Virus record (IMG/VR): IMGVR_UViG_3300026522_000029
Reading direction: 5' to 3' (one strand)
Length of the DNA: 64,000 nucleotides
Origin: an uncultured virus (IMG/VR IMGVR_UViG_3300026522_000029)
Taxonomy: Duplodnaviria > Heunggongvirae > Uroviricota > Caudoviricetes
In this document: positions 1 through 64,000 of the stretch, piece after piece
Layout of the letters: every line of letters starts with the position of its first letter
Numbering within the stretch: position 1 is the first letter of the stretch
The notes under the pieces: generated by a model
What the model saw: the letters and a program-made list of their open reading frames with translations, nothing else
Database searches by the model: none
Told to the model about the DNA's origin: nothing
Made by a program: the position numbers and the translations under genes

Positions 1-56
1 GAGCTGATTATACTATTGTTGTTTTATTGACTGAAGGTTAAAGGGGGCGCGCCCAT

Positions 57-314
57 ATGGAAATAATTCTTAATAAAAAGGAAAAAAATAAAATTACTTA
101 TAATGATCTCAACTATGGAGATGTATTTCTTTCTTTTGATAGATTTTATCCTCGTTCTTCTCCATCTTCTCCATATCTCTATATGAAAATTGAAGATGGC
201 GGGGATGCTATTCTAAATCTTGAGAATGGAAGAGTATTCAATAATGTAAATGATTATCCTATTGACCAGGTTGTAGATAAACCTCTTGAAATAGAATATG
301 AAGAGCTAATGTAA
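57..314 (+). CDS. hypothetical protein
   Basis: 85-aa ORF, ATG...TAA, purine-rich upstream sequence. Confidence 0.7.
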   Translation: MEIILNKKEKNKITYNDLNYGDVFLSFDRFYPRSSPSSPYLYMKIEDGGDAILNLENGRVFNNVNDYPIDQVVDKPLEIEYEELM

Positions 315-400
315 TTGTACAAAAGGAGATAGATACAATCTATCTCCTTTTATTTTTTATAAAAATTATAATATAATATATCTATAAGATAAAGAAAGAG

Positions 401-616
401 GTGTTGTATATGTATATTACAGGTATTCAGGCTCTTGATCTTGAAATTATGGAAAGAGACGAACGGCTGGGGCGCATCTGTAAAAAAGCGAGAAGCCTCT
501 GGATGGAAGGCATCAACCCGCAAGATTATATTGATGAATTATTTGAAGAAGAAGAAATTGATCCAGATTCTCTTACAAGCGATGAACTAAGGAAAATCAA
601 CTCCGCCTGCTCGTAA
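401..616 (+). CDS. hypothetical acidic protein
   Basis: ORF after TATAAT and AGAGG RBS; start may be ATG 410. Confidence 0.65.
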   Translation: MLYMYITGIQALDLEIMERDERLGRICKKARSLWMEGINPQDYIDELFEEEEIDPDSLTSDELRKINSACS

Positions 617-699
617 TTTCATCGCTTTTCTCGTGTTCTCCGTAATTTCGGACGTTTATAAAGAAAAGTGTAAAAAGACTTAATTGGAGGGATTAGTCT

Positions 700-1191
700 A
701 TGACGATAGATGAGATTAGAACAGAGACGATACGACTTGGAAAGCTCTGTAATGTTGATATCACTTGTCCTATTGAGGTGAATGGCAGATTAAAGAGCAC
801 CCTCGGGCGCGTTCGTTATGAATGGATTAATCCATATGAAAAGACTATTGTTCCTAGTAAAATCGAATTCTCCAAACAGTATATTGAGACAGCAGCAGAT
901 GAAGATATCAAAAATACTGTCTCTCATGAGGCGGCCCACGCCATTATCGCTTATAAAACACATAAAAGACATGGGCACGATGCAATGTGGAAGGAACTAC
1001 ATAAGAAATTGGGCGGCGATGGTGAAAGATGTTCTACCACCCCAAGAGTTCGTGCTAAATACAGTGTTGTGTGTTCTAAGTGCGGCGCCATAGTTGATGA
1101 GTATTATCGGGCGGGGAAAGTCGTGAAACACCCGGACTGGTATTCTTCTAATTGTTGTGGAGCGCCCCTTAGAGTTTTTCAGAATTATTGA
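700..1191 (+). CDS. SprT-like zinc metalloprotease
   Basis: RLKSTLG, HEAAH (HExxH), HGHDAMWK, C-terminal CxxC; GGAGG RBS. Confidence 0.85.
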   Translation: MTIDEIRTETIRLGKLCNVDITCPIEVNGRLKSTLGRVRYEWINPYEKTIVPSKIEFSKQYIETAADEDIKNTVSHEAAHAIIAYKTHKRHGHDAMWKELHKKLGGDGERCSTTPRVRAKYSVVCSKCGAIVDEYYRAGKVVKHPDWYSSNCCGAPLRVFQNY

Positions 1192-1275
1192 TTTCTTTTG
1201 AATTTTATTATATAATATTTATAGAAAGAAAGAAAAAGAGATACTGCCGAGTCAGAGTAGTGAAAGGAGATAAGA

Positions 1276-1578
1276 ATGAATAGAACGATTGAAAAAGCGG
1301 TTAATGTCGTTGAAAAAGAATTTGATTCTCTTGGCTGGGTAAGTGATCGCACTCCTATTGTTAGAGGTGTGACTTCCATATACGAGAAATCAGATGAAAC
1401 TGATCCAGAAATGCTCGCTGCAGCTTATCTAGACTATGGCGACAATCCGCCCAAGGATTATAATATTTGGCGTAAATCTTACAATCACTGGTTTGGAATG
1501 ACTGAACAGAATGACCCTATTTGGGCAATAGAAGAGTCATATAATGATATCTTATGGAACGGAGAAATTAAAGTATGA
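1276..1578 (+). CDS. hypothetical protein
   Basis: 100-aa ORF with AAGGAG RBS. Confidence 0.75.
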   Translation: MNRTIEKAVNVVEKEFDSLGWVSDRTPIVRGVTSIYEKSDETDPEMLAAAYLDYGDNPPKDYNIWRKSYNHWFGMTEQNDPIWAIEESYNDILWNGEIKV

Positions 1579-1842
1579 GTGGATTATTTAGCTTTATGGG
1601 AATGCTTGTGAATACTCCAGAGTATTGTAGTTATCTCTATAATGATAATAGTAAAATGACTCTAACTGGGAAATGGGCATTATGGTACTTTTTGACAATG
1701 TTCGGACTCATCTTTTCGTTTGGGCGGATGGTTCTGTAATATATTAATAGGAAGGTCGAATTTACTATCGACCTTCCTTTATTTTTTTATAAATTTATTA
1801 TATAATATTATTAGAAAATGAACTGGGGAAGGAGTTTTAATA

Positions 1843-2517
1843 ATGTTAAATAGTAAATATAGCTTCCTTGAAGATATTATTAACAGTATGATTAATCTTG
1901 AGAATGCAGAAGAGGATAACTTCTCAAGCGAAGAGGCCATTAATAGTATCATTAATATTCCAGATGGATGGGCATATAATAATGGCGTCTCAAAATTAGT
2001 TTTAATTCCAGATGAATATAATTTTGTTGTCAAGATTCCCTTCTCTTGTACAGACTATGATGAAGATGACAATGAAGAATTTCAGGGGGCGTACTATATA
2101 GAATCTGGTGAATATGGTTGGGATTATTGTAGAGCAGAAGCAGAATTCTATGAAGCAGCAAAAGTGCATGGAGTAGAGAAATTCTTCGCCCCGACTATTT
2201 ACATTGGCGATATTAAGGGCTGGCCCATTTATATTCAGGATAAATGCCTAATTTTCGAAGAATCTAATTCACGATATTCACACTCACAAGAAGATAGATG
2301 TCGTTCGAGGGAAAAATTAGATAGTATGAAAATTGCTTCAGAGAGAGTTCCTATTGATTTTATTGTAGATATGTTTAAAGACTATCCAGATGAAGAAGTT
2401 GCGGGCGTTTTTAATTTTATTGATGAAGTAGGAATCGAAGATCTTCATGGAAGTAATTGTGGATATAATAAAGATGGACTTGTTGTGTTCACCGATTATT
2501 CTGGATATCACGATTGA
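1843..2517 (+). CDS. protein kinase-like fold protein
   Basis: GVSKLV, VVKIP, EAEFY, DLHGSN catalytic-loop-like and TDYSG motifs. Confidence 0.65.
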   Translation: MLNSKYSFLEDIINSMINLENAEEDNFSSEEAINSIINIPDGWAYNNGVSKLVLIPDEYNFVVKIPFSCTDYDEDDNEEFQGAYYIESGEYGWDYCRAEAEFYEAAKVHGVEKFFAPTIYIGDIKGWPIYIQDKCLIFEESNSRYSHSQEDRCRSREKLDSMKIASERVPIDFIVDMFKDYPDEEVAGVFNFIDEVGIEDLHGSNCGYNKDGLVVFTDYSGYHD

Positions 2518-2588
2518 TTCATTGACAAACTAGAAAAATTTTTATATAATATGTTTGTAAAATAAAGAAAGGAAGAAAGGAGTCAAAA

Positions 2589-2846
2589 ATGTCATATAAA
2601 GCATATTATGAATTTCGTGGGATAGTATGGGATGATATAGAACAGAAGGAAATAGTAGTAAGAGGAGTTGTTTATGCTGCCAATGAACCAAAGGCAATGA
2701 AGAAAATCTACGCAATGTATGGTAATAATATCATCGATATGACAATTGCTCGTACAGGTTTTGACTATATGGGCGACCCCGTTTATGAGTTTTCAAATGA
2801 AGATAGCTGTTTGTTCACAAAAGTGACAGCAGAGGATAAGACATGA
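2589..2846 (+). CDS. hypothetical protein
   Basis: ORF with AAGGAG RBS after promoter at 2522. Confidence 0.75.
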   Translation: MSYKAYYEFRGIVWDDIEQKEIVVRGVVYAANEPKAMKKIYAMYGNNIIDMTIARTGFDYMGDPVYEFSNEDSCLFTKVTAEDKT

Positions 2847-3031
2847 AAGACAGAGAAATATCTTGTGTATCGTATTTGTATGAAGGCAAATGTGCAAAAG
2901 GGCATAAAGGATTATTTAGAAAGACCTGCCAGACATGTCCAGATTATGTAGCAATGAGGGGCGGGCGCCCTGCTCGTAAGAATCTCAAGCGAGAGAAACT
3001 TGAAAAAATTAGAAACAGTGAAATATACTAA
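2843..3031 (+). CDS. small Cys-rich hypothetical protein
   Basis: ATGA overlap with previous gene; four Cys. Confidence 0.65.
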   Translation: MKDREISCVSYLYEGKCAKGHKGLFRKTCQTCPDYVAMRGGRPARKNLKREKLEKIRNSEIY

Positions 3032-3073
3032 AACTATATAATATTATTTAATAAGTTAAAAGGAGAAAAGATT

Positions 3074-3457
3074 ATGACTAGACGTGAGACTTTTGAAGCA
3101 TTGAAGGCAATTCCGGAGAATGCAGATTATGTAGAGTTCCTTGATGCAGAGATTGCATCTATTGATCGTAAGGCAGCTAAGGCAAAAGAGTATAAAGCAA
3201 AGAAGGATGTTGCTTCTGCTGAGAATAAGGAAATCATCTTCGCAGCAATTACTGATACTCCGCAGACTGTGAATGAAATCACAGAAGCTGTTGCAGATAA
3301 GATCGAAGATGTTACTCGTAATAAGGTTATTCCAAAGTTGACTTCTCTGGTTAAGGAAGGCCGCATCGAGAAGAGTGAGAAGCGTATTGATGGTAAGTCT
3401 GTAAAGGTCTATGCGCTTCCTGGCACATTCGATGAAGATAACGCCGATGCTGAGTGA
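3074..3457 (+). CDS. putative DNA-binding protein (winged-helix-like C-terminus)
   Basis: RBS; TVNEITE...KLTSLVKEGRIEK pattern; followed by hairpin at 3466-3491. Confidence 0.6.
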   Translation: MTRRETFEALKAIPENADYVEFLDAEIASIDRKAAKAKEYKAKKDVASAENKEIIFAAITDTPQTVNEITEAVADKIEDVTRNKVIPKLTSLVKEGRIEKSEKRIDGKSVKVYALPGTFDEDNADAE

Positions 3458-3517
3458 TACTATAGATAGAGAGGACGCAAGCCCTCTCTATTTTTAATAT
3501 GAGAAAGAGGTTTAAAA

Positions 3518-4456
3518 ATGGCTTTTTGTTTGAATTATAATAGACATAATCCTTATATGAATTAGGTTGATGAAATTGTTATTAAATTTCATAAATCGAC
3601 AACTCTACTTGATTTCCTAAAAGAACATAAAGATCAAAGAATAATTATTTCAATAGAAGATGGTAAAGCCTTCATTGAAGAGGGCGGGATCAATTATTTT
3701 AAGTTAATAAAACAGATGTGCGACAACTGGGTATTACGATTCCCAAGTATGTTTGATGAAAAGACGATTACTCTAGATCAATGTCACGATGTAGCTGGCG
3801 CCGCCCTTCCTTTTTTCTTTAATGATTATATTGATAAATGGGATGTCATGTATGGTTATTTTGCTCTTGGCGTATCAGATATTTACATAACTAATGAATT
3901 GGGTTTTGAATTAGATAAGATTTCTAAAATAGCAAAAGGAAAGAATGTTAAAATTAGAGTCCTGCCAAATGTAGCACAGTCTTCTTGGTTTGATACAGAT
4001 GATCTAAGGAAGTTTTTTATTCGTCCAGAAGATATAGAAAATTATCTCCCGTATGTAGATGTATTTGAATTTTATGAAACTGATCCATCTAAGCCGCAAG
4101 TAGGTTCAATTCTCTATAAAGCTTATGCAAAAGATAAAAGATGGTATGGCAAATTAAATGAAATCATTGATAATTTTTCGGGCGAGCTTGATGGAAGATT
4201 CACACATCCGCATTGGGTTGATAGAAGAATCAGCTGCGCCAAGAGATGTTTGAAGGGTAGGCATTGCAGAGCTTGTCTTACTATTGGGAGCTTCGCAGAT
4301 ACGCTCGAAAAAGCTGGTATTACTATTGAAAAACCAGAAGAAAAAACAGAAGTATCAAAAAAAGAATTAGAAGAGAACATCAGAAAATATTACGGCGCGG
4401 ATGTAGAAAATCATATTAATCTTGATGATATTCTTACCTCTATTGAAAAACAATAA
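3518..4456 (+). CDS. hypothetical protein with C-terminal Cys cluster (one in-frame TAG)
   Basis: AGAGG RBS and ATG 3518; TAG 3563 in frame with track ORF 3716..4456. Confidence 0.75.
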
Positions 4457-4498
4457 AAAATAAGTTATAATATTATTAGAAAGTGAGGAAACAATATT

Positions 4499-4735
4499 AT
4501 GATTTATATTGAATATTGTCTTTCTGATGGAATTGATAAGAATACAGAGATTTATTATGCAGAATATCCAGATAATACACACAGTAATAAATTTAAATCT
4601 GCATTAGACTGGATGACGAATCATTTTTATGCTAAGCATTGTATTAACACAGATAAAGATGATGATTACTTTTGGAAATGTAAAAATAACTCTTACTATT
4701 GCAGAGTAACAAAAGAAATGGCGGAGGCAAACTAA
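4499..4735 (+). CDS. hypothetical protein
   Basis: ORF with GAGG RBS. Confidence 0.65.
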   Translation: MIYIEYCLSDGIDKNTEIYYAEYPDNTHSNKFKSALDWMTNHFYAKHCINTDKDDDYFWKCKNNSYYCRVTKEMAEAN

Positions 4736-5046
4736 TGGCGGCAAAAGGCACAGAAGAAAAGAAGAAGATTTTTGAGAAGATTATGGAAGTATTTCCAGGA
4801 TCATTTTATGAAGAGCAGGATAAGAAGCTCAGAATTCCAATGAAGACAGCGGACAATGAAGAAATTCAGATTCGTTTGCAGCTTACAACTTGTAAGGATC
4901 TATTGAGTGCGAACCCGGCGCCATCCAATGATGCTTCGACTTCAATGGAAGAATACATGAATCCGCCAGAGGATAGTAGTGAATGGGAAATGACTCCCAC
5001 AGAAAGAAAGCAAGTAGCTAATGTTCTTAGTAAACTGGGGATCTAA
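4735..5046 (+). CDS. hypothetical protein
   Basis: TAATG coupling, GGAGG RBS before ATG 4735. Confidence 0.7.
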   Translation: MAAKGTEEKKKIFEKIMEVFPGSFYEEQDKKLRIPMKTADNEEIQIRLQLTTCKDLLSANPAPSNDASTSMEEYMNPPEDSSEWEMTPTERKQVANVLSKLGI

Positions 5047-5049
5047 TTA

Positions 5050-5355
5050 ATGGCGAAATTGTATAAACTTAGCGATTTTCAAACAGATAGCGGTAGTTGG
5101 TATGCTATCTGTGCAGATCAGATTGGTAAAATAGGGAATGCTTGGTACTTTCCAGCAAGAGTATTAGGTATATCAATTTCTGATTTCATTCTTCTATTAA
5201 AAGAAAAATATAATGCAAATTTAATAGAGTGGACAGAATATGATAATTCCTCTAAGCCTCCCTTTTTATATTATAACTGGACATCATATAAAGATGTTCA
5301 TAAATTCGTCCTTGACGTAAATAGAGAGGCAAGAATGAAAAATTTTCTCATCTAA
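5050..5355 (+). CDS. hypothetical protein
   Basis: 101-aa ORF contiguous in operon. Confidence 0.7.
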   Translation: MAKLYKLSDFQTDSGSWYAICADQIGKIGNAWYFPARVLGISISDFILLLKEKYNANLIEWTEYDNSSKPPFLYYNWTSYKDVHKFVLDVNREARMKNFLI

Positions 5356-5418
5356 GCGGGGGTCGGTTAGCGGTGGTGCAGCTGACCTCTGCTAACTATT
5401 TTAAAGGAGGATTTTGTT

Positions 5419-5841
5419 ATGAGTAGATCATATAAAAAGAATCCAGTTTTGAAAGACGGTTCTAGGGGGAGACGCAAATCTGGAAAGACCAGTATGAAGA
5501 CTATTGCCAATAGAAAAATCAGACGTAAACCCATCGAAGAGTTGCCAATAAGAGAAAAAGGAGCTTACCGAAAAGCTTATGAGAGTTGGGATATTTCTGA
5601 TTGGTCTTTTAGACAGTCAAAAGAAGAAGCAACAGAACGGTATGAGAGATACCAAAAAGAAGCTGAGGGCGGCCCCAGGTATGAGGAACGAACTTTCTAC
5701 AATTATATTCCGGAAACAGACGAATTTGAGAAACATATTTATACCACACTTACTAATAGCTATGCAATTAAAATGATAACTGAATTTCCCACTCTTGAAG
5801 ATTATTTAATTGATTGGTATAAATCTTACAAAAGAAAATGA
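5419..5841 (+). CDS. basic hypothetical protein
   Basis: AGGAGG RBS; MSRSYKK...YESWDISD. Confidence 0.75.
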   Translation: MSRSYKKNPVLKDGSRGRRKSGKTSMKTIANRKIRRKPIEELPIREKGAYRKAYESWDISDWSFRQSKEEATERYERYQKEAEGGPRYEERTFYNYIPETDEFEKHIYTTLTNSYAIKMITEFPTLEDYLIDWYKSYKRK

Positions 5842-5860
5842 TAATATAAAGGAGTTTTTT

Positions 5861-6652
5861 ATGAAGAATCAAATTGTAGCTTTAGCAGCAGTGACAGCGT
5901 GTCTACTTTCACCTATCGCGGTTTCAGCGGACACGACGATTTTTGAAAAGAAGGGCGTTTGTAATTACGCAACAGAAGCAGTTTCTACAGTTGAAGGGGA
6001 CAATACTTTAGCAGTAGTAGATGATAATAGTAACGATGTTTTATTTGGTTACTCATTAATTGATGATACTTATCATATAGTCGCTAATAGTGGATTATAT
6101 GTAAGAGAAGCGCCATCTGTCGAATCTAAATCCATTGTTTGCTTACCTTATGGGAGTAACATTACAGTCAAGGGCATCTCAGATGATGTCGATTGGGCTG
6201 TCGTTGAGTATAATGGTACAGATGCTTTTGTTGCGAAAGAGTATATTGAAGAAGGGGCGGCGCCGGAGGTTGTTGCGACACCAAGTCAGTCGGTTGATTC
6301 TACTTCGATTCAGGCCGCGCCAGTTACATCCTCATATAGTGGTAGCCAGTTAACGGCATATGCCGGGGTGAATTATGGACCTTCTGGAAAAGAGACATAC
6401 TACAATCTACCCATGGATGGAATAATCTCTATGATGGGCCAGTACGGATATGGTGCAGCTGACTATGCAGTAAGAGCAGATGGAGTAAAAACTTTAGGTG
6501 GTTATGTGATGGTTGCTGCAGATCTTAATCAGCATCCTAGAGGGAGTTTAGTAGAGACTTCTCTTGGAACTGGGCTAGTTTGTGATACTGGCGGATTTGT
6601 TTATAATGGGTCTGGTGTATCGCTGGATATTGCGACAAACTGGCCTGGTTAA
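5861..6652 (+). CDS. secreted SH3b-domain cell-wall protein
   Basis: Signal peptide, SH3b (LYVREAPS...WAVVEY...FVAKEY), C-terminal AAD...PRGSLVETSLG.G.VCDTG domain. Confidence 0.75.
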   Translation: MKNQIVALAAVTACLLSPIAVSADTTIFEKKGVCNYATEAVSTVEGDNTLAVVDDNSNDVLFGYSLIDDTYHIVANSGLYVREAPSVESKSIVCLPYGSNITVKGISDDVDWAVVEYNGTDAFVAKEYIEEGAAPEVVATPSQSVDSTSIQAAPVTSSYSGSQLTAYAGVNYGPSGKETYYNLPMDGIISMMGQYGYGAADYAVRADGVKTLGGYVMVAADLNQHPRGSLVETSLGTGLVCDTGGFVYNGSGVSLDIATNWPG

Positions 6653-6727
6653 AGGTATCACCACATTGAAATCTTAAAAAATTTTGTGTATAATATATTT
6701 ACAAAATAAAGAAAGGGGAAACAAATT

Positions 6728-6913
6728 ATGGAAAATGCAGTATATGAGGTTATCTATAAAGATGATTGGAATAAGAAGCATCTTCACTATTGTGTTGACA
6801 GAAAGGATGTTGATGCAATCAAGAGAACTTTTGAAGTTCTATCTGTTTCTCCTTCCTGTCGATCATTTGAAAATATGATGCAGGCAGAGACAAGGCTGGC
6901 CTCTTCGCTCTAA
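6728..6913 (+). CDS. hypothetical protein
   Basis: ORF after promoter at 6666. Confidence 0.6.
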   Translation: MENAVYEVIYKDDWNKKHLHYCVDRKDVDAIKRTFEVLSVSPSCRSFENMMQAETRLASSL

Positions 6914-6921
6914 AATGAGTT

Positions 6922-6980
6922 GCCGTCATAGCGCAATAAGTGGCGCTCTCGCTCGAAATGATTCAATTCCAACTGACGGC
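6922..6980 (+). pseudogene. degenerate tRNA-like remnant
   Basis: GCCGTCA/TGACGGC acceptor stem, D-arm-like GCGC, TTCAATT loop; no anticodon arm. Confidence 0.35.
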
Positions 6981-7042
6981 CTCTCAACATCATAAGAATC
7001 TTTTCTTTCGTATCTAGTTCGCCAATTGGCGAACTAGTATCT

Positions 7043-7116
7043 GGCTCCTTCTTCTAACTGGTCTAGGAAGCTGGATTTTCAATCCAGCAATGCGGTTTCG
7101 AGCACCGCAGGAGCTA
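7043..7116 (+). tRNA. tRNA-Glu(TTC)
   Basis: Cloverleaf; anticodon arm CTGGA-TT TTC AA-TCCAG. Confidence 0.9.
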
Positions 7117-7464
7117 TTTATCAACAAAGCAATTACCTATCATGCAACGAAACCGTCCAGACGTTGCGCACGTGATATGCTAGCATCAGGTGGACCCAGG
7201 AGTAGAAGATGGGCGTCCTACATAGGAAAATATTTGTTGATATAATTATTGTGGGAGCGATAGCCACATTAAAAAGAGTCGCCTAATATCTCTCTGCGGG
7301 AGCGATGCGCGCCTGTCTTCCGCTTAATAAATATATTTAAGAGATAAAAGGAGATGTGGATTTAGACTAATATCTAGATCCACTAGTGGGGAGAATAGAG
7401 TTTCATGCGGGGGCAGTACCTGCACTCTCCGTTCTATTTATTAATTTAAATGAGGTATAAAACT

Positions 7465-7803
7465 ATGACGTTTCCATTTACAACTGTTATTGCTATTCTT
7501 GCTATTGGGTCGGTACTAAATATTCTTCTGACTCAGGCTATAAAAACTACATATAGAAATGCAGGTAAATAGGCGCCGCCGAACGTGATTGCTTTTATTG
7601 ATGCTATTGTATGCGGCGGGGGTGTAACAGCAGTTTTTTATGTGTTAATGGGAATACCATGGACTGTCAATAATATCATCATGCTAGTGTGTTTGATCTT
7701 TTTTAACTGGCTTGGTGCTACTTTAGGCTACGACAAGGTAATACAGACGCTAGAGCAGATAGGGAAGATATCTAGCACTATCACAACAGATGACAAGAAA
7801 TGA
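7465..7803 (+). CDS. holin-like membrane protein (one in-frame TAG)
   Basis: GAGG RBS, ATG 7465, TAG 7570 in frame; three hydrophobic segments, GYDKVIQ end. Confidence 0.65.
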
Positions 7804-7995
7804 TATTGATTTTTAAAAAATTTTTTGATATAATATTTATGCAAAAGATAAGAGATAGGAAATAAAAAGTAAGAAAGTTTCTCTACATAAGTCAGTATAT
7901 CCTGATCATTGTGTTATTGCATGATAGATCATTAGATATAAAGTTAGTCATCTTAATCTAACCTCACAACCTATTGCAGTATGCGTGAAAAATAT

Positions 7996-8068
7996 GCTAG
8001 TGTGACGCAACGGTTAGCGTAACAGTTTTGTAAACTGTAAGTTGAAGGTTCGAATCCTTTCACTAGCT
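7996..8068 (+). tRNA. tRNA-Thr(TGT)
   Basis: ACAGT-TT TGT AA-ACTGT; GGTTCGAATCC. Confidence 0.92.
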
Positions 8069-8195
8069 TTATCTAGCGTAAATTGGATACTTACTTTTAA
8101 AGAGGGACAGCAGATTCAATCCCCTATTACGGAATAGACACCACCTAGGGGAACTCTAGAGTATATAACACTGCTCAGGTTATACTGGCAATTAT

Positions 8196-8282
8196 GCTCC
8201 GCTGGTGAAATTTTTCGGAAAACACGTGGTATTTAAGCTACCATACCCTGAGGGTTTAAGGGTTCGAGTCCCTTGCGGAGTA
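8196..8282 (+). tRNA. tRNA-Leu(TAA)
   Basis: TGGTA-TT TAA GC-TACCA; long variable arm. Confidence 0.9.
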
Positions 8283-8384
8283 CGATGAAGAGGATAGGTT
8301 AAAGTAGCTCTTTAGCTGATAAGATTATCTCACTCAATCTTCCTCTTTTCATTTTAATATGAGAGTGAGAGAAAGAGTGAGCGT

Positions 8385-9290
8385 ATGAAAATTGATGGAT
8401 TAAAAGGTTATATTTATAAAATTTAGAATATTAAAACTGGTGAATGTTATATAGGAAAAACGACATATTTGCATCCAGAAGTACGGTGGCATCAACATAT
8501 TGCTAATGCTAAAAAAGGTATGTGTAAAAAGGGGTTATATCCAGCTGTACGAAAATATGGAGTAGATATTTTTAAATTTACTGTGCTAGTACCAGTATAT
8601 GGACCTAACTCTTTAGAGTTAACTGAAAAAGAATATATCAAAAAATATGATAGTTATTATCATGGATATAATCAAAGTAAAGGTGGAGAAGGATGTCACT
8701 ATTCTAAGATAGATGATTCTAATTTAATATTCTTATGTTCTTTATATAATTCTGGCAAAACTATTGCTGAAATAGCTAAAGAAACAGGTTTTGACAAAAA
8801 ATTTATTTCTACTTTTTTAAAAAAGCAAGGTATCACTATTAAAACTCCAAAAGAAATTGCCATTCATAGAACTGGTAAGAAAGTTGCTATTTATAATGAA
8901 AAACATGAGTTGTTAGCTATTTACCCATCTTTAGGTGAAGCGGCAAGGCATTTTGAATATAAAAAAGCAACTGCCTCTCATATATCAGAAGCTTGCTATG
9001 GAGAAAGAAGAAAATCTATTAATGGATATTTTTGTAAATTCACCGACAGGGATTGTTATAATGAAGATTTTATAATTCCAGAAAATCCATATCATACTAC
9101 AGACGTAACAAAGAAAGCAGTTATTATGTGTGATAAAAATGGAATAGAAATAATGCGTTTTCCAAGTGGGTGCGCAGCAGGAAGATATTTTAAAATGGAT
9201 AAACCAAGTCAAGCTACAACGTGCATTAAACGAGCATGGGAAAGAAATGGCACTTGGCGTGGTTATAAATGGAAATATGTAGAAAATTAA
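8385..9290 (+). CDS. GIY-YIG homing endonuclease with NUMOD-like repeats (one in-frame TAG)
   Basis: GYIYKI*NIKTGECYIGKT: the GIY-YIG motif spans TAG 8424; GYNQSKGG; repeated xxYPSLGEAA motif. Confidence 0.88.
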
Positions 9291-9360
9291 TTTAGAAATA
9301 CTAGTATAAAGTAGCAATCTTAATTAGGAACTTGTTCAATATACTTAGTATATATATCTA

Positions 9361-9696
9361 GGGGTAGAAATAGGTTCGACAGGCACCCCAGAGTTAAAAG
9401 TAGCACGCAGGTGATTCCTTTATAATCAACTTAAAATTAAACGCTAACTATAATAACGTTGCACTTGCTGCCTGAATTGGCGGCGGCTTCTTAAAGAAAT
9501 ACTTCGGTCTTTAAGCGGTCTTATCTAGAAGTTGCGTATGGGTTGAGTAGCGCCGCCCTACAAAGATAAGCTAAAGCGGCTTTAGATGGTTCGTCTATTG
9601 TTCACATCTATTGCGTTCATGAGATACAGTAGACTAAGCGTGTAGATTCCTCTGATCGGAAATGTTTGGACGGGAGTTCGACTCTCCCCAGATCCA
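9361..9696 (+). ncRNA. ssrA: tmRNA, tag peptide ANYNNVALAA* (9443-9475)
   Basis: GGGG...GGTTCGAC 5' end, ALAA-TGA tag, GACTAAGCGTGTAG, 3' GGACGGGAGTTCGACTCTCCC T-arm. Confidence 0.92.
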
Positions 9697-9700
9697 TTTT

Positions 9701-9773
9701 GCTCCATTAGGCCAACAGTAGAGTCAATCGCCTCAAAAGCGATATAGTGATTGTGCAAATCAATCATGGAGCA
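9701..9773 (+). tRNA. tRNA-Leu(CAA), short variable loop
   Basis: ATCGC-CT CAA AA-GCGAT; perfect acceptor stem; T-loop TGCAAAT. Confidence 0.82.
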
Positions 9774-9831
9774 TTGCATTTTCAATAAATTTATTATATA
9801 ATATATACATAAAGAGTTGAGAAAGAAATAT

Positions 9832-9903
9832 GAGTCGTTGGTGTAATGGTAACATATGCGCCTCCAAAGCGTTAAGATCAGGGTCCAAATCCTTGGCGGC
9901 CTG
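9832..9903 (+). tRNA. tRNA-Trp(CCA)
   Basis: CT CCA AA loop; weak acceptor stem. Confidence 0.75.
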
Positions 9904-10011
9904 GAGCAGAAACTGGCATGGCTGACGAAAATGTATAAAGCACCGTTACATCAAATGCGGCGTTTGTGTCAGTATAAAGGAATGGTATAAAGCAGGGAAA
10001 CCATTCTATTT

Positions 10012-10098
10012 GGGTCATTAGACTACTAAAGTAGGTAGGCGAGTCTGTAAAACTCGTGTATTTATTTACCTGAGCGGGTGCAATTCCTCCACGACCCA
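10012..10098 (+). tRNA. tRNA-Tyr(GTA)
   Basis: CGAGT-CT GTA AA-ACTCG; long variable region. Confidence 0.82.
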
Positions 10099-10103
10099 TA
10101 TAT

Positions 10104-10179
10104 TGCAGAGTAGACTGGAGTTTGGTACCAGCTCTGGCTCATAACCAGATCTACGCGAGTTCAAATCTCGCCTCTGCAA
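10104..10179 (+). tRNA. tRNA-Met(CAT)
   Basis: TCTGG-CT CAT AA-CCAGA; TGCAGAG/CTCTGCA acceptor stem. Confidence 0.88.
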
Positions 10180-10280
10180 AGAATGAGAGAAAGAAGATAG
10201 ATTAAGGTCGCTCCTTAGTTGATAAGTTTACTCCATTTAACTTCTTCTTTTTCTTTTTATTTATAATAAAATGGAAAGAT

Positions 10281-10340
10281 ATGGCTTTTATTTATAAAAT
10301 TATTAATGATATAAATGGAAATTTATTTGATTTTTTATAA
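10281..10340 (+). pseudogene. truncated GIY-YIG endonuclease N-terminus
   Basis: MAFIYKIINDING, then interrupted by promoter 10327; same leader as the 8385 gene. Confidence 0.6.
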
Positions 10341-10601
10341 ATATTTTGATATAATATTTATATAAGATAAAGAGCAAAGAATATGGCTTGTAGAGGTTCA
10401 AATCCTTATTGTTCTTCTTCTAGCGTAGTAATACCTGAATTGACAGGTTATATCCGAGCGGTGCTACTTATGTAGTGCTAGCGATTGACTCCGGGAGAGC
10501 GGTAGCGCTGAGGATGACTTACTCCGACAGGACTAATAAAGTAAGTCGAACAACGGAATGGTTTGGTTGTAGATGCCAATGTAACTAAACCATTCTAGTA
10601 T

Positions 10602-10676
10602 GCCCTTGTAGCCCAATTGGTAGGAGGCAACTGACTTAGGATCAGTATAGTGCAAGTTCAAATCTTGTCAAGGGTA
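10602..10676 (+). tRNA. tRNA-Leu(TAG), short variable loop
   Basis: ACTGA-CT TAG GA-TCAGT; variable loop ATAGT. Confidence 0.88.
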
Positions 10677-10806
10677 TGAACCGTCTAGAGAAAACTTCAG
10701 TCACTCTCTAGAAAAAACTCAGCCAAGGTCAATAGTAAAACTGAAGTGCTATTGAATAATGTGGAAAGAGGGTTGGCTAAGGATGGTTAGGCTCCGCCAC
10801 ATATAT

Positions 10807-10882
10807 CGGCCTGTCCTCTAGTGACCAAGGAGATATAACTCTAAATTATAAAACGTGGGTTTGAATCCCACCAGGCCGTCCA
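10807..10882 (+). tRNA. amber suppressor tRNA(CTA) with tRNA-Glu-like body
   Basis: CGGCCTG/CAGGCCG acceptor, TATAA-CT CTA AA-TTATA (anticodon 10841-10843), GTGGG/CCCAC T-stem, encoded CCA. Confidence 0.92.
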
Positions 10883-10932
10883 CCTCCTTTCTTACTAGTG
10901 TTCTAGGAGGTTAAATTAGAAACGCTAGACTT

Positions 10933-11014
10933 GCTGCATGTCCGGGTGGTGAGGGAGCTGACTTGAAATCAGTTGATCCGAAAGGATTTGCACGTTCGAA
11001 TCGTGTGTGCAGCG
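10933..11014 (+). tRNA. tRNA-Ser(TGA)
   Basis: GCTGA-CT TGA AA-TCAGT; long variable arm; G73. Confidence 0.9.
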
Positions 11015-11042
11015 TTACTTTTACAAAGGAAGGTATAAATGT

Positions 11043-11405
11043 ATGGCAAATATTCTACCACGCTATAGGCGCAAGAGTGCTATGATTTAGAATTACTCTG
11101 GTGATGAAGTTCTGAATCTTAATAAACAAATTACAATAGAAAACAACACTATTTATATTGGTGGAATTTCTACTGGTATTAAAATTGAAGGCAAAGATGG
11201 TAAATCTGCTTATCAAATTGCAGTAGAACATGGATATAAAGGAACTGAAGAAGAATGGATTAAATCAATAGAAACTGGTCATCAAACTTCTTATGAAAGA
11301 GCAAAAGAGCTTATACCAGATATTTTACTTGCGAATGGTATTAATTCAGAAGAAAAGTTCTATAGACAAGTTCTTAATGAAATTAGGGATTTAGATACGA
11401 AATGA
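11043..11405 (+). CDS. hypothetical protein with GKSAYQIAVEHGYKGTEEEW motif (one in-frame TAG)
   Basis: ATG 11043, TAG 11088, TGA 11403; the motif usually accompanies collagen-like phage fibre repeats; absent from ORF track. Confidence 0.7.
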
Positions 11406-11694
11406 TGGGTATTATTGCTTTAATTGTTGTTGGTATCCTTGCTGCTTTTGATACTCTATTGGCATTAGGCTCGGATGATAATGACGATGATTGATTTTTC
11501 ATAAAATTTTTATTATAATATATGTATAAAATAAATAGTAATCCTCGTTACCAAAGAAGAATGGAGCATTGCTAATCCGCTTCGATTTGATCCTAGGAAT
11601 TTAAGAGAAGGGTAAGTTGATGAATATTGTAGCGATTGGCCAAGCGAAAGAATAATCGACTCTATGCAGTAAAGATTACTATTTATTTTTTATT

Positions 11695-11780
11695 GGAGAT
11701 ATGGTGTAATGGTATCACAAGGGATTGCTAATCCCTCCAACCTTTTACGGGTTGTCTCAGTTCGAATCTGGGTGTCTCCG
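11695..11780 (+). tRNA. tRNA-Ser(GCT)
   Basis: AGGGA-TT GCT AA-TCCCT; long variable arm. Confidence 0.92.
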
Positions 11781-11911
11781 TAACTCTAGGCTTAAAGAGT
11801 ATAAACATACAGCAGGTCGGGGATACGATTGGTTTCATGACTACTGAAAGATAGAAAGACTTAATTGTCTGGAGCGAGTCTTGTAGTTATATCCACAATA
11901 GCTCCAGTACA

Positions 11912-11982
11912 CGAGAACGTAGTGTAACAGTAACACACCGCTTTTGGGAAGCGGAGTAGCGGGGCGGCACCGACGTTTTCGA
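11912..11982 (+). tRNA. tRNA-Pro(TGG), 8-bp acceptor and short T-stem
   Basis: CCGCT-TT TGG GA-AGCGG; CGAGAACG/CGTTTTCG. Confidence 0.78.
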
Positions 11983-11984
11983 TT

Positions 11985-12097
11985 GACGAACGTAGCTCAA
12001 TAGGTAGAGCGTTAGATTTTTGAGATTTTTGTCTTGGTAAAGGCAATAACAGCGAACTTTATTCTAGGTGTTGCAAGTTCAAATCTTGCCGTTCGTC
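11985..12097 (+). ncRNA. tRNA-His-like RNA with a 46-nt insert in place of the anticodon loop
   Basis: G-1:C73 8-bp acceptor, canonical D and T arms, TTAGA/TCTAG stem enclosing 12017-12062. Confidence 0.75.
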
Positions 12098-12128
12098 TGG
12101 AGGCTGTCCATGGAGGCCCATTATATAT

Positions 12129-12200
12129 CGAGATCGTAGTGTAATGGTTAGCACCCCTTGCTTGGGACAAGGTAGAGGCGTTCGAGTCGCACGATTTCGA
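12129..12200 (+). tRNA. tRNA-Pro(TGG), 8-bp acceptor and short T-stem
   Basis: CCTTG-CT TGG GA-CAAGG; CGAGATCG/CGATTTCG. Confidence 0.82.
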
Positions 12201-12505
12201 TTTAAATTAAGTGGTCTTATTTGCTGTCGATGCTAGACTTTTAGCAGCAAGATAAGTGTAGGAAACATCATTCTAATATGATGAAAAAAGATGCCAACAA
12301 AAGTATCCAATACTACTCCTATCCTATAGAGCATCTTGGCGCGGGAGACGTCCCGATGACCTTCTTGGAGAAGCAGCAACTAGATACAGACCTAGTATAA
12401 AAAGGTGACGCGCTGGCAGATCGCAAGTTCGCAATAGTCTGCCAAATTTTAATCAAAGAAGTGAGTCCTCAAAGAATAGAAGTAGGATTCCAAAGGAGTA
12501 TTGAA

Positions 12506-12811
12506 ATGAGAACTTATTATGAATCTGATAATGGAAAGACATTTGAATCTGAAGAGGAAGCAAGAGAAGAGGACAAAAAGTATCTTGCAACTCAAAAGAA
12601 GGAAGAAGCAGCTAAGGCAGAGCGTAAAGAGGCTTCTCAGAAAGTTATTGATGCGTATAAGAGTGCTGCTAAAGCCAAAAGAGACGCAGAGAAGGAAATG
12701 CAGAAATTTATTGATAAATATGGTAGCTTCCACACAACTCTGAGAGGAGACGATTGCAAAGATTTCTTTGAATCTCCGATTGATCTTTTCTTTGACCATC
12801 TTTGGTTCTAA
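12506..12811 (+). CDS. hypothetical coiled-coil protein
   Basis: AAGGAG RBS before ATG 12506. Confidence 0.75.
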   Translation: MRTYYESDNGKTFESEEEAREEDKKYLATQKKEEAAKAERKEASQKVIDAYKSAAKAKRDAEKEMQKFIDKYGSFHTTLRGDDCKDFFESPIDLFFDHLWF

Positions 12812-12926
12812 TGGGCGGGCGCCGCTCGACCGTCACGGTTTAACGGGCGCCGCCGCACAGGTTTCGCTTAACCTTTAATAAGTACGTATAAGCATCTGGG
12901 GCACTACTAAATGCTCCAGATTATCT

Positions 12927-12999
12927 AGGGGCGTAACATAACTGGTTAGTGTACTAGACTTTGACTCTAGGTATCCCCGTTCGATCCGGGGCGTCCTTG
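12927..12999 (+). tRNA. tRNA-Gln(TTG)
   Basis: CTAGA-CT TTG AC-TCTAG; CCCCG/CGGGG T-stem. Confidence 0.9.
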
Positions 13000-13102
13000 T
13001 TTTCCATATATAAATGATGATAGGATGTTTCAATAAGTTGATTTTTTGAAAATTTTTTGATATAATATATACATAAGATAAAGAAAGAGGAGAAAAAGAA
13101 AA

Positions 13103-13273
13103 ATGACATTTGAAGCGAATAATGCAGTTACATACTTTCCAGATGGAATTGAGACTCATGAACAGAAGCGTCAGTATCGTGCAAAGATGGCGCAGAAATG
13201 GGATAAAGTCATGAGAGAGCTTGACAAGGTTTTTAAAGAAAACAAGAGAAAAATGCTGAAAGCAATTCAGTAA
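13103..13273 (+). CDS. small hypothetical protein
   Basis: Promoter 13038, AGGAG RBS, 56 codons. Confidence 0.6.
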   Translation: MTFEANNAVTYFPDGIETHEQKRQYRAKMAQKWDKVMRELDKVFKENKRKMLKAIQ

Positions 13274-13335
13274 TACAATACATATTATACCTCCTTTCCT
13301 TTGCGCGGGCGGCCGCATATAATAGTCGCCCTCTT

Positions 13336-13408
13336 GCTCGATTAACATACGCTAGTTAATGTACTGATCTTCCACGTCAGGAAGTTGGGGCAGCACCAAC
13401 ATCGAGCT
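13336..13408 (+). tRNA. tRNA-Gly(TCC)
   Basis: CT TCC AC loop; GCTCGAT/ATCGAGC acceptor; U73; atypical T-loop GGCAGCA. Confidence 0.8.
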
Positions 13409-13771
13409 TTAACCTTTAGGCAATTACAGCAAATATTTAATAATCTGATAGGTTTCTGATTTTATTTATATTGCCTAGTAACAGCTTTCATACTTTCCCT
13501 CCTTTCTTTCGATAAAATGGGGCACACAGCAAACAGCAAACAACAAGGTACAATTAAGTAGGAAAAACTTCGAGTAACTGCCCCTCGAAAGTATAGTGAA
13601 AGAAGTTTTGTAAGGACTGGGCTACGGCCTAGTCCTATTTTTTTATGGGTGGCGGTATGAAAAATAAAGCAGTAAGCAAGGCTCTTGTTAGCTGTATTAA
13701 GCAAAACATAGTTGTGATGAACAAGTTATCATTTAAATAAAAAAACGTAGTAAATTAAGGAGATTGAAAGT

Positions 13772-15259
13772 ATGTATAATTCATTTGTAAATGCGTTAGA
13801 AAAGAATTTAAATTATACTAGAACAGAAAACTTTGGATTAGCTCATCGTCATACTGACTCCAAGGTTCTAGAGCTGTTTGGACTGGGCGCCGCCTATCGT
13901 AGTCGTTCGGATGATGACTGTATTCTTTTGTTCAAAAGCGCATATGAAGAAGACCCAGATCTTGCTATGAAGTGTCTGTTCTACATCCGTAATATAAGAG
14001 GAGGCCAGGGCGAAAGAAGATTTTTCAGAGTTTGCTTTAGGTGGCTATGTGACCATTACCCACAGTCTGCTATAAAAAACTTTGATAATGTTGTAAGATT
14101 GGGTAGATGGGACGATCTGATTTATTCTGCGGAAGGAACTCAGGTTGAGTCTGAAATGCTGAAGTTCGTAGGTAAACAACTTATAAGAGATTTGAATTGC
14201 TCTACCCCTTCATTGCTTTGTAAGTGGTGTCCATCAGCTAACGCGTCTAGTAGAGAAACTAGGCGAGTCGCCCGTAAAATCGTTAATGCATTTGGAGTGA
14301 CAGAAAAGCAATATCGGCAGGCTCTTTCTCTATTGAGAAGCAGAATTAATATTGTTGAAAAGTTAATGTCTGAGAATAAATGGGATGAAATTTCTTTTGA
14401 TAGCATTCCGTCAAAAGCAGGATTGAAATATTCTCATGCTTTTCAGACTAGAGACGAAACAAGAGAACGTTATGCGGAATTTATCAATAGCAAAAAGACT
14501 AAGGTAAATGCGGCCGCCCTTTATCCATATGAAGTTGTCAATAAAGCTATTCATGTTTCTGGAAATGATAAAATAGCTAGAAATGTTGTTGACAAATATT
14601 GGGATAATCTTCCAGATTATTTTGATGGCACATCTAGCAATATGTTATGCGTTGTAGATACATCTGGAAGTATGATGGGCGCACCAATCAATGTTGCTAT
14701 TTCTCTTGGTATGTATTGTGCAGAACATTTGAATGGGCCATTCCATAATAAATATATCAGTTTTGCATCCCGCCCGCAGTTAATTGATATTGAAGGAGTA
14801 GATTTTGTAGATAAAGTTAAAAGAATTTATTACACAAATCTCTGTGATAATACTAATCTTGAAGCTGTATTTGATCTACTTCTTGATACTATTGTAGAAA
14901 AGAATATACTAAAAGAAGATATCCCCCATACTATTTGTGTAATTTCAGATATGGAAATAGACAGGGCTACTAGTCAATATCCTTGGGAGACAAAGAGAAA
15001 GAGTTGGACTAAAGATTCAGCAGTAACAGAGATGGAGAAGATTCGTAACAAATGGGCGGCGGCAGGTGTAGAACTTCCTAAATTAGTATATTGGAATGTC
15101 AATGCTAGACATAATTTGTTTCTTGATTCTGGTGACGCAGTTTCTTTTGTATCTGGCGCATCTCCAGTACTTTTTAAATCAGTACTGACGCAGAAAAGTG
15201 GTTATGAATTGATGATGGAAGTTCTCAATGGAGCAGATTATGCTAATATTAAAGCTTGA
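13772..15259 (+). CDS. DUF2828-family (TROVE/Ro60-like) protein with C-terminal vWA domain
   Basis: RNIRGGQGERRFFR, GRWDDL, LYPYE, MIDAS DTSGSM, VISDME, LVYWNV. Confidence 0.85.
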   Translation: MYNSFVNALEKNLNYTRTENFGLAHRHTDSKVLELFGLGAAYRSRSDDDCILLFKSAYEEDPDLAMKCLFYIRNIRGGQGERRFFRVCFRWLCDHYPQSAIKNFDNVVRLGRWDDLIYSAEGTQVESEMLKFVGKQLIRDLNCSTPSLLCKWCPSANASSRETRRVARKIVNAFGVTEKQYRQALSLLRSRINIVEKLMSENKWDEISFDSIPSKAGLKYSHAFQTRDETRERYAEFINSKKTKVNAAALYPYEVVNKAIHVSGNDKIARNVVDKYWDNLPDYFDGTSSNMLCVVDTSGSMMGAPINVAISLGMYCAEHLNGPFHNKYISFASRPQLIDIEGVDFVDKVKRIYYTNLCDNTNLEAVFDLLLDTIVEKNILKEDIPHTICVISDMEIDRATSQYPWETKRKSWTKDSAVTEMEKIRNKWAAAGVELPKLVYWNVNARHNLFLDSGDAVSFVSGASPVLFKSVLTQKSGYELMMEVLNGADYANIKA

Positions 15260-15369
15260 TTCTTTAAAATGGAGAAGACTTGACATCTTCTCCATTTTTT
15301 TATTGCCTTTTTATAAAAAATATTATATAATATATTTATAAAATAATAGAAAGTAAGAGGAAAAGATAA

Positions 15370-16371
15370 ATGAAGGGATATAAGGTTTTTAATAAAAACT
15401 GGATGTGTCGAGATAAACAATACACTTGCCCAGGATATTTTGAGGAAAATGTTGTACCTAAAGTATGTGAAGCGGGGATGCATTTCTGCAAAATAGTAGT
15501 AGATTGCTTCAATTATTATAACTTCGATCCTAATTATCATGTAGCAGAAGTAGAAGCAGTAGGAGAAATAGACACAGATGGTAAAAAATCGTGTACAAAC
15601 AAGTTAAAAATCATTCGTGAGATTCCTTGGGATAAAGTTCTTAGACTTGTAAATATTGGCAAAAATTGTACTGGAAAATCCAACACTGGCAATTATAATA
15701 CTGGTAACTGTAACGTAGGTAATTATAATACTGGTAATTATAATACTGGTAATAGTAATACTAATAATGGGAATTCCGGTAATCGGAATACTGGCATGCA
15801 TAATATCGGTGACGGCAATACAGGTATGTTTAATATAGGTAGCTATAATACAGGTGGCTGGAATATAGGAAATTGGAATGCGGGTGATTGGAATTTTACC
15901 GATCATAGCATTGGGTGTTTTTGTACTGAAGAGCAGAAGATTAAGATGTTCGATAAAGAAACCGAGTGGACGTTTGATAATTGGACTAGGTCAAAAGGCT
16001 ATTGGGTAATGTTAAACTGCCCATCACAAAATATAAAAAATATTGAGTGGGTTGATAAAGAAGATATGTCTGAGGAAGAAAAAAAGTGTCATCCTATATA
16101 CAAAGTAATTGGTGGCTATTTGAAAGTAGATAAAAATTATTTAGACCGTCAGATGTGGTGGGATAATCTCAAACAAAATGAAAAACAGGCTGTTTATGAC
16201 CTTCCAAACTTTGATGCGGAAAAATTTTACAAATGTACAGGAATAAAGGTGGACAAATATGAGATAAGCAATCAACAGAGTTCAGGGTTATCTTACGGAT
16301 TATCTTCCAATCGAACAATGTGCGGAATTGGAAGAAATTATCAAAGCACTAAAACAAGAGCCTATTCTTGA
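15370..16371 (+). CDS. pentapeptide (NTGxx) repeat protein
   Basis: KGYKVF...GMHFC N-domain, about 14 NTG/NIG five-residue repeats, LPNFDAEKF end. Confidence 0.8.
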   Translation: MKGYKVFNKNWMCRDKQYTCPGYFEENVVPKVCEAGMHFCKIVVDCFNYYNFDPNYHVAEVEAVGEIDTDGKKSCTNKLKIIREIPWDKVLRLVNIGKNCTGKSNTGNYNTGNCNVGNYNTGNYNTGNSNTNNGNSGNRNTGMHNIGDGNTGMFNIGSYNTGGWNIGNWNAGDWNFTDHSIGCFCTEEQKIKMFDKETEWTFDNWTRSKGYWVMLNCPSQNIKNIEWVDKEDMSEEEKKCHPIYKVIGGYLKVDKNYLDRQMWWDNLKQNEKQAVYDLPNFDAEKFYKCTGIKVDKYEISNQQSSGLSYGLSSNRTMCGIGRNYQSTKTRAYS

Positions 16372-16522
16372 CAAGACGAGAGATGAATTTATTGCTAGGT
16401 ATCCAAAGAATTATGCAGGCGAGCCTGAACTTGGTGGCTATTCTTGTGAATTTTCTCTTAATCAAATATTGCAGATTATCGACAAGTACAGAATAGAAAT
16501 GAAGAGGGAAGAAGAGAGATGA
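16328..16522 (+). CDS. hypothetical protein
   Basis: KALKQEP motif shared with the 16779 gene; start uncertain. Confidence 0.5.
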   Translation: MEEIIKALKQEPILDKTRDEFIARYPKNYAGEPELGGYSCEFSLNQILQIIDKYRIEMKREEER

Positions 16523-16782
16523 CAATAGAGGAAGCAATTATTGGATTAAAAGGCATTAAGACTGGACGTGTATTTATGAACAAGAAAGCTTTCAAGAATG
16601 TCCTTGATATGGCGATCCATTCCTTAGAAATGCAGAAAGAATTAGCAGAGTATAGCGGTTTGGATATTTGCCAATTCGTTGAGGACTATGATTATGAAGA
16701 AAACGACATCTCTGAATATGAATATGAGGATAGTGTTGATAACTTTTTGATTGATGAAGTAAAGGAAGGGGAAGAAGAATGA
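16519..16782 (+). CDS. hypothetical protein
   Basis: ATGA-coupled ORF. Confidence 0.65.
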   Translation: MTIEEAIIGLKGIKTGRVFMNKKAFKNVLDMAIHSLEMQKELAEYSGLDICQFVEDYDYEENDISEYEYEDSVDNFLIDEVKEGEEE

Positions 16783-17225
16783 CGACGGAAGAGCGAGAGA
16801 AAGCAATCGATTTGTTAGATAACCTAATCGGAGCGGTAGAGGATAACCAGGGCAACGACTACGATTTAGCGCTCAAAATGGCTATCAAATCACTAGAGCA
16901 AGAGCCTTGCGATGATGCGGTGAGTAGACAGGCGGTATGTGAATTTCTTGAGAATCACGCAAAAACTTATGATGATGTAAGAGTTAGGATTGGGTTAAAA
17001 GCAGGAAGTTCGTTAGTTGCCAATCCAGACAATGTACCATCTGTAACCCCCTCGCATAAGAAAGGAGAATGGGTAAAAGTAACAAATGGCAGGGGTGGAC
17101 ATGAATGTAATATCTGTCATGCGTATGCACCAAGCTATCAAAACGGTGATGAACACCTGTCAGAATTTTGCCCGAATTGCGGCGCAAAGATGGATTAGGA
17201 TAAACACCATGTGGATAGCAATTAA
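16779..17225 (+). CDS. zinc-ribbon hypothetical protein (reads through TAG 17196)
   Basis: CNIC...FCPNCGAKMD*DKHH; next TAA at 17223. Confidence 0.7.
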
Positions 17226-17499
17226 AAATAGGGACGATGGGAAAAAGATGATAATAAACACTGATCATATTGACGCGATTTACCCAGAATTATATACTAT
17301 ATTTTTTACTGGGGAAGATGATCCGTTGTACATTGATGAAAAATCTAATAGATAAAATTGAAAACGCATGAGACGAAAATCGCAAAAAGAGTAATCTAAA
17401 ATCTTCCACTTTTTTATTGCATTTTTATTAAAAATATAATATAATAACAATAGAAAGAAATGAAAGAGAAAATAATATAAGTAAAAAGGTGAGAATAAA

Positions 17500-18246
17500 A
17501 TGAACAACAAAAGAGATGCAATGGGAGATAGATTTAAAGAATATGAAGCTGTGAGTAACATTAAGCTGACTCGCAGAACTCCTGTTATTTTAAGACTTGA
17601 TATGTGCCATGGGCATACTTTTACTAGAGGATTCGATAAACCATTTGATGATATCTTTATCTGTTGTATGCAGCATACTATGAAGTATCTCTGTGAGCAT
17701 GTTCAGAATTGCGTTTTTGTTTATACTCAAAGTGATGAAATCAGTCTTGTTTTAGTTGACTATAAAACGTTAGAAACGTCTGCATGGTTTGATAATAAGG
17801 TCGAAAAGATTTGCAGCGTCGCAGCTTCATTTGCTACTTATGCTTTTAATAAAGCTTTTGCTGAAGAGCCATATGATGAACCAGCAAAATATAAATGTGC
17901 ATATGAGAGCGGTGCTACATTTGATTGCAGGTGTTTTAATGTACCAAAAGAAGAAGTAGCTAATTATTTCTATTGGAGACAGAAGGATGCAGTAAGAAAT
18001 TCAGTTGAGGCTACTGCACAAGCTAATTTTCCTCAGAAAAAATTACTGGGGAAGTGCCAGAAAGATTTACTTGAAATGCTTAAAGGAATTGGAGTTGACT
18101 GGTACGCTTATCCTTTATGGATTCAGCGGGGCGCGGCCTGCTTAAAGACACCTGAGGTCGGTTGGTCGATAGAATTTAACATCCCAATGTTTAAAGGCGA
18201 GAAAGGTAGAGATTTTATTGAAAGATATGTCTATGTAAATGAATAA
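17500..18246 (+). CDS. tRNA(His) guanylyltransferase Thg1-like protein
   Basis: RLD.C.GHTFT, KPFD, YTQSDEISL, FDCR, YFYWRQKDA.RNS. Confidence 0.92.
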   Translation: MNNKRDAMGDRFKEYEAVSNIKLTRRTPVILRLDMCHGHTFTRGFDKPFDDIFICCMQHTMKYLCEHVQNCVFVYTQSDEISLVLVDYKTLETSAWFDNKVEKICSVAASFATYAFNKAFAEEPYDEPAKYKCAYESGATFDCRCFNVPKEEVANYFYWRQKDAVRNSVEATAQANFPQKKLLGKCQKDLLEMLKGIGVDWYAYPLWIQRGAACLKTPEVGWSIEFNIPMFKGEKGRDFIERYVYVNE

Positions 18247-18267
18247 AATATGAAATATAGGAGGTAA

Positions 18268-18507
18268 TTGAAAGTGCTGAATAAGGATAAACAGGAAGCA
18301 TATGCTGCTACTGTAAAAGAAATTATGAGTTCTATCCAGCCTGATCTCGTTGCGGCAATCAGTGCAAGCACACAGGCAGAACTTCTAAAGGAAGGCATGG
18401 CAAGCATTAGTCCTTATGCGATTGCTAATGGTGAATCTGTTGCAGATACCGTTAATAAGTTGCTTAGAGGAACATCTCTTGAAGAGATTATTAATGTTAA
18501 AGGCTAA
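18268..18507 (+). pseudogene. C-terminal fragment resembling prokaryotic major-vault-like protein tails
   Basis: IQPDLVAA...ISPYAIANGESVADTVNKLLRGTSLE; recognised from memory only. Confidence 0.4.
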
Positions 18508-18604
18508 TTAAAATAAATATTACAAGGGGATATAAAAAATCCCCTTGTAATATTTATAAAAATTATATTATAATATACATAGAATATAAAAAGGAAAAAT
18601 TTTT

Positions 18605-18805
18605 ATGGAAAATCAATATATTATTTCAGAATCAGAATTAATTGATCTTTTAGCAACATACCATTATGCTAATTGCTTAGATGCAGAAGGTGTAGATAAT
18701 TGGTCATGGTATATGACCAATAAAGAAGAATATCTTGGTAATTTTGAATCTTTTGAAGATAAGGCTAAAGATGATTTAAAATATTATACAAAAATAGAGG
18801 TTTAA
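18605..18805 (+). CDS. hypothetical protein
   Basis: GVDNWSWY motif common in phage proteins. Confidence 0.7.
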   Translation: MENQYIISESELIDLLATYHYANCLDAEGVDNWSWYMTNKEEYLGNFESFEDKAKDDLKYYTKIEV

Positions 18806-18808
18806 ATT

Positions 18809-19069
18809 ATGTTCATTACAGGATGGTTGTCTCCAGAAGGTAAAATGTATAATTGCGAATATGATGGAGAACAACATTTTAAACCTGTATTTAACTTTGA
18901 CACAGAAGAATCTTTTAAAAAACGTCAATGTCATGATAAAGAAAAGAATAAATATTGTTTTGATAACAATATTACTTTAATCAGAATACCATATATACAT
19001 TACAATAATCTATGTTTAAATGATTTGTTAGAAAATAGCCAATTTATTATTAAAAAAGAGGTAATATAA
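18809..19069 (+). pseudogene. chimeric remnant ending in a Vsr/DUF559-like endonuclease C-terminus
   Basis: EYDGEQHF...HDKEKNKYC...LIRIPY. Confidence 0.55.
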
Positions 19070-19071
19070 TA

Positions 19072-20307
19072 ATGTTAGATAAAAATGGCACCAGACAATT
19101 AGCATACGTTGTAGTTGTTGATTCTATTTCTCCTATTGATGGAGCAGATAGAGTAGAACTTGCCCATGTTGGTGGATGGCAGGTGATGGTTCGTAAAGGA
19201 CTTTATCATCCAGGTGATGTTGCAGTATATTTTGAAATTGATTCTAAAGTTGCTCAGACTGAGGCTTTTGAATTCCTTGCTCCTAAACATTATGCAATTA
19301 AGACTCAGAAATATTTCAAAGGCAAGGTACTTTCTCAGGGCTTATTGATGAATTCTGAAGAGCTAGGTTGGCCTGCCGCAGATAATGAGCGTGGTATTAT
19401 GCGAGACGCCGAAGGAGTGGAGCATCACTTCAATGATGGATCTCGTTTTGTCACTAAAGAGCTTGGCGTAACTTATTATGATCCAGATGATGTAAAACGC
19501 AAGTCTATGCCATCTAAAGATCCTTATAAGGTTATGGCGCAGAGAAATAGAGAGCTGTTTAAACATTTTCCATTTAGACAGTTGATGCATTATCCTTGGG
19601 GCCGTAAGTTCCTTTATATCTTTTTTGGTCATAAGAAGGCTCCTGCAACAGCTTTTCCGAAAAAGTTTGCTTGGATTAAGCCGACCGATGAAGAGAGAAT
19701 AGAGAATCTACCGACCATGTTGAATGACAAACGTGTTCTAGTCGCAACCGAGAAGCTGGATGGCACGTCTAGTACGTATATTCTAGAGCGCAAAGGGCGT
19801 CGCAAGTTTGAATTTTATGTTTGTTCTAGAAACGTAAGACAGCTTACTCCAGACCAGAAGACATTTCATCCGTATAACATCTATTGGAATATGGCTATCA
19901 AATATCATATTGAAGATCATTTAAAGCAGTATCTTAATGATAATCCGGATCTTGAGTATGTAGGACTTCAGGGTGAATCAGTTGGAAGTGTGCAGGGCAA
20001 CCCATTAAAGCTCAAAGAAGATGACTTCTATGGATTTAATTTTATTCGTTCTGACGTAGGCCGTATTTCTTCTCTTGATGGTAAGAGAATTCTTGAGTCT
20101 TGGGGAATGAAATGGGTTCCTATTGTATCTACAAATTGGGTAAATCCAGACACGATGAAAGAGATGAAGACTCTTGCAACTGGAAAATCTCTTGTGAATC
20201 CTTCAGTCTTGCGTGAGGGTCTTGTGTATCGAGACCCAAAGGACAATTCGTTCTCGTTCAAGAATGTATCTAACGAGTATCTTTGCACTAAAGATAAAAA
20301 CAAATAA
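19072..20307 (+). CDS. RNA ligase (DRB0094/Rnl2-like family)
   Basis: N-terminal PIDGADRVELA domain, motif I EKLDGTS, QGE, FYGF, EGLV, SFKNVS. Confidence 0.9.
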   Translation: MLDKNGTRQLAYVVVVDSISPIDGADRVELAHVGGWQVMVRKGLYHPGDVAVYFEIDSKVAQTEAFEFLAPKHYAIKTQKYFKGKVLSQGLLMNSEELGWPAADNERGIMRDAEGVEHHFNDGSRFVTKELGVTYYDPDDVKRKSMPSKDPYKVMAQRNRELFKHFPFRQLMHYPWGRKFLYIFFGHKKAPATAFPKKFAWIKPTDEERIENLPTMLNDKRVLVATEKLDGTSSTYILERKGRRKFEFYVCSRNVRQLTPDQKTFHPYNIYWNMAIKYHIEDHLKQYLNDNPDLEYVGLQGESVGSVQGNPLKLKEDDFYGFNFIRSDVGRISSLDGKRILESWGMKWVPIVSTNWVNPDTMKEMKTLATGKSLVNPSVLREGLVYRDPKDNSFSFKNVSNEYLCTKDKNK

Positions 20308-20460
20308 AGTATATATTTTATTTTCTATAAAATTATGGAGAGAGAAAAAGCGTGTCTCTTTCCATAATCTTTAGTTATTGAAAGATTCGTATTCCATATC
20401 TATGTATAGATGATTTGAACTTGAAACAACTAAATTCAGAGTATGCTAAATAAAGGAGAC

Positions 20461-20694
20461 ATGTCAGTTATGAAAACAATGCAGATTAAAATTCGTGGTA
20501 TCACGGATGCCGCCATGTTTGTTGAATATGCAAATGAATAGATTGGCGATATTATTGTTAAAAAAGGTAAATTTTGTGTAGATGGTAAATCAATTCTGGG
20601 CATTCTATCATTAGATATGACAAGTGGTGCAACAGTAGAATATCCAGAAGATGCAACGAACTTTGAAAATTTTATAAAGAAGTTTAAAGTATAA
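20461..20694 (+). CDS. HPr-like protein (one in-frame TAG)
   Basis: VDGKSILGILSL (HPr Ser46 region); TAG 20539; AAGGAG RBS; absent from ORF track. Confidence 0.8.
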
Positions 20695-20727
20695 AAACAT
20701 TAGAGCAGAAATTGAATAAAAAAATAA

Positions 20728-20760
20728 AGGGACGTATATTTACATATACGTCCCTTTTTT
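20728..20760. terminator. bidirectional intrinsic terminator at the convergence point
   Basis: GGGACGTATAT/ATATACGTCCC hairpin flanked by A and T tracts. Confidence 0.85.
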
Positions 20761-20835
20761 ATGTAGCCAAGTGAATATGGAGAGGCTACAGTGGAGCGAG
20801 ATCAATCGTGTTTCAAAGCTAAAAATGGTGCTTAG

Positions 20836-21333
20836 TTATTTTTCATCCTGCATTTTCAAAATCACTTCAATATTATAATCACTAATCTTTAATTTCATGT
20901 ATTCTTTTTTAGCCTCACAAATCTCTTTTGTTACATCTTTTATTAACTTTTCAAGAATTCCTTTTTCACATCCAGTTGCAGTTTTATAGTTTTCTTCGTA
21001 AAATTGTTTTGTTTGTGTCTCCCACTCTAACCACTTGTCAAAAGCAAATTTAGTTCCCTATCTAACAGTAGCTGTATCAACATCTTTTTTAATGTGTGAA
21101 TACCAGTCTTGAGGAATTATACTATCACTAGGCTTAAATTCAATAGCAGGAATGAGTTTATCCTAATTGTCCATATAGCATCTCTGCGCTTTTAATGAAC
21201 TACAAAATTCCTCCTTGGCTTGATGTGCATGAAAATCTGAAAAGCCATCTAAACTAATAAAATTATAATATTCACTTAATCTGATATGAAAGATTACACC
21301 TTTCATTATATGATCTAAAATTTGTTCTATCAT
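20836..21333 (-). CDS. helical (ferritin-like) hypothetical protein (two in-frame TAG)
   Basis: 166 codons open if TAG is sense; GGAG RBS; KWLEWETQTK; absent from ORF track. Confidence 0.7.
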
Positions 21334-21344
21334 ATCAGTTCTCC

Positions 21345-21773
21345 TTAAACAATTTTAGTTACTACTACATCAATATTACTAAATGTTGCGGCAACTCCTG
21401 TATTACGAATTGAACAAATTACTGGAGTTGAGCATACACAAGGATTATTATTTCTATTTACCTGAACAAGAGTAGAAAATGAAAGGGCGGCGGCACCGGT
21501 TGAAGTTTCTTCACTCTGTGCTTGAGGAATCACCACACCGTCTTTAATAAGGTTTACGCTAATAGTACTAGCTGTACTCGTCTCTGCTGGTGCTGCTGCT
21601 GCCGCAGGTTCAGCTACTGCGCTTAATGTCAACTGATATATACCACATTGATTAAATACTAACTCATATGAGCCAGAATTAGTAACAGTAGCCCCTTTCT
21701 TCAATGACACTATATTAAAAGGAATCAGTTCATTTTCTCCTACGGTAATATTTTTTGAATAAATTTCAATCAT
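21345..21773 (-). CDS. beta-rich hypothetical protein
   Basis: 142-aa ORF with RBS. Confidence 0.75.
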   Translation of the reverse strand: MIEIYSKNITVGENELIPFNIVSLKKGATVTNSGSYELVFNQCGIYQLTLSAVAEPAAAAAPAETSTASTISVNLIKDGVVIPQAQSEETSTGAAALSFSTLVQVNRNNNPCVCSTPVICSIRNTGVAATFSNIDVVVTKIV

Positions 21774-21868
21774 ATTTTCTCCTTTTTATATGCGGCGGCG
21801 CCAGGTCTAACCGATCGGATAAGGCTGCCGCCGCGATGTACTATATACACTCAGTATAAAAAAGTTAA

Positions 21869-22564
21869 TTAGATTCCAAGTGGAGCCGGTGCAGGACCTG
21901 GGCCTGGATAACCAAATCCAACAACTGGGCCATATCCTGCTATGTAAGAACTCTGCATTGGATACTTCACAACACCAGACATTGCGTTGCTCAACTGAAG
22001 AGCATTAATTTGATTCTGCATATCTGCCATTCTATTGGTACTAATAGCATCAAGAATCTTTTGCGTCTGAGCTGTTGTATTAGCATTAATAGAGGCTGTA
22101 TTCAAAGCGTCTTGATATCCGATACTTGCAATACCAGAAGCAATTGAAGCAGTAGATCTATCAATAGCTCCAGCGATGTTTGCACAACATGTCTGTTGTT
22201 TCTCAATAATATTCTGTTCCATTCCGGCAAGACTAGTTAGCTGATTAGAAAGAGCAGATTGAACGTCTTTCTGAACTGCGATATTGTCATATTTAGCCTG
22301 ATTTACTGCTGCAACAGTTTCATTATTCTGTCTTTCAAGAGCAGCAAAGTTAAATGCGTCATTCATTCCGGAATTTGTTACGTAACCACCATTAACTGCG
22401 GCAGCGGCTGCCAGACCATTATTACCGCCGAATCCATTTGCTCCAAAAATCATAAAAAGAAGCACGATGAACCATAGCCAGGAATTGTTACCGCCAAAAC
22501 CATCATTACTATTCTGAAGAAGAGCAACATCAGATGCGCTCAGTCCATTAGTTGTACCATCCAT
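21869..22564 (-). CDS. conserved phage membrane/coiled-coil protein
   Basis: WLWFIVLLF segment, QTCC, TQKILD motifs. Confidence 0.8.
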   Translation of the reverse strand: MDGTTNGLSASDVALLQNSNDGFGGNNSWLWFIVLLFMIFGANGFGGNNGLAAAAAVNGGYVTNSGMNDAFNFAALERQNNETVAAVNQAKYDNIAVQKDVQSALSNQLTSLAGMEQNIIEKQQTCCANIAGAIDRSTASIASGIASIGYQDALNTASINANTTAQTQKILDAISTNRMADMQNQINALQLSNAMSGVVKYPMQSSYIAGYGPVVGFGYPGPGPAPAPLGI

Positions 22565-22832
22565 TTTTACAAATCTCCTTTATTAATTGATCTGCATTAA
22601 TGCCACGCTGACTTAGCATTTGTCTCGCTAATTTCTAAGGGTCGCCGCCATTTTGGTTGACCATCTTCATAATCTGAGTGATTTTAGGATCATTATTTGC
22701 TATCATCTGTTGTAGCATTGCTTGCGGATTTTTGATAGAATTAAACATACTCAAAAAAGAGTTAATATTACTTGCTAGGCTTTGTGATTGTGTATTTCCC
22801 AGCATTTGAAGAATTGGATTGCTGTTTGTCAT
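22548..22832 (-). CDS. hypothetical protein (reads through TAG 22635)
   Basis: NPQAML...GGDP*KLARQML; TAA at 22548. Confidence 0.7.
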
Positions 22833-23115
22833 GATATTCTTTTATTTCCTCCTAAATTTTAGCAATTCTCGTTTCAAGAGAAGTAAGAGTAGATGTTTCA
22901 GTTTTATATGGGGCAATAGTATAAGGTGAAATAGTTTTATAGCCAGCCCCATCTGTTTGAATCAACCACACTAATGGCGCAGTTGTATCCAACAATAAAG
23001 CTGAACTATCTGGTGCCATCTGATAGGCTTCCGCACCATTTCTACCATTTACTCTTGTCACTTGTTGTTTTAGGGGCGGTGCCCCAAAATATGGATTAAA
23101 ATTAGGATATTGCAT
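22768..23115 (-). CDS. hypothetical protein (reads through TAG 22852)
   Basis: RVNG..GAEAY.MAPDS..LLLD...TDGAG; RIAKI*EEIK. Confidence 0.75.
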
Positions 23116-23236
23116 ATTAGCTCCTTTTTAAAATATATTTTCTTGTTTCTTACATATAATATATAAAAAAGGCTAAGTGTGTTTAATTCTAAATGTTGGA
23201 CGTAAATATAGAAATGATAATCTTTTTATACATAAA

Positions 23237-23272
23237 AAAATGGGTGTATACAAAAAATGTATACACCCAAAA
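23237..23272 (-). terminator. intrinsic terminator
   Basis: TGGGTGTATACA/TGTATACACCCA hairpin with U-tract on minus strand. Confidence 0.75.
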
Positions 23273-23282
23273 GTGAAATGAA

Positions 23283-23585
23283 TTAAACCATCGTAAGAGC
23301 AATCGCCGCAGATGGTTTAGTCATAGCGTAAAATGTAATTGTATTAGTAGAAGTATCTACTGTGGTATAATCTATACAGTTATAAGCTGTCTGTTCTGCT
23401 TTTGATGGTAATGCGGCAGAGCTACTTGCCGTATGGCAAATAACAGGAGGATGAGCTTGATTAATACCGCTAACTGTCTTCTTAGCAGTGTAATATTTTG
23501 CACCATTAATACTTGTTGTACTAGAGCTCCAATCACTTGTTGCTATTGTTAAGTTTACTGATGCAGAAGATGTGCTTTCAGCAGA
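23283..23585 (-). other. start-less reading frame encoding a second copy of the tail-fibre C-terminal domain
   Basis: NLTIATSDWSS...HPPVIC...TVDTSTNTITFYA aligns with the end of 23555..26248. Confidence 0.7.
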
Positions 23586-26248
23586 ATTAAAACAACAGTT
23601 GATTTTGGCTTTGTTGGTGCATAGAAAGTTATTTTACTACTAGAAGTATCTACAGTCACAAAGTAAATATTATCAAAAGCCATTCTCTCTTCAGCGGAAG
23701 GAAGAACTCCAGAAGCACTACTGCAAATAATAGTAGGATGAGGATTAGAAATTCCAGTTATACTTGTTGTCGAATAGGTATAATAATCAGTTCCATTTAC
23801 AGCAGTTGTATTAGAACTCCAACCACTAACTGGGATTGTAAGCTTTACTTCTTCTGTTAATGCAGAAGAAAGATTGTCTAATTTGGTCCTAACCACACCC
23901 AAATCGTCAGCATTGGTCATTTTAACCCATGGGGCATAAGTAAAACTTCCAGGTGTTGCACCGCTGTTAACACACTGAGTAAATATGTTTCCAATAACAT
24001 CGACAAAAATTCGTAATCGGTACACCCATGCACGGGTACTCTCATCATCATATGCTTCTGCTAACGGAGACAGGACGTACATCATAAATGCTTTCTTGAT
24101 TGGTATGTTTGTCATGTTGGTTGTATTTGCATTTGTTGACTGATAGTAGTTTCCAACTTTGAGATATGCTGTAGAGTTAAGATTTGCTCCGTTAGGAATT
24201 ACTGTTCCTCCCTTTGGAACCATTCTGAAAAATTCCCGATCGATAGCCTTCTTATCCGCGGCGCTCATTAGACCGTTAGACGATTGAGATGCAACGCCAT
24301 AAGTGGTATTGGTATCTTGCTGCGTAAAGGTACTGGTAGTCCCATCCAATGCCGTTGCTGTAAATGTCGTACCGTTTCGTGTGATACTTTTAATTGCTTT
24401 CGACTGATCAATGTTCGCTACGTTACCGAGACCGACCTGATCTTTTGTATGCGTATGACTAGACGGTGGATAACTGGATGGTTTACCGGTAACACCATTC
24501 CATGGAACAGATGCAGCGTATTTAACACTTTTATCTTTATCAGCCGTATTGTCAACATTTCCTAATCCGACTTGAGCTTTCGTCACTCCATGTGGATTAG
24601 ATTTATTAGCAATATGAGTGTTTATAGTGTTACTAACCGCACCCAAATCGTTCGAATTAGTCATTTTAACCCATGGGCCATAAGTAAAACTTCCAGCTGT
24701 TGTATCACTGGAAGCAAGCTGAGTAAATATAGTTCCAGTATATTCGACAAAAATTCTTAATCGGTATATATATCCCCGGGTGCTCTCATTGTCATAAGCT
24801 TCTGATAATGGAGACAGGACGTACATCATGAAAGCCCCACCGGGACAATTCTTCATGGTTTTCGTTTCTGCTGATAAAGAATTATAGTAATTACCAACCT
24901 TTAAATACTGTACGGTATTTAGATCGGCATTAGCAGGAATATAAGTTCCTCCCTTTGGAACCATTCTGAAAAATTCCCGATCGATAGCCTTCTTATCCGC
25001 AGCACTCATTAGACCGTTAGACGATTGAGATGCAAGTTGATTGTCCAAGACAAAGGCTCTACATTCTGCAAGAACGCCACTAGAATATCTTAAAATAAAA
25101 CTTTCACCACTGAATGTCATCGGACATAAAATAACAGTAGCGAATCGGTCATTATCACCACCGATACCAGTTCTATGAGGTGAATAAATGTAGTTATACC
25201 AGCCTGTGGGTATTTCAGATCCTAAACCAGATGACTTTTGTTTAATATTTACAGAACCAACACCGCCAGTAGTACCTTTTCTTAATTCGAATATATCATC
25301 AACTGTACAATCTGGAGTATTTGTACCAATCACACTTGCTGTTGTATAATATCCAGAAGGCTGTGCACCAATGTCTGAAGGTGTTGGTTTATGATTTTCA
25401 TCGTATACCGTAACCCACGGCTGCCATGTTCCAGATCTCATAGTACGAATCTGTAAGCCGCCTTGGCCTGTAACAGCAAGCTGCTCATCCCATCCTCCAT
25501 TACCCGTATTATCCCACGCAAGATCTAGCACCATAGAATCACCATGTGTAGGTTTACCCTCAGTCATACTACCGGTTGCAAGAAAATATCTTAGTTTTCC
25601 ATCTCCGAACACTTTATTCGCGCTTGTTGGTCTGTCGGCATACGTTTTAATACTATCCGCCGTGTCAGCAGACTTGACACTCTTATCTTTATCAGCCGTG
25701 TTGTCGACATTGCTGAGACCTACCTGATCTTTAGTATGTGTATGACTTGCAGGGGCGGCGCCAATTTCACTTGCACTATAACTTGGCTTTTTGGCGGCCT
25801 TGGCCCATGCGTAAACGTCACTAGCTGGTCTGGCGTTACTTAATCTACTATCACTAGTAGTTACATAGTTAGACAAATCAACATTAGAACCTAGAGCATC
25901 CCATGTTGTACCAGTCCAAGCAACATTCATGCCAGCCTTACCATAAGAACTATCATTAGTAATATTATAAACATCACCAACTACTTGTCCAGAGGTAGGA
26001 AGTTTGTCTGCTGTCACACTACCTTTATATTTATAAGTAGATGCAATAGCAGCATTAATTTTTGTATCTGTTTCTTTCTTGGTGTAAGCTCCAACATCGC
26101 CTGCACCAAGAGAAATATTACTAGATAATGCTTTTCCATTAACTGTTCTAGTATTAGGAACTGCACTGTTTGCCGCATTTCTAGCTGTAGTATCTTTTAA
26201 ATTATAAGTAGTTCCATTAGGAAGTTTTATTGCACTTATATCAGCCAT
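23555..26248 (-). CDS. tail fibre protein with a duplicated internal domain
   Basis: VGLSNVDNTAD, NPHGVTKAQVGL and NGLMSAADK repeats; two pyocin-knob-like domains. Confidence 0.85.
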   Translation of the reverse strand: MADISAIKLPNGTTYNLKDTTARNAANSAVPNTRTVNGKALSSNISLGAGDVGAYTKKETDTKINAAIASTYKYKGSVTADKLPTSGQVVGDVYNITNDSSYGKAGMNVAWTGTTWDALGSNVDLSNYVTTSDSRLSNARPASDVYAWAKAAKKPSYSASEIGAAPASHTHTKDQVGLSNVDNTADKDKSVKSADTADSIKTYADRPTSANKVFGDGKLRYFLATGSMTEGKPTHGDSMVLDLAWDNTGNGGWDEQLAVTGQGGLQIRTMRSGTWQPWVTVYDENHKPTPSDIGAQPSGYYTTASVIGTNTPDCTVDDIFELRKGTTGGVGSVNIKQKSSGLGSEIPTGWYNYIYSPHRTGIGGDNDRFATVILCPMTFSGESFILRYSSGVLAECRAFVLDNQLASQSSNGLMSAADKKAIDREFFRMVPKGGTYIPANADLNTVQYLKVGNYYNSLSAETKTMKNCPGGAFMMYVLSPLSEAYDNESTRGYIYRLRIFVEYTGTIFTQLASSDTTAGSFTYGPWVKMTNSNDLGAVSNTINTHIANKSNPHGVTKAQVGLGNVDNTADKDKSVKYAASVPWNGVTGKPSSYPPSSHTHTKDQVGLGNVANIDQSKAIKSITRNGTTFTATALDGTTSTFTQQDTNTTYGVASQSSNGLMSAADKKAIDREFFRMVPKGGTVIPNGANLNSTAYLKVGNYYQSTNANTTNMTNIPIKKAFMMYVLSPLAEAYDDESTRAWVYRLRIFVDVIGNIFTQCVNSGATPGSFTYAPWVKMTNADDLGVVRTKLDNLSSALTEEVKLTIPVSGWSSNTTAVNGTDYYTYSTTSITGISNPHPTIICSSASGVLPSAEERMAFDNIYFVTVDTSSSKITFYAPTKPKSTVVLILLKAHLLHQ
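23890..25035 (-). repeat. direct duplication of about 400 bp within the tail fibre gene
   Basis: About 23890-24295 vs 24640-25035; near-identical CCTCCCTTTGGAACCATTCTGAAAAATTCCCGATCG block. Confidence 0.85.
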
Positions 26249-26269
26249 ATTTTAACTCCCTTCTACTTA

Positions 26270-27055
26270 TTATTCTACTGTAACTGCAACGGTTTTGCCA
26301 GTGAATGTAGGCTGAGAAACAGTCCCTTTTGGAGTAAAACTACCAGTAGAGGTAGTTGCTTCTCCAGTAAATGAGCCAGTCAATTGAACCCCCGTTCCAG
26401 AGAATGAACCTGTTGCTGTTGCACTTTTAACACTAGTTGCTACAGAAGTATCCGCTCCCTTAGTAGGAAGAGCACCTGCATTCCAACCGATAGTAAGAGT
26501 TTCATCGCTGACCGATGTAGTAAGAGAAGGAAGCGTGCCAACTCCAGTAATAGAATTAACAGTAGTAGTATTCATTGTAACGGTAGGGGTAACACTCACT
26601 GAACCAGAAGGTGTATAGTTAGCTGTACCTGTACCAGTAGCAATAGATACAGAACCCTTTGGTGTGCCACTTACACTTACAGAACCTGCTTCACCTTGAA
26701 AACTAGGTTTAGAAACAGTACCACTCGCCGTTACATTGCCCGTTGCAGAATCTTTGTATGCAAGTTTTCCATGGTCACTTGTATCACCAAATTTATGCCA
26801 TACATTATCCTGTCCAACTACAAATTCTGCTGCACCACGAGTTACAAATTGGCCTGCAACAGGGGTGGTTGTTGAAGTTGCACCATTATATAATACGGTA
26901 ATCTCTGCAATAGCAGCGCCATCTGTAATAGCCGTTTGAGATTCACCGATATAGATTTTAGATGCAGACATAGCTGCAATATCGCTTCTAGCCTTAGCAT
27001 CTTTTATATTATACGTTGTGCCAGAAGGCAACGTAATTTTACTAATATCTGCCAT
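26270..27055 (-). CDS. tail fibre-associated protein
   Basis: MADISKITLPSGTTYNIKD N-terminus shared with 26248 gene; PxGxVS/FxG repeats. Confidence 0.75.
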   Translation of the reverse strand: MADISKITLPSGTTYNIKDAKARSDIAAMSASKIYIGESQTAITDGAAIAEITVLYNGATSTTTPVAGQFVTRGAAEFVVGQDNVWHKFGDTSDHGKLAYKDSATGNVTASGTVSKPSFQGEAGSVSVSGTPKGSVSIATGTGTANYTPSGSVSVTPTVTMNTTTVNSITGVGTLPSLTTSVSDETLTIGWNAGALPTKGADTSVATSVKSATATGSFSGTGVQLTGSFTGEATTSTGSFTPKGTVSQPTFTGKTVAVTVE

Positions 27056-27073
27056 AATTATTCCCTTTCTTTA

Positions 27074-27538
27074 TTAGCTAACTAATGAAAGAACTAAATT
27101 TTCATCAGTTGATTTAACATCCGCTGTGATAGCTTTATTCCATTTTGTTCGTTCTTCTGCTGTAATGTGAATATCAGTATCAGCGATATGTTTCATATAA
27201 ATAGTATCAACAAAAGGTAAATCAACTACATAAGCTAATCCATCGCCGATTTTAATGCCTGGAATATTTTTTCCATTATCGGTTTGATGGTCGGTATACA
27301 CATAGATGACATCTTTTTCACTTGTTAATGAGGTCTGTTGCGCCCATTCTGCTGTCGTAGCACTTTTTACTTTACCAGTGGTATCAGCAGTAGGATTGAT
27401 TAGAGTACGTTTCAATATTCCATCTACTAAGGCATCAATATAAAATTTTCCATCATCTGTTGTGAAATAAGCATATCCATCGTGCATATCGGTAGGAAGA
27501 TTTACGGCTTTACCTTTGAAAATTTTGAATAGACTCAA
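27074..27538 (-). CDS. tail fibre-associated protein
   Basis: KIGDG..V.DLPF and HITAEERTKWN motifs. Confidence 0.7.
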   Translation of the reverse strand: MSLFKIFKGKAVNLPTDMHDGYAYFTTDDGKFYIDALVDGILKRTLINPTADTTGKVKSATTAEWAQQTSLTSEKDVIYVYTDHQTDNGKNIPGIKIGDGLAYVVDLPFVDTIYMKHIADTDIHITAEERTKWNKAITADVKSTDENLVLSLVS

Positions 27539-27646
27539 AATATTTATCCCCCTTCATATGCGTCTCTGACTGTCCATACAAAAAGAGTGGGCGGACCGCA
27601 TTAAGCGAGCCGCGCCCCTTCTATATAATATTTAAATCAGATTAAA

Positions 27647-28984
27647 TTAAAAAGATCCCCAAGTTAAGGATTCTTCGATCAGCCTATCTGCGTACTTCTT
27701 AGCACCTGCAATTGTCTTAGATTCAGCAGTATCAGTATCTCCACCTTCGAGAGCTGTCTTAACTTTTGCCGCTGTGCCTGCGGCATCAACATCAGCGATC
27801 TTAGCACCCTGAGCAATGATACCATCTGTCTCTTTTACACCATAGATACCAACTTTTGTCGTATCCTCAGTATCAACAACTGCGGTAGCAACATCAGCAG
27901 TATCAAGAGCATTAACAGCTGCAGTAATTTTCTCATCTACAGAACCGCCTTCACCAACAGCTTTCTCTAATGCTTCAATCTTTGTATCCTGTGTAGAATC
28001 CTTACTAGCCTGTGTGGTTACAGCATCATCAATCTTTTTGAAGATACCTGTTGCGGCTTCGGTTTCTGTTTTAGCGGTACCAACGACGCCTTTAAGTGCA
28101 TTAACACCTGCCTGCGCCGCATCAGCAGCATCCTGCGCCTTCTTAGTAGCAGCTGTAAGTTCAGTTTTATCACTAGCCTGAAGTGCACTATCTGCCTTAT
28201 CCAGAGAACTCTGAACAGCAGTATCAAGTTTTGCCTTAGTAACAGTACCATCAGTCAGTTTAGCTCCGCTAATTGCTTTTACTGTTGCTGTAATTGTATG
28301 ATTAGTATCTGTCAGAGTGATTTCATCTGTATCAGCTACAGAATTATATTCAATCAGATCAGCAACATTAATATAGAATGGCGTGCCATTGGCAATTGTC
28401 ATCTTAATGAAAGAACCAGGATTACCCTCGCCATCAGTAGTTACAAGTTCGCCAGATGTAGCAACCATATCTTTAGCGATATCAATTGTACCAATTTCAA
28501 CGTCGCCCTGCTTAATTGTATATTTAGCTGTGAAAGTATCTGCTTCGCCACCAACAGCTTTTGTTACCGTGACCTTACTTGCGGTGCTTGCATTAGAAAT
28601 CTTAGTAGCAATCTCATCAAGAGCATCTTCTACATTAGTTGCGACATAATAATCACCAGCATCGGCAATACTAACATCGGCGGCCGCACCACTAGTAGCT
28701 ACATCCGCAAAAAGAAGTGCAGCTTGATAAAGGAGGTTTCTTACAGAACCATCAACTGTAGCATCGCCATCAAGCTTTTTTGTTAAATCCTGAAGAGCTT
28801 TAATATTTGTCTCATTGGTTGTAATACGCTTAATAGCCGCTTCAAGATCCTTTGCGTTGCTAATTTTTACGTCACCTAAATAGAGATTCTTTTCATCTGT
28901 TGTATAATAAAAAGTAGTTGCAACTTTTGGAGTAAGACCCTCATAGCCCGCCTGCAAGCCCTTTTTAAATAATACGTCTGCCAT
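27647..28984 (-). CDS. tail fibre/structural protein
   Basis: 445 aa, Ala/Thr-rich coiled coil, LTWGSF end. Confidence 0.75.
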   Translation of the reverse strand: MADVLFKKGLQAGYEGLTPKVATTFYYTTDEKNLYLGDVKISNAKDLEAAIKRITTNETNIKALQDLTKKLDGDATVDGSVRNLLYQAALLFADVATSGAAADVSIADAGDYYVATNVEDALDEIATKISNASTASKVTVTKAVGGEADTFTAKYTIKQGDVEIGTIDIAKDMVATSGELVTTDGEGNPGSFIKMTIANGTPFYINVADLIEYNSVADTDEITLTDTNHTITATVKAISGAKLTDGTVTKAKLDTAVQSSLDKADSALQASDKTELTAATKKAQDAADAAQAGVNALKGVVGTAKTETEAATGIFKKIDDAVTTQASKDSTQDTKIEALEKAVGEGGSVDEKITAAVNALDTADVATAVVDTEDTTKVGIYGVKETDGIIAQGAKIADVDAAGTAAKVKTALEGGDTDTAESKTIAGAKKYADRLIEESLTWGSF

Positions 28985-29007
28985 AAAATATCCCTTTCTT
29001 TAATAAA

Positions 29008-29388
29008 TTAAAACTCGTCCCATTTTTGAGACTTATCTGTTAAATCAATTTTGTCTTCTTTGACACAATTAATTCCATCATATATATGGGTGTTTAAGTA
29101 TATAATTCCATCTTCGGTAGTAAAATACTGAATTGCCTTGTACCCAGTTTTAGTATCCTTGTAGATTAAGAGATCTAGTGGTGCATCTATATAATGAACT
29201 GTATCATTTGAATCAATTTTGTAATAACCAGTTAAATTATAATGCCCCTCATTTAATTGTGACACTACTACAAAGTTACCTAATGTTTTTGTTCCTACAT
29301 TGGTTATAGGTGCATTCTGTATTTTATTATAATCCGTTGTTACACTAGAGCCAGTGCTCCCACCCCCGCCGCCATAGAATGAACCCAT
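29008..29388 (-). CDS. hypothetical structural protein
   Basis: ORF with GGAG RBS; SFYGG N-terminus shared with 37081 gene. Confidence 0.7.
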   Translation of the reverse strand: MGSFYGGGGGSTGSSVTTDYNKIQNAPITNVGTKTLGNFVVVSQLNEGHYNLTGYYKIDSNDTVHYIDAPLDLLIYKDTKTGYKAIQYFTTEDGIIYLNTHIYDGINCVKEDKIDLTDKSQKWDEF

Positions 29389-29407
29389 AGATTACACTCC
29401 CTTCTTT

Positions 29408-29695
29408 TTAATAAATGTAATCTATGATTACATCATCACCTGCGCCGTTTGGGAAAATAAGTTTTCTTACATTTACTACTTCATCTAGTTCTAATACCCC
29501 AAAATGAGATATAGTTGCTAACGTTTCATTAATCTGAACTTTTGTTCCCTCTGGAGCAATGATGCCAAGTTTATAAATTACAGGAGGAGTTGATTCGGGG
29601 GTTTGTTTATCTATTGCTCCACCCGGCGCTAATAAATCAGCACCAGCCGAAAATGGCCCAAGTACTTGCCCATATCGTCCTTGAAGTGTAGTCAT
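29408..29695 (-). CDS. hypothetical structural protein
   Basis: GGAGG RBS; resembles 34371..34682. Confidence 0.7.
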   Translation of the reverse strand: MTTLQGRYGQVLGPFSAGADLLAPGGAIDKQTPESTPPVIYKLGIIAPEGTKVQINETLATISHFGVLELDEVVNVRKLIFPNGAGDDVIIDYIY

Positions 29696-29811
29696 TTTAT
29701 ATTTTCCTCCTAGAAAAATAAAAGATAATATTCCTTAAACCCATCTTTTTGTTTTTAAAAACGACTCTATACGCTTGACTAAACTTGTCCAAAAAGAAAA
29801 GGGGCGACGCA

Positions 29812-29961
29812 TCACTGCGCCGCCACATAATCTTCAGAAGTAATCTCTTTATATTCATCTGCTGTAATCCATCTTCCAACGGCGTTATATACCATCTTTT
29901 TAGTCCAGAGATTCCTGTCATAGTATTTCTTTACTAAGTTAAAATTCTTGCTATGCTCCAT
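29812..29961 (-). CDS. XkdX-family small protein
   Basis: MEHSKNFNLVKKYYDRNLW...WITADEYKEIT; followed by terminator-like hairpin. Confidence 0.8.
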   Translation of the reverse strand: MEHSKNFNLVKKYYDRNLWTKKMVYNAVGRWITADEYKEITSEDYVAAQ

Positions 29962-30143
29962 TACTGTTTACTTCCTTCCTCTGTTGTCGGTAAATCATTT
30001 TCTGTCATCATTGCAAGATAACTAATATTAGCTGCATTTTCATCATGAAGCAGTCTAAATGCTTCATCAAGTTTTCCACTCATATCATTTACTTTCTCAG
30101 ACACAGCAGCAATCGCCTGAAAGATTTGTTCTGTCGTAGTCAT
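29961..30143 (-). CDS. hypothetical protein preceding XkdX
   Basis: ANISYLAMMT motif; GGAGG RBS. Confidence 0.7.
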   Translation of the reverse strand: MTTTEQIFQAIAAVSEKVNDMSGKLDEAFRLLHDENAANISYLAMMTENDLPTTEEGSKQ

Positions 30144-30290
30144 CTATAAGCCTCCGTATCTATTTGTCTGCGTTATAAATTGCTTTATAATTATGAAATT
30201 TTGACGCCTGCCCCATCCAAGAACGATGGGAGGCTTTTACATCTTCTGGGGCTAATTTACCCTAATTAACTAAACCTAAAAGCTTCTGCG
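30097..30290 (-). pseudogene. C-terminal fragment of a DGR-type reverse transcriptase
   Basis: KLLGLVN*GKLAPEDVKASHRSWMGQASKFHNYKAIYNAD resembles DGR RT C-termini; no start, no YxDD. Confidence 0.6.
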
Positions 30291-30415
30291 GCTAACTTAC
30301 ACAGATATTCAGTAAAAAAGGGAATATACCGGTTTTCACTTTCATTAAAACTAATTAACTTCACTTCTATATATTCAACGCTAGATTGTTTTTTCTAACT
30401 TTTTGGTACTGACAT
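30266..30415 (-). pseudogene. N-terminal fragment of an Avd-like DGR accessory protein
   Basis: AGAGG RBS; MSVPKS*KKQSSVEY directly after the variable region; truncated at 49 aa. Confidence 0.55.
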
Positions 30416-30459
30416 ATTTTCCTCTTTCTATTTAAAACATGGATGGTTGTGTGTATGTA

Positions 30460-30630
30460 ATACACATCAGAAGCAGCCGAACGGAGCAAGACCACGAGAG
30501 TAGCCGGCGACGTCGTAGAAGTCACCCCCGCTGTCGTAGACCACGCAGAAGCGATCGTCGTAGCCACTGCCAGGAGAACGCTCCCACCAGATACCACTAG
30601 AGTAGTTAGAAGACCACTTCGGAAGCTTAT
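30460..30630 (-). repeat. variable region VR1
   Basis: Near-copy of 31698-31868, differing mostly at codon positions 1-2. Confidence 0.85.
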
Positions 30631-31570
30631 ATCTATTTGCTGTAGTAGTGTAGTAAGAATATTGCGTTCCTTCTTGTGCCACTGCATATGATCTACTGCC
30701 AAGAATCTCCCACTCAGAAGCTAAGAAAATATAATCTTTGCTTGTCTGTAATGTAGAAGAACTATATGATTGACAAGTCTGTTTATTAACTTGCTTCAAT
30801 AACCCTTTTAACTTACTTGGAAATGCATCATAGTAAGCACCATTACACCATTTTCTTCTAGCACAACCATTCCAGCTACCAAAGTTAGTACTACTACTAT
30901 TCATATATCCATTTTCACCATTAAACGAACCACTTGTATCAGATACCTTTGCATCTCTTAAACAGTTTTTCTGCGTCCAAGTTAAAAGTGCTTTAGTCTT
31001 TCCGCCAGTTGCAGTTGATAATGTATCATGATCAAAATCTGCAATAGTAATTTCTACTGTCTGGGCGCGGTGCGATTCTCCTACAAGCCAGCTCTCTTTA
31101 CTTACTGCGCCAGTACCTGAAGTTGACATTGCACCAAGTGAAATTGATCTAGTGTCTCCAACTTTCCATACTGCTTTTATTTGATCTAGAGTAAGTGTTC
31201 CATCATAATAAGCATTTACAATGTCTACAATCTGATCATCTGTTGCACTTGACCAAGCTACCATATCTGGTGCAAGTGAAATAGTAATAGAAACAGTTGT
31301 ATTAAGATCACTTTTCGATAATACAAAACTTTTACTAACAGTTTTACCGCTAGTATTTGTAACAGATGCGGTCATTGTACCTATCTCTGTTACAACGATA
31401 GTACATTTATAATTTGAATCTAGAGTAGCAGAACCTATGGTACTTCCGCTCTCATTTTTTACAGTAACAGTTTTTCCTGCATAAGCACTATCAGATTTAG
31501 ATAATCCAATTGACAAAATTACTGTCTTAACTGGCGCACAACGAACCAGATCAGCCAATGTTTCAGCCAT
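30467..31570 (-). CDS. DGR target protein 1 (C-type-lectin-fold/DUF6273-like C-terminus)
   Basis: IFLASEWE, EGTQY, WWERSP...GLAPFGCF. Confidence 0.85.
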   Translation of the reverse strand: MAETLADLVRCAPVKTVILSIGLSKSDSAYAGKTVTVKNESGSTIGSATLDSNYKCTIVVTEIGTMTASVTNTSGKTVSKSFVLSKSDLNTTVSITISLAPDMVAWSSATDDQIVDIVNAYYDGTLTLDQIKAVWKVGDTRSISLGAMSTSGTGAVSKESWLVGESHRAQTVEITIADFDHDTLSTATGGKTKALLTWTQKNCLRDAKVSDTSGSFNGENGYMNSSSTNFGSWNGCARRKWCNGAYYDAFPSKLKGLLKQVNKQTCQSYSSSTLQTSKDYIFLASEWEILGSRSYAVAQEGTQYSYYTTTANRYKLPKWSSNYSSGIWWERSPGSGYDDRFCVVYDSGGDFYDVAGYSRGLAPFGCF

Positions 31571-31697
31571 ATAAACTTCTCCTTTTTACTCTGAAAAATA
31601 TAAGATATCCCATATCCATTTTTGCCCAATCAAAGATATGGGATACTTTGACTTTTCTTATCTTATTGTACAAAAAATTTTTCACAAATTCAAGATT

Positions 31698-31868
31698 AAT
31701 ACACATCAGAAGCAGCCGAACGGAGCAAGACCACGAGCAACGTTGGCGTCGTTGTAGTAGGCAATCCCGATGTCGTCGACCAAGCAGAAGGCATCGCTGT
31801 GGCCACTGCGAGGAGAACGCTCCCACCAGGAACCACTAGAGACGTTGGAACTCCACCTCGGAAGCTTG
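31698..31868 (-). repeat. variable region VR2
   Basis: Identical 3' end CTCGTGGTCTTGCTCCGTTCGGCTGCTTCTGATGTGTATTA shared with VR1. Confidence 0.85.
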
Positions 31869-32539
31869 TTCCTGTTAGCCGCTGTCTTATAATAGGTATA
31901 CTGACTTCCCTATCCAGCGACAGAATATGTAGCAGAACCGAAAATCTCTATTTCTGAGCCAAGGAAGATTGAATCTGAAGTTGTTTCAGTTCCACTTGAA
32001 GAACCGCCACCTGTACCAGATTTTTTATTTACTGGCTTAATAAGTGCTTGTAAATTAGCAGGTAAAGCTTTTAAATAAACATTGTTACACCAAGTTCGTC
32101 TAGTACAACCTCGCCATCCATTGGTATTAGTATTGCTACTATTCATATATCCACGTTCACTATCACTCGAACCACCTGTATCAGATACATTTGCAGCTCT
32201 TAAGCAATCTTTTTGTGTCCAAGTAATAAGAGCCTTTGTTTTATCTCCAATAGCAGTAGTTAAATCATCATGATTAAAATCAGCAATAGCAAGTTGTACA
32301 GTTTGCGCTCGATGTGATTCTCCAACACCCGTCGCCGCCATTGCGCTTAGAGAAACATTTCTTACATCTCCAACTTTCCACACACTCTAAATTTGATCAA
32401 GAGTAACATCTCCATCATAATACCCTTGCACCATAGCCGCAATCTGTTTATCAGTTCCACTTGACCATGCTACAAGTTCAATATTTTTTCCTCTTGTTAA
32501 ATTAATCTTTTTTCTTAAAATTGCTAAAGTTTCTGCCAT
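31706..32539 (-). CDS. DGR target protein 2, paralog of target 1 (two in-frame TAG)
   Basis: MAETLA start; TAG 32387 and 31910; collinear with target 1 through to GLAPFGCF. Confidence 0.85.
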
Positions 32540-32556
32540 ATCAAAACGTTCCTTTC

Positions 32557-33573
32557 TTAATTACCATTTATACAATTCTTTACTAATATAGTAAGAGCTG
32601 TATTAGGAACTGCTTTTGCATAAAACTTTATCGTTTTAGCACTAGTATCAACAGTCACATAATTGATATTGCCATAGGCAGCTTCTTCTGCTTCTGTCGG
32701 GATAATATTACTACCACTCGCCCCCAAATAAATAACTGGATGGTCATCTTTCAACGTACTTAAACTCTTTGTGCAAGTATAATAGCCAACGCCATTCACT
32801 GCTTGAACACTACTAGACCAATCCTTTGTAGCAATAGAAACTATACTATTTCCGATTGGCAATTGTGCAACTTGTACACTAAGATTATTCAGATTAATTT
32901 TATCATCTGATGTCATTAGACCATTTTTAGTAGTGCTCGCTACAGGATAAGTCGTGTCTGTAGCAGAAATAGTAATTCTATTATTGGCCGCATTAGCACT
33001 AATATTGACATTATTTCCTTGAACAAAAGTAATAGTAGTACCATTAGCGCTATTAGCTTTAAGATTTGTGCTATTTACAACAACAGTATCAAAAGAAGAA
33101 GTATCCAGATTATTAAGTGCATTTGTTACGGCGGCCTGAGTCATTGCGCCATTAGTGTTGTTACCTGTGGAATCATATAATCTAGCCACACCAGCCACAG
33201 TACTCGATGCCTGTTTAACACTAGGAATGTTATTAATAGCTTGCTGAACTGCCTTCTGAGTCATCGCGCCATCTATATTATTACCAGTTGTATCATATAA
33301 TTTAGCAATACCTGCTACAGTTGAAGAAGCATTCGTCGCCGTAGGAAAATTAATATTAGCAATAGCAGTTTGAATAGCACTGGTAATTGCTTTTTGCGTC
33401 ATTGTGCCATTTGTATTATTTCCTGTTGCATTGTATGCTTTAATAATACCAGCTACTGTATCACTGGCTGCTGGCAGTGTAATTTGTTGTCCCTGTGAAC
33501 CAACTAAAGGATATATTTCAGACCATCCTCCATCAGACTGGTATACAGAGATACCTACAATCATTTTCGCCAT
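32557..33573 (-). CDS. tail fibre protein
   Basis: Three AGIAKLY..TG.N..GAMTQKA repeats; C-terminal domain shared with the 26248 gene. Confidence 0.8.
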   Translation of the reverse strand: MAKMIVGISVYQSDGGWSEIYPLVGSQGQQITLPAASDTVAGIIKAYNATGNNTNGTMTQKAITSAIQTAIANINFPTATNASSTVAGIAKLYDTTGNNIDGAMTQKAVQQAINNIPSVKQASSTVAGVARLYDSTGNNTNGAMTQAAVTNALNNLDTSSFDTVVVNSTNLKANSANGTTITFVQGNNVNISANAANNRITISATDTTYPVASTTKNGLMTSDDKINLNNLSVQVAQLPIGNSIVSIATKDWSSSVQAVNGVGYYTCTKSLSTLKDDHPVIYLGASGSNIIPTEAEEAAYGNINYVTVDTSAKTIKFYAKAVPNTALTILVKNCINGN

Positions 33574-33591
33574 TTTAAATCTCCTCTTATC

Positions 33592-33756
33592 TCATTCTTC
33601 TTTTACATCTGAAATAACAAACCATACAGAACCAGGTTTAAAAGTCATCCCTTCTACATTAGCAGGAGTCTTTTTTTCAGCATTAGGATCTGCTGCTTCT
33701 CTTGCAATATACTGGATTCCTTCAAGTTCCTCAATTTCACTTTTTAAACTCGCCAT
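33592..33756 (-). CDS. small hypothetical protein
   Basis: GGAGG RBS; PGSVWF motif shared with neighbouring gene. Confidence 0.6.
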   Translation of the reverse strand: MASLKSEIEELEGIQYIAREAADPNAEKKTPANVEGMTFKPGSVWFVISDVKEE

Positions 33757-33758
33757 AA

Positions 33759-33971
33759 TTAGCCCTCCGAATCAATAGTAATAAACCAAACCGAACCAGG
33801 ACTATAAATAGCATTTGTATGGTTCGCAGGAGCATTACCATTAAAAAAATCATTTTTTAAATTATCATCAATAATAGTTTTTCTTTTCAGAAGATTTTCA
33901 GCTCTTCTTTGCAGGTCAAGATAATTTTGAATCTGCTTTACTGTAAGAGTTTCCTCTGGCCAAGCGCTCAC
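33759..33971 (-). CDS. small hypothetical protein
   Basis: GGAGG RBS with GTG start. Confidence 0.65.
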   Translation of the reverse strand: MSAWPEETLTVKQIQNYLDLQRRAENLLKRKTIIDDNLKNDFFNGNAPANHTNAIYSPGSVWFITIDSEG

Positions 33972-34354
33972 GATAACACCTCCTGAATATTGAACCCATT
34001 AGTTTCTTCTATAATAGAAATTGTTTTTGTTTTCTTTAAACTACTTTGCCCATTCTAATCAATCCAATACAATTTTTGAACAATAGTATCAGCATCAGAA
34101 TTGATATTTGTATCTACCCTATAATAAGAAACAGTGGCGGCGGCAGGTGCATACTTCTCACTAATCTAGAAACTTCCATCTTCATTCTCTAGAATAGATG
34201 TTCCATGATCGCCGCCCAGCTTTAATTCTCTCTCAAGCGACAATCCACTAAGCATATCTACATAACTGCCGTCTGTTCCAAATGGAATAAATACATCATA
34301 ACTAGAGGCGCCAATCTTCTTGCGCGATCCCTTAATTGTTTGTACTGTAGCCAT
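33968..34354 (-). CDS. hypothetical protein (two in-frame TAG)
   Basis: TAG 34166 and 34055; TGA overlaps next start. Confidence 0.75.
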
Positions 34355-34370
34355 TTAATTCTCCTTTTTC

Positions 34371-34682
34371 TCATTCACAAACAATGAAATTTACTTTAGT
34401 ACTTTCTGGAGCATCTTGATTGAAAGCAATACTACTTACATAAACACTATCATCAATCTCATAAATATGCGACCGCCCCATCAGTACTGTGACAGGAGAA
34501 CCAAGTCCTGTCACAGTAAAAGAAAATGTACGAGCAAGGGGCAACCAATCTTTCTCATCTAATGAAATTCCAAATCTGATACGTTGTGCGCCAGTCGCGC
34601 CTTCTTTGCTATAAATGTCACTTAAAACATTTTTCCCAGATTTGAAAGGGCCTTTAATTTGATAAACTGCTCCTTCTTTCAT
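34371..34682 (-). CDS. hypothetical structural protein
   Basis: TAATG-coupled ORF. Confidence 0.7.
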   Translation of the reverse strand: MKEGAVYQIKGPFKSGKNVLSDIYSKEGATGAQRIRFGISLDEKDWLPLARTFSFTVTGLGSPVTVLMGRSHIYEIDDSVYVSSIAFNQDAPESTKVNFIVCE

Positions 34683-37081
34683 TAGTCTTCACGCTCCTTT
34701 ACTACGAACCAATAACCACCTACATTTAGTAGTCCATTTGCATCTACTGATGGAGTAGCATTATTAGCGTCCGCCGCCTTATCTACAACTAGAGTAAAAG
34801 CAGGATTAATTGCACTCGCGTTTAAATCTTGCATCTTATACCAAGTTGAGGTTTTATAATCAAAAGCGTACATTGAGATATTCTTATCTGCATCTTGTAC
34901 TGTTGCAATCCATCCAGCATGATCTTTCTGATTCTCTACTAAGTTACCATTTTTATCTTTTTCAAGACCATAAGGATACTCAGTTTTCAATTCATCAAGA
35001 GAAGAGAAGTTCCCAAATACATGATTACTCTTGTAAATAGAACCTAAATTGATCCAGTAAAGATTGCCCTTACCATCATCATCACCAGTTGTATTAGTAT
35101 ACCCTGGTATAGTAAAAGCAGTATTTGTAATAGCATAATCTGAATCTGCTTTATATAATTTCTTTCTTACATCAGGATCGCTGTACAGAGCAATAATATT
35201 ATCACCATACTGTTGAATCGAAACAATAGAGCTTAATGGATTTGTAGACAATCTCTTTGTCTCTGCATTCCCATCAACATCTTTTGTATTATACTCAGCA
35301 GTAAAATATTTGTTCTTTCCAAGATTACCTTCGTTTTCAAGATAGATTCTATCAATATTTTTTAGAGAACCGAGAACACTAGATGTACCGTCATTATAAT
35401 AAGCAATTACATCTTGATTTGTATTTGTTTCAATTCTGTCAACAAATTTAAATTGCTCATCAACAAACATGACGTTATGACCGTCTTTATCTGTTGTTGG
35501 ATATACTAAATTTCCATTTGCATCAAGAGAATAATCACTATCATAGATAATATCACCATTGTTATTATAATTATAAGTATTATAAGTGATCCTTAATCTA
35601 TCAATAGTATGAGATACACCTTTACCATCAACCCAAGGGGTATCAATATAATCTACTTTTAAAATACTCTGATTCTGCCCAATGTAAACAAGAGAATCAA
35701 GATCAGAGTACTTTACATAAATTCTACCATCTTTATCGTCACAAATAATATTATCAAGAACTCTAATTTTTACTTCATCATTATCTCCATGAGTATAATG
35801 AATAGTTAAGAGATTTGGCTCTTGAATTTGGTCACTAACAACAATCCAAAGAGCCGTTCCATCTACTATTGAATCATTTTCTTTCTTTTTACTTAATACT
35901 AAATCTGTACTACTTGTTGTGCCACTTCTCATGCATTGTAGGCATAATCCATTAGCCAGACCATTGGCGGCGACCCTATCTCCAAGTTTATACGCTTTAG
36001 ATCTTCCTAACTGGTTATACTTAGGTATGCTGCCATTATTAGTGATCTTGAAAATACTTCTTTCATAACTATCAATGTATGTTTTAGTGGTTTTGCCATC
36101 AGCCTTTTTATCATAATTTCTAGTTATATAATAATATTGATAATTATGATCACTCTGGTCTACATTGTTCTCATCAATGAGCCGCCCCGTCTTTTCGATA
36201 TCAAATTGCTCTAAATCTTGTCCTTTAATTCCTTTTGGAACTTTAATATCATACTGCCAATAGTAAGGATGAGTTTTAGAAATATTATCTTCACTAATTA
36301 AATTTGCATAATTCCAACTATTCGTAGCTTCATCATATGTCGCGTATCCAGTCTCATAAGGTTCTATACTTTCTGCATGATACTTAAATACAGATGAAGG
36401 AATCTGAATTGAGATATGTGCGCCGACAATATTACCATCTTCATCAAGAAGATTTACATATCCATATTGGATTACATCAAGAATTTCAGATTCTTTTACA
36501 TCCCCGTTCTCGTCAAATGTGGCTGCTGGGGCGGGCGCTGCCTCGATGCTTCCTTTTTCTCCGATGCCTGCGTTCTCTGACTGATATTCTTTTAAAAATG
36601 AATTCCAATCTAAAAATGATAATGCAGTAGATTTACCTTGCGGACCAACGATCTGCCCAATGTACTCTGCGCCGCCACCTGGATTAATAATGAAACCTTT
36701 TAAATCTGATAAATACTGTTCTTTATTGAAGGTGGTTATATTGTTTCCATCTTTATCTGTTGTGACAATATAATACTTCTTACTGCCAGAAGCATCTACA
36801 TCTTCTGGAGTAACGGTGTTATCTTTATTTAAACCAATACCATTAGGATTAAAATTTTCAAGATAATTTAATCCCCTTCTATAAATAATGCCATTCTCTG
36901 GGCTATTGTAACGATTCTTGTTAATAATTGTATCAATGATGACATATTCACCATAATTTACTTTATTATAGGAACCGCCCTTCTGGAATGCGTCTACCAT
37001 ATCCTTAACACTATCAAAGTGTTCGACTAATCTGTAAGACGCACCAGACTTGCCTCCATAAAAACTAAAGCCTAGCGCCAT
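34682..37081 (-). CDS. large tail/baseplate-associated protein
   Basis: 799 aa in structural module; GQIVGPQG. Confidence 0.7.
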   Translation of the reverse strand: MALGFSFYGGKSGASYRLVEHFDSVKDMVDAFQKGGSYNKVNYGEYVIIDTIINKNRYNSPENGIIYRRGLNYLENFNPNGIGLNKDNTVTPEDVDASGSKKYYIVTTDKDGNNITTFNKEQYLSDLKGFIINPGGGAEYIGQIVGPQGKSTALSFLDWNSFLKEYQSENAGIGEKGSIEAAPAPAATFDENGDVKESEILDVIQYGYVNLLDEDGNIVGAHISIQIPSSVFKYHAESIEPYETGYATYDEATNSWNYANLISEDNISKTHPYYWQYDIKVPKGIKGQDLEQFDIEKTGRLIDENNVDQSDHNYQYYYITRNYDKKADGKTTKTYIDSYERSIFKITNNGSIPKYNQLGRSKAYKLGDRVAANGLANGLCLQCMRSGTTSSTDLVLSKKKENDSIVDGTALWIVVSDQIQEPNLLTIHYTHGDNDEVKIRVLDNIICDDKDGRIYVKYSDLDSLVYIGQNQSILKVDYIDTPWVDGKGVSHTIDRLRITYNTYNYNNNGDIIYDSDYSLDANGNLVYPTTDKDGHNVMFVDEQFKFVDRIETNTNQDVIAYYNDGTSSVLGSLKNIDRIYLENEGNLGKNKYFTAEYNTKDVDGNAETKRLSTNPLSSIVSIQQYGDNIIALYSDPDVRKKLYKADSDYAITNTAFTIPGYTNTTGDDDGKGNLYWINLGSIYKSNHVFGNFSSLDELKTEYPYGLEKDKNGNLVENQKDHAGWIATVQDADKNISMYAFDYKTSTWYKMQDLNASAINPAFTLVVDKAADANNATPSVDANGLLNVGGYWFVVKERED

Positions 37082-37094
37082 CTGTTAATCCTCC

Positions 37095-37859
37095 TTAGTC
37101 ATCATTGTATGCATAATCTAGCAAGAATTGATCAATATTGTCAGTTGTAGAACCATTTGGCCCTGCAAATCCAACATAACTAATTGTAGTTCCATTATTT
37201 AATTCATAAGTTCCAGTTCGTCCCACTCTTATTGGTTCTCTATTAATGCAAATTAAAGCACCTGGGCGCGTCTGAACACCAATCTTATCGGCATTTACTA
37301 CTGGTAGAACATTATTTACTATTGCTAAATCTCCTCTATCATCTAAATTAATACTAGATCTTACATCATCTCTTGGTATACCACCCAAATAATCATAAGT
37401 CGTCCTTGAAAGAACAAAACCTAAATAAGGATAAGAAGAATTAGGAGTAAAAATAACTTCATGAGAAAAATATTCAGAATTTTCTCCCTTAATGTAAGGT
37501 TCTATTGCGATACCGCTCTCAATTACTTGATAAGAACCTCTTTCATATTCTCCATTAGATTCAGAACCATCATGTTTAAATAACTGAAGTTTAATATTTA
37601 ATTCTCTAGGATCATTAGCATCTTTTGTCATTGCATAGTCTGTGAAACGAGAATCATCTGAAGCTATGCGTTTTATACTAAATCTTAAATAATATGTATA
37701 ATTAGAATTAAAAGTCCCATCATTTCCTATCTGAATAGCAAAATCATTAAACTGCCGCTCTGCGTATCCAAGAGTTTTTACAGAGGCGGCTGTCCATGCT
37801 TGATCGGTAAGATAGGAAGTAGAAACATTTCTTCTAATCTGGCCAATTTTGTAACTCAC
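37095..37859 (-). CDS. structural hypothetical protein
   Basis: KIGVQTRPG...IN.EPIRVGRTGTYEL. Confidence 0.75.
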   Translation of the reverse strand: MSYKIGQIRRNVSTSYLTDQAWTAASVKTLGYAERQFNDFAIQIGNDGTFNSNYTYYLRFSIKRIASDDSRFTDYAMTKDANDPRELNIKLQLFKHDGSESNGEYERGSYQVIESGIAIEPYIKGENSEYFSHEVIFTPNSSYPYLGFVLSRTTYDYLGGIPRDDVRSSINLDDRGDLAIVNNVLPVVNADKIGVQTRPGALICINREPIRVGRTGTYELNNGTTISYVGFAGPNGSTTDNIDQFLLDYAYNDD

Positions 37860-37871
37860 CTTTTAACTCCT

Positions 37872-39977
37872 TTAAATCTTAGACAATGCTCGATAACAAC
37901 TTAGGTTCATAGTAGATTCCACATCAAGAGGAAGTGAAATTGAAGAAATAATATAATCCCCACTGATACCCGCTGCGTCATCTTGCACTGTTATACGTGT
38001 GTTTGGCTCCAAGTAATAAATTGGTAATGCGGAGATAGTAATAGATTCATTCATATTTGTATATTGATACAACATATCACAGATTCTTTCGTAACAAGAA
38101 TTCTGACTTCCGCCAATAGAAAGAAGACTATAAATAGTCTCATCAACCTGCACCCAATCTTGTCTCATTGCATCACAAGCTTTCTTTTCTTCTTGTATCT
38201 TTTCTGCACTTTGGGTTATATCAATAAATACTAAATCTGGTACTTCTTGTTCAAATACACAATTGATCTTGTCCTATGATACTACCGTGCTGCGCCGCCC
38301 AATATTATCTACACTGTACTCGCCAACTGCTGCATCATCATCAATTATATCTAACCAAAAATCAATACTACTTGGATCTTCTTTTACACTATCATAAAAT
38401 TGTTGCGTCTTTAAATTAAAGAGCTTAGGCCATTCATTCAAAAGCTCAGTAAAATAATATGGATAGTCACCGCCCGTATCTTGATTTTCAACTCCTTCAT
38501 AATAGAGTTCCTCTCTCCAATCAACAGTAGTGACAGTGCAACTATCTTTTGTTACTTGGTAATAACCTCTTTCTTTTGTCCAACGATAAAATTGTCTATC
38601 ATTAAGTTTACCAATTATATAAAGAGTATTGTCTGCTCCTTTTTCTGGTAATTCAGAAAAATTATTATAAGTAAATGTAAATTCTGCTCCCGCTCTTGTG
38701 ATTCCATATTCATCTTCATAGAAATTTACATAATGCTCTTGACCTATCTATGGCTTTTTATCAATAGCTAAATGGTAACGAATAGGTATTTCTGTCTCCC
38801 CGTCTGCGCTCTTCCTAACACCCCAAACCATAAAATCATTCTTTACGTTGCTATATTTAGGTGCATTAGTTGTTGCTGTTATTTTTTGAGTACCATCAAA
38901 ACTATAAACAGATTTACCGCTTGAAAAATCTACTGTATAGCCAGGTGTTTGATTTAAATTATCTAATACAGTAGTAGTATAAGTTGTATTTAAATAATTC
39001 TTAATTTCTTGAAAATGAAAATATCCATACACATCATAAAAGTATTCATAATTACCAATTACTTCTATAATTTTATCAAGTACATCTGTAACAGTATCTC
39101 CTGGATCACAAATTAATTCACCTGGATATACGAAATCAGTCATAACAAAACCAATGTCATCACCATATTCATATGTTTTAATATCTTCTTCTTTTTGTCC
39201 AGTTGCGGCGGCCGCTGCTACCGCCTCGTCTCTATCTAGAAAGAACTTTCTACTGGTCTAGGTTCCTGCTGCACTTTCAAGATAATAAATTGGAGTATTT
39301 CCAACATATTTCATTACCTGCTTAATTTGCTCATCAACATCAGATATAATGATCTTCGAAGCGTCCTCCGCCCCAAAATGATTCACGACTTCAAAAATAA
39401 TCTGATACATTAATGGATTCTCAATATCTCCATTCGAATCTTCTCTCTCAGAAAACGTAACAGACGCAGGAATTACCCCACCGGCATCGCCATTCAGTAA
39501 ACACATTTTATCTTTTAGTGTTAAAGAGATTGTGGCGCCCTGTGATACTTGATGAGAAATACTTGGATCAAAAATGACATAAATTCCAAGAGGAAACCAA
39601 ACAATGTCTCCATATTTTTCTTTATAATCTACAAAGTGATGGGTAATTCTTTTCTTGTCATCTATTGTATCATACATATAGGTAGGAACTGTATTAGTAA
39701 AACCAATTTCCAGTTTCACTTTTCTATTGATTGATAAATCTTGATCTATATGAGACAAATCATTATCTTTTTCCTCTGCAAACATTGTAAAACTAGCCGT
39801 CCTACGCACAGAAGAAGAGCCATCTAGATTTAAAGATCCTGAGATGGCTTTTCCTTGTATTTCTGCAATAGGTTCCTCAGCCCAAGAAAGGACAGTTAAT
39901 TTTACAAATTGCTCTTTTATACGCAAGCTATCTAGCTGTTGTAAAAAGACTTTATCTTGTAAAAAATTCTCTTTCAT
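37872..39977 (-). CDS. baseplate hub-like tail protein (three in-frame TAG)
   Basis: Three track ORFs joined in one frame via TAG 39258, 38748 and 38274; GSSSVRRT, WFPLGIY, PIYYLEPNTRI. Confidence 0.8.
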
Positions 39978-39998
39978 ATATAGCCATCCTTCCTAGCA

Positions 39999-42698
39999 TC
40001 AGTACACCCCTTTAACTGCTTGTATTTGATAATTGACTAGCGCTGGAATTTGACAAGCTATATCATAACTTGTTCCATTATCTTGTGGTGTTCCTAGATA
40101 CCATGCTCCATTAAAATAAATATGTACGCCCTCTGAATCGGTGTATTTATCTAGGTGCATAGGATCATTAGGTCTGGCGCCGCCCCTATCTTTTAAGAAT
40201 CTATTTTCTATGTTCCTACCATAAAAATATAATTCAGTAATATAGCCACTATCTTGTCCAGGATCAATAGTCAATGATCCAGTTTCATCAACTAACATTC
40301 TAGAAGTCTTAGTATTACCATTCGTTGACACATATAGAACAACATTCGGATCACATTCTATATCGACATTATATAAAGTCTGCATCTTCGTATAATAAGG
40401 AGCTTCAACAGCTTTAGATTGATATAAATCAAGATAATATCTTTGATAAATTCTTGTGTAAAGACTTGTTCTACTATTGAATGGCCCAACTAACTGCCCA
40501 TTAATTGTTTTATAAATCAATGTAGTAGCAACTGTACTAGTATCATTACTTTCAGATAGATTAATGACAAAATCGACCGTCATTTTTGTATCTTTTAATG
40601 GAATAATAACATCGCTTGAAGTAATATGAATGTTCTCGCCTTTCATTTCATATATTGTATTTGGATACTCAATTACAACAGTCGTGCCACATATATTTAC
40701 AAGCGTTCCAAGTATCGTTTCTCCATCTGGTACATCTTCTGTTGGAGGAAGATCGTCAAGAGGGGTAAGAGTATTATTTACATTTTTAATCATATATGGT
40801 GGTGAATTTACTTCAATCTTTAAATATGAAAGGTAGAAATCATCTACAACAACATCGTTAATTGCCTGCCCCCAGTGAAACATACTTTTAATATTCGGAA
40901 TAGAAGATGACTCTCCTGTTGTACCCATTAAATTATAACCAGCTGGCCAATAATCCTCTGCTGTATCAAGATCTTTCCCATCTTCACTCCAAATTCTGCT
41001 GTATCTATTTAATTGGCCAATTTTTACTTCATCAAAAGTAATATTCGGATTATATGTACCAATAGTTTGAATACCATACTTATCAAAATTCTTCAATGTG
41101 GCATCATCAATTTCAATAGCAGTAGCATCTACAGAATAAAGTAATCTACCAAGTTCCGTTTTTGGCGTCAGGGTAATATTCATTAGTTTAATTAATAAAT
41201 TACCTTCTGTTAGAGATCTAAAAATTTTTGGCTTCATGTTATACAAGAAGGCTTCTACTTTTTCTCTAAATTGACGTTCATAAGTATAATCATATCTACC
41301 GCTATAAACTTCAAGAGAATGAGCGCCATGGGCCTGAGCATATCTATCAACCTGATTATCTCTAATTTCTGCTTCTGTTGCAAAATAGTGGTTATTATCC
41401 ATATATGTAGTAATTAAGAAAGAGAAAGGGAAACTATGATAATACATATTGCCGTTTCTTCTTACATATGGATATTTTGAACCAATTGTATCTGTTTTTG
41501 CTTCTCCAACATTTACTGCTGTATTGGAAATATTCATGTCATACCGAATTTTTAACTGTACAACTTTTCCATCTTCATTATTACTCTCTGTGAGGAATGC
41601 ATCATCAAACTCGCCCATTTCAATAGTAGACATAATCGAAGAGCTACGGCGGCCCCGGTTATCGCGACTTTGGGCGGCGTACCTATAAAAAATACCAGAC
41701 TCTATTGTAAAATCATTAAATTCCCAATCTAGAGTTGCATTATCAAAAGTTTTATTTGCTATATCTTCCCAGACCAAAAAATTGCTCTTTGATGAAGTCC
41801 GTCTTAAAGTAACACTAGTATGAACAACATCTCCATTACCGACTAGATTTACTTTTGCAAAGCCGTCTTCTTCATCTATCTGAAGATTCAATTGAGCATT
41901 TAATGTTCCAGAAAGAAAAGACATAGCAGTAAATATATAATCTTTACTTTCAGTATACCCATTCTTCGTCTCAATATCGAATACTAAATGATACCTGAGA
42001 TTATTAGACATCCTATATTCTAGTTGAGCAGTAAAAGAAATTCGCCCAGCATCAGATTCATAAGTATTGGCTGATTGAAAACCTGTATCAGCAAGTAAGG
42101 ATGATTTTGATTCATTATATAATCTCATTCTCCAATTGCGAAGACTTTCAGATTGATTCACTGGGACATACACGCCAGTAAAAATCGGCTCTAGATTAGA
42201 ATATGTGATAGAAACTTCCTTGCCCGTTGTAGCTGTATCTACTCCACCTAATTCTATAATATAAAAAGCAGGAATTTCAATAGGTTTCAATAGACAAACA
42301 GTAGACCACTCAGAGGCGGCGCTTGCTAAATTCGTGGCAGATGTGTAAGCACTCCAAGACTTTGTGCTAAAACGTAATTGAACTTTATAAATAGTATCTG
42401 GTTCAAAACCGCCGGTTATTAGATCTGTTGGCTCTATCTCAATATAATAACGTGCAGCTGTTGAAGCTATTGCAGCATCTTGAGCTGGAGTCGTTTCTGT
42501 AATTGAACAACATTTAATTTTATTTGGATACTTATCCGTATCTAGTGCATTTGCATTGTTTTTTTGGTATCTCACTAACACCTGCGCCTGCGCTATATCT
42601 CCTAATGAATTGTAAGTAGATATAGCAAAATAAACTCTTATTCTCTATTTATAATTGAACGCAGGAGCGGAGTAACTAATTATTGGGGGATACAACAT
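39999..42698 (-). CDS. large tail protein (one in-frame TAG near N-terminus)
   Basis: GGAGGAG RBS before MLYPP; DTIGSKYPY..RNG; YERQFR. Confidence 0.8.
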
Positions 42699-42728
42699 AT
42701 CCCAACTCCTCCTTTTAACTCATTTAGA

Positions 42729-43307
42729 TTAAGGGCGCTTCTCATCTGTGTCCGCCTGCATAATCCTTATAAATTCCTCTTCAGAAACTACCTACCAAGT
42801 TAAAATAGCAGGTTTAATATTTGTATGGACGAACGAATTCCCACCCGCAGCTTCGTATGATTCAATAAGTCCTTCGAAGCTTTCTAACTCATTCTATGTT
42901 AAAAAAGCTTTTCCGTTGTTTATCTCTGCCCTCTTTTGATAAGCTCTGAAGCTCTTCTCTATTCTATCTTTTAAATCATGAATATCTTTTTTCTTTTGAT
43001 AATCATGTGTTTTTACCATAAAATCAGATATTTCATCTAATTTTCCAAGAATTTCTACATCTTGATTATGAAGTTTTTCAAATTTTTCATCTGACTCTTG
43101 TTTCATAATAGTCATATCATTACGAATATTTTTAATTTCATGTTCATTGTTTTCTGACTGCTCTTGAGTAGCATCATATTTGTTTCTAGCTTTACGGTAG
43201 GCTTCTATACACTTATAGATAGCAATAGCTGCTAGAATAATAGCTACAACCCAACCGAGTACAGCTCCAGCAGACAAGGAGCCTAAATATTCTATAAGCA
43301 TCTACAT
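42729..43307 (-). CDS. membrane-anchored holin-like/lysis protein (three in-frame TAG)
   Basis: N-terminal TM helix, coiled coil, YEAAGGNSFVH; TAG 43302, 42894, 42792. Confidence 0.7.
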
Positions 43308-43409
43308 TGAACGATACCTCACTTTTCATTATATAGACAATGAAAAGTGCAGAAAAAGAATATAACATTTTAGACCAACAAAAAAGAGGGCGATGATTTA
43401 ATCCTCGCC

Positions 43410-43646
43410 CTATGTAACAATTTCTTTAACTGATTTAGAGTTGTCATGTACAACATCTTCATTTTGCTCTTTTTTATATTCTGAATACTCCTTTTCAAGT
43501 TGTTGTTGAGCAATAGTAGAAATCTCATTAAGAATATTTTCAAGTACAATCTGTACTACTCCAACAGGAAGATTACTATCTTGAATAGCTAAAGAAATTG
43601 TTTGTTTTAAAATACTAATATTTAAAGTTGTTTTATCTTGTGTCAT
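43410..43646 (-). CDS. hypothetical protein
   Basis: ORF after amidase; ends at a TAG so may extend. Confidence 0.6.
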   Translation of the reverse strand: MTQDKTTLNISILKQTISLAIQDSNLPVGVVQIVLENILNEISTIAQQQLEKEYSEYKKEQNEDVVHDNSKSVKEIVT

Positions 43647-43648
43647 AT

Positions 43649-44116
43649 TTAATTCCTTTCAAAATGGTCAATAAATACGCCATCTAAAGGTCTAAGTACA
43701 AAATTTCCCGAAGCATTCCAACCAGACCAGCCCGAAAGATCTGGCCCAGATGCACCATTTGGCCCATGCATCTGCAAAAAAGTTGTACTACCATCTCGAT
43801 AAACAATAACAGTGTGTCCATCTCCTCCTGCATCTGGATTTACAATTACATCTCCATGTTTTAACTGAGAAGCAGATAGCATTCCCATATTTTGAAAGCC
43901 ATGAGAAGTATAAACAGCATCCATTCCTGGTGTTGCAATTGTAGTGAATCCATATGCCGTACCAACGAATCCAGAACAATCCATTGTACCATCTGAACCG
44001 TTCCTTGAGCCTTCCATACTGTATTCATACTGGCCCAATCTATTTAATCCCCAAGCAATGGCGCCCTCGCCAGTTCTTCTACCATATTGACTATTCCAAC
44101 TATTTTCATCAGCCAT
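43649..44116 (-). CDS. NlpC/P60-superfamily peptidoglycan amidase
   Basis: YSMEGSRNGSDGTMDCSG catalytic Cys, GDV, GHT His. Confidence 0.85.
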   Translation of the reverse strand: MADENSWNSQYGRRTGEGAIAWGLNRLGQYEYSMEGSRNGSDGTMDCSGFVGTAYGFTTIATPGMDAVYTSHGFQNMGMLSASQLKHGDVIVNPDAGGDGHTVIVYRDGSTTFLQMHGPNGASGPDLSGWSGWNASGNFVLRPLDGVFIDHFERN

Positions 44117-44126
44117 ACTTTACTCC

Positions 44127-47100
44127 TTAATTAATATAATTGCCATTATGATCTTTTCCGCCAGTAAGAACTCCATTAATGAATTCGAGCCAAGTATTGT
44201 CAGAAAAAACAACTCTCACAGTTTTTCCCTTCTGACCTCCAACTACTAAATCTCCAGTAATGGAAACTTTTTTACCAAAAGCTGCGTCAGCAAACACAGC
44301 AAAATCCTCATAAAAATATCCACCACCTTTGAAAGCCCATTTTCCTTCTACAGTTAGACTTTTTCGGGCAACAAGATTATCAACAACTAGATTTGGAATA
44401 TATTCTGCTAAAGTAGTATGACCATCATCTGCAAGTACAGTCCCGCACATTAATTGCCCTGCTGCATATTTAAGTCCATTAGCAGCACTTACTATATTAC
44501 CAGTCTTACCTAACATTCCATTCACCAAATTCATAGCCCCACCATAAGCGCCACCAGTCCATGAATTAGCACCATCACCAATAGTAAAATTACTCTTAGC
44601 GGTAATATCGTTGAAATTTGCTTTTCCTGCATTACTGATACTCCAATTGCTTCCACAGCTAATTCCATTTGAAGCGTCAATAGAAATACTGTTGTTGCTT
44701 AAACTATTAGGCCTAATTGCCCAACCACCAATCTTACCAGTCGTTACTGCAATTAGCTCTCGACAAGTAATTGTACCATTTGAATTAAGAGTTGTACTAC
44801 CTCCAGATAATTCATTTGTACCAATATTCCAACCGCCAATAGTACCAGAAGTAGAAGTAATTTTACCATTGCTATTTACTTTAAAATTATTATTAGCAGC
44901 CTCAAAAGAACCATTATTATGCACAATAAAAGCATTATTAACATTAATTTCTCCACTAGACTTTAATGTTACATTTCCACCTTTTAACTCGGTCTTACTA
45001 ATATTCCAACCGCCAATAGTACCAGAAGTAGAAGTAATTTTACCTGTTTTGTCTACCTTAAAATCATTATTGGCCGCCTTAAAAGAACCATCTGCATAAA
45101 TTACGAATTTTTGCTTGCCAACGGCGATTCTCTCTACATTTTCTCCAGTTCCTTTAGAATATAATGTAGTATTTTTATCTTGAGAACTTAAACTGTCATC
45201 ACTGATTTTCCAACCTGCAATAGTTCCTCCACCTTTTGCTGTGAGATGACCTTTTGCATCTACTTCAAAATCTCCAGAACCAAATCTAATACTTGGTGTT
45301 TCTAGATCAATTAATAAACCGGATTCAGCTTCAGATACAGGTCTTCCTGTAGTATCATGATTATAAAAACCCCAAGAGAAAATAGAACCGGCGGGGGCCG
45401 CTCCGTAGTGGTATGGAGCTAGAGTAATTTGTCCGTGTCCTGGCAAACCAAATTGCGCTTTTCCTGTTTCTGCATCTAGGAAAATACTTCTTTGACCACT
45501 AGCAAATCCCATTAAACCAATTTCTCTTTGTCCGTTACCATTGGCATTAAAAGACTTGCCCATAGTAATACCAGTAAATCTATTTGAGCTATCTTTTTGA
45601 CCTGCGCCGATTTGAGGAGCAAGAATATACTGGTCGCCCTCTTCATTAATCTTGATTGATGTTCCATCCCAATCATTCATTGCTGCAAGACCATATCTAT
45701 TCAAATACAAATAAATTGATAATATAATAGTATAATTCCCATCATTATCGCTATAAGTAGCAACAATATAATTATTAGTAGTTTCACTATCGTATACTGA
45801 AGGTGGATTAATTTCTACTCCATTTTGCCCTTGTAACTGAGTATTTTTCCTATTTGTATACCAACTAGTATACCATGAAATTCTTGAATTGTCAACTATC
45901 TGTTCTACGCCATCTTTAAAAATCCTTAATTCAAAAGGCTTAGAGCTGAAAGAACTTCGGGTACCATCATTATTATACATACACTCTCTGAACCCACCAG
46001 TAACAATTGCATGAATGTTTGAATTAGGGGTTCGTGCAATATCAAGTGGATAGGTAGCATAATAATTTTTAGCTTGTTGACTTAATTCATTGGTTTCTAT
46101 TGTTGTTTTTATAACAGTAGAGACATTATTATATGATCTAGGGGTGAGTATACCATTTGAAGAAATTTCTGCATTATGAGTAGTATCTCTTCCTATATCT
46201 ACCATTTCCCAAGTTAATCCAGGAGCTAATGTAATATTAGTTCTAGAGTCATACAGCGGCGTTGCGTTTCCATCCCACAATTGTGCTTTTAATGGCTGGT
46301 TAGTTGAGATTCTTGTAAAGTTATATTTCTCTGTAATCTTTTCTTCACCTGTTTCAGCGTTATATACTTTATCTATATCTCTATACCAGCCATAAATATT
46401 ATTATTCTCTAAATAAATTTTCTAATACTTGTCGTTGAAAGGAACTATTTTACTGATATACTTAGTGCCGTTTGTTCCACTCTCGCCTTCCTTAACAAAA
46501 GTAAAGTTAGTAGAAGCTACGAGATTATGACCTTGAAAACTTACTTCAAGTCTAATTGTATTATCAGTGGCATCTGCATCATATCTATTTTTAATTTCAA
46601 AAGTAAGATTAGCTGCATTTTTTAATACATGACGGAGTAAATTACCATTATTAGTTGGATTAATGACTAAATCATCTACTAGATCAAAAGTCTTGTGTTG
46701 AAGCATAGTATAATCTTCATCGGGCCAAACCCATTTAATATCGCACATCTTGATTTTTTCTGTATCAGATCTAGGTGTAACAATTTGTCCCTGGTCATTA
46801 TAAATATCAAAAGAGAGAGATGGAACAGTAATAGGCTCGTCAGAAGCTTTGTTAGTAGGGCTTACTCCATATTCATTATATTTAAATACTTGTGTACCAT
46901 TATTAATGATAAGAGTATACTCTTTCTCTGACATGCCATTGGTAAGAGTGATGGCGGCCGCGCCTATGTACGTCCCAACACTAGTTACTGTACATTCATA
47001 TGTCACAAGATTAGTTGCTTCACTAATTTTTACTCCTATTGATTTACTTTGATCTCCAACTGTAACTAAAGTTTCATCTGCACTTCTGTACCCCCAATGA

Positions 47101-48428
47101 TAAACCAATGGCGTTGTAACATCTGTTATTACATTGCATGTTAATGTAGTAACGCCAGTATCAAAATAAAACTTTGTACCTGCACTAGATACAATTTCAA
47201 TAGAATTCGTAGCAGCTTTATTCTCAATATCAATAGTCCCAGAGAATGTAGTATTATTTGTCACAGCCACACACTTAAAAGTATTGACCTCATTTGGCGC
47301 CATTGTAGGTCGTAGATCTTTTCTATATCCCTCTGGTGTAAATTTAGTCACTCCATTATAAGTTGTATGTTGGTTAAGACATCTCCAGCCTGCGCCCGCA
47401 TAACTTGAAAAATTCTCATTATCTGCACTTGTTACTGTTGTATCTTTAATAAACCAATAAAAATCAACATTTTGTGAATTAAAATTAACCTTTTTACCTT
47501 TTATCTTTAATTCTGCTTCAAGATAAATAGTGTCATCATTACTTGATTTAAAATAAGCTCCATTTGGAGTTAAAATTTTTAACGAGCCGCCCTCTAATTC
47601 AGTTTCAGTAAGAGGCTCCATGAATTCTAATTCAAAATCTGATAAGAAAATATCATTAGGTTGATTTTCTTTTGTTACAGGGAATCCATTACAAAAGGCC
47701 TCAATGCTCTGAATTGATTTAAGATTGTTTCCATCAATAGCAAAAATAGTATATTGACGATTTTTTACTATGTATTTGTATGGTTGTCCTTGCATATTAT
47801 TTACATCAAGAACATAAGTTCTAGTTACTAAATCATCATCTGATTGAACTTCTTGATTTTTGTAGGCAGCGTTGTAATATTGCGCCTGAACGATAATGCC
47901 ATAATTTCCTCCGGCGACCTGTTGTTCGGCAGGAAGAGACGTTTTTACAGACATTCCAAGAAGAATATATTTTTTCTATTTTTTGTAAGTAGACAGAGCT
48001 ACAGGATCTACAGTAATAATATTTTCTGAAAGAAGATTCTTTTTTTGTTCGCCGTTATATGAACAAAATTGCACAGTATCAGAACTGGCAAGTAGATTAT
48101 TACCAACAACAGTCATTCTACCTTCTGCTGTAACTGCACCGATGTATTTTGTGCCTAGCTCTTTAACTGAACCAACGATTAGCTTTGTTTTTTCATAGTC
48201 ACTAGAAGGTATTTCAACATATACTTGGTCATCTACATCATATGACTGATCTGGATTTGCATATGCGTAGAATTTTGAATTCTGATATCTCACCAAATAC
48301 TTACCTATGCTGGAATCTTCAATAGAAACAATAGTAGCTCTAACCGTATGGTCAAAATTCAATTGACTAACTCTTTTATTCAATAAAATCTATATTGAAT
48401 CAAGAATATTCTGTTCAATGTTAGACAT
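44127..48428 (-). CDS. large tail protein/central fibre, 1433 aa (three in-frame TAG)
   Basis: Track ORFs 47976, 46422 and 44127 joined via TAG 48390, 47976 and 46422; GTIGGWNI repeats. Confidence 0.8.
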
Positions 48429-48593
48429 ATTGTTTACTCCTTTTTATGCGGCGGCAGTTGCTTTACCCGTGTCACTCACCTGGCGCCGCCCTCTGTTTAT
48501 TAAAAGTTTCTAATAGAAGTGTAAAAATATTTAAATAAAATTATATAATAGCGTCCAAAGATAAAAATATAAAGGGGCTTTCGCCCCTCTATA

Positions 48594-51500
48594 TTAATAA
48601 GCTCTCCTGTTCTTTTGCGCTCTTTGTGTTGCTGCATTAACAAGATTATTAAATGCTTTTTCAATTTCTTGACTAGATTGTACATCTGGAAAGGTAGCAT
48701 TAATAGTAATATCTTGATTTGTGCTAGAATTACTATTTGTAGCAAAATTTCTGAATGTATTACCAGAAGCTAACTTATCAAGTAAATTGCCACCGACACT
48801 AGACAGGCTGCTGATTAGATCTCTTGCAATCTTTACTGCACTTAAAGTATTCTTGGTGTCATCTTTATTAAGAACGAGTTCCTTTTGATGCAAGAAAGCA
48901 AGTTTGCCTTCTTTATTACCATTTACCCATTCACCAGTATATCCACCAGTTGCAAAATATTTCCATTTTCCACTTTTATTTGTTCCTCTTAGTCTTCCGC
49001 TACTATCATAAGCATTCTGATATCCCTCAAATTGAGTAACAACTTTATAGCTATTTTTAGCATTAGATGCAGGGGCCCCGGTAGAAGTATTTGCTGCGCC
49101 AGCGCTTCCTCCACTAGCGCCGCCGCCACCTCCAGAACTAGAACCGCCGCCACCTCCAGAACTAGAACCAGAACCAGAACTATTATTAATTCCAGTTGGA
49201 ACTTGACTAGCAGTTCCACTTGGAAGACTTGAATTGGGAGGACTGCTTACAACGTTCGCGCCTGTTGCAGCCATCCAAAAATCATTTGCTGCTTGTGCAG
49301 CTTGAATAGCTGCTGCTTCAGCCTCTTGGTAAGCATCTACCAGAGATTGGATTTCACTATAGACGGATGCCGCCGCATTGCCTTCATCTTCCATTGTCTG
49401 AATCAATGCTTCCTTAGTCTGAATTAATGCTTCATTGGTCTGAATTAATCCTTGAGTCTGTCCGATATCATAGTCTACACCATTAGCAATATCAGTGAAA
49501 ACTACCCCAGCAACAGATTGAAGATTAAGCAGGTCTTGCTGATAAACTTGATTTGCTTGAACGATGCTATTCATTGCAGGAATGATTACATTGTTTGTCA
49601 AATCCATATAGCTCTCACCAACTTGACCGAGAGCAGTATTCCAACTAGGACTTAATCCAGTATCAGAACCAAATAAGAAGTCTTGATTGAGCTGCCCCAT
49701 ATTGTCAAAATTCTTTTGATAAACTTCATTAACAAAAGCATCGAACAATGTAGAAATGGCGCCGTCTTCGCCCATTAGAGTTTGGATGCTTGCCCAAACA
49801 GAATCATCACTAGCTTCATCGCCATTAAGGCCAAGAAAAGCTTTTAGATTATCACCCATCTCAGTTAAAAGATTACCAAACTCTGCGCCCGTTAATTCAA
49901 TCAGCTGGCTTTGCATTGTATTGTAATCAACACCAAGTTTAGTGATATAACCATCTTCACCAAAATATTCTTCCTGTAATTCAAGTAATTTTTCTTGCAA
50001 AACTTCTTGGTCATCATAATAAGTCTGACTTAGCTCAGCCGCCTTATCAAAGAAATCTTGTAATTTATCTTGCACTTCATCAATAGTATCAGATACATCT
50101 TCTTTTGCAAGTTTTCTTAATTCTTCAAGAGAATCTCTTAAATCCTTCTGTGCTGATTGTACTTGATCCTCATCTGCTACATACTGATAAGTATAGTTGC
50201 CTTGACTATCTCGGCGCAACCGCATATTTGTTTTTGCATTTTGGATATCTTCAAGTGCAATTTGTTTCTGAAGAACTTCAAGTTTTTTGTTAGCAATATC
50301 AAGATCAATTTGTCTCAAATTAGCAATATTATTAAGATCATCAACCTCTTTGTCCATGAATTCGGATAATTGCTTCTGAACTCTAGGAGATTGCTTATTC
50401 ATTGCACTATTAACATTATCAACAAAATCTAATACACCAGTTGCTCTTGATGCGACATCTAAATATCTGTTGTCATCCCATTTAGCACGGTCCCACTGAT
50501 CTAGAGCTTTATTCCAATCTCCGCCGAGCATCTGATCTTTAGTATTTTTAATAATCTTATTAATAGTATTATTATATTTATCAAGAAGATTTTGTACTGC
50601 GTTTTCAACAGCAGAGTTGAGGTCAGTAATAGAACTCATCCAGTTATCTCTGAATTTCTTCCACTCATCTGTTCCTTTTTTGGCGTTGTCCATCTGCTGC
50701 TTCCACCTATCTGCCTGTTTACGGTAGAAGTCAATCTCTTGATTATAATTTTGCGCTCGCTGATCGTACCAATTACCAAGGTCTTCATAATCTTCATCAC
50801 CATGAAGTAATGTGATAAGATTCATATCATGTTCAATGAGCTTATCTACCTGGTTATACGCAGAAACTTGATCATCGAACATTTCTTTTACTTTATCAAT
50901 AGCATCAAGATAATTTTTATGAGTATCTTCAACATTTTTATGAGTATCTTCAACATTTTTATGAATATCTTCAACAATTTCTTGAGCATCCTCAAGATTG
51001 TTCATTAATTCATCATTATATTTTTTAAGATCATTTAGAGCACTCTTTTCATTTTTACCGTAGATTGAACTCGTTCCACCATTCTCAATGATTTGAGCTT
51101 CTTGTCTAATCTTATTAACTTTATCTGTTAGTATTTGAATTTCTCCAGTTCCAGTTTCATCATAGTAGCTGAAGAAATCTTGCATCCGCGCCTTAGCTTG
51201 ACCGACATAATCATCATCCTTGATCTTATCGATAACCTTTTTGCGGAATTTGTTAAAGTTTCTTTTTGCTTCAGATACTTCAATTTGAAGATCGATCTCA
51301 ATCTTAAATTGCTGAATTCTTAATTCTGTTTCTTTATCTACAATATCTTGGACTTTATCTTCCGTATCTTGGAGAGTATTTTGAAGGTCTTCATAACCGT
51401 CCATTGCCTTCTTGAGATTATCCCAACGGCTTTTTTCTATTGCGGCTTCATTTAGTATTACTTCCTGCGCTGTAGCATCTGTAGTCTTGGCGGCCTCCGC

Positions 51501-54500
51501 CAAAAGGCTATTATACTTCTGTTGATGTTTAATTTCCAGTTGGGTATAATTAATAATATTATTCTGGCTATCAAATTGTACACCCATTTGCTCTACAGTA
51601 GCTTTGGCATTTGCCATATCTTGACGAAGCAATTTCTCTTTTTCTTGATAAAGACCATTTTCTTTCTCTAAAGCTGCAATTTCACGATCAAGATTAGCAG
51701 ATAGTCCTTGACGAGTTGATTTATCAGCATCTTTTTCGATATGATTGATATTGTCATCAAGATCTTCTAATTCTCTATTGAGCTTATGGTATTTATCAAT
51801 ATCAGAATCTTTGATCCAATCTTTTAATATATCAGCAGAACTTTTAGCTTGCTTCTAGCTACCCTTATTACCGCCATTGCCAGAACCAGATTTGCCACTA
51901 TTACCAGATTTACCACTTTTAGAAGAAGGGGCGTAAGCATTGCCATTACCAATATTAGTAAGTCCTTTTGCTATTCCATTTGCAGAAGCACCTAACATGG
52001 TCAAGCTATCTCTTTGCTTTGCTATGTTCTTTGCAATAGCATCTGCTGCTGCATTGGCGGCATTGGCAAGATTTTGATATCCTTCTGAAGTATTACCAAA
52101 CTTACTTAAATAACTATCAATAGCAGAGGAGGAAGTTAAATCTCCAATATCATTAGAGGCTGTTTGCTTTTGAGTTGTTGTCCCCTTGTAGGTATTAGAA
52201 GCATTGATTCCTGATGCACTCGCATTTGTTTCAATATACTTCCCAGTTGTCATTGCTTTGGCTGCGTTTGCCATTGCTTGACCAACTTGATTAGCAGAAC
52301 GAATTGATGAATTTGCCCAGTCAGCTACAGATTGAGAGGCAGAACTTGCGGCTCTTGCATAGTTTGCGGCTATTGCAGCTCCTTTTGTATCAGAATCATT
52401 TGCTACAACCTGTTGATCTGACATTTGAGCATTAGAAGCAATTTGTGAATCATCAACTCGAATCTTCTTTACAGCATTAGAAATTTGTGCTTTTGCTTTG
52501 GCTGCATCTGAATCAGAAGTTACTTCATTGGTTGCCATTGCTTGTGCGGCTGCTGCAATTGCTCTATACTGAGCTTCTTTGTCTTCCATTAGGGCGATGT
52601 TATTTTCAATCTGCGCTGCTACACTCTCTGCATTAGCAGTAGTTTCTGCGGTGGCTGCCCCAACTGCGTTATTTACAATATCTTCATTTAATTGGTAACT
52701 ACCATCAGATAGCTCTTGCATTCCTTGGAGGATTCCAGGGAAAGCTTCGCTCAAAGCATCGAGATCACTCGCCGCAACAACGAAGTTATCTCCAATTTTA
52801 TTAGCGGCGCCCGCAATAGAATCAAATTGCCCCTGGATTTGTTCAACAGCTTCATCAAGTTTTGTATTAACAGTCACATCAATGACATGTTCTGCATTAA
52901 TATAATTATCTAATTCATCTTCAAAATATTTAAGTGCTTCATCATTAATTTCAATGGTTACTCCATCATCAGATGTCATTGCATCTAAAATACTTTGAAG
53001 TTGTTGAGCTGATTCTTCTGCGTCTTCTCTTGTCTGGTCTAATTTCGCTACGTCTATTGCATTTTCGATATTTCCCATCGCATCTGCATAATTGTAAACG
53101 GAATCAACACCATCGTTCATTGCTTCACGAACGGTCTTAACATCTTGAGCTAATTGAGGATATTTTTCAAGTAAAGCATCTAATTCAGTATTTAATGCTG
53201 TTTGATCATCTTCTCCAAGGACATTTCCTTTAGAAATAGACTCAAGAGCATCTTTCGCATCTTTCGCTCCTGCAACAATAGTAGAAAGAGCGTCCGCTTG
53301 ATTTTGCATCTTATCAGTAGTTTCGTCAGTATCTTCACCAACTTTAACTAAAGATAAATCTAGATCTCCTAATCCAGATGTCAGAGTTTCTATTGAAATC
53401 CCCGTGCTGTCAGAAATAGCTTTTAAATTATTGAAGGCGTCAGCCCCAATTTTATCTTTCAAACTGTTTTCATCTAGTTCTTTTCCATCTTCAGAAAGTT
53501 CTTTAACAGCCTTTTGGATTTCTTTAATTTTATCAATATCTATTCCTGTACCTGACCAAGCATTAGCAATTTGATCTTCTAACTGTCCAGAATTTTTATA
53601 ATACTGAGTAATTACATCTTTTAACTGTTTTATTAATTCTTTATCTTGCGTCGCTAAAGCAGAAGGGAGGGCCTCTTGAGCTTGAGACATTTTATCAGAT
53701 TCATCTTTTAATATCTCTTCATAGTTCTTTTCCCACTCATCTATATTAGCTTGAATTTCTTTTAGAACCTCTCCATTGTTCGCAGCTTTTACTGCTTGCA
53801 CAAAGGCTTCTTCGGCTTTTTTATCAAATTGTCCAATTCCAATTAAATAATCAGCACCCGATTTGCTAATATCTTGGCCATTTGCCTGAGCACTCTTCTT
53901 AGCTAAATCAACATCTGTCCCATAGAAATTCTGATCATTAGAAGCCATATCAAAGGTGCCACTCTTAAAAGCCTGTCTAGTAGCCTTGTTTGTTGCTTCT
54001 GCATTTATTTTGTTTAGAGTCTCTTGGTTTTTAATCTCAGCTTCTAATTCAGCATTTTGAGCTTTTAGATTTACCAAATCTTGAGCATCTGTAATAGAAA
54101 TTGTTCCTTTACTTTGGATTTCATTAATTTTATTTGTTGTTTCATCTAACTGTGTATTTAATGAATCCAAATTATCTAGTCCAGAAGAGTATTCGTCCGT
54201 ACTTTCTTTTAAAGCCTCTCCCGCTTCTTTTGCAGATGTATGTAAACTATCAATTCCTTTTACAACAAAAGGAATGGCTGCACTTATCGCCCCTAAAACA
54301 AGTCCAATGGGTCCCATCGCAGCTTGCAAAGACACAAAACCGCTAATCAAAGTAGGAATCATCGCTGCAAGACCAGAAATTGCTCCAGTAGCATCAACTG
54401 TCCCATCACTTAATCCAGAGAAAATGTTCATCAATCCGGCTCCGCTAGAAGACAACTGTCCAATAGCTGCTGTTGCCTGAACAATATTTTGAATTAAAGA

Positions 54501-56789
54501 TTGTTGCTCCGCTTCTTTCTGGATTCCTTCTTGAGCAGCATTTACTTTTCCAAGTGCCGTATCTTGCTCATCGAGTTTCTTGTTGATATTATCAATATCA
54601 ATATCTAATGCGGCGCCAGCTTGGTTTGCATATTTATAAGTAATGATAAGAGCATTTTGGATGTCTTGTAAATGGCTTTTAGTCACAGGTATCTGATTCC
54701 TATTAACATCATCCAAAGTTTGAACAGCTTGTTGAACTTCTGGCGGAAGAGAAGTATTTCCCTGAAGAGAAGATAAATCAATTCCCTGGATTGTTTCTTT
54801 AATAGCTTTCTTACTATCTCTTGATATTCCTCCAGATTTGAAAATCACAGAATTAGCAGCATCTTTGGCTTTTTCTATTTCTTTCGTAATATCTTTTATT
54901 TGAATTTGGAGATCAACAAGTTCTTCTGAGTTTCCTCTTATATTACTGCCTGCGCCATTTAGCTATTTTGCATATTTTTCTGCTTTAGCAATAATATTTT
55001 CATAATCTTGTTGCTGCTGAACTAACAATCCTTCTTGTTTAAGAAGTTCATTATATTGATTTCGTTGCTCGTTCGTCAAAGCAGAAGCGTATTTTGCAAT
55101 ACCTTTATAAGATGCTTGCATTGCAGAAACAGCTGGATTACTTGAAATTCCGTTCAAGCCAGCTATCTGATTTATCATTTGCTCACTCTGCTGAAGAATA
55201 GCTTTATTATTGAAAGCATTTTGAATATTAGTAACAATACTATTAATCTATCCTGCAATTGTCTTATTAAAAACTAGACTAAGTGTTGAAGCAAAATTCG
55301 CTAATACAACGCCGCCACCACCAATAGCATCTGATAACTTGGTGAAAATATTTAATAAACTTGTTCCAAAATCAATTACATTTTTAAAACTGTCTGTATC
55401 TGCTAAAGACTGAATTAAACCTTCTTGTGCGGTCTTTAATTGATTTGTATGAGCCGCTAATGATTCCATATAAATATCATTTTTCTCATTCAACTCATTA
55501 TTCGCATCAAGAGAAGTATTTAGTTCCTTAGTATATGTATCCCAGTTATCATACAACGCAATTAAGTTGTTCATTTGGCGCTGGCCCGCCATAGTCTGAG
55601 CAAGATAGACCTGCTGCTCTCTGCTCATGCTAGACCATTTCTGACCAATTTCGGTCATTACATCACCAGTATCACGAAGCTTATTATTTTGATCAAGAAC
55701 ATTGATACCGACTTCTGCCATTTTCTTAGTATAATTACCAAGTGAAATTTCGGCATCATCAGTTCCAGCTTTTATATCATTAATTCTTGAATAAATTGTT
55801 TTGAGAGCGTTACCAGTTGTTTCTGGGGCCTGTCGTGTTACCTGTGTTATCGTAGCTATCTGTGCTGCCAACTGATCAATTGTAACACCCATATTATTAG
55901 CAATAGAAGCAGATTTAGACATTGCTGTTGCTAATTCTGACATGTCAGAAGCAGAAGAATCTGCTACTGCTGCCAATTTAGATACTGCTTTTTCAGCATT
56001 TTCTGATGAAATTTGATAACCATTCCAAACGGCTGTTAAATTATCTGCCATTTCAGAAGGATCTTGTCCAGTGATATTAGATGCCTTTAATGTTGCTTCT
56101 GTTCTAGCTGCACTATCTTGTGCTCTCATACCTTGCTGTACAAAAGTTAAATACGCATTGGTATAATCCTTTGTTTGTCTACCTAGCGACGCTGCTGCTT
56201 CATTCGCAGATTGAGCAAAAGCATCCATTTTCTCTTGAGAATCACCAGTGACAATTCTGATATCATTTAATGAACCATTTAACGCTTTTACGTAATTAAA
56301 AGCATTCTGGACCGCCCCAGAAAACTGATTAATAATACTAGATGAAATATTCCATTTAATAGTATTTGATAAGGTCTCGCCCATCTTATCCAAAATATTT
56401 TGGGCACTTTTTAAATTTAAATTTGCTCCATAGACCTGAGCGGCAACACTGGCAAAAGCCCTTTGTCCAACCGCACCAACTTGTGAAAAATCACTATAAA
56501 TTTTTTCAATAGTCAGATCAGAATTGGACAATTCTTGATTAAATTTTGTAACATTTATTGAATCTAATTTTGGGTTAAAAGCCTTCATCAAGGCTCTTTC
56601 AACCTTATCAGCAGTTTCTTCTACTGCTGTTAACTTATCTCTTGCCTAATCAGCGGATTTTGCGTTGATAATACTTTTTGTACCAGCAGTATAAATAGCA
56701 TTAAGAGCCTATTTAACTTGCTTTAAACCAGAAGTATCAACATTAAAGCCCACTCCAAAGGTTATTTTTCCACCATTATTGTTAGCCAT
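48594..56789 (-). CDS. tail tape measure protein, 2731 aa (five in-frame TAG)
   Basis: One frame across four track ORFs (TAG 56709, 56646, 55248, 54963, 51855); TP901-like core GNALKTIYSR; FATGGYTG. Confidence 0.9.
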
Positions 56790-56894
56790 ATGAATGCTAA
56801 CCTCCTTTTACTCTATTCTCTCCGCCTAAAAATACGCATAAAAAAAATTCCATTCTACAGAATTCTGTAAAATGGAATTATTTGATTATTTAGC

Positions 56895-57488
56895 TTAGTC
56901 CTTGGGGGCGTGATCTGAAATTGAGGCAATCTTGGCGGCGCCGCCATTATTTATACCTGTTGCCGTTGCAAGATTTGCAAGTCTTTCAACTTCTGGAAAC
57001 TTATCTTTATTAGCATCAATGATATCCATTGTCTGTTGCATCTTCGTCGGCAAGTCATTAATCAAAGTCTCCAAGAATCCACCTATACTTTGATTATGAT
57101 TAATCATATTTTCTTTATTAGTTTTCAAATAATCAAGAAGAGTTTCATATTCATCCTCCTTCATATGACTAATAACTTCATTAATTAAACCACTACACTG
57201 AAGTTTATCATACAGCTCGGCTTCATCTTCCTTTTGCTTATCTGTAAAATTAATATTAGTATATAAATAAATAATATTCAAATTGAAATGCATCTCAAGG
57301 GCAACTTCGTCAATAATTCCATCATGGGATGCTTTTTGCAGAGAAATTTGAATTAAATCTTCTTTATCTGCAATGGGAAGATATTTATATACTTCAATCG
57401 GAAATTTTTCTCCGTTATATTCAAAATCAAAATTATTTGTAGAATTATCTACTTTAAGCTTCATTTTTGCAAATGATACTATTGCCAT
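56895..57488 (-). CDS. probable tail assembly chaperone
   Basis: Upstream of tape measure; YLPIADK, YTNINFTDKQKED. Confidence 0.6.
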   Translation of the reverse strand: MAIVSFAKMKLKVDNSTNNFDFEYNGEKFPIEVYKYLPIADKEDLIQISLQKASHDGIIDEVALEMHFNLNIIYLYTNINFTDKQKEDEAELYDKLQCSGLINEVISHMKEDEYETLLDYLKTNKENMINHNQSIGGFLETLINDLPTKMQQTMDIIDANKDKFPEVERLANLATATGINNGGAAKIASISDHAPKD

Positions 57489-57550
57489 TTTATTTTTCTC
57501 CTTTTATCTCCATTTTTCTATTTTTATTTTAACAAAAATTTTCAATTATG

Positions 57551-58711
57551 TCAAATCTTCACGCCTATTGTTTGTTTTATCTATTTGGGAACTTCATTAG
57601 TAGCAACTACTTCTACTTTATTCCTTAATCCTTTTCGGATATTTTGCTTTATTGGGTCTTTATATTGTTTCTATAAAGAAATTTGTTTTAATTCAGAAAC
57701 AGTCTTTATTTTATTATTTAAAATTTGGTTTGCAAGAGTAACCATCTGGGTATATCCAGGAAGAGAAGCATTTAATGATTTTACCGCATAATCGTATTCA
57801 TTTGTAGTTATATCTGAAGCATATAGTCCAGATACATTATCAACATTGACAACACCTTCTCGAATAAAATAGTCCATATTTCTATTATATACTCGCCCTA
57901 AAAAAAGAGTGTTTGGATTACTTCCTTCGCCACCAGTGTAGAAAAAATATGCATAGGCCTCTGCAATATCTCCGGCGGCGCCGCCAATAGTCAACTTATA
58001 CCAAATATTTTCCGTATCTATTTTCCAAAAAACATGGGGCTTCCATTTTTTATAATCTGCATCTGTCTCTTTATATGCTTCATTAAGTCCTTTTAAAGAT
58101 TGTGCCCCTATAATAGAGTCTTTCCTAATAGCTTCTGCTAAATCCGTTTTAACTTTATCAATACTAATTTTTAAACGCCCAACTAATCGTGGAATTTTAG
58201 CAGAACTCATATCTGTTGTTATTGAAATTCCTTTATCTCCTTGCAAAATTTTTTCCATTGGAATATTAAGTATTATTGGATTTCCATCTGCATCTAGGAA
58301 AACAATAGATATCTATGCTTTATGCCCTGTTATAATTTCAAGAATTCTCGCATTAAAAATCATTGAAGCTGCATAAAAATTATCTAATGTTTTATTAGCT
58401 AATCTCTATTGTTTGAATTTTTCTCTAGCTTCAATATATTGCTGCACTTCTACAGGATTTTCCACAGTACCTGGAGCAACCTTTAAACTATGTCGTTTGT
58501 TCCTTAGAGATAAAGCGGTTTGCTCTAATTGCATAATCTCTTCTCGGCTAGCTTTAATAACTTCTATAAAATCTAAAGCATATTTTTTCATTAAAAGAGA
58601 ACCGTCATCACCAAGTTTTTTTAATTCCTCCGCGCTTTTATCTCCAATAAGATTGGCTATTTGCTATATTGCCCCATCAGATACTTTTATATCCGGGCCA
58701 AAAGTTGCCAT
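57551..58711 (-). CDS. hypothetical protein, 386 aa (five in-frame TAG)
   Basis: GGAGG RBS; joins track ORFs 58406 and 57671 in one frame. Confidence 0.7.
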
Positions 58712-58827
58712 AATCTTCCTCCCTATACTTTTTTGAAAAAATATTATATAATATAAATATAGAAAAAGTTCAAAGATATTCCTGTTGAGGAATTAAATCT
58801 TTACCTTAACAGAGAAAGCGTAATATT

Positions 58828-59166
58828 ATGACTAATCTGTTAAAGAACTTTTTCGAAACTAATGATATATGTGAAGCTGATGATATTATGTATTTAATTA
58901 AAATTAAAAATACTAGTATCACAGAATTTCATCTGAAAGACGGACGTATTCTTACAAAATACATCTCACTAGGAGCATGTAATAAATAGCTACCGTCAGA
59001 AATTTTTATACCTATTAACAGAGGTATTATAATTAACAAGCATTATATTAAATGTATTAATAGATATATTTATCATATGCAAGATGGGACTATTTTTGAA
59101 GGTAAATTAAAAGCCACTAAATTACACAAAAAATTAAAAGATGAATGCACTCATCATATATCATAA
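58828..59166 (+). CDS. stand-alone LytTR-like DNA-binding protein (one in-frame TAG)
   Basis: K*LPSEIFIPINRGIIINKHYIKCI resembles LytTR; own TATAAT upstream and hairpin at 59175-59206. Confidence 0.65.
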
Positions 59167-59222
59167 TAACAAAAAATAGGGGAAGTTTATTAGACTTCCC
59201 CTATTTTTATTTTAAATTACTA

Positions 59223-61397
59223 TTATACTCTTGCACCTGTGTTATCATTTTTTGAGCTGCTATCCTTACTCATATCGAGAATAGAACTTGCTGATTTACT
59301 ATCTTCAGTAGAACCATGCTCAATCTCACTAGTATGAGGCATTACTGGTCTACCCCTCTTAGCTCCTGCAATTGTATTATCAATAATCTGAACAACACAA
59401 AGAACTTTCTTAGTCTTATCAAAATATGTATATCCAGGGAATGCGTCAAGAGTAAAATCAAATGTCAAATATATTCAATATAGATCGCTACTCTATATCC
59501 GTTCTCTTATGAACTGCTCTATGTTTCCATAGACGTTTAGACTATATCTTCTCCCTCAACTTCACTTGTTAGGGAGTTTCCCATTTCCACTCGCTTGAGT
59601 GTACTGGCTCACGCCATAGTCGTTGAACTTGCAACTTATTTCCAGCTTTTACCTTTTAATATATAAGATATATTAGATTTTGTACATCCTACGATATCTC
59701 CTATTTCCTGTTGAGTTAAACCTTTTTTTCTTAACTCAAAAACCTTTTTAACGTCTTTTTCGGTCAATTTATGAAAATTACTATTTTCACCTCTTCTAGC
59801 ATGGCTTAAACCCGTCTTAAAAGCATGAATCTGATTTTCACTTGCTGTACACCATTCAAGATTTTCTAACTTATTATTTCTTTTGTTCCCATCTTTATGA
59901 TTTACTTGCAAATTTTCCATGCCTTCTACTGGATTAAAAGCCATCAATACAAGTCGATGTACTCTAAAGGTTTTCTTTTTCCCATCTACTGTAGAGAAAT
60001 TAATTATTTGATAATCTGTACCAGCTCTGTCTCTGGTTTTCATTTTTCCTGAATTATCACTAAAAAATTCTCCATCAGAAGTAACAGTATAATAATCTTT
60101 TAATTCTGGTAAAAAATCATGTAATCTCTTTTCCACTTTCGTGTCTCCTTTACATATTTTTAAATAAGTTGTTTAGCTGCGGGTTGTCTCATCTTTAACG
60201 TTTTTACTATACCTTAGTCATTACCCTCGCCATATCTTATGTCGCCATAGATACTTAGTAGTTAAAGCTCTTAAAGATTTTTCCGCAATTAAGGAACTAG
60301 ATCTTTTCAGCACTCTCATGCCGCCAAGCGCATTAATATTAGTTCACTTGGATCTCCAGTACTAGCCATCGTAATAGTAAAGTTAGACTGAAGTTTAGCA
60401 TTTGGAATTGTCAGCGCGCCCTGCATATCTTTACCAGTAGCCTGATCTCTTACAAGAACATCAGCTTCAACATAGTAATAACCTGCAAATGTATCTGGTC
60501 TGATATCAGCTTCCCATACGTTTGCTGTTGGAAGATCAATGTAATAATCAAGCATTACTGTCTGAGCTTTAGTAATCCCAGTTGCAGTAAGTGTCGTCTT
60601 AGGACTATTATTTTCATCTTTTGCAGCTGTCTCTTCAACGGTAACATCTGTTGCAAGAATCTCTCCAGTTACAGACTGTCCGTCATAATCAAGACTGTCA
60701 TTATCAAGAGCAAGTACATAGATTGGTGCATCATCTACACAAACCTTAGCAATAAATTTATTATCACTACCAATACCGTACTCAGCAATAGCATCAGAAA
60801 TATCAATTTTACCACTTGCATCAACAGATACGATTCCATTCTGATGAACATGAACTTTTTCAATTCCATTACCATAACCAGTACTATGGAAAAGATCTGC
60901 ACCAGAAAGAATGCTCAGTCCAACAGGAGAAAGCAGGGCATCTGTAAATTTCAGAGTTAATGTTTTGTCTCCTTCCCACGCAATAAGTCTTGTATTTCCT
61001 CTACCACCAGTTGCATATACGGTAGTAGCTGCTTGTTCAAGGGAAGAAGTAGTTGCTGTGTCAATATAAAGAACTGGTTGACCAGGATGAAAAGTCTGGC
61101 TACCAATTACAACTTCTTGTTTTGAACGCAAAGTTAAGTTTGCGACTTCTCTTCATAAGTATATAAACCTATGGACTATCTCTTACAAAAGTTCTAAGAC
61201 TTTTGTACACCTTTTTCGATCCACTTACCAATAGTGAACCTACCTGAGCTATCAGGCTCATTAGTCTCTACATCGCTCTATAATAGTATGACACGGGGTT
61301 CTCCATGTAGGCATTTCCCGTTAGCTACTTTATAAAAGTAACCCCTATGGTGTTAGGCTAAGGTGTATAAGCACAAGATATTCATGCCAAATCTCAT
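59223..61397 (-). CDS. putative major tail protein, three exons (61397-61384, 61153-60346, 59465-59223), 354 aa
   Basis: Splicing gives MRFGIREVANL... and ASTGDPS|TFDFTLDAF in frame; GGRGNTRLIAWEG. Confidence 0.8.
59466..60345 (-). mobile_element. group I intron carrying an HNH endonuclease
   Basis: P1 CCAAGU/GCUUGG with U.G pair, CAACGACUA and GAUAUAGUC P7 strands, terminal G. Confidence 0.88.
59636..60136 (-). CDS. HNH homing endonuclease
   Basis: VHRLV, VNHKDGNKRNN..NLEW, C-terminal HTH. Confidence 0.92.
   Translation of the reverse strand: MEKRLHDFLPELKDYYTVTSDGEFFSDNSGKMKTRDRAGTDYQIINFSTVDGKKKTFRVHRLVLMAFNPVEGMENLQVNHKDGNKRNNKLENLEWCTASENQIHAFKTGLSHARRGENSNFHKLTEKDVKKVFELRKKGLTQQEIGDIVGCTKSNISYILKGKSWK
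61154..61383 (-). mobile_element. ORF-less group I intron (230 nt)
   Basis: P1 GGCAU/GUGCU, P3 ACACCUU/AAGGUGU, AGAGACUA and GAUAGUCC, terminal G. Confidence 0.88.
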
Positions 61398-61401
61398 AAA
61401 T

Positions 61402-62217
61402 TTATTCCTCCGATAAAAATCTATCAAATTTTTCTTTTTTCCTTAAAAGAAAAAACTAAGGATCATTTTTATACATATATTGTGCAAGCTTTAAAGAGTC
61501 TTTTTTACCAAAAGTCAAATGATAGCAAGTCTTTGCTTTATTACAAAAACTGATAGAACCGCCTTCTATATCGGATTTCTCTCTTAAAACTCTCAAAAGC
61601 TCTTCAAGAAAAATGCGACTACCACTTGAAAAATTAGAATTTATTCTATTATCTTTCACAAACCAGACGCTGCCGTCCCCATCAAAGTATCCTCTAACAA
61701 AATCAGCAATAAATTCATCTGGAATCTCTTTAGGAAAAACAGCCGTTAAACTTTTACGTTCGGCGCCGCCCAGTTTTCTTATATCATTATAAATAGTAAC
61801 GCAACTAAAATTGATTCTTGAAGATTGAGTATCCACCGCGTCTTGCAGATTTCCCTCATACTCCATGTCTTTTGCAATTTGTTTTAAAATGTACTTATCT
61901 TTTCTATGCTGAGTTATATCAAACATTTGTCCTCGATAAATACAACCATCTGCCCACCATAGACCTAATGTATAAGCCATATTATGTGACCAGTGTTTAA
62001 AATAATCTTCATTTATATGATATTTTCTCGCATTTTTCGATTGAATTTTTGACTTCTCTTCTTTTGAAAGATGTGCTATTCGACAATCATTGTGATAACA
62101 AAAATCATATATCATCTTTCTTGGATATTGAAAACCAAAAAATTCTTCCCATTCTGGCAAGGTTTTACTATCGCTCTGGGCGAGTAGAATCTCCTTATGC
62201 TCCTTTAATATTGGCAT
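61402..62217 (-). CDS. free-standing LAGLIDADG endonuclease (reads through TAG 61456)
   Basis: YTLGLWWADG and FVRGYFDGDG; DP*FFLLRKKEKF. Confidence 0.88.
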
Positions 62218-62237
62218 ATTAAATTCCTTTCAATTTC

Positions 62238-62999
62238 TTAATGATTGAGAGAATTCAAATCTCCCATCCAATTGTCTACTTCATCTAAATCCTTAGCCCC
62301 CGCCAATTTTTCCTGAACATAAATATCAAAATTTTGTTTCATAATAAATCGACGAAACTAATTCATTATCTGATAAACGCTATAATCTAAAAGTGTATTT
62401 ATATCCTTTTTCTATCCTACTGCTAAAATTGAAATGTAACGAGAAAAAATTGAAGACGTTTGTCCATCTTCTCTATTTTTCATCTTTGCTAATTTTTCAT
62501 GATATTTCCGAAACTTCTCTGCTAATTTTCCTTCCACTTCTGTAGCAGGATTATATCCAGTTTGTTCATTAAAGATATCTTTTAAACAAAACATCTCTTT
62601 TACAATTTCTCTGAACTTATCAAAATTAGCTGCATTAATTTGTAATACCCTTGGTTTATCCCCACTAGTATCTATAAAACCAATACTTCCAGGCAAAAAA
62701 TTGACCTTATAATTTGGAAACATCAGAAGCAATAGCATCTATGCACAAGCTCTACTTCTTTGAGAAGCAGGATTTTTATCTTGTACGATTGACATAAATA
62801 CATCAAAATTTGTTATTTTAGATAAATCAATATCGTCCTCAATCTTATCTTTAGATACAGTTAAAGTTTGACAACCTAAGAAAAAATTTTCCTAGCCAAT
62901 CAAACCAATTTGTTTTAACGTTGGTTGATGAATATTTAATTGAGCTTCTGGAAAAGGAATATCATTTTTAGAAAAGATAGAAAACTCATCACTGCCCAT
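62238..62999 (-). CDS. structural-module hypothetical protein (three in-frame TAG)
   Basis: DIPFPEAQLNIHQPTLKQIGLIG*ENFF; single frame of 254 codons. Confidence 0.75.
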
Positions 63000-63609
63000 C
63001 TGTTAAATCTTCAGTAAAATGAAGCCCTCTATAAGATATAGTATACATAGAAATATCTTCATTTAAAACACTTAAATTACATCCTAAAAAAATATATTTC
63101 CCAAAACCAGATAGCTTTATATTATTCCCTATTGAATAACCTATATTTTTATTTTTATCAGAAAGAGAATTTAAAATTCCATCAATATAACCGCAAATTT
63201 CCAGAGGACGAGTTTTATAATCATCAAGACACCAAGCATCCATATAGCAAATTACATCAAAATTAATTGTACAGTTTCTAAACTCTGGATTTTTACTTGG
63301 TTCAAAATTATCAAAAGAAACTAGGATATAAGATTTAATTTCTTCATGTTCTCCCCTTGGAATTTTTGGATTAAGCCTTATATATCCCTAGTTAATTAAT
63401 CTGCCAACAGAGTAACTATCTATTTCATCTTGGTACTCTTGATTGCTCATATCTAAACAATCTGACTTATTAATTATTAATAGTCTTTTTAAAACATCGC
63501 TATAAGGATGAGAAGTTACAAAAAGAGTCTCAAGAATTTTTTGAATATCAAGACTACAAGATAAAAAAGATGAACGGAGAGGCTGCGTTTTGACTAAATC
63601 TTTTCTCAT
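62989..63609 (-). CDS. structural-module hypothetical protein (TAG 63388)
   Basis: Two track ORFs in one frame; SSFLSC, RPLEICGYIDGILN. Confidence 0.75.
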
Positions 63610-63613
63610 TCTA

Positions 63614-64000
63614 TCAACTCCTTATTGTAATATGTTTAATACTATTGCCATATTTTAAATTAAAACCATCTTTATATGATTTCTTTGTTTTTACTGTTAT
63701 AAAAATACTTTTACCATCAATAGTATAAGAAATTAAATCATCGAGGGCGGCGCCGCCTAATGTCTCTACTGACCACGATCCTGTAGTATCATCAGCCGCA
63801 GTGTATTTAACTTTTACATCAAATGGAGACAAAATATCTGGCCCAACAATTTCTTCTACCGACCGCGCCTCTTTATCTTTTTTAATTTTTTGATCTGTTG
63901 AAGTATAAGTTTCTTTTACTGCAACTCTAATAATTCCAGTATCAGTTTTATTTGAACTTGATCCATAATTATCATTGTAAGCTTGGACTTCCCAAGGCTT
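63614..64000 (-). CDS. partial CDS (5' end outside window)
   Basis: Frame open to window edge; WEVQA...GIIRVAVKE. Confidence 0.7.
   Translation of the reverse strand, partial: KPWEVQAYNDNYGSSSNKTDTGIIRVAVKETYTSTDQKIKKDKEARSVEEIVGPDILSPFDVKVKYTAADDTTGSWSVETLGGAALDDLISYTIDGKSIFITVKTKKSYKDGFNLKYGNSIKHITIRS

Follow-up and report, generated by a model that had tools for sequence, protein, structure and literature searches.

Aligned codons point to glutamate at the in-frame TAG codons of a large tailed ruminant-gut phage

The question raised by this locus is which amino acid a phage inserts where its genes contain TAG. The stretch of DNA analysed (hereafter the window) is 64,000 nucleotides long and comes from an uncultured virus of the Caudoviricetes (IMG/VR IMGVR_UViG_3300026522_000029). 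An earlier note, made from the letters alone, had claimed that about 40 in-frame TAG codons stand here in contexts that favour Glu over Gln.

In-frame TAG codons of the window

We observed 39 in-frame TAG codons over 19 long ORFs of the window, in agreement with the number claimed. When the count was widened to 72 ORFs that avoided RNA genes, did not overlap and were 50 aa or longer, it rose to 47 TAGs, spread over 23 of these ORFs. No in-frame TAA or TGA was present in the ORFs; off-frame, these triplets occur at a frequency of 34-43 per 1000. The ORFs ended in TAA (47) or TGA (25), an outcome that follows from the ORF-calling procedure itself.

When TAG was read as sense, pieces of 1012, 997 and 447 aa joined into a single tape-measure gene of 2731 aa, and pieces of 717, 510 and 135 aa into a single gene of 1433 aa. 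Homology to the related contig G001 continued across the window TAGs, and the sequence on either side of them was conserved. The view that TAG splits continuous genes was thus borne out, as were two of the gene labels given with it, the GIY-YIG endonuclease and the tape measure (Table 1). TAG 8424 lies directly after the GIY motif, which would be lost without read-through. Two further labels did not hold up: none of the 58 window proteins scanned was HPr-like, and 'DGR target' is unsupported, since Pfam scans of those 58 proteins gave no match to a reverse transcriptase and a search for repeats in 26000-34500 turned up just two paralog pairs and nothing like a template repeat. The 386-aa protein upstream of the tape-measure chaperones is probably the major tail protein, judging from gene order. 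The G001 counterpart of the 701-aa structural protein contained 8 TAGs.

Per 1000 codons, early genes had 1.23 TAGs and late genes 3.04; the early plus-strand genes were poorer in TAG than the late structural genes of the minus strand. In the 133-kb relative G003, the polymerase, primase-like and ligase genes had no TAG, and the structural genes had 13-21. TAG may play a role in timing.

Two TAGs adjoin ORF ends: TAG 17196 lies 8 codons before a TAA and TAG 30367 one codon before a TGA, and neither has an aligned column in any relative. These two could be true stops or lie within spurious ORFs, and they are the kind of site expected if the TAGs were leaky stops or the product of decay in a dead phage. 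Against such an origin stand conserved frames that reach 2731 codons, have no in-frame TAA or TGA and hold 47 TAGs in all, the same TAG usage in at least nine related contigs, and near-identical copies of the phage in 20 runs from 12 studies.

Among GenBank phages, matches to two structural proteins and to the tRNA were weak or absent, the 799-aa and 899-aa proteins had no match among the viral contigs searched, and the major-tail alignment had none among genome contigs, giving no host or prophage lead. The AAA_24 protein and the likely terminase of G003 had no match in a PDB sequence search.

Table 1. Genes with in-frame TAG codons and tRNA genes of the window, with the codon or residue aligned to each TAG (in the order of the TAGs)
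Feature	Coordinates	Strand	TAG positions	Aligned codon or residue	Other
Early-region gene	3518..4456	+	3563	G001: GAA	
tRNA-Glu(UUC), comparator	7042..7117	+			D stem UUCU/GGAA
GIY-YIG homing endonuclease	8385..9290	+	8424	G001: ACT	
tRNA, anticodon CUA, encoded CCA end, proposed TAG decoder	10807..10882	+			ARAGORN; Rfam tRNA 54.3 bits
tRNA-Gln(UUG), comparator	12926..13000	+			A1-U72, G73, D stem ACAU/GUGU
Gene with TAG 22852	22768..23115	-	22852	G001: GAG	
DUF6273 paralog	31706..32539	-	32387, 31910	Paralog 30467-31570: K, E	
701-aa structural protein	37872..39977	-	39258, 38748, 38274	G001: GTT, GAA, TAG	
899-aa structural protein	39999..42698	-	42645	G001: CAG	
197-aa protein	42729..43322	-	43302, 42894, 42792	G001: TAG, TAG, GAA	
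1433-aa tail protein	44127..48428	-	48390, 47976, 46422	G001: GAG, TAG, AAG	
2731-aa tape measure	48594..56789	-	56709, 56646, 55248, 54963, 51855	G001: K, D, TAG, A, S	PF10145
386-aa protein	57551..58711	-	58664, 58406, 58313, 57671, 57581	G001: TAG, K, R, K, E	
LAGLIDADG endonuclease	61402..62217	-	61456	G003: Y; G004: T	
253-aa protein	62238..62999	-	62892, 62739, 62412, 62358	G001: E at all four	Database label PF27211
206-aa protein	62989..63609	-	63388	G001: GAA; G003: AAA; G004: GAT	

Residues opposite TAG

Alignments of the window were made to four whole syntenic contigs (G001-G004); columns were kept only if their 12 neighbours were at least 40% identical. X-masked blastp was used in place of table-15 tblastn, which puts Q at subject TAGs. 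The maximum-likelihood residue for TAG was E in 9 of the 10 genome pairs. In the pair of the window with G002 (n = 25), D, H and E lay within 3 log units and D was best. TAG was called E over Q by 74.0 (n = 108) and 203.1 (n = 163) log units in two control pairs, and E over D by 233.8 log units (n = 238) in a third, with Q below D. When single codons were left out in turn in three pairs, 59, 61 and 59 of the 61 sense codons were recovered, the failures being Met and Trp only, which are single-codon residues; CAG and CAA were called Q, and GAG and GAA were called E. The commonest codon partner of TAG was GAA (34, 77 and 102 occurrences in the same three pairs), and in G002-G004 TAG was more frequent than GAG.

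The window TAGs had 27 columns against G001, occupied by E (11), K (4), D, A and T (2 each), and S, Q, V, R, I and C (one each), with log-likelihoods of -60.4 for E, -78.7 for K and -81.5 for Q. Looking from the other side, 232 distinct window sense codons face TAG in one or more of the 11 relatives compared, among them E 89, Q 26, D 25 and K 22; over background, E was enriched 6.7-fold and Q 2.9-fold. Seven further metagenome loci agreed, as in one (L027) whose TAGs face window E 20 times, K 5 times and D 5 times. The check proposed earlier, a tabulation of homologue residues at TAG columns, therefore came out as Glu, and the preference for Glu over Gln is supported.

The nine contexts that had been quoted as reading naturally with Glu were all located where they had been placed, and they fared unevenly in the nearest relative. 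It had E at 62892, 63388, 48390, 42792 and 22852; at 8424 it had T, and 34055 faced a gap. For 61456 and 17196 it offered no column, and more distant relatives have Y and T at 61456. The paralog comparison held: TAG 31910 aligns with E, and the caution over TAG 32387, which aligns with Lys, was correct.

Four further window TAGs lie in K/R columns: 57671 and 56709 face K in all four relatives, 58313 faces R, R, R and K, and 58406 faces K, S, K and K. Along with D as the best residue in one small pair and the two TAGs near ORF ends, these columns are what could be cited for another residue (Lys, Asp or a non-standard one), for leaky stops or for decay. K and D nevertheless fell below E by 18 and 26 log units with the window alone, the margin being far wider in the larger pairs, and with the conserved frames and wide occurrence described above we consider this group of explanations very improbable.

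The ordinary code 15, in which TAG is Gln and the tRNA(CUA) is charged by GlnRS or by GluRS with GatCAB, is the sole TAG reassignment reported for phages with a code unlike the host's in the accessible text of the Borges preprint, Peters et al. and the phAss-1 paper. The 2.9-fold enrichment of Q also speaks for it, as does TAG 42645, the sole Q among the window's 27 columns against G001. Its difficulty is that the very method that recognised true CAG and CAA codons as Q ranked Q for TAG 74 and 203 log units lower than E in two of the three control pairs; in the third, Q was lower than D, which E in turn beat by 234. A two-component fit gave a Gln-like share of 0.04-0.21 for TAG, against 0.88-1.0 for real Gln codons and 0-0.15 for true Glu codons. 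There is little chance that this code applies here.

The same fit bears on a dual reading, in which a Glu-charged suppressor is partly amidated or is also charged by GlnRS, giving a Glu/Gln mixture mostly at sites that accept either. The shares for the window with G001 (0.21, support interval 0.10-0.34) and for G003 with G002 (0.16, 0.10-0.24) were somewhat above the Glu-codon controls of up to 0.15, but in three other pairs the share was 0.04-0.14, inside the range of true Glu codons. Moreover, TAG to CAG is one transition, alone enough to raise Q at tolerant sites. We regard a mixture as unlikely.

We also examined the TAG columns in wider protein families. One window protein had a family of 628 database clusters. 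For the 253-aa protein (120 homologues), the columns were E102/Q16 at TAG 62892, L36/E35/Q15 at 62739, E77/Q23 at 62412 and E98/Q13 at 62358, so that E was commonest in three of four. The guanylate-kinase-like gene of G003 has 11 TAGs, and among the best 149 of 3701 matches, whose own genetic codes may differ, E was commonest in 7 of the 11 columns and Q in one, a point for code 15; pooled, these 149 gave E 555 and Q 118 of 1613. Two columns spelled TAG were near-invariant Glu in the same best 149 of 3701 (137/149 and 116/149, with Q 0 and 5), which argues against both code 15 and a mixture. At five of the kinase TAG columns, the yeast guanylate kinase carries N, D, E, E and E, and in a comparison of T. 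maritima NrdD with G003 four TAGs face K, E, K and W.

Nineteen TAG codons of the window lie between 44001 and 64000. Among the 40 of 1176 strain differences listed, one TAG codon was readable: TAG 46422 becomes GAG in contigs of four of four public runs (plus-strand 46424, A to C). At TAG 58664, a database protein of 96% identity has E. Database entries with 93-97% identity to genes of the window or G001 have Q at 26 of 27 TAG positions, which would favour code 15 if taken at face value. These Qs most likely come from table 15 translation, because an all-or-nothing replacement is implausible at 93-97% identity, and they were left out as evidence for this reason. No database protein exactly matched a contig ORF, with TAG as Q or as E. 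At the level of sequence comparison, these results show TAG to stand for glutamate within the window genes.

A candidate decoding tRNA

The window encodes a tRNA with a CUA anticodon, the proposed decoder of TAG. It was parsed as C1-G72, U8 C9, C10-G25, U11-A24, C12-G23, U13.G22, A37 and U73, with a D stem of CUCU/GGAG, a variable region of 4 nt (AAAC) and an anticodon loop of CU CUA AA. The tRNA-Glu(UUC) of the window matches this type in its D stem (U11-A24, C12-G23, U13.G22) and U8 C9; the tRNA-Gln(UUG) is unlike it in first pair, position 73 and D stem (Table 1). The major determinants of E. coli tRNA-Glu include U11-A24, U13-G22:A46 and the lack of a residue 47, according to the accessible text of PMC9976931, and the CUA tRNA carries this set. 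In the anticodon loop, U35 and A37 are present, and C34 and A36 differ from the determinants of E. coli GluRS.

Bacterial GatCAB requires U1-A72 (accessible text of PMC2811023). This pair is absent from the suppressors, which have C1-G72 in the window, G1.U72 in G003 and C1-G72 in the split gene of G001. The first pair was C-G or G.U in five phage tRNA-Glu genes, and A-U, A.C or U-A in three phage tRNA-Gln genes. Unlike the phage tRNA-Gln genes, the window suppressor has neither a weak first pair nor G73, and the absence of both from all three suppressors again tells against code 15. The G2-C71 and G3-C70 pairs of the window suppressor are also found in phage tRNA-Gln genes, as a mixture of Glu and Gln would allow.

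Overall identity of the suppressors to phage tRNAs was 0.5-0.65 against many isotypes, and the window suppressor was closest to a tRNA-Thr (34 of 57 comparable positions), with 31-32 of 57 for tRNA-Glu(CUC). The tRNA evidence for a Glu type is thus a mosaic. In one relative the CUA tRNA gene is interrupted by a 62-nt insert, and Rfam gave no match on the split tRNA region of G001. No gene for GluRS or a release factor was found in the relatives searched (0/2 and 0/4).

Taken together, it is very likely that this is a large tailed phage of ruminant-gut bacteria in which TAG is sense for Glu and the phage's own tRNA(CUA) is the proposed decoder. TAG would serve as an additional Glu codon alongside GAA and GAG, in a host that presumably reads TAG as stop. 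The tRNA(CUA) at 10807-10882 would be charged by the host glutamyl-tRNA synthetase, as suggested by the Glu determinants of its D arm, and may escape conversion of Glu to Gln by GatCAB, as it lacks U1-A72.

Consequences and comparison with known systems

We think it likely, too, that the finding extends to a clade of widespread 100-150 kb ruminant-gut phages with TAG as Glu and TAA and TGA as stops, in which each lineage has a Glu-type tRNA(CUA) that hijacks host GluRS and evades amidation, and in which table-15 callers have miswritten hundreds of Glu residues per genome as Gln. If this is true, GluRS would be a second host synthetase that a phage suppressor tRNA can capture. The way in which recoded phage genomes are to be translated would change: in this clade, the choice between Q and E concerns some 50 sites of the window and several hundred of each full genome, some of them conserved functional glutamates, and public databases that translate TAG of these phages as glutamine would carry the wrong residue. 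This would explain the database copies that have Q where the family has E. The phage would also offer a natural Glu-inserting amber suppressor for study. Since Glu and Gln peptides differ by 0.984 Da, the claim is directly testable in rumen metaproteomes.

We found no report of TAG to Glu in a phage, and no description for a virus or prokaryote of TAG as Glu with TAA and TGA as stops, in the literature searched. For phages that depart from the host code, the accessible text of that literature describes only TAG as Gln and TGA as Trp. In the theta-ribozyme paper, the 180 phage suppressor tRNAs typed were assigned to Gln, Trp, Ile or Tyr, with no Glu among them.

The assignment itself has counterparts in ciliates. 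In the accessible descriptions, UAG is Glu in the nuclear codes of peritrichs and of an oligohymenophorean with UAA as Lys and UAG as Glu, the same assignment as in the window phage. These codes are eukaryotic, nuclear and serve the whole cell, whereas the code of the window is viral. The peritrich code is table 30, in which TAA is also reassigned. The window, by comparison, has no in-frame TAA, and TAA ends 47 of its 72 ORFs, as called.

Amber suppression by a tRNA of known type is familiar from E. coli, where the supE-type suppressor has a tRNA-Gln body with a CUA anticodon, reads UAG and inserts Gln. The window tRNA has the CUA anticodon in common with it, but not the weak 1-72 pair and G73 of phage tRNA-Gln. 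With E. coli tRNA-Glu, on its accessible description, the window suppressor shares U11-A24, U13.G22 with A46, the absence of residue 47, U35 and A37; it differs in having CUA, C1-G72 and G2-C71 where E. coli tRNA-Glu has U34, C36, G1-C72 and U2-A71.

The closest likeness is to the table-15 phages (crAss-like, Lak, phAss-1 and the clades of Borges et al.). As far as the accessible text of these sources describes them, they have in common with the window phage the in-frame TAG in conserved genes, TAA and TGA stops, a tRNA(CUA) of their own and enrichment of TAG in late and structural genes; for phAss-1, that text states no synthetase or release-factor gene, likewise the case in the window's relatives. 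The difference lies in the residue. Gln has been inferred or measured at TAG in the table-15 phages, but the TAG columns of the window phage are not mostly Gln, as table 15 would have them; they are Glu.

In-frame TAG codons and gene content of the window

We observed that translation with table 11 (TAG as stop) broke the window's large genes into pieces, while reading TAG as sense joined these fragments into single frames. Across 19 long ORFs, TAG occurred in frame 39 times; in a set of 72 non-overlapping ORFs that avoided the RNA genes it occurred 47 times, with at least one TAG in 23 of the 72. Neither TAA nor TGA was seen in frame in the 72 ORFs (off frame, they occurred at 34-43 per 1000 triplets). 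A tRNA with anticodon CUA (the suppressor) is also present. The in-frame TAGs are real and far above chance, confirming what the earlier note had observed. Two of them, TAG 17196 and TAG 30367, may be genuine stops. The density of TAG in the late genes of the window was 2.5 times that in the early genes. In the relative G003, replication genes had no TAG and structural genes had 13-21. This bias would be consistent with gating of late genes, as has been proposed for recoded phages.

The window (G+C of 36%) represents part of the genome of a large tailed phage. Its first ~20.3 kb carry early-type genes on the + strand; between 20.8 and 64 kb, the - strand carries tail and baseplate-type genes, one of which encodes a tape measure protein of 2731 aa. 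At least 13 tRNA genes (ARAGORN) form an array on the + strand, adjoined by genes of the RNA-repair type. The tmRNA-like gene sits within this array and received no ARAGORN call. The split-type tRNA was typed as Lys-UUU by ARAGORN when introns were allowed. Two of the three genes of homing-endonuclease type sit within the tail genes, and two have an in-frame TAG. Neither a reverse transcriptase (Pfam scans of the window proteins) nor a template repeat (repeat search of 26000-34500) turned up, and a diversity-generating retroelement at the DUF6273 paralogs is therefore not shown.

Coordinates of the features (window unless stated; L003 is the locus of the relative G001)
Feature	Coordinates	Strand	Remarks
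tRNA, anticodon CUA (suppressor)	10807-10882	+	ARAGORN; Rfam 54.3 bits
G001 split suppressor	L003 12196-12333		site syntenic to window suppressor; different gene; 62-nt anticodon-loop insert
SprT-like protein	within 1-~20.3 kb	+	early-type gene
DUF2828/DUF7788 protein (PHROG 'RNA-binding protein')	within 13772-20307	+	RNA-repair type set
Thg1-like guanylyltransferase	within 13772-20307	+	RNA-repair type set
RNA ligase	within 13772-20307	+	RNA-repair type set
tmRNA-like gene	9361-9699	+	Rfam RF00023, 87.5 bits, full-length model match
Split-type tRNA	11985-12098	+	39-42 nt anticodon-loop insert; Rfam 56 bits
Extra tRNA	11913-11981	+	Rfam only, 34.3 bits; adjoins tRNA 11985-12098
GIY-YIG homing-endonuclease type gene	8385-9290	+
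HNH homing-endonuclease type gene	59636-60136	-
LAGLIDADG homing-endonuclease type gene	61402-62217	-
DUF6273 paralogs	30467-31570 and 31706-32539	-	57% protein, 72-73% DNA identity

Relatives of the phage and the residue at TAG

A search among GenBank phages gave no useful match. In IMG/VR, the syntenic contig G001 (99,929 bp) showed 55-79% protein identity over the entire window, and a profile search added three more distant contigs, G002, G003 (133,086 bp, 93% complete) and G004. Seven further loci (L025-L031) came from a metagenome scan. In-frame TAGs were found in the aligned genes of 9 of the 11 relatives; the exceptions were L026 (766 aligned columns) and L029 (512). Near-identical DNA was present in 20 public runs from 12 studies, where at least half of the words sampled from window 54001-64000 were recovered. 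Most of these runs carry a bovine or sheep gut metagenome label, which makes the phage a common one in ruminants.

To read the residue at TAG, all ORFs were translated with TAG masked as X and compared by pairwise blastp, retaining the best non-overlapping matches. The codon facing each TAG was read, and the column was kept if identity among 12 neighbouring columns was at least 40%. The likelihood of the partner residues was then computed per candidate amino acid, with substitution frequencies from the same alignments. Glu was the best residue in 9 of 10 genome pairs, the exception being window-G002 (n=25), where D, H and E were within 3 log units. In a control on three pairs, each sense codon was handled as unknown by the same method. 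This recovered 59, 61 and 59 of the 61 sense codons, including CAG and CAA as Q and GAG and GAA as E; the failures were ATG and TGG only, since their amino acids have no other codon for training. For TAG itself, the method chose E in all three pairs; the runner-up was Q in two of them, trailing by 74.0 (n=108) and 203.1 (n=163) log units, and D in the third, trailing by 233.8 (n=238).

At the codon level, TAG resembled GAG in the three pairs, with GAA as its top partner (34, 77 and 102), and it outnumbered GAG in G002-G004. Asp, two base changes from TAG, was mostly less common facing TAG than facing GAA. The one-change partners Q, K, S and Y were seen facing TAG, and Y was almost absent facing Glu codons. 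This deficit of D together with the Y-type partners is the pattern expected of a Glu codon spelled TAG. In a two-component fit, the Gln-like share of TAG was 0.04-0.21, as against 0.88-1.0 for real Gln codons, which rules out TAG as pure Gln. Glu codons gave 0-0.15, and as the share of TAG reaches 0.21, above this maximum, a minor fraction of TAG might be read as Gln beside Glu.

The window's own TAGs gave the same answer. Those with a sense partner in G001 (n=27) faced E 11, K 4, and D, A and T twice each, with S, Q, V, R, I and C once each; E was ahead of K by 18 and of Q by 21 log units. Conversely, of 232 distinct window sense codons facing TAG in at least one relative, 89 encode E, 26 Q, 25 D and 22 K; the background frequencies are 5.7% for E and 3.9% for Q. 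The paralog control of the earlier note was correct, with TAG 31910 facing E and TAG 32387 facing K. Four window TAGs (57671, 58313, 56709 and 58406) lie in columns conserved as K/R.

For the 253-aa window protein (62238-62999), a member of a large family, the best 120 of 628 database clusters showed E102/Q16, L36/E35/Q15, E77/Q23 and E98/Q13 at its four TAG columns. We also evaluated distant homologues, taking their genetic codes as given. For the guanylate-kinase-like gene of G003, which has 11 TAGs, a HMMER search gave 3701 homologues, and the best 149 were aligned (one 634-aa match was left out). Among these 149, E was the commonest residue in 7 columns and D in 2, while Q and P each led one. 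Near-invariant Glu was seen in two columns (137/149 with no Q, and 116/149 with 5 Q), and the pooled columns (n=1613) contained E 555, D 261, N 121, Q 118 and K 117. At the five TAG columns that fall within the aligned stretch, yeast guanylate kinase (1gky, 1ex6) carries N, D, E, E and E. T. maritima NrdD, with K, E, K and W at TAG columns, was less telling.

Near-identical sequences were considered separately. TAG 46422 was changed to GAG (+ strand 46424 A to C) in contigs of 4/4 runs, the one TAG-codon difference among 40 differences listed of 1176. Four database proteins (P0001, P0177, P0003 and P0182) that share 93-97% identity with window or G001 genes have Q at 26 of 27 contig TAG positions, which counts against Glu. 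A Gln codon at every TAG is implausible at this identity, so these Q's are most likely TAGs translated by table 15 (TAG as Gln); the single E (58664) would be a real Glu codon. Together, the homologue columns (E leading, Q minor), genome pairs and window TAGs bear out the earlier note's preference for Glu over Gln, and a code with TAG as Glu is well supported by these alignments.

The suppressor tRNA

The suppressor was the sole code-changing element found. Searches of G003 and G001 turned up no class Ic synthetase gene, GluRS included, and searches of four relatives no release-factor gene. From this, it is plausible that a host enzyme charges the phage tRNA, which would lead to TAG being read as Glu.

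The Glu resemblance of the suppressor is mosaic. Its D arm region (U8 C9, C10-G25, U11-A24, C12-G23, U13.G22) matches tRNA-Glu(CUC) genes at 9/11 positions, and it has a 4-nt variable region AAAC, A37, C1-G72 and U73. The D arm of the G001 suppressor matches the G001 tRNA-Glu(UUC) at 8/9 positions, and the G003 suppressor shares 11-12/15 acceptor positions with tRNA-Glu(UUC). Overall identity of the window suppressor showed no Glu preference (top match tRNA-Thr, 34/57), its G3-C70 is Gln-like, and positions 34 and 36 are unlike the E. coli determinants. The first pair is C-G or G.U in five phage tRNA-Glu genes, and A-U, A.C or U-A in three phage tRNA-Gln genes, all three with G73. Among the three suppressors this pair is C-G, G.U and C-G, and G73 is absent throughout. 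Bacterial GatCAB tells U1-A72 from G1-C72 (PMC2811023).

The spliced anticodon of the G001 split tRNA is CUA or UUA, set by a 1-nt boundary choice, and its insert folds into three hairpins enclosed by a stem (z -1.73, which is not significant). Directly 3' of both suppressors (window 10880-10895, L003 12331-12346) lies the same 13-base C/T-rich string, a putative match to the 3' end of 16S rRNA (anti-Shine-Dalgarno region). At 19822-19892 of L003, ARAGORN called a tRNA whose anticodon loop is 8 nt long and whose anticodon, 'acca', has four bases.

Comparison with known codes

In the full-text literature searched, no phage or prokaryote was described as reading TAG as Glu. The phAss-1 paper assigns the recoded codon to Gln, Cook et al. 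have tables 15 and 4 only, the theta-ribozyme paper types 180 suppressor tRNAs as Gln, Trp, Ile or Tyr, and a 2026 jumbo-phage survey has codes 15, 90 and 91. In a preprint from 2026 on k-mer codes, TAA/TAG to glutamate is mentioned solely as contamination. UAG as Glu is known from ciliates. Stop-codon recoding is thus common to this phage and the known recoded phages, but the amino acid differs; the sequence comparisons support, as what would be new here, a known kind of phage recoding with another amino acid.

Follow-up and report, generated by a model that had tools for sequence, protein, structure and literature searches.

A ruminant gut phage that probably reads TAG as glutamate with its own amber suppressor tRNA

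Introduction

The study of recoded phages has so far rested on the reassignment of TAG to Gln and of TGA to Trp, with GlnRS and TrpRS as the synthetases that can be hijacked. A preliminary description of the DNA studied here, made from its letters alone, had named these two changes as the ones reported for phages, in agreement with the Borges preprint. Phage code 15, known from crAss-like, Lak and Phass-1 phages, is marked by in-frame TAGs that cluster in late and structural genes and by a suppressor gene within the phage tRNA array; these phages bring no synthetase of their own, and their hosts are presumed to keep to the standard code. The literature that we searched (supplements aside) held no report of TAG to Glu in phages, only TAG to glutamine or eukaryotic cases. 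NCBI tables 30 (peritrich ciliates) and 31 (Blastocrithidia) are nuclear codes in which both TAG and TAA mean Glu, and TAG is read there through a tRNA-Glu-like suppressor. In the work of Normanly, Kleina, Abelson and Miller from 1990, synthetic E. coli tRNA-Glu(CUA) amber suppressors were reportedly mischarged, partly or mainly, with Gln by GlnRS.

Bacillota as a rule make Gln-tRNA indirectly, by means of a non-discriminating GluRS and the amidotransferase GatCAB. This pathway, shared by many other bacteria, normally keeps Glu and Gln codons apart. According to two papers, GluRS identity lies in an augmented D helix (U11-A24, U13-G22:A46 and absence of residue 47; PMC9976931) and bacterial GatCAB recognises U1-A72 together with the D loop (PMC9976931, PMC2811023). 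Whether Glu or Gln results would be decided at a checkpoint that inspects the first base pair as well as the D loop (PMC2811023, PMC9976931). The preliminary description had quoted the same GluRS elements and the need of GatCAB for U1-A72, and both appear in these sources.

Results

The window, by which we mean the whole stretch of 64,000 nucleotides that was analysed, is part of a tailed phage of ruminant guts with a genome class of roughly 140 kb. Like phages of code 15, it has in-frame TAGs in late genes as well as a tRNA(CUA) in its tRNA array. In-frame TAGs numbered 33, spread over 13 minus-strand genes and nearly all within the structural module. The longest frame, 1086 codons under the standard code, grew to 2737 when TAG was treated as sense but only to 1336 when TAA was. 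Unlike in tables 30 and 31, where TAA is reassigned too, TAA is the main stop of the window and terminates 30 of the 47 listed genes. Thirty-one of the 47 contain no TAG at all and end in TAA (21) or TGA (10). A database protein of 239 aa matches residues 1-239 of the 701-aa tail protein described below at 99% identity and ends just before the TAG at aa 240. GenBank phages held no near DNA match to the late region of the window.

The TAG-containing genes, all on the minus strand, include those of the tail tape measure protein (48594-56789; 2731 aa, five TAGs), a large tail protein of 1433 aa (44127-48428; three TAGs, of which aa 13 aligned in relatives with D 8, E 6, N 1 and Q 1), a tail/baseplate-region protein of 899 aa (39999-42698; one TAG) and the 701-aa baseplate-like tail protein (phrog_32343; 37872-39977; three TAGs, with D 46, N 15, K 6, E 5 and TAG 3 among 80 relatives at aa 568). 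Further virion-module genes encode a PF27211/phrog_4051 protein (62238-62999; TAGs at aa 36, 87, 196 and 214) and a virion structural protein (phrog_6123; 62989-63609; one TAG at aa 74, where 80 relatives have E 29, D 21, K 13 and Q 9). An endonuclease (phrog_4645; 61402-62217) has a single TAG at aa 254, opposite E 6, Y 5 and T 1 in 12 relatives, and a late protein of no known family (57551-58711) has five, one of which, at aa 16, corresponds to E in a 96%-identical database protein. The set is completed by a small coiled-coil/membrane protein (42729-43322; three TAGs), a small late protein (33968-34354; two), a DUF6273 protein (31706-32539; two), a small protein (phrog_21718; 22768-23115) whose one TAG lies opposite GAG in the close relatives L109 and L110, and a 165-aa ORF with no family match (20836-21333; two TAGs). 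The latter has almost no aligned relatives and is the weakest of the 13 genes counted.

Homologs run through the in-frame TAG positions, and we asked which codons related phages carry where the window has TAG. In the PF27211 gene, aa 36 and 214 are near-invariant Glu columns: among 80 IMG/VR loci, aa 36 was GAA in 65, GAG in 12, Gly in two and TAG in one, and aa 214 was GAA in 62, GAG in 16, TAG in one and Ala in one, with Gln in none at either site. One of the three patterns used in the locus scan admitted only E or Q at aa 196, so that this column is biased; aa 36 and 214 are unaffected. A locus scan with a single protein found no relatives, but alignment-based scans did. Over all window TAG sites (168 loci), Glu led both in raw counts (E 283, D 91, K 57, Q 52) and after per-site weighting (E 4.91, T 2.96, D 2.13, K 1.39, Q 0.98), and many of these sites are variable columns in which Thr, Asp, Lys or Ser is as common as Glu. 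Opposite the window TAGs, the closest whole relative, G006, has TAG 17 times, GAA seven, GAG four and CAG once. In the reverse direction, the TAGs of G006 lie opposite GAA (26), GAG (13), CAA (9) and CAG (3) in the window, and those of a second relative, G008, opposite Glu (21) and Gln (2). Strains that are about 99% identical over positions 57000-63900 were present as contigs of four runs, and among the 40 differences listed of 124 none fell in a TAG codon, giving no evidence of a TAG/GAG polymorphism. Some of the contigs over this region come from RNA libraries, which does not demonstrate transcription.

The obvious alternative is the standard phage code 15, with TAG as Gln and any CUA suppressor charged by GlnRS, or by GluRS followed by GatCAB. 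All precedent points this way, Gln being assumed for the crAss-like, Lak and Phass-1 phages; the Phass-1 paper takes TAG as Gln, and E. coli is known to glutaminylate amber suppressors (PMC9976931). The database proteins nearest to the window do have Q at TAG positions, and the window itself has Gln codons opposite 12 of 88 G006 TAG sites. However, the relatives have Glu at 77 of 80 and 78 of 80 loci in the two near-invariant columns, and G006 has Glu 11 times and Gln once. The Q residues in database proteins look like the output of table-15 translation: protein P0147 has Q at eight of eight sites that read TAG in the DNA of L109 and L110, its close relatives. Likelihoods, which are self-calibrated in that the substitution tables were derived from the same alignments, were best for Glu, with Gln 33.7 bits lower at window sites compared with G006 (n=26), 83.7 bits lower at G006 sites (n=88) and 52.2 bits lower at G008 sites; a fourth comparison placed Gln 14.1 bits below Glu. 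We therefore regard decoding as Gln as extremely improbable.

The same method was able to call other amino acids in sister phages. It gave Gln for the TAG of G005, with Glu 18.5 bits worse. L073 likewise gave Q (19.7 of 41 sites). Of 39 loci in a second set that had at least 10 scored TAG sites, E was top in 25 and Q in 14. The TAGs of G003 lie opposite TGG of the window at 11 of 14 sites, indicating Trp, and loci that recode TGA pointed to Trp as well (for example L030, W 24.1 of 52 sites). The suppressor bodies of these sister phages agree with the TAG=Gln, TAG=Trp and TGA=Trp calls; that of G003 is both a neighbour and a paralog of its tRNA-Trp and was classified as Trp (+20). Together, the GAA and GAG codons of relatives, the likelihoods and the sister-phage controls support the reading of TAG as Glu rather than Gln that the preliminary description had proposed for this phage. 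In a tree of the baseplate-like protein, the window grouped with L109, L110 and L122, all of them TAG=Glu (SH-aLRT 99).

The tRNA array (7042-13000, plus strand) holds 13 tRNAs found by ARAGORN, a further, insert-bearing tRNA found with Rfam (11986-12097) and a tmRNA (9361-9699). Within it, at 10807-10882 on the plus strand, ARAGORN recognised a tRNA of 76 nt whose anticodon is CTA. The Rfam model RF00005 matched it over model positions 1-71 with 54.3 bits (gathering score 29; E 1.4e-11 on the local stretch). Its acceptor stem CGGCCUG/CAGGCCG begins with C1-G72, G2-C71 and G3-C70 and is followed by U8, C9, the D stem CUCU/GGAG (C10-G25, U11-A24, C12-G23, U13.G22), a D loop of 9 nt (AGUGACCAA) and A26. 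The anticodon stem UAUAA/UUAUA consists of A and U only; the 7-nt loop CUCUAAA has CUA at 34-36, U33 and a purine at 37, as expected of an amber suppressor. A variable loop of 4 nt (AAAC), the T stem GUGGG/CCCAC and the T loop UUUGAAU complete the molecule. Every structural feature named in the preliminary description, including the full tRNA with its CTA anticodon, was thus present in the ARAGORN and Rfam results. We add three features that it had left out: the discriminator is U73, the CCA end is encoded (as in no other of the 13 ARAGORN tRNAs of the window) and T-loop position 56, a C in 459 of 462 family tRNAs, is here U. The D loop has GA in place of the usual GG, which fits an A19-U56 pair replacing G19-C56. 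A plain minimum free energy fold (z-score -2.64) formed neither the all-A/U anticodon stem nor the D stem, and the cloverleaf therefore rests on the covariance model.

ARAGORN labelled this tRNA as tRNA-Pyl. We rejected the label, which follows from the anticodon alone, as TAG aligns with Glu; pylS and other families of the Pyl system were absent from the 30 window ORFs that we compared with Pfam. We also set aside a Pro-like reading of C1-G72 and a Gly- or Cys-like reading of U73, Pro, Gly and Cys being negligible at the TAG columns.

According to the preliminary description, the D arm of the suppressor resembles the phage's own tRNA-Glu and not its tRNA-Gln. This holds. The tRNA-Glu(UUC) at 7043-7116 (plus strand; ARAGORN and Rfam) has U8 C9, the D stem UUCU/GGAA, a 4-nt variable loop, G1.U72 and A73, whereas the tRNA-Gln(UUG) at 12927-12999 (plus strand; ARAGORN and Rfam) has U8 A9, ACAU/GUGU, A1-U72 and G73. 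In tRNA-Gln the variable loop is also 4 nt long, which had gone unmentioned. The further claim of a tRNA-Glu body had to be narrowed. We scored isotypes with our own naive-Bayes profile built on 442 family tRNAs (leave-one-out accuracy 359/442). Glu came out on top (+3.8; Gln -9.1) when only the D arm, positions 8, 9 and 26 and the variable loop were used, but the acceptor stem with the discriminator was not Glu-like (Glu -8.0) and the whole body scored positive for no isotype (Lys -2.4, Tyr -16.6, Glu -18.0, Gln -30.3). Glu character could thus be attributed only to the D arm and variable loop. Pairwise identity to 319 family tRNAs was uninformative, long class-II tRNAs ranking top.

The top rank of Lys in the whole-body score, which had been +5.4 in an earlier run with a smaller training set, bears on another possibility: that part or most of the tRNA(CUA) carries Lys, or that Glu, Lys and Gln are all attached to it, as U35 attracts LysRS and GlnRS. 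In E. coli, Lys is inserted by several amber suppressors with U35 (PMC9976931), and Lys ranks second or third among the residues at window TAG columns. Yet scores this close to zero amount to no call, the suppressor has U73 and not the A73 that is important for LysRS, and Lys is absent from the two near-invariant Glu columns. By likelihood, Lys lay 27.7 bits below Glu at window sites compared with G006 and 119.7 bits below at G006 sites. Mixed or Lys decoding is therefore, in our judgement, very improbable.

The identity elements of GluRS substrates are partly present in the suppressor. The augmented D helix of GluRS substrates is there (U11-A24, U13.G22, A46, no 47). Of the anticodon-loop determinants U34, U35, C36 and A37, only U35 and A37 occur; C34 and A36 differ, and the loss of U34 and C36, strong determinants of E. 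coli GluRS, is unavoidable in an amber suppressor. The weak E. coli acceptor determinants G1-C72 and U2-A71 are replaced by C1-G72 and G2-C71. E. coli GlnRS recognises the G73 discriminator and G10, where the suppressor has U73 and C10; G2-C71 and G3-C70 are present. The absence of G73, G10 and U1-A72 is a further argument against TAG as Gln.

Across the family, parsed tRNA-Gln and tRNA-Glu differ in the first base pair. It is U1-A72 or A1-U72 in 21 of 21 parsed tRNA-Gln, and G.U (6), G-C (2) or C-G (1) in nine parsed tRNA-Glu, with U-A or A-U in none. Seven distinct TAG=Glu suppressors have C-G (5), G-C (1) or G.U (1) and never U1-A72; five TAG=Gln suppressors have mostly weak pairs (U-A 2, U/C mismatch 1, A/C mismatch 1, G.U 1), and four of the five also differ from the window suppressor in a long variable-region insert. 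With C1-G72, the window suppressor lacks the U1-A72 or weak first pair of tRNA-Gln and of GatCAB substrates.

TAG could mean Glu and yet be decoded by another tRNA or factor, in the rest of the genome or in the host, with 10807-10882 a recent or decaying acquisition or not the sole decoder. G006 and G008, the closest TAG=Glu relatives, have no tRNA(CUA) in their available DNA, which, however, is incomplete (64% and 89%). The tRNA is atypical in its all-A/U anticodon stem, U56, U73 and encoded CCA, which its neighbours lack. An exact search of IMG/VR found no copy of its 21-nt D arm, BLAST found no match to the tRNA in the records of five relatives, and GenBank phages held none at blastn sensitivity. 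On the other hand, the sequence reaches 54.3 bits with the tRNA model, U56 is matched by GA for GG in the D loop as in a compensated tertiary pair, and the gene lies inside the tRNA array on the early strand. Moreover, other TAG=Glu genomes (G001, G011 to G015, L134, L139 and L151) each carry a tRNA(CUA) within their tRNA arrays. We consider a different or additional decoder unlikely.

The preliminary description had called for a search for a phage GluRS/GlnRS or release factor. None was found: the GluRS/GlnRS catalytic domain (PF00749) and class-I release factors (PF00472) were absent from five TAG=Glu relatives, four of them at least 93% complete, and neither kind of protein occurred among 30 window ORFs scanned against Pfam or in the annotation of 49 scanned against PHROGs. 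In lacking a synthetase, the window again resembles phage code 15. Taken together, the alignments and tRNA features make it likely that TAG is a Glu sense codon in the virion and tail genes and that it is decoded by the phage's own tRNA(CUA) at 10807-10882.

Discussion

How might a stop codon come to mean Glu in this phage? We propose that the suppressor would be charged by the host GluRS, which may recognise the retained tRNA-Glu determinants U11-A24, U13.G22 with A46, the absence of residue 47, U35 and A37. The host, assigned tentatively, is probably one of the Bacillota, judging from distant homology to Enterococcus phages (28-31% identity) and from the metagenome bins that hold relatives, 16 of 18 of which are labelled Bacillota. 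In such a host the charging step would be the first step of indirect Gln-tRNA synthesis. Because the first pair of the suppressor is the strong C1-G72 where GatCAB needs U1-A72, its Glu-tRNA(CUA) should not be a substrate of GatCAB and should stay unamidated, and U73 and C10 would make it a poor substrate for any GlnRS. Escaping both, it would deliver Glu at UAG. A pathway that normally separates Glu and Gln codons would then be used, through its checkpoint, to settle what a stop codon means. Since TAG is kept out of early genes and concentrated in late ones, late expression would hinge on the suppressor, a dependence already proposed for other recoded phages.

The comparison with described systems sharpens this picture. 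Phass-1 is distant kin of the family of the window (31% identity in the baseplate-like protein). From phage code 15 the window differs in that its TAG aligns with Glu and not Gln and that its suppressor combines U73 and a Glu-type D helix with a strong C1-G72, where TAG=Gln sister phages show U1-A72 or a mismatch at the first pair. Tables 30 and 31 share glutamate and a tRNA-Glu-like suppressor with the window, but they are eukaryotic nuclear codes, whereas the change here is viral, probably confined to late infection and probably acts on a standard-code bacterial host. The synthetic E. coli tRNA-Glu(CUA) suppressors likewise join a tRNA-Glu-type body to a CUA anticodon. In contrast to them, C1-G72, U73 and C10 of the phage tRNA should block Gln formation, and the host probably has no GlnRS.

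On balance we lean towards a wider interpretation, in which one gut and rumen phage family of Bacillota, of about 140 kb, has reassigned stops in at least four ways (TAG to Glu, TAG to Gln, TAG to Trp and TGA to Trp). TAG to Glu would be the commonest, with at least three origins and a different suppressor body in each. The meaning of TAG would be set by how the tRNA(CUA) passes the GatCAB/GlnRS checkpoint of the host, a weak U1-A72 leading to Gln and a strong C-G or G-C pair with a Glu-type D helix to Glu.

That TAG to Glu is common in one phage family, beside sisters with TAG to Gln and TAG to Trp, suggests that the suppressor body and not the codon picks the amino acid, and it indicates a new way into code change, through GluRS and the GatCAB checkpoint. 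The tRNAs would also be a natural source of tRNA(CUA) scaffolds, probably orthogonal, for inserting Glu. If true, this is the first stop-to-glutamate code outside eukaryotic nuclei, and table-15 translation has put Gln into many public phage proteins at sites that are Glu in the virion, as at the eight of eight TAG positions of the one protein noted above. Near-identical phage contigs are present in bovine and sheep gut runs from several studies, and the TAG to Glu claim is therefore directly testable with rumen metaproteomes.

Glutamate codons face the in-frame TAGs of late genes

At about 35% G+C, the window carries early-type genes on the + strand (0.7-20 kb) and tail-fibre, baseplate, endolysin-like, tape-measure and virion genes on the minus strand from 20.8 kb to its end. 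We counted 33 in-frame TAGs in 13 minus-strand genes (20.8-63.6 kb), and the longest frame grew from 1086 to 2737 codons once TAG was taken as sense. TAG is absent from 31 of the 47 listed genes, which end in TAA (21) or TGA (10). This distribution is the known pattern of a phage recoding TAG in late genes.

Late genes were translated with X for TAG and compared with relatives at the codon level, using as column set 80 IMG/VR loci around homologs of the gene at 62238-62999. The TAG at aa 36 of this gene faces GAA (65 loci), GAG (12), Gly (2) and TAG (1), that at aa 214 faces GAA (62), GAG (16), TAG (1) and Ala (1), and neither column contains a Gln codon among the 80 loci. The more variable aa 196 faces E 45, Q 18, L 13 and N 4 in a column that is biased, one of three scan patterns having permitted only E or Q. 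At aa 74 of the gene at 62989-63609 the counts were E 29, D 21, K 13 and Q 9. Taking all TAG sites of the window against 168 loci, we obtained E 283, D 91, K 57 and Q 52, with per-site weights of E 4.91, T 2.96, D 2.13, K 1.39 and Q 0.98.

The closest whole relative, G006, is syntenic with the window at about 70% nucleotide identity. Opposite the TAGs of the window it carries TAG 17, GAA 7, GAG 4 and CAG 1 times; opposite its own TAGs the window has GAA 26, GAG 13, CAA 9 and CAG 3 times. In a likelihood model whose substitution frequencies come from those same alignments, Glu was best for the window (n=26 sites), with Lys 27.7 and Gln 33.7 bits worse. Gln was 83.7 bits worse than Glu for the TAG sites of G006 (n=88) and 52.2 bits worse for those of the 89% complete relative G008. 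Judged by these codon comparisons, the phage appears to read TAG as Glu.

The same procedures return Gln and Trp in sister phages

As controls, identical procedures were applied to sister phages within the family. Trp came out for TGA-recoded loci (for example 24.1 of 52 sites W in L030). Locus L073 gave Gln (19.7 of 41 sites), as did phage G005, for which Glu was 18.5 bits worse. Sister phage G003 (locus L066) gave Trp for TAG: the window has TGG opposite its TAGs at 11 of 14 sites, and standard-code relatives have W at 14.1 of 29. Its tRNA(CUA) (G003:10262-10354) adjoins a tRNA-Trp at 10182-10253, of which it is a paralog with common acceptor and T arms and an insert of about 25 nt in the variable region; our classifier scored it Trp +20. 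Thus L066/G003 appears, from codons and tRNA sequence, to read TAG as Trp, and the literature searched yielded no case of TAG->Trp in phages. Since the controls yield Gln and Trp, the method tells Gln, Trp and Glu apart, and its calls agree with the tRNA bodies where these are clear.

A suppressor tRNA with a Glu-type core

The sequence at 10807-10882 (+) is called by ARAGORN as a tRNA of 76 nt whose anticodon is CTA, and it scores 54.3 bits against the Rfam tRNA model (gathering score 29). Positions were assigned by alignment to that model. The acceptor stem is CGGCCUG/CAGGCCG with first pair C1-G72, followed by U8 C9, a D stem CUCU/GGAG including U11-A24 and U13.G22, a 9-nt D loop, the anticodon loop CUCUAAA, a 4-nt variable loop AAAC and the T stem GUGGG/CCCAC. 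Every structural feature listed in the preliminary description is present, and its contrast of the D arm with those of the phage's own tRNAs holds: tRNA-Glu (7043-7116) has U8 C9 and D stem UUCU/GGAA, and tRNA-Gln (12927-12999) U8 A9 and ACAU/GUGU. Beyond that description, the suppressor has U73, an encoded CCA and U at T-loop position 56, which is C in 459 of 462 family tRNAs. Its D loop has GA instead of the usual GG, fitting A19-U56 in place of G19-C56, and one of the two other U56 family tRNAs has the same GA. This combination speaks for structural constraint on the suppressor.

The body had been described as that of a tRNA-Glu. We approximated an isotype check, anticodon ignored, with a naive-Bayes profile of base positions for which the tRNAs of this phage family served as training set (leave-one-out accuracy 359/442). 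The whole body received no positive score (Lys -2.4, Glu -18.0, Gln -30.3); the D arm and variable region alone placed Glu first (+3.8). The description therefore stands for the core and not for the whole body, the suppressor being an outlier with a Glu-type core rather than a straightforward copy of tRNA-Glu. Its C34 and A36 depart from the strong determinants of E. coli GluRS, which counts against the Glu reading. Also to be set against it, G006 (loci L189-L193) and G008 (L194-L200), the closest relatives also reading TAG as Glu by codon alignment, contain no tRNA(CUA) in 100 kb and 137 kb, respectively. In G006 and a further relative, G007, there is an unusual tRNA-like gene whose anticodon loop (ACCA) has 8 nt.

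The first base pair separates Glu from Gln bodies

The GluRS and GatCAB identity rules invoked for the suppressor, U11-A24, U13.G22.A46 and lack of base 47 for GluRS and U1-A72 for GatCAB, are confirmed on two points by a recent review (PMC9976931), and the S. aureus GatCAB paper (PMC2811023) shows that the bacterial enzyme relies on the D loop and on the first base pair. In the tRNAs of the phage family, this pair is U-A or A-U in 21 of 21 parsed tRNA-Gln and in 0 of 9 parsed tRNA-Glu, and so cleanly splits the two. Seven distinct suppressors of TAG=Glu phages (the window; one type common to G001, G014, G015 and L139; L134; L151; G011; G012; G013) have first pairs C-G (5), G-C (1) or G.U (1), Glu-type D arms and no variable-region insert. 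The five TAG=Gln suppressors start with U-A (G016, G018), a mismatch (G019, G005) or G.U (G017), and four of them (G005, G016, G018, G019) carry variable-region inserts of 20-27 nt. Suppressors obey the same first-pair rule as the family's tRNA-Glu and tRNA-Gln.

Five TAG=Glu relatives, of which four are 93% complete or more, yielded neither a GluRS/GlnRS catalytic domain nor a class-I release factor; nor did 30 window ORFs scanned against Pfam, and none of 49 window ORFs scanned against PHROGs was annotated as such. Given the identity rules, the first-pair split and the absence of such a synthetase from the sequences scanned, we propose that host GluRS charges the suppressor. The strong C1-G72, together with U73 and C10, would keep it from GatCAB and GlnRS, and Glu would be inserted at TAG.

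Several apparent codes within one phage family

One phage family (loci L009-L088 and L109-L188) comprises standard-code, TGA->Trp, TAG->Gln, TAG->Glu and TAG->Trp members. Among 39 second-set loci in which 10 or more TAG sites were scored, and which are not independent lineages, the top residue was Glu in 25 and Gln in 14. In a tree of the baseplate-like protein from a quick maximum-likelihood run (81 rows, midpoint root, rows whose best match covered <350 residues omitted), the window clusters with L109, L110 and L122, all TAG=Glu (SH-aLRT 99). Code labels are interleaved: all four require 14 changes, where shuffled labels need 39.8 on average, and the TAG=Glu label requires at least 3 on well-supported branches.

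Stop-codon recoding by phages with their own suppressor tRNA is already known. The accessible texts of the Borges preprint, the Phass-1 paper, a 2026 jumbo-phage survey, Cook et al. and Peters et al. know only two reassignments in recoded phages, TAG->Gln and TGA->Trp, as the preliminary description had it. Searches of the accessible literature for TAG or UAG as glutamate returned only 'glutamine' matches and eukaryotic or contamination contexts; in the literature so covered, no phage is described with TAG->Glu. What is new is the amino acid assigned to TAG and the apparent rule that selects it.

Glutamine in database proteins

The nearest database proteins have Q at TAG positions of the window. 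P0001 (96% identical) has Q at 4 of 4, and in P0147 all 8 positions that are TAG in the DNA of its close relatives L109 and L110 are Q. P0121 (96% identical to the 57551-58711 product) has E at the window's first TAG. In public protein sets, Q stands where these phages have TAG (P0001, P0002, P0147). As the Q residues of P0001 and P0147 match TAG positions, they are best read as a gene caller's table-15 translations, not CAG codons. If TAG means Glu, such entries are mistranslated by table 15.

Host, occurrence and gene neighbourhood

The host is probably a member of Bacillota. Phage Phass-1 and Enterococcus phages encode distant homologs of the baseplate-like protein, and 16 of 18 genome bins with relatives bear the labels Bacilli, Erysipelotrichaceae, Anaeroplasmatales, Clostridia, Eubacteriales or Roseburia, phage-contig binning being weak host evidence. 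To our knowledge, Bacilli generally lack GlnRS. In bovine and sheep gut metagenome runs from several studies, contigs cover 76-79% of sampled words of 57000-63900, and those from three DNA runs match the window at about 99% identity, so that there is material on which a proteomic test could be made.

The suppressor lies in a + strand array (7.0-13.0 kb) of 13 ARAGORN tRNAs, one further tRNA with an insert and a tmRNA (9361-9699, +, Rfam 87.5 bits) also present in G006 and L005. The further tRNA, a 112-nt gene that ARAGORN misses (11986-12097, +, Rfam 56 bits), reads as anticodon UUU (Lys) with an insert of about 40 nt 3' of the anticodon loop. ARAGORN draws many array tRNAs (e.g. 7042-7117, 9700-9774, 10011-10099) with an additional acceptor pair, the eighth, formed by T ahead of position 1 and A behind position 72 or 73, which may reflect a processing signal common to them; only the suppressor encodes CCA. 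A GIY-YIG/NUMOD1 endonuclease gene (8451-9290) lies within the array. Beside it, 13772-20307 (+) is a possible RNA repair or tRNA maintenance cluster by its gene annotations, with a Ro/TROVE-like RNA-binding protein (phrog_850, DUF2828/DUF7788), a DUF7666 pentapeptide-repeat protein, a Thg1-like tRNA-His guanylyltransferase (17500-18246) and an RNA ligase (19072-20307).

An HNH endonuclease gene is located at 59636-60136 (-). In contigs from three runs, 59462/59465 is followed directly by 60346/60350, with 880-887 bases missing, so the gene is strain-variable (present or absent), as expected of a homing element. A further endonuclease gene lies at 61402-62217.
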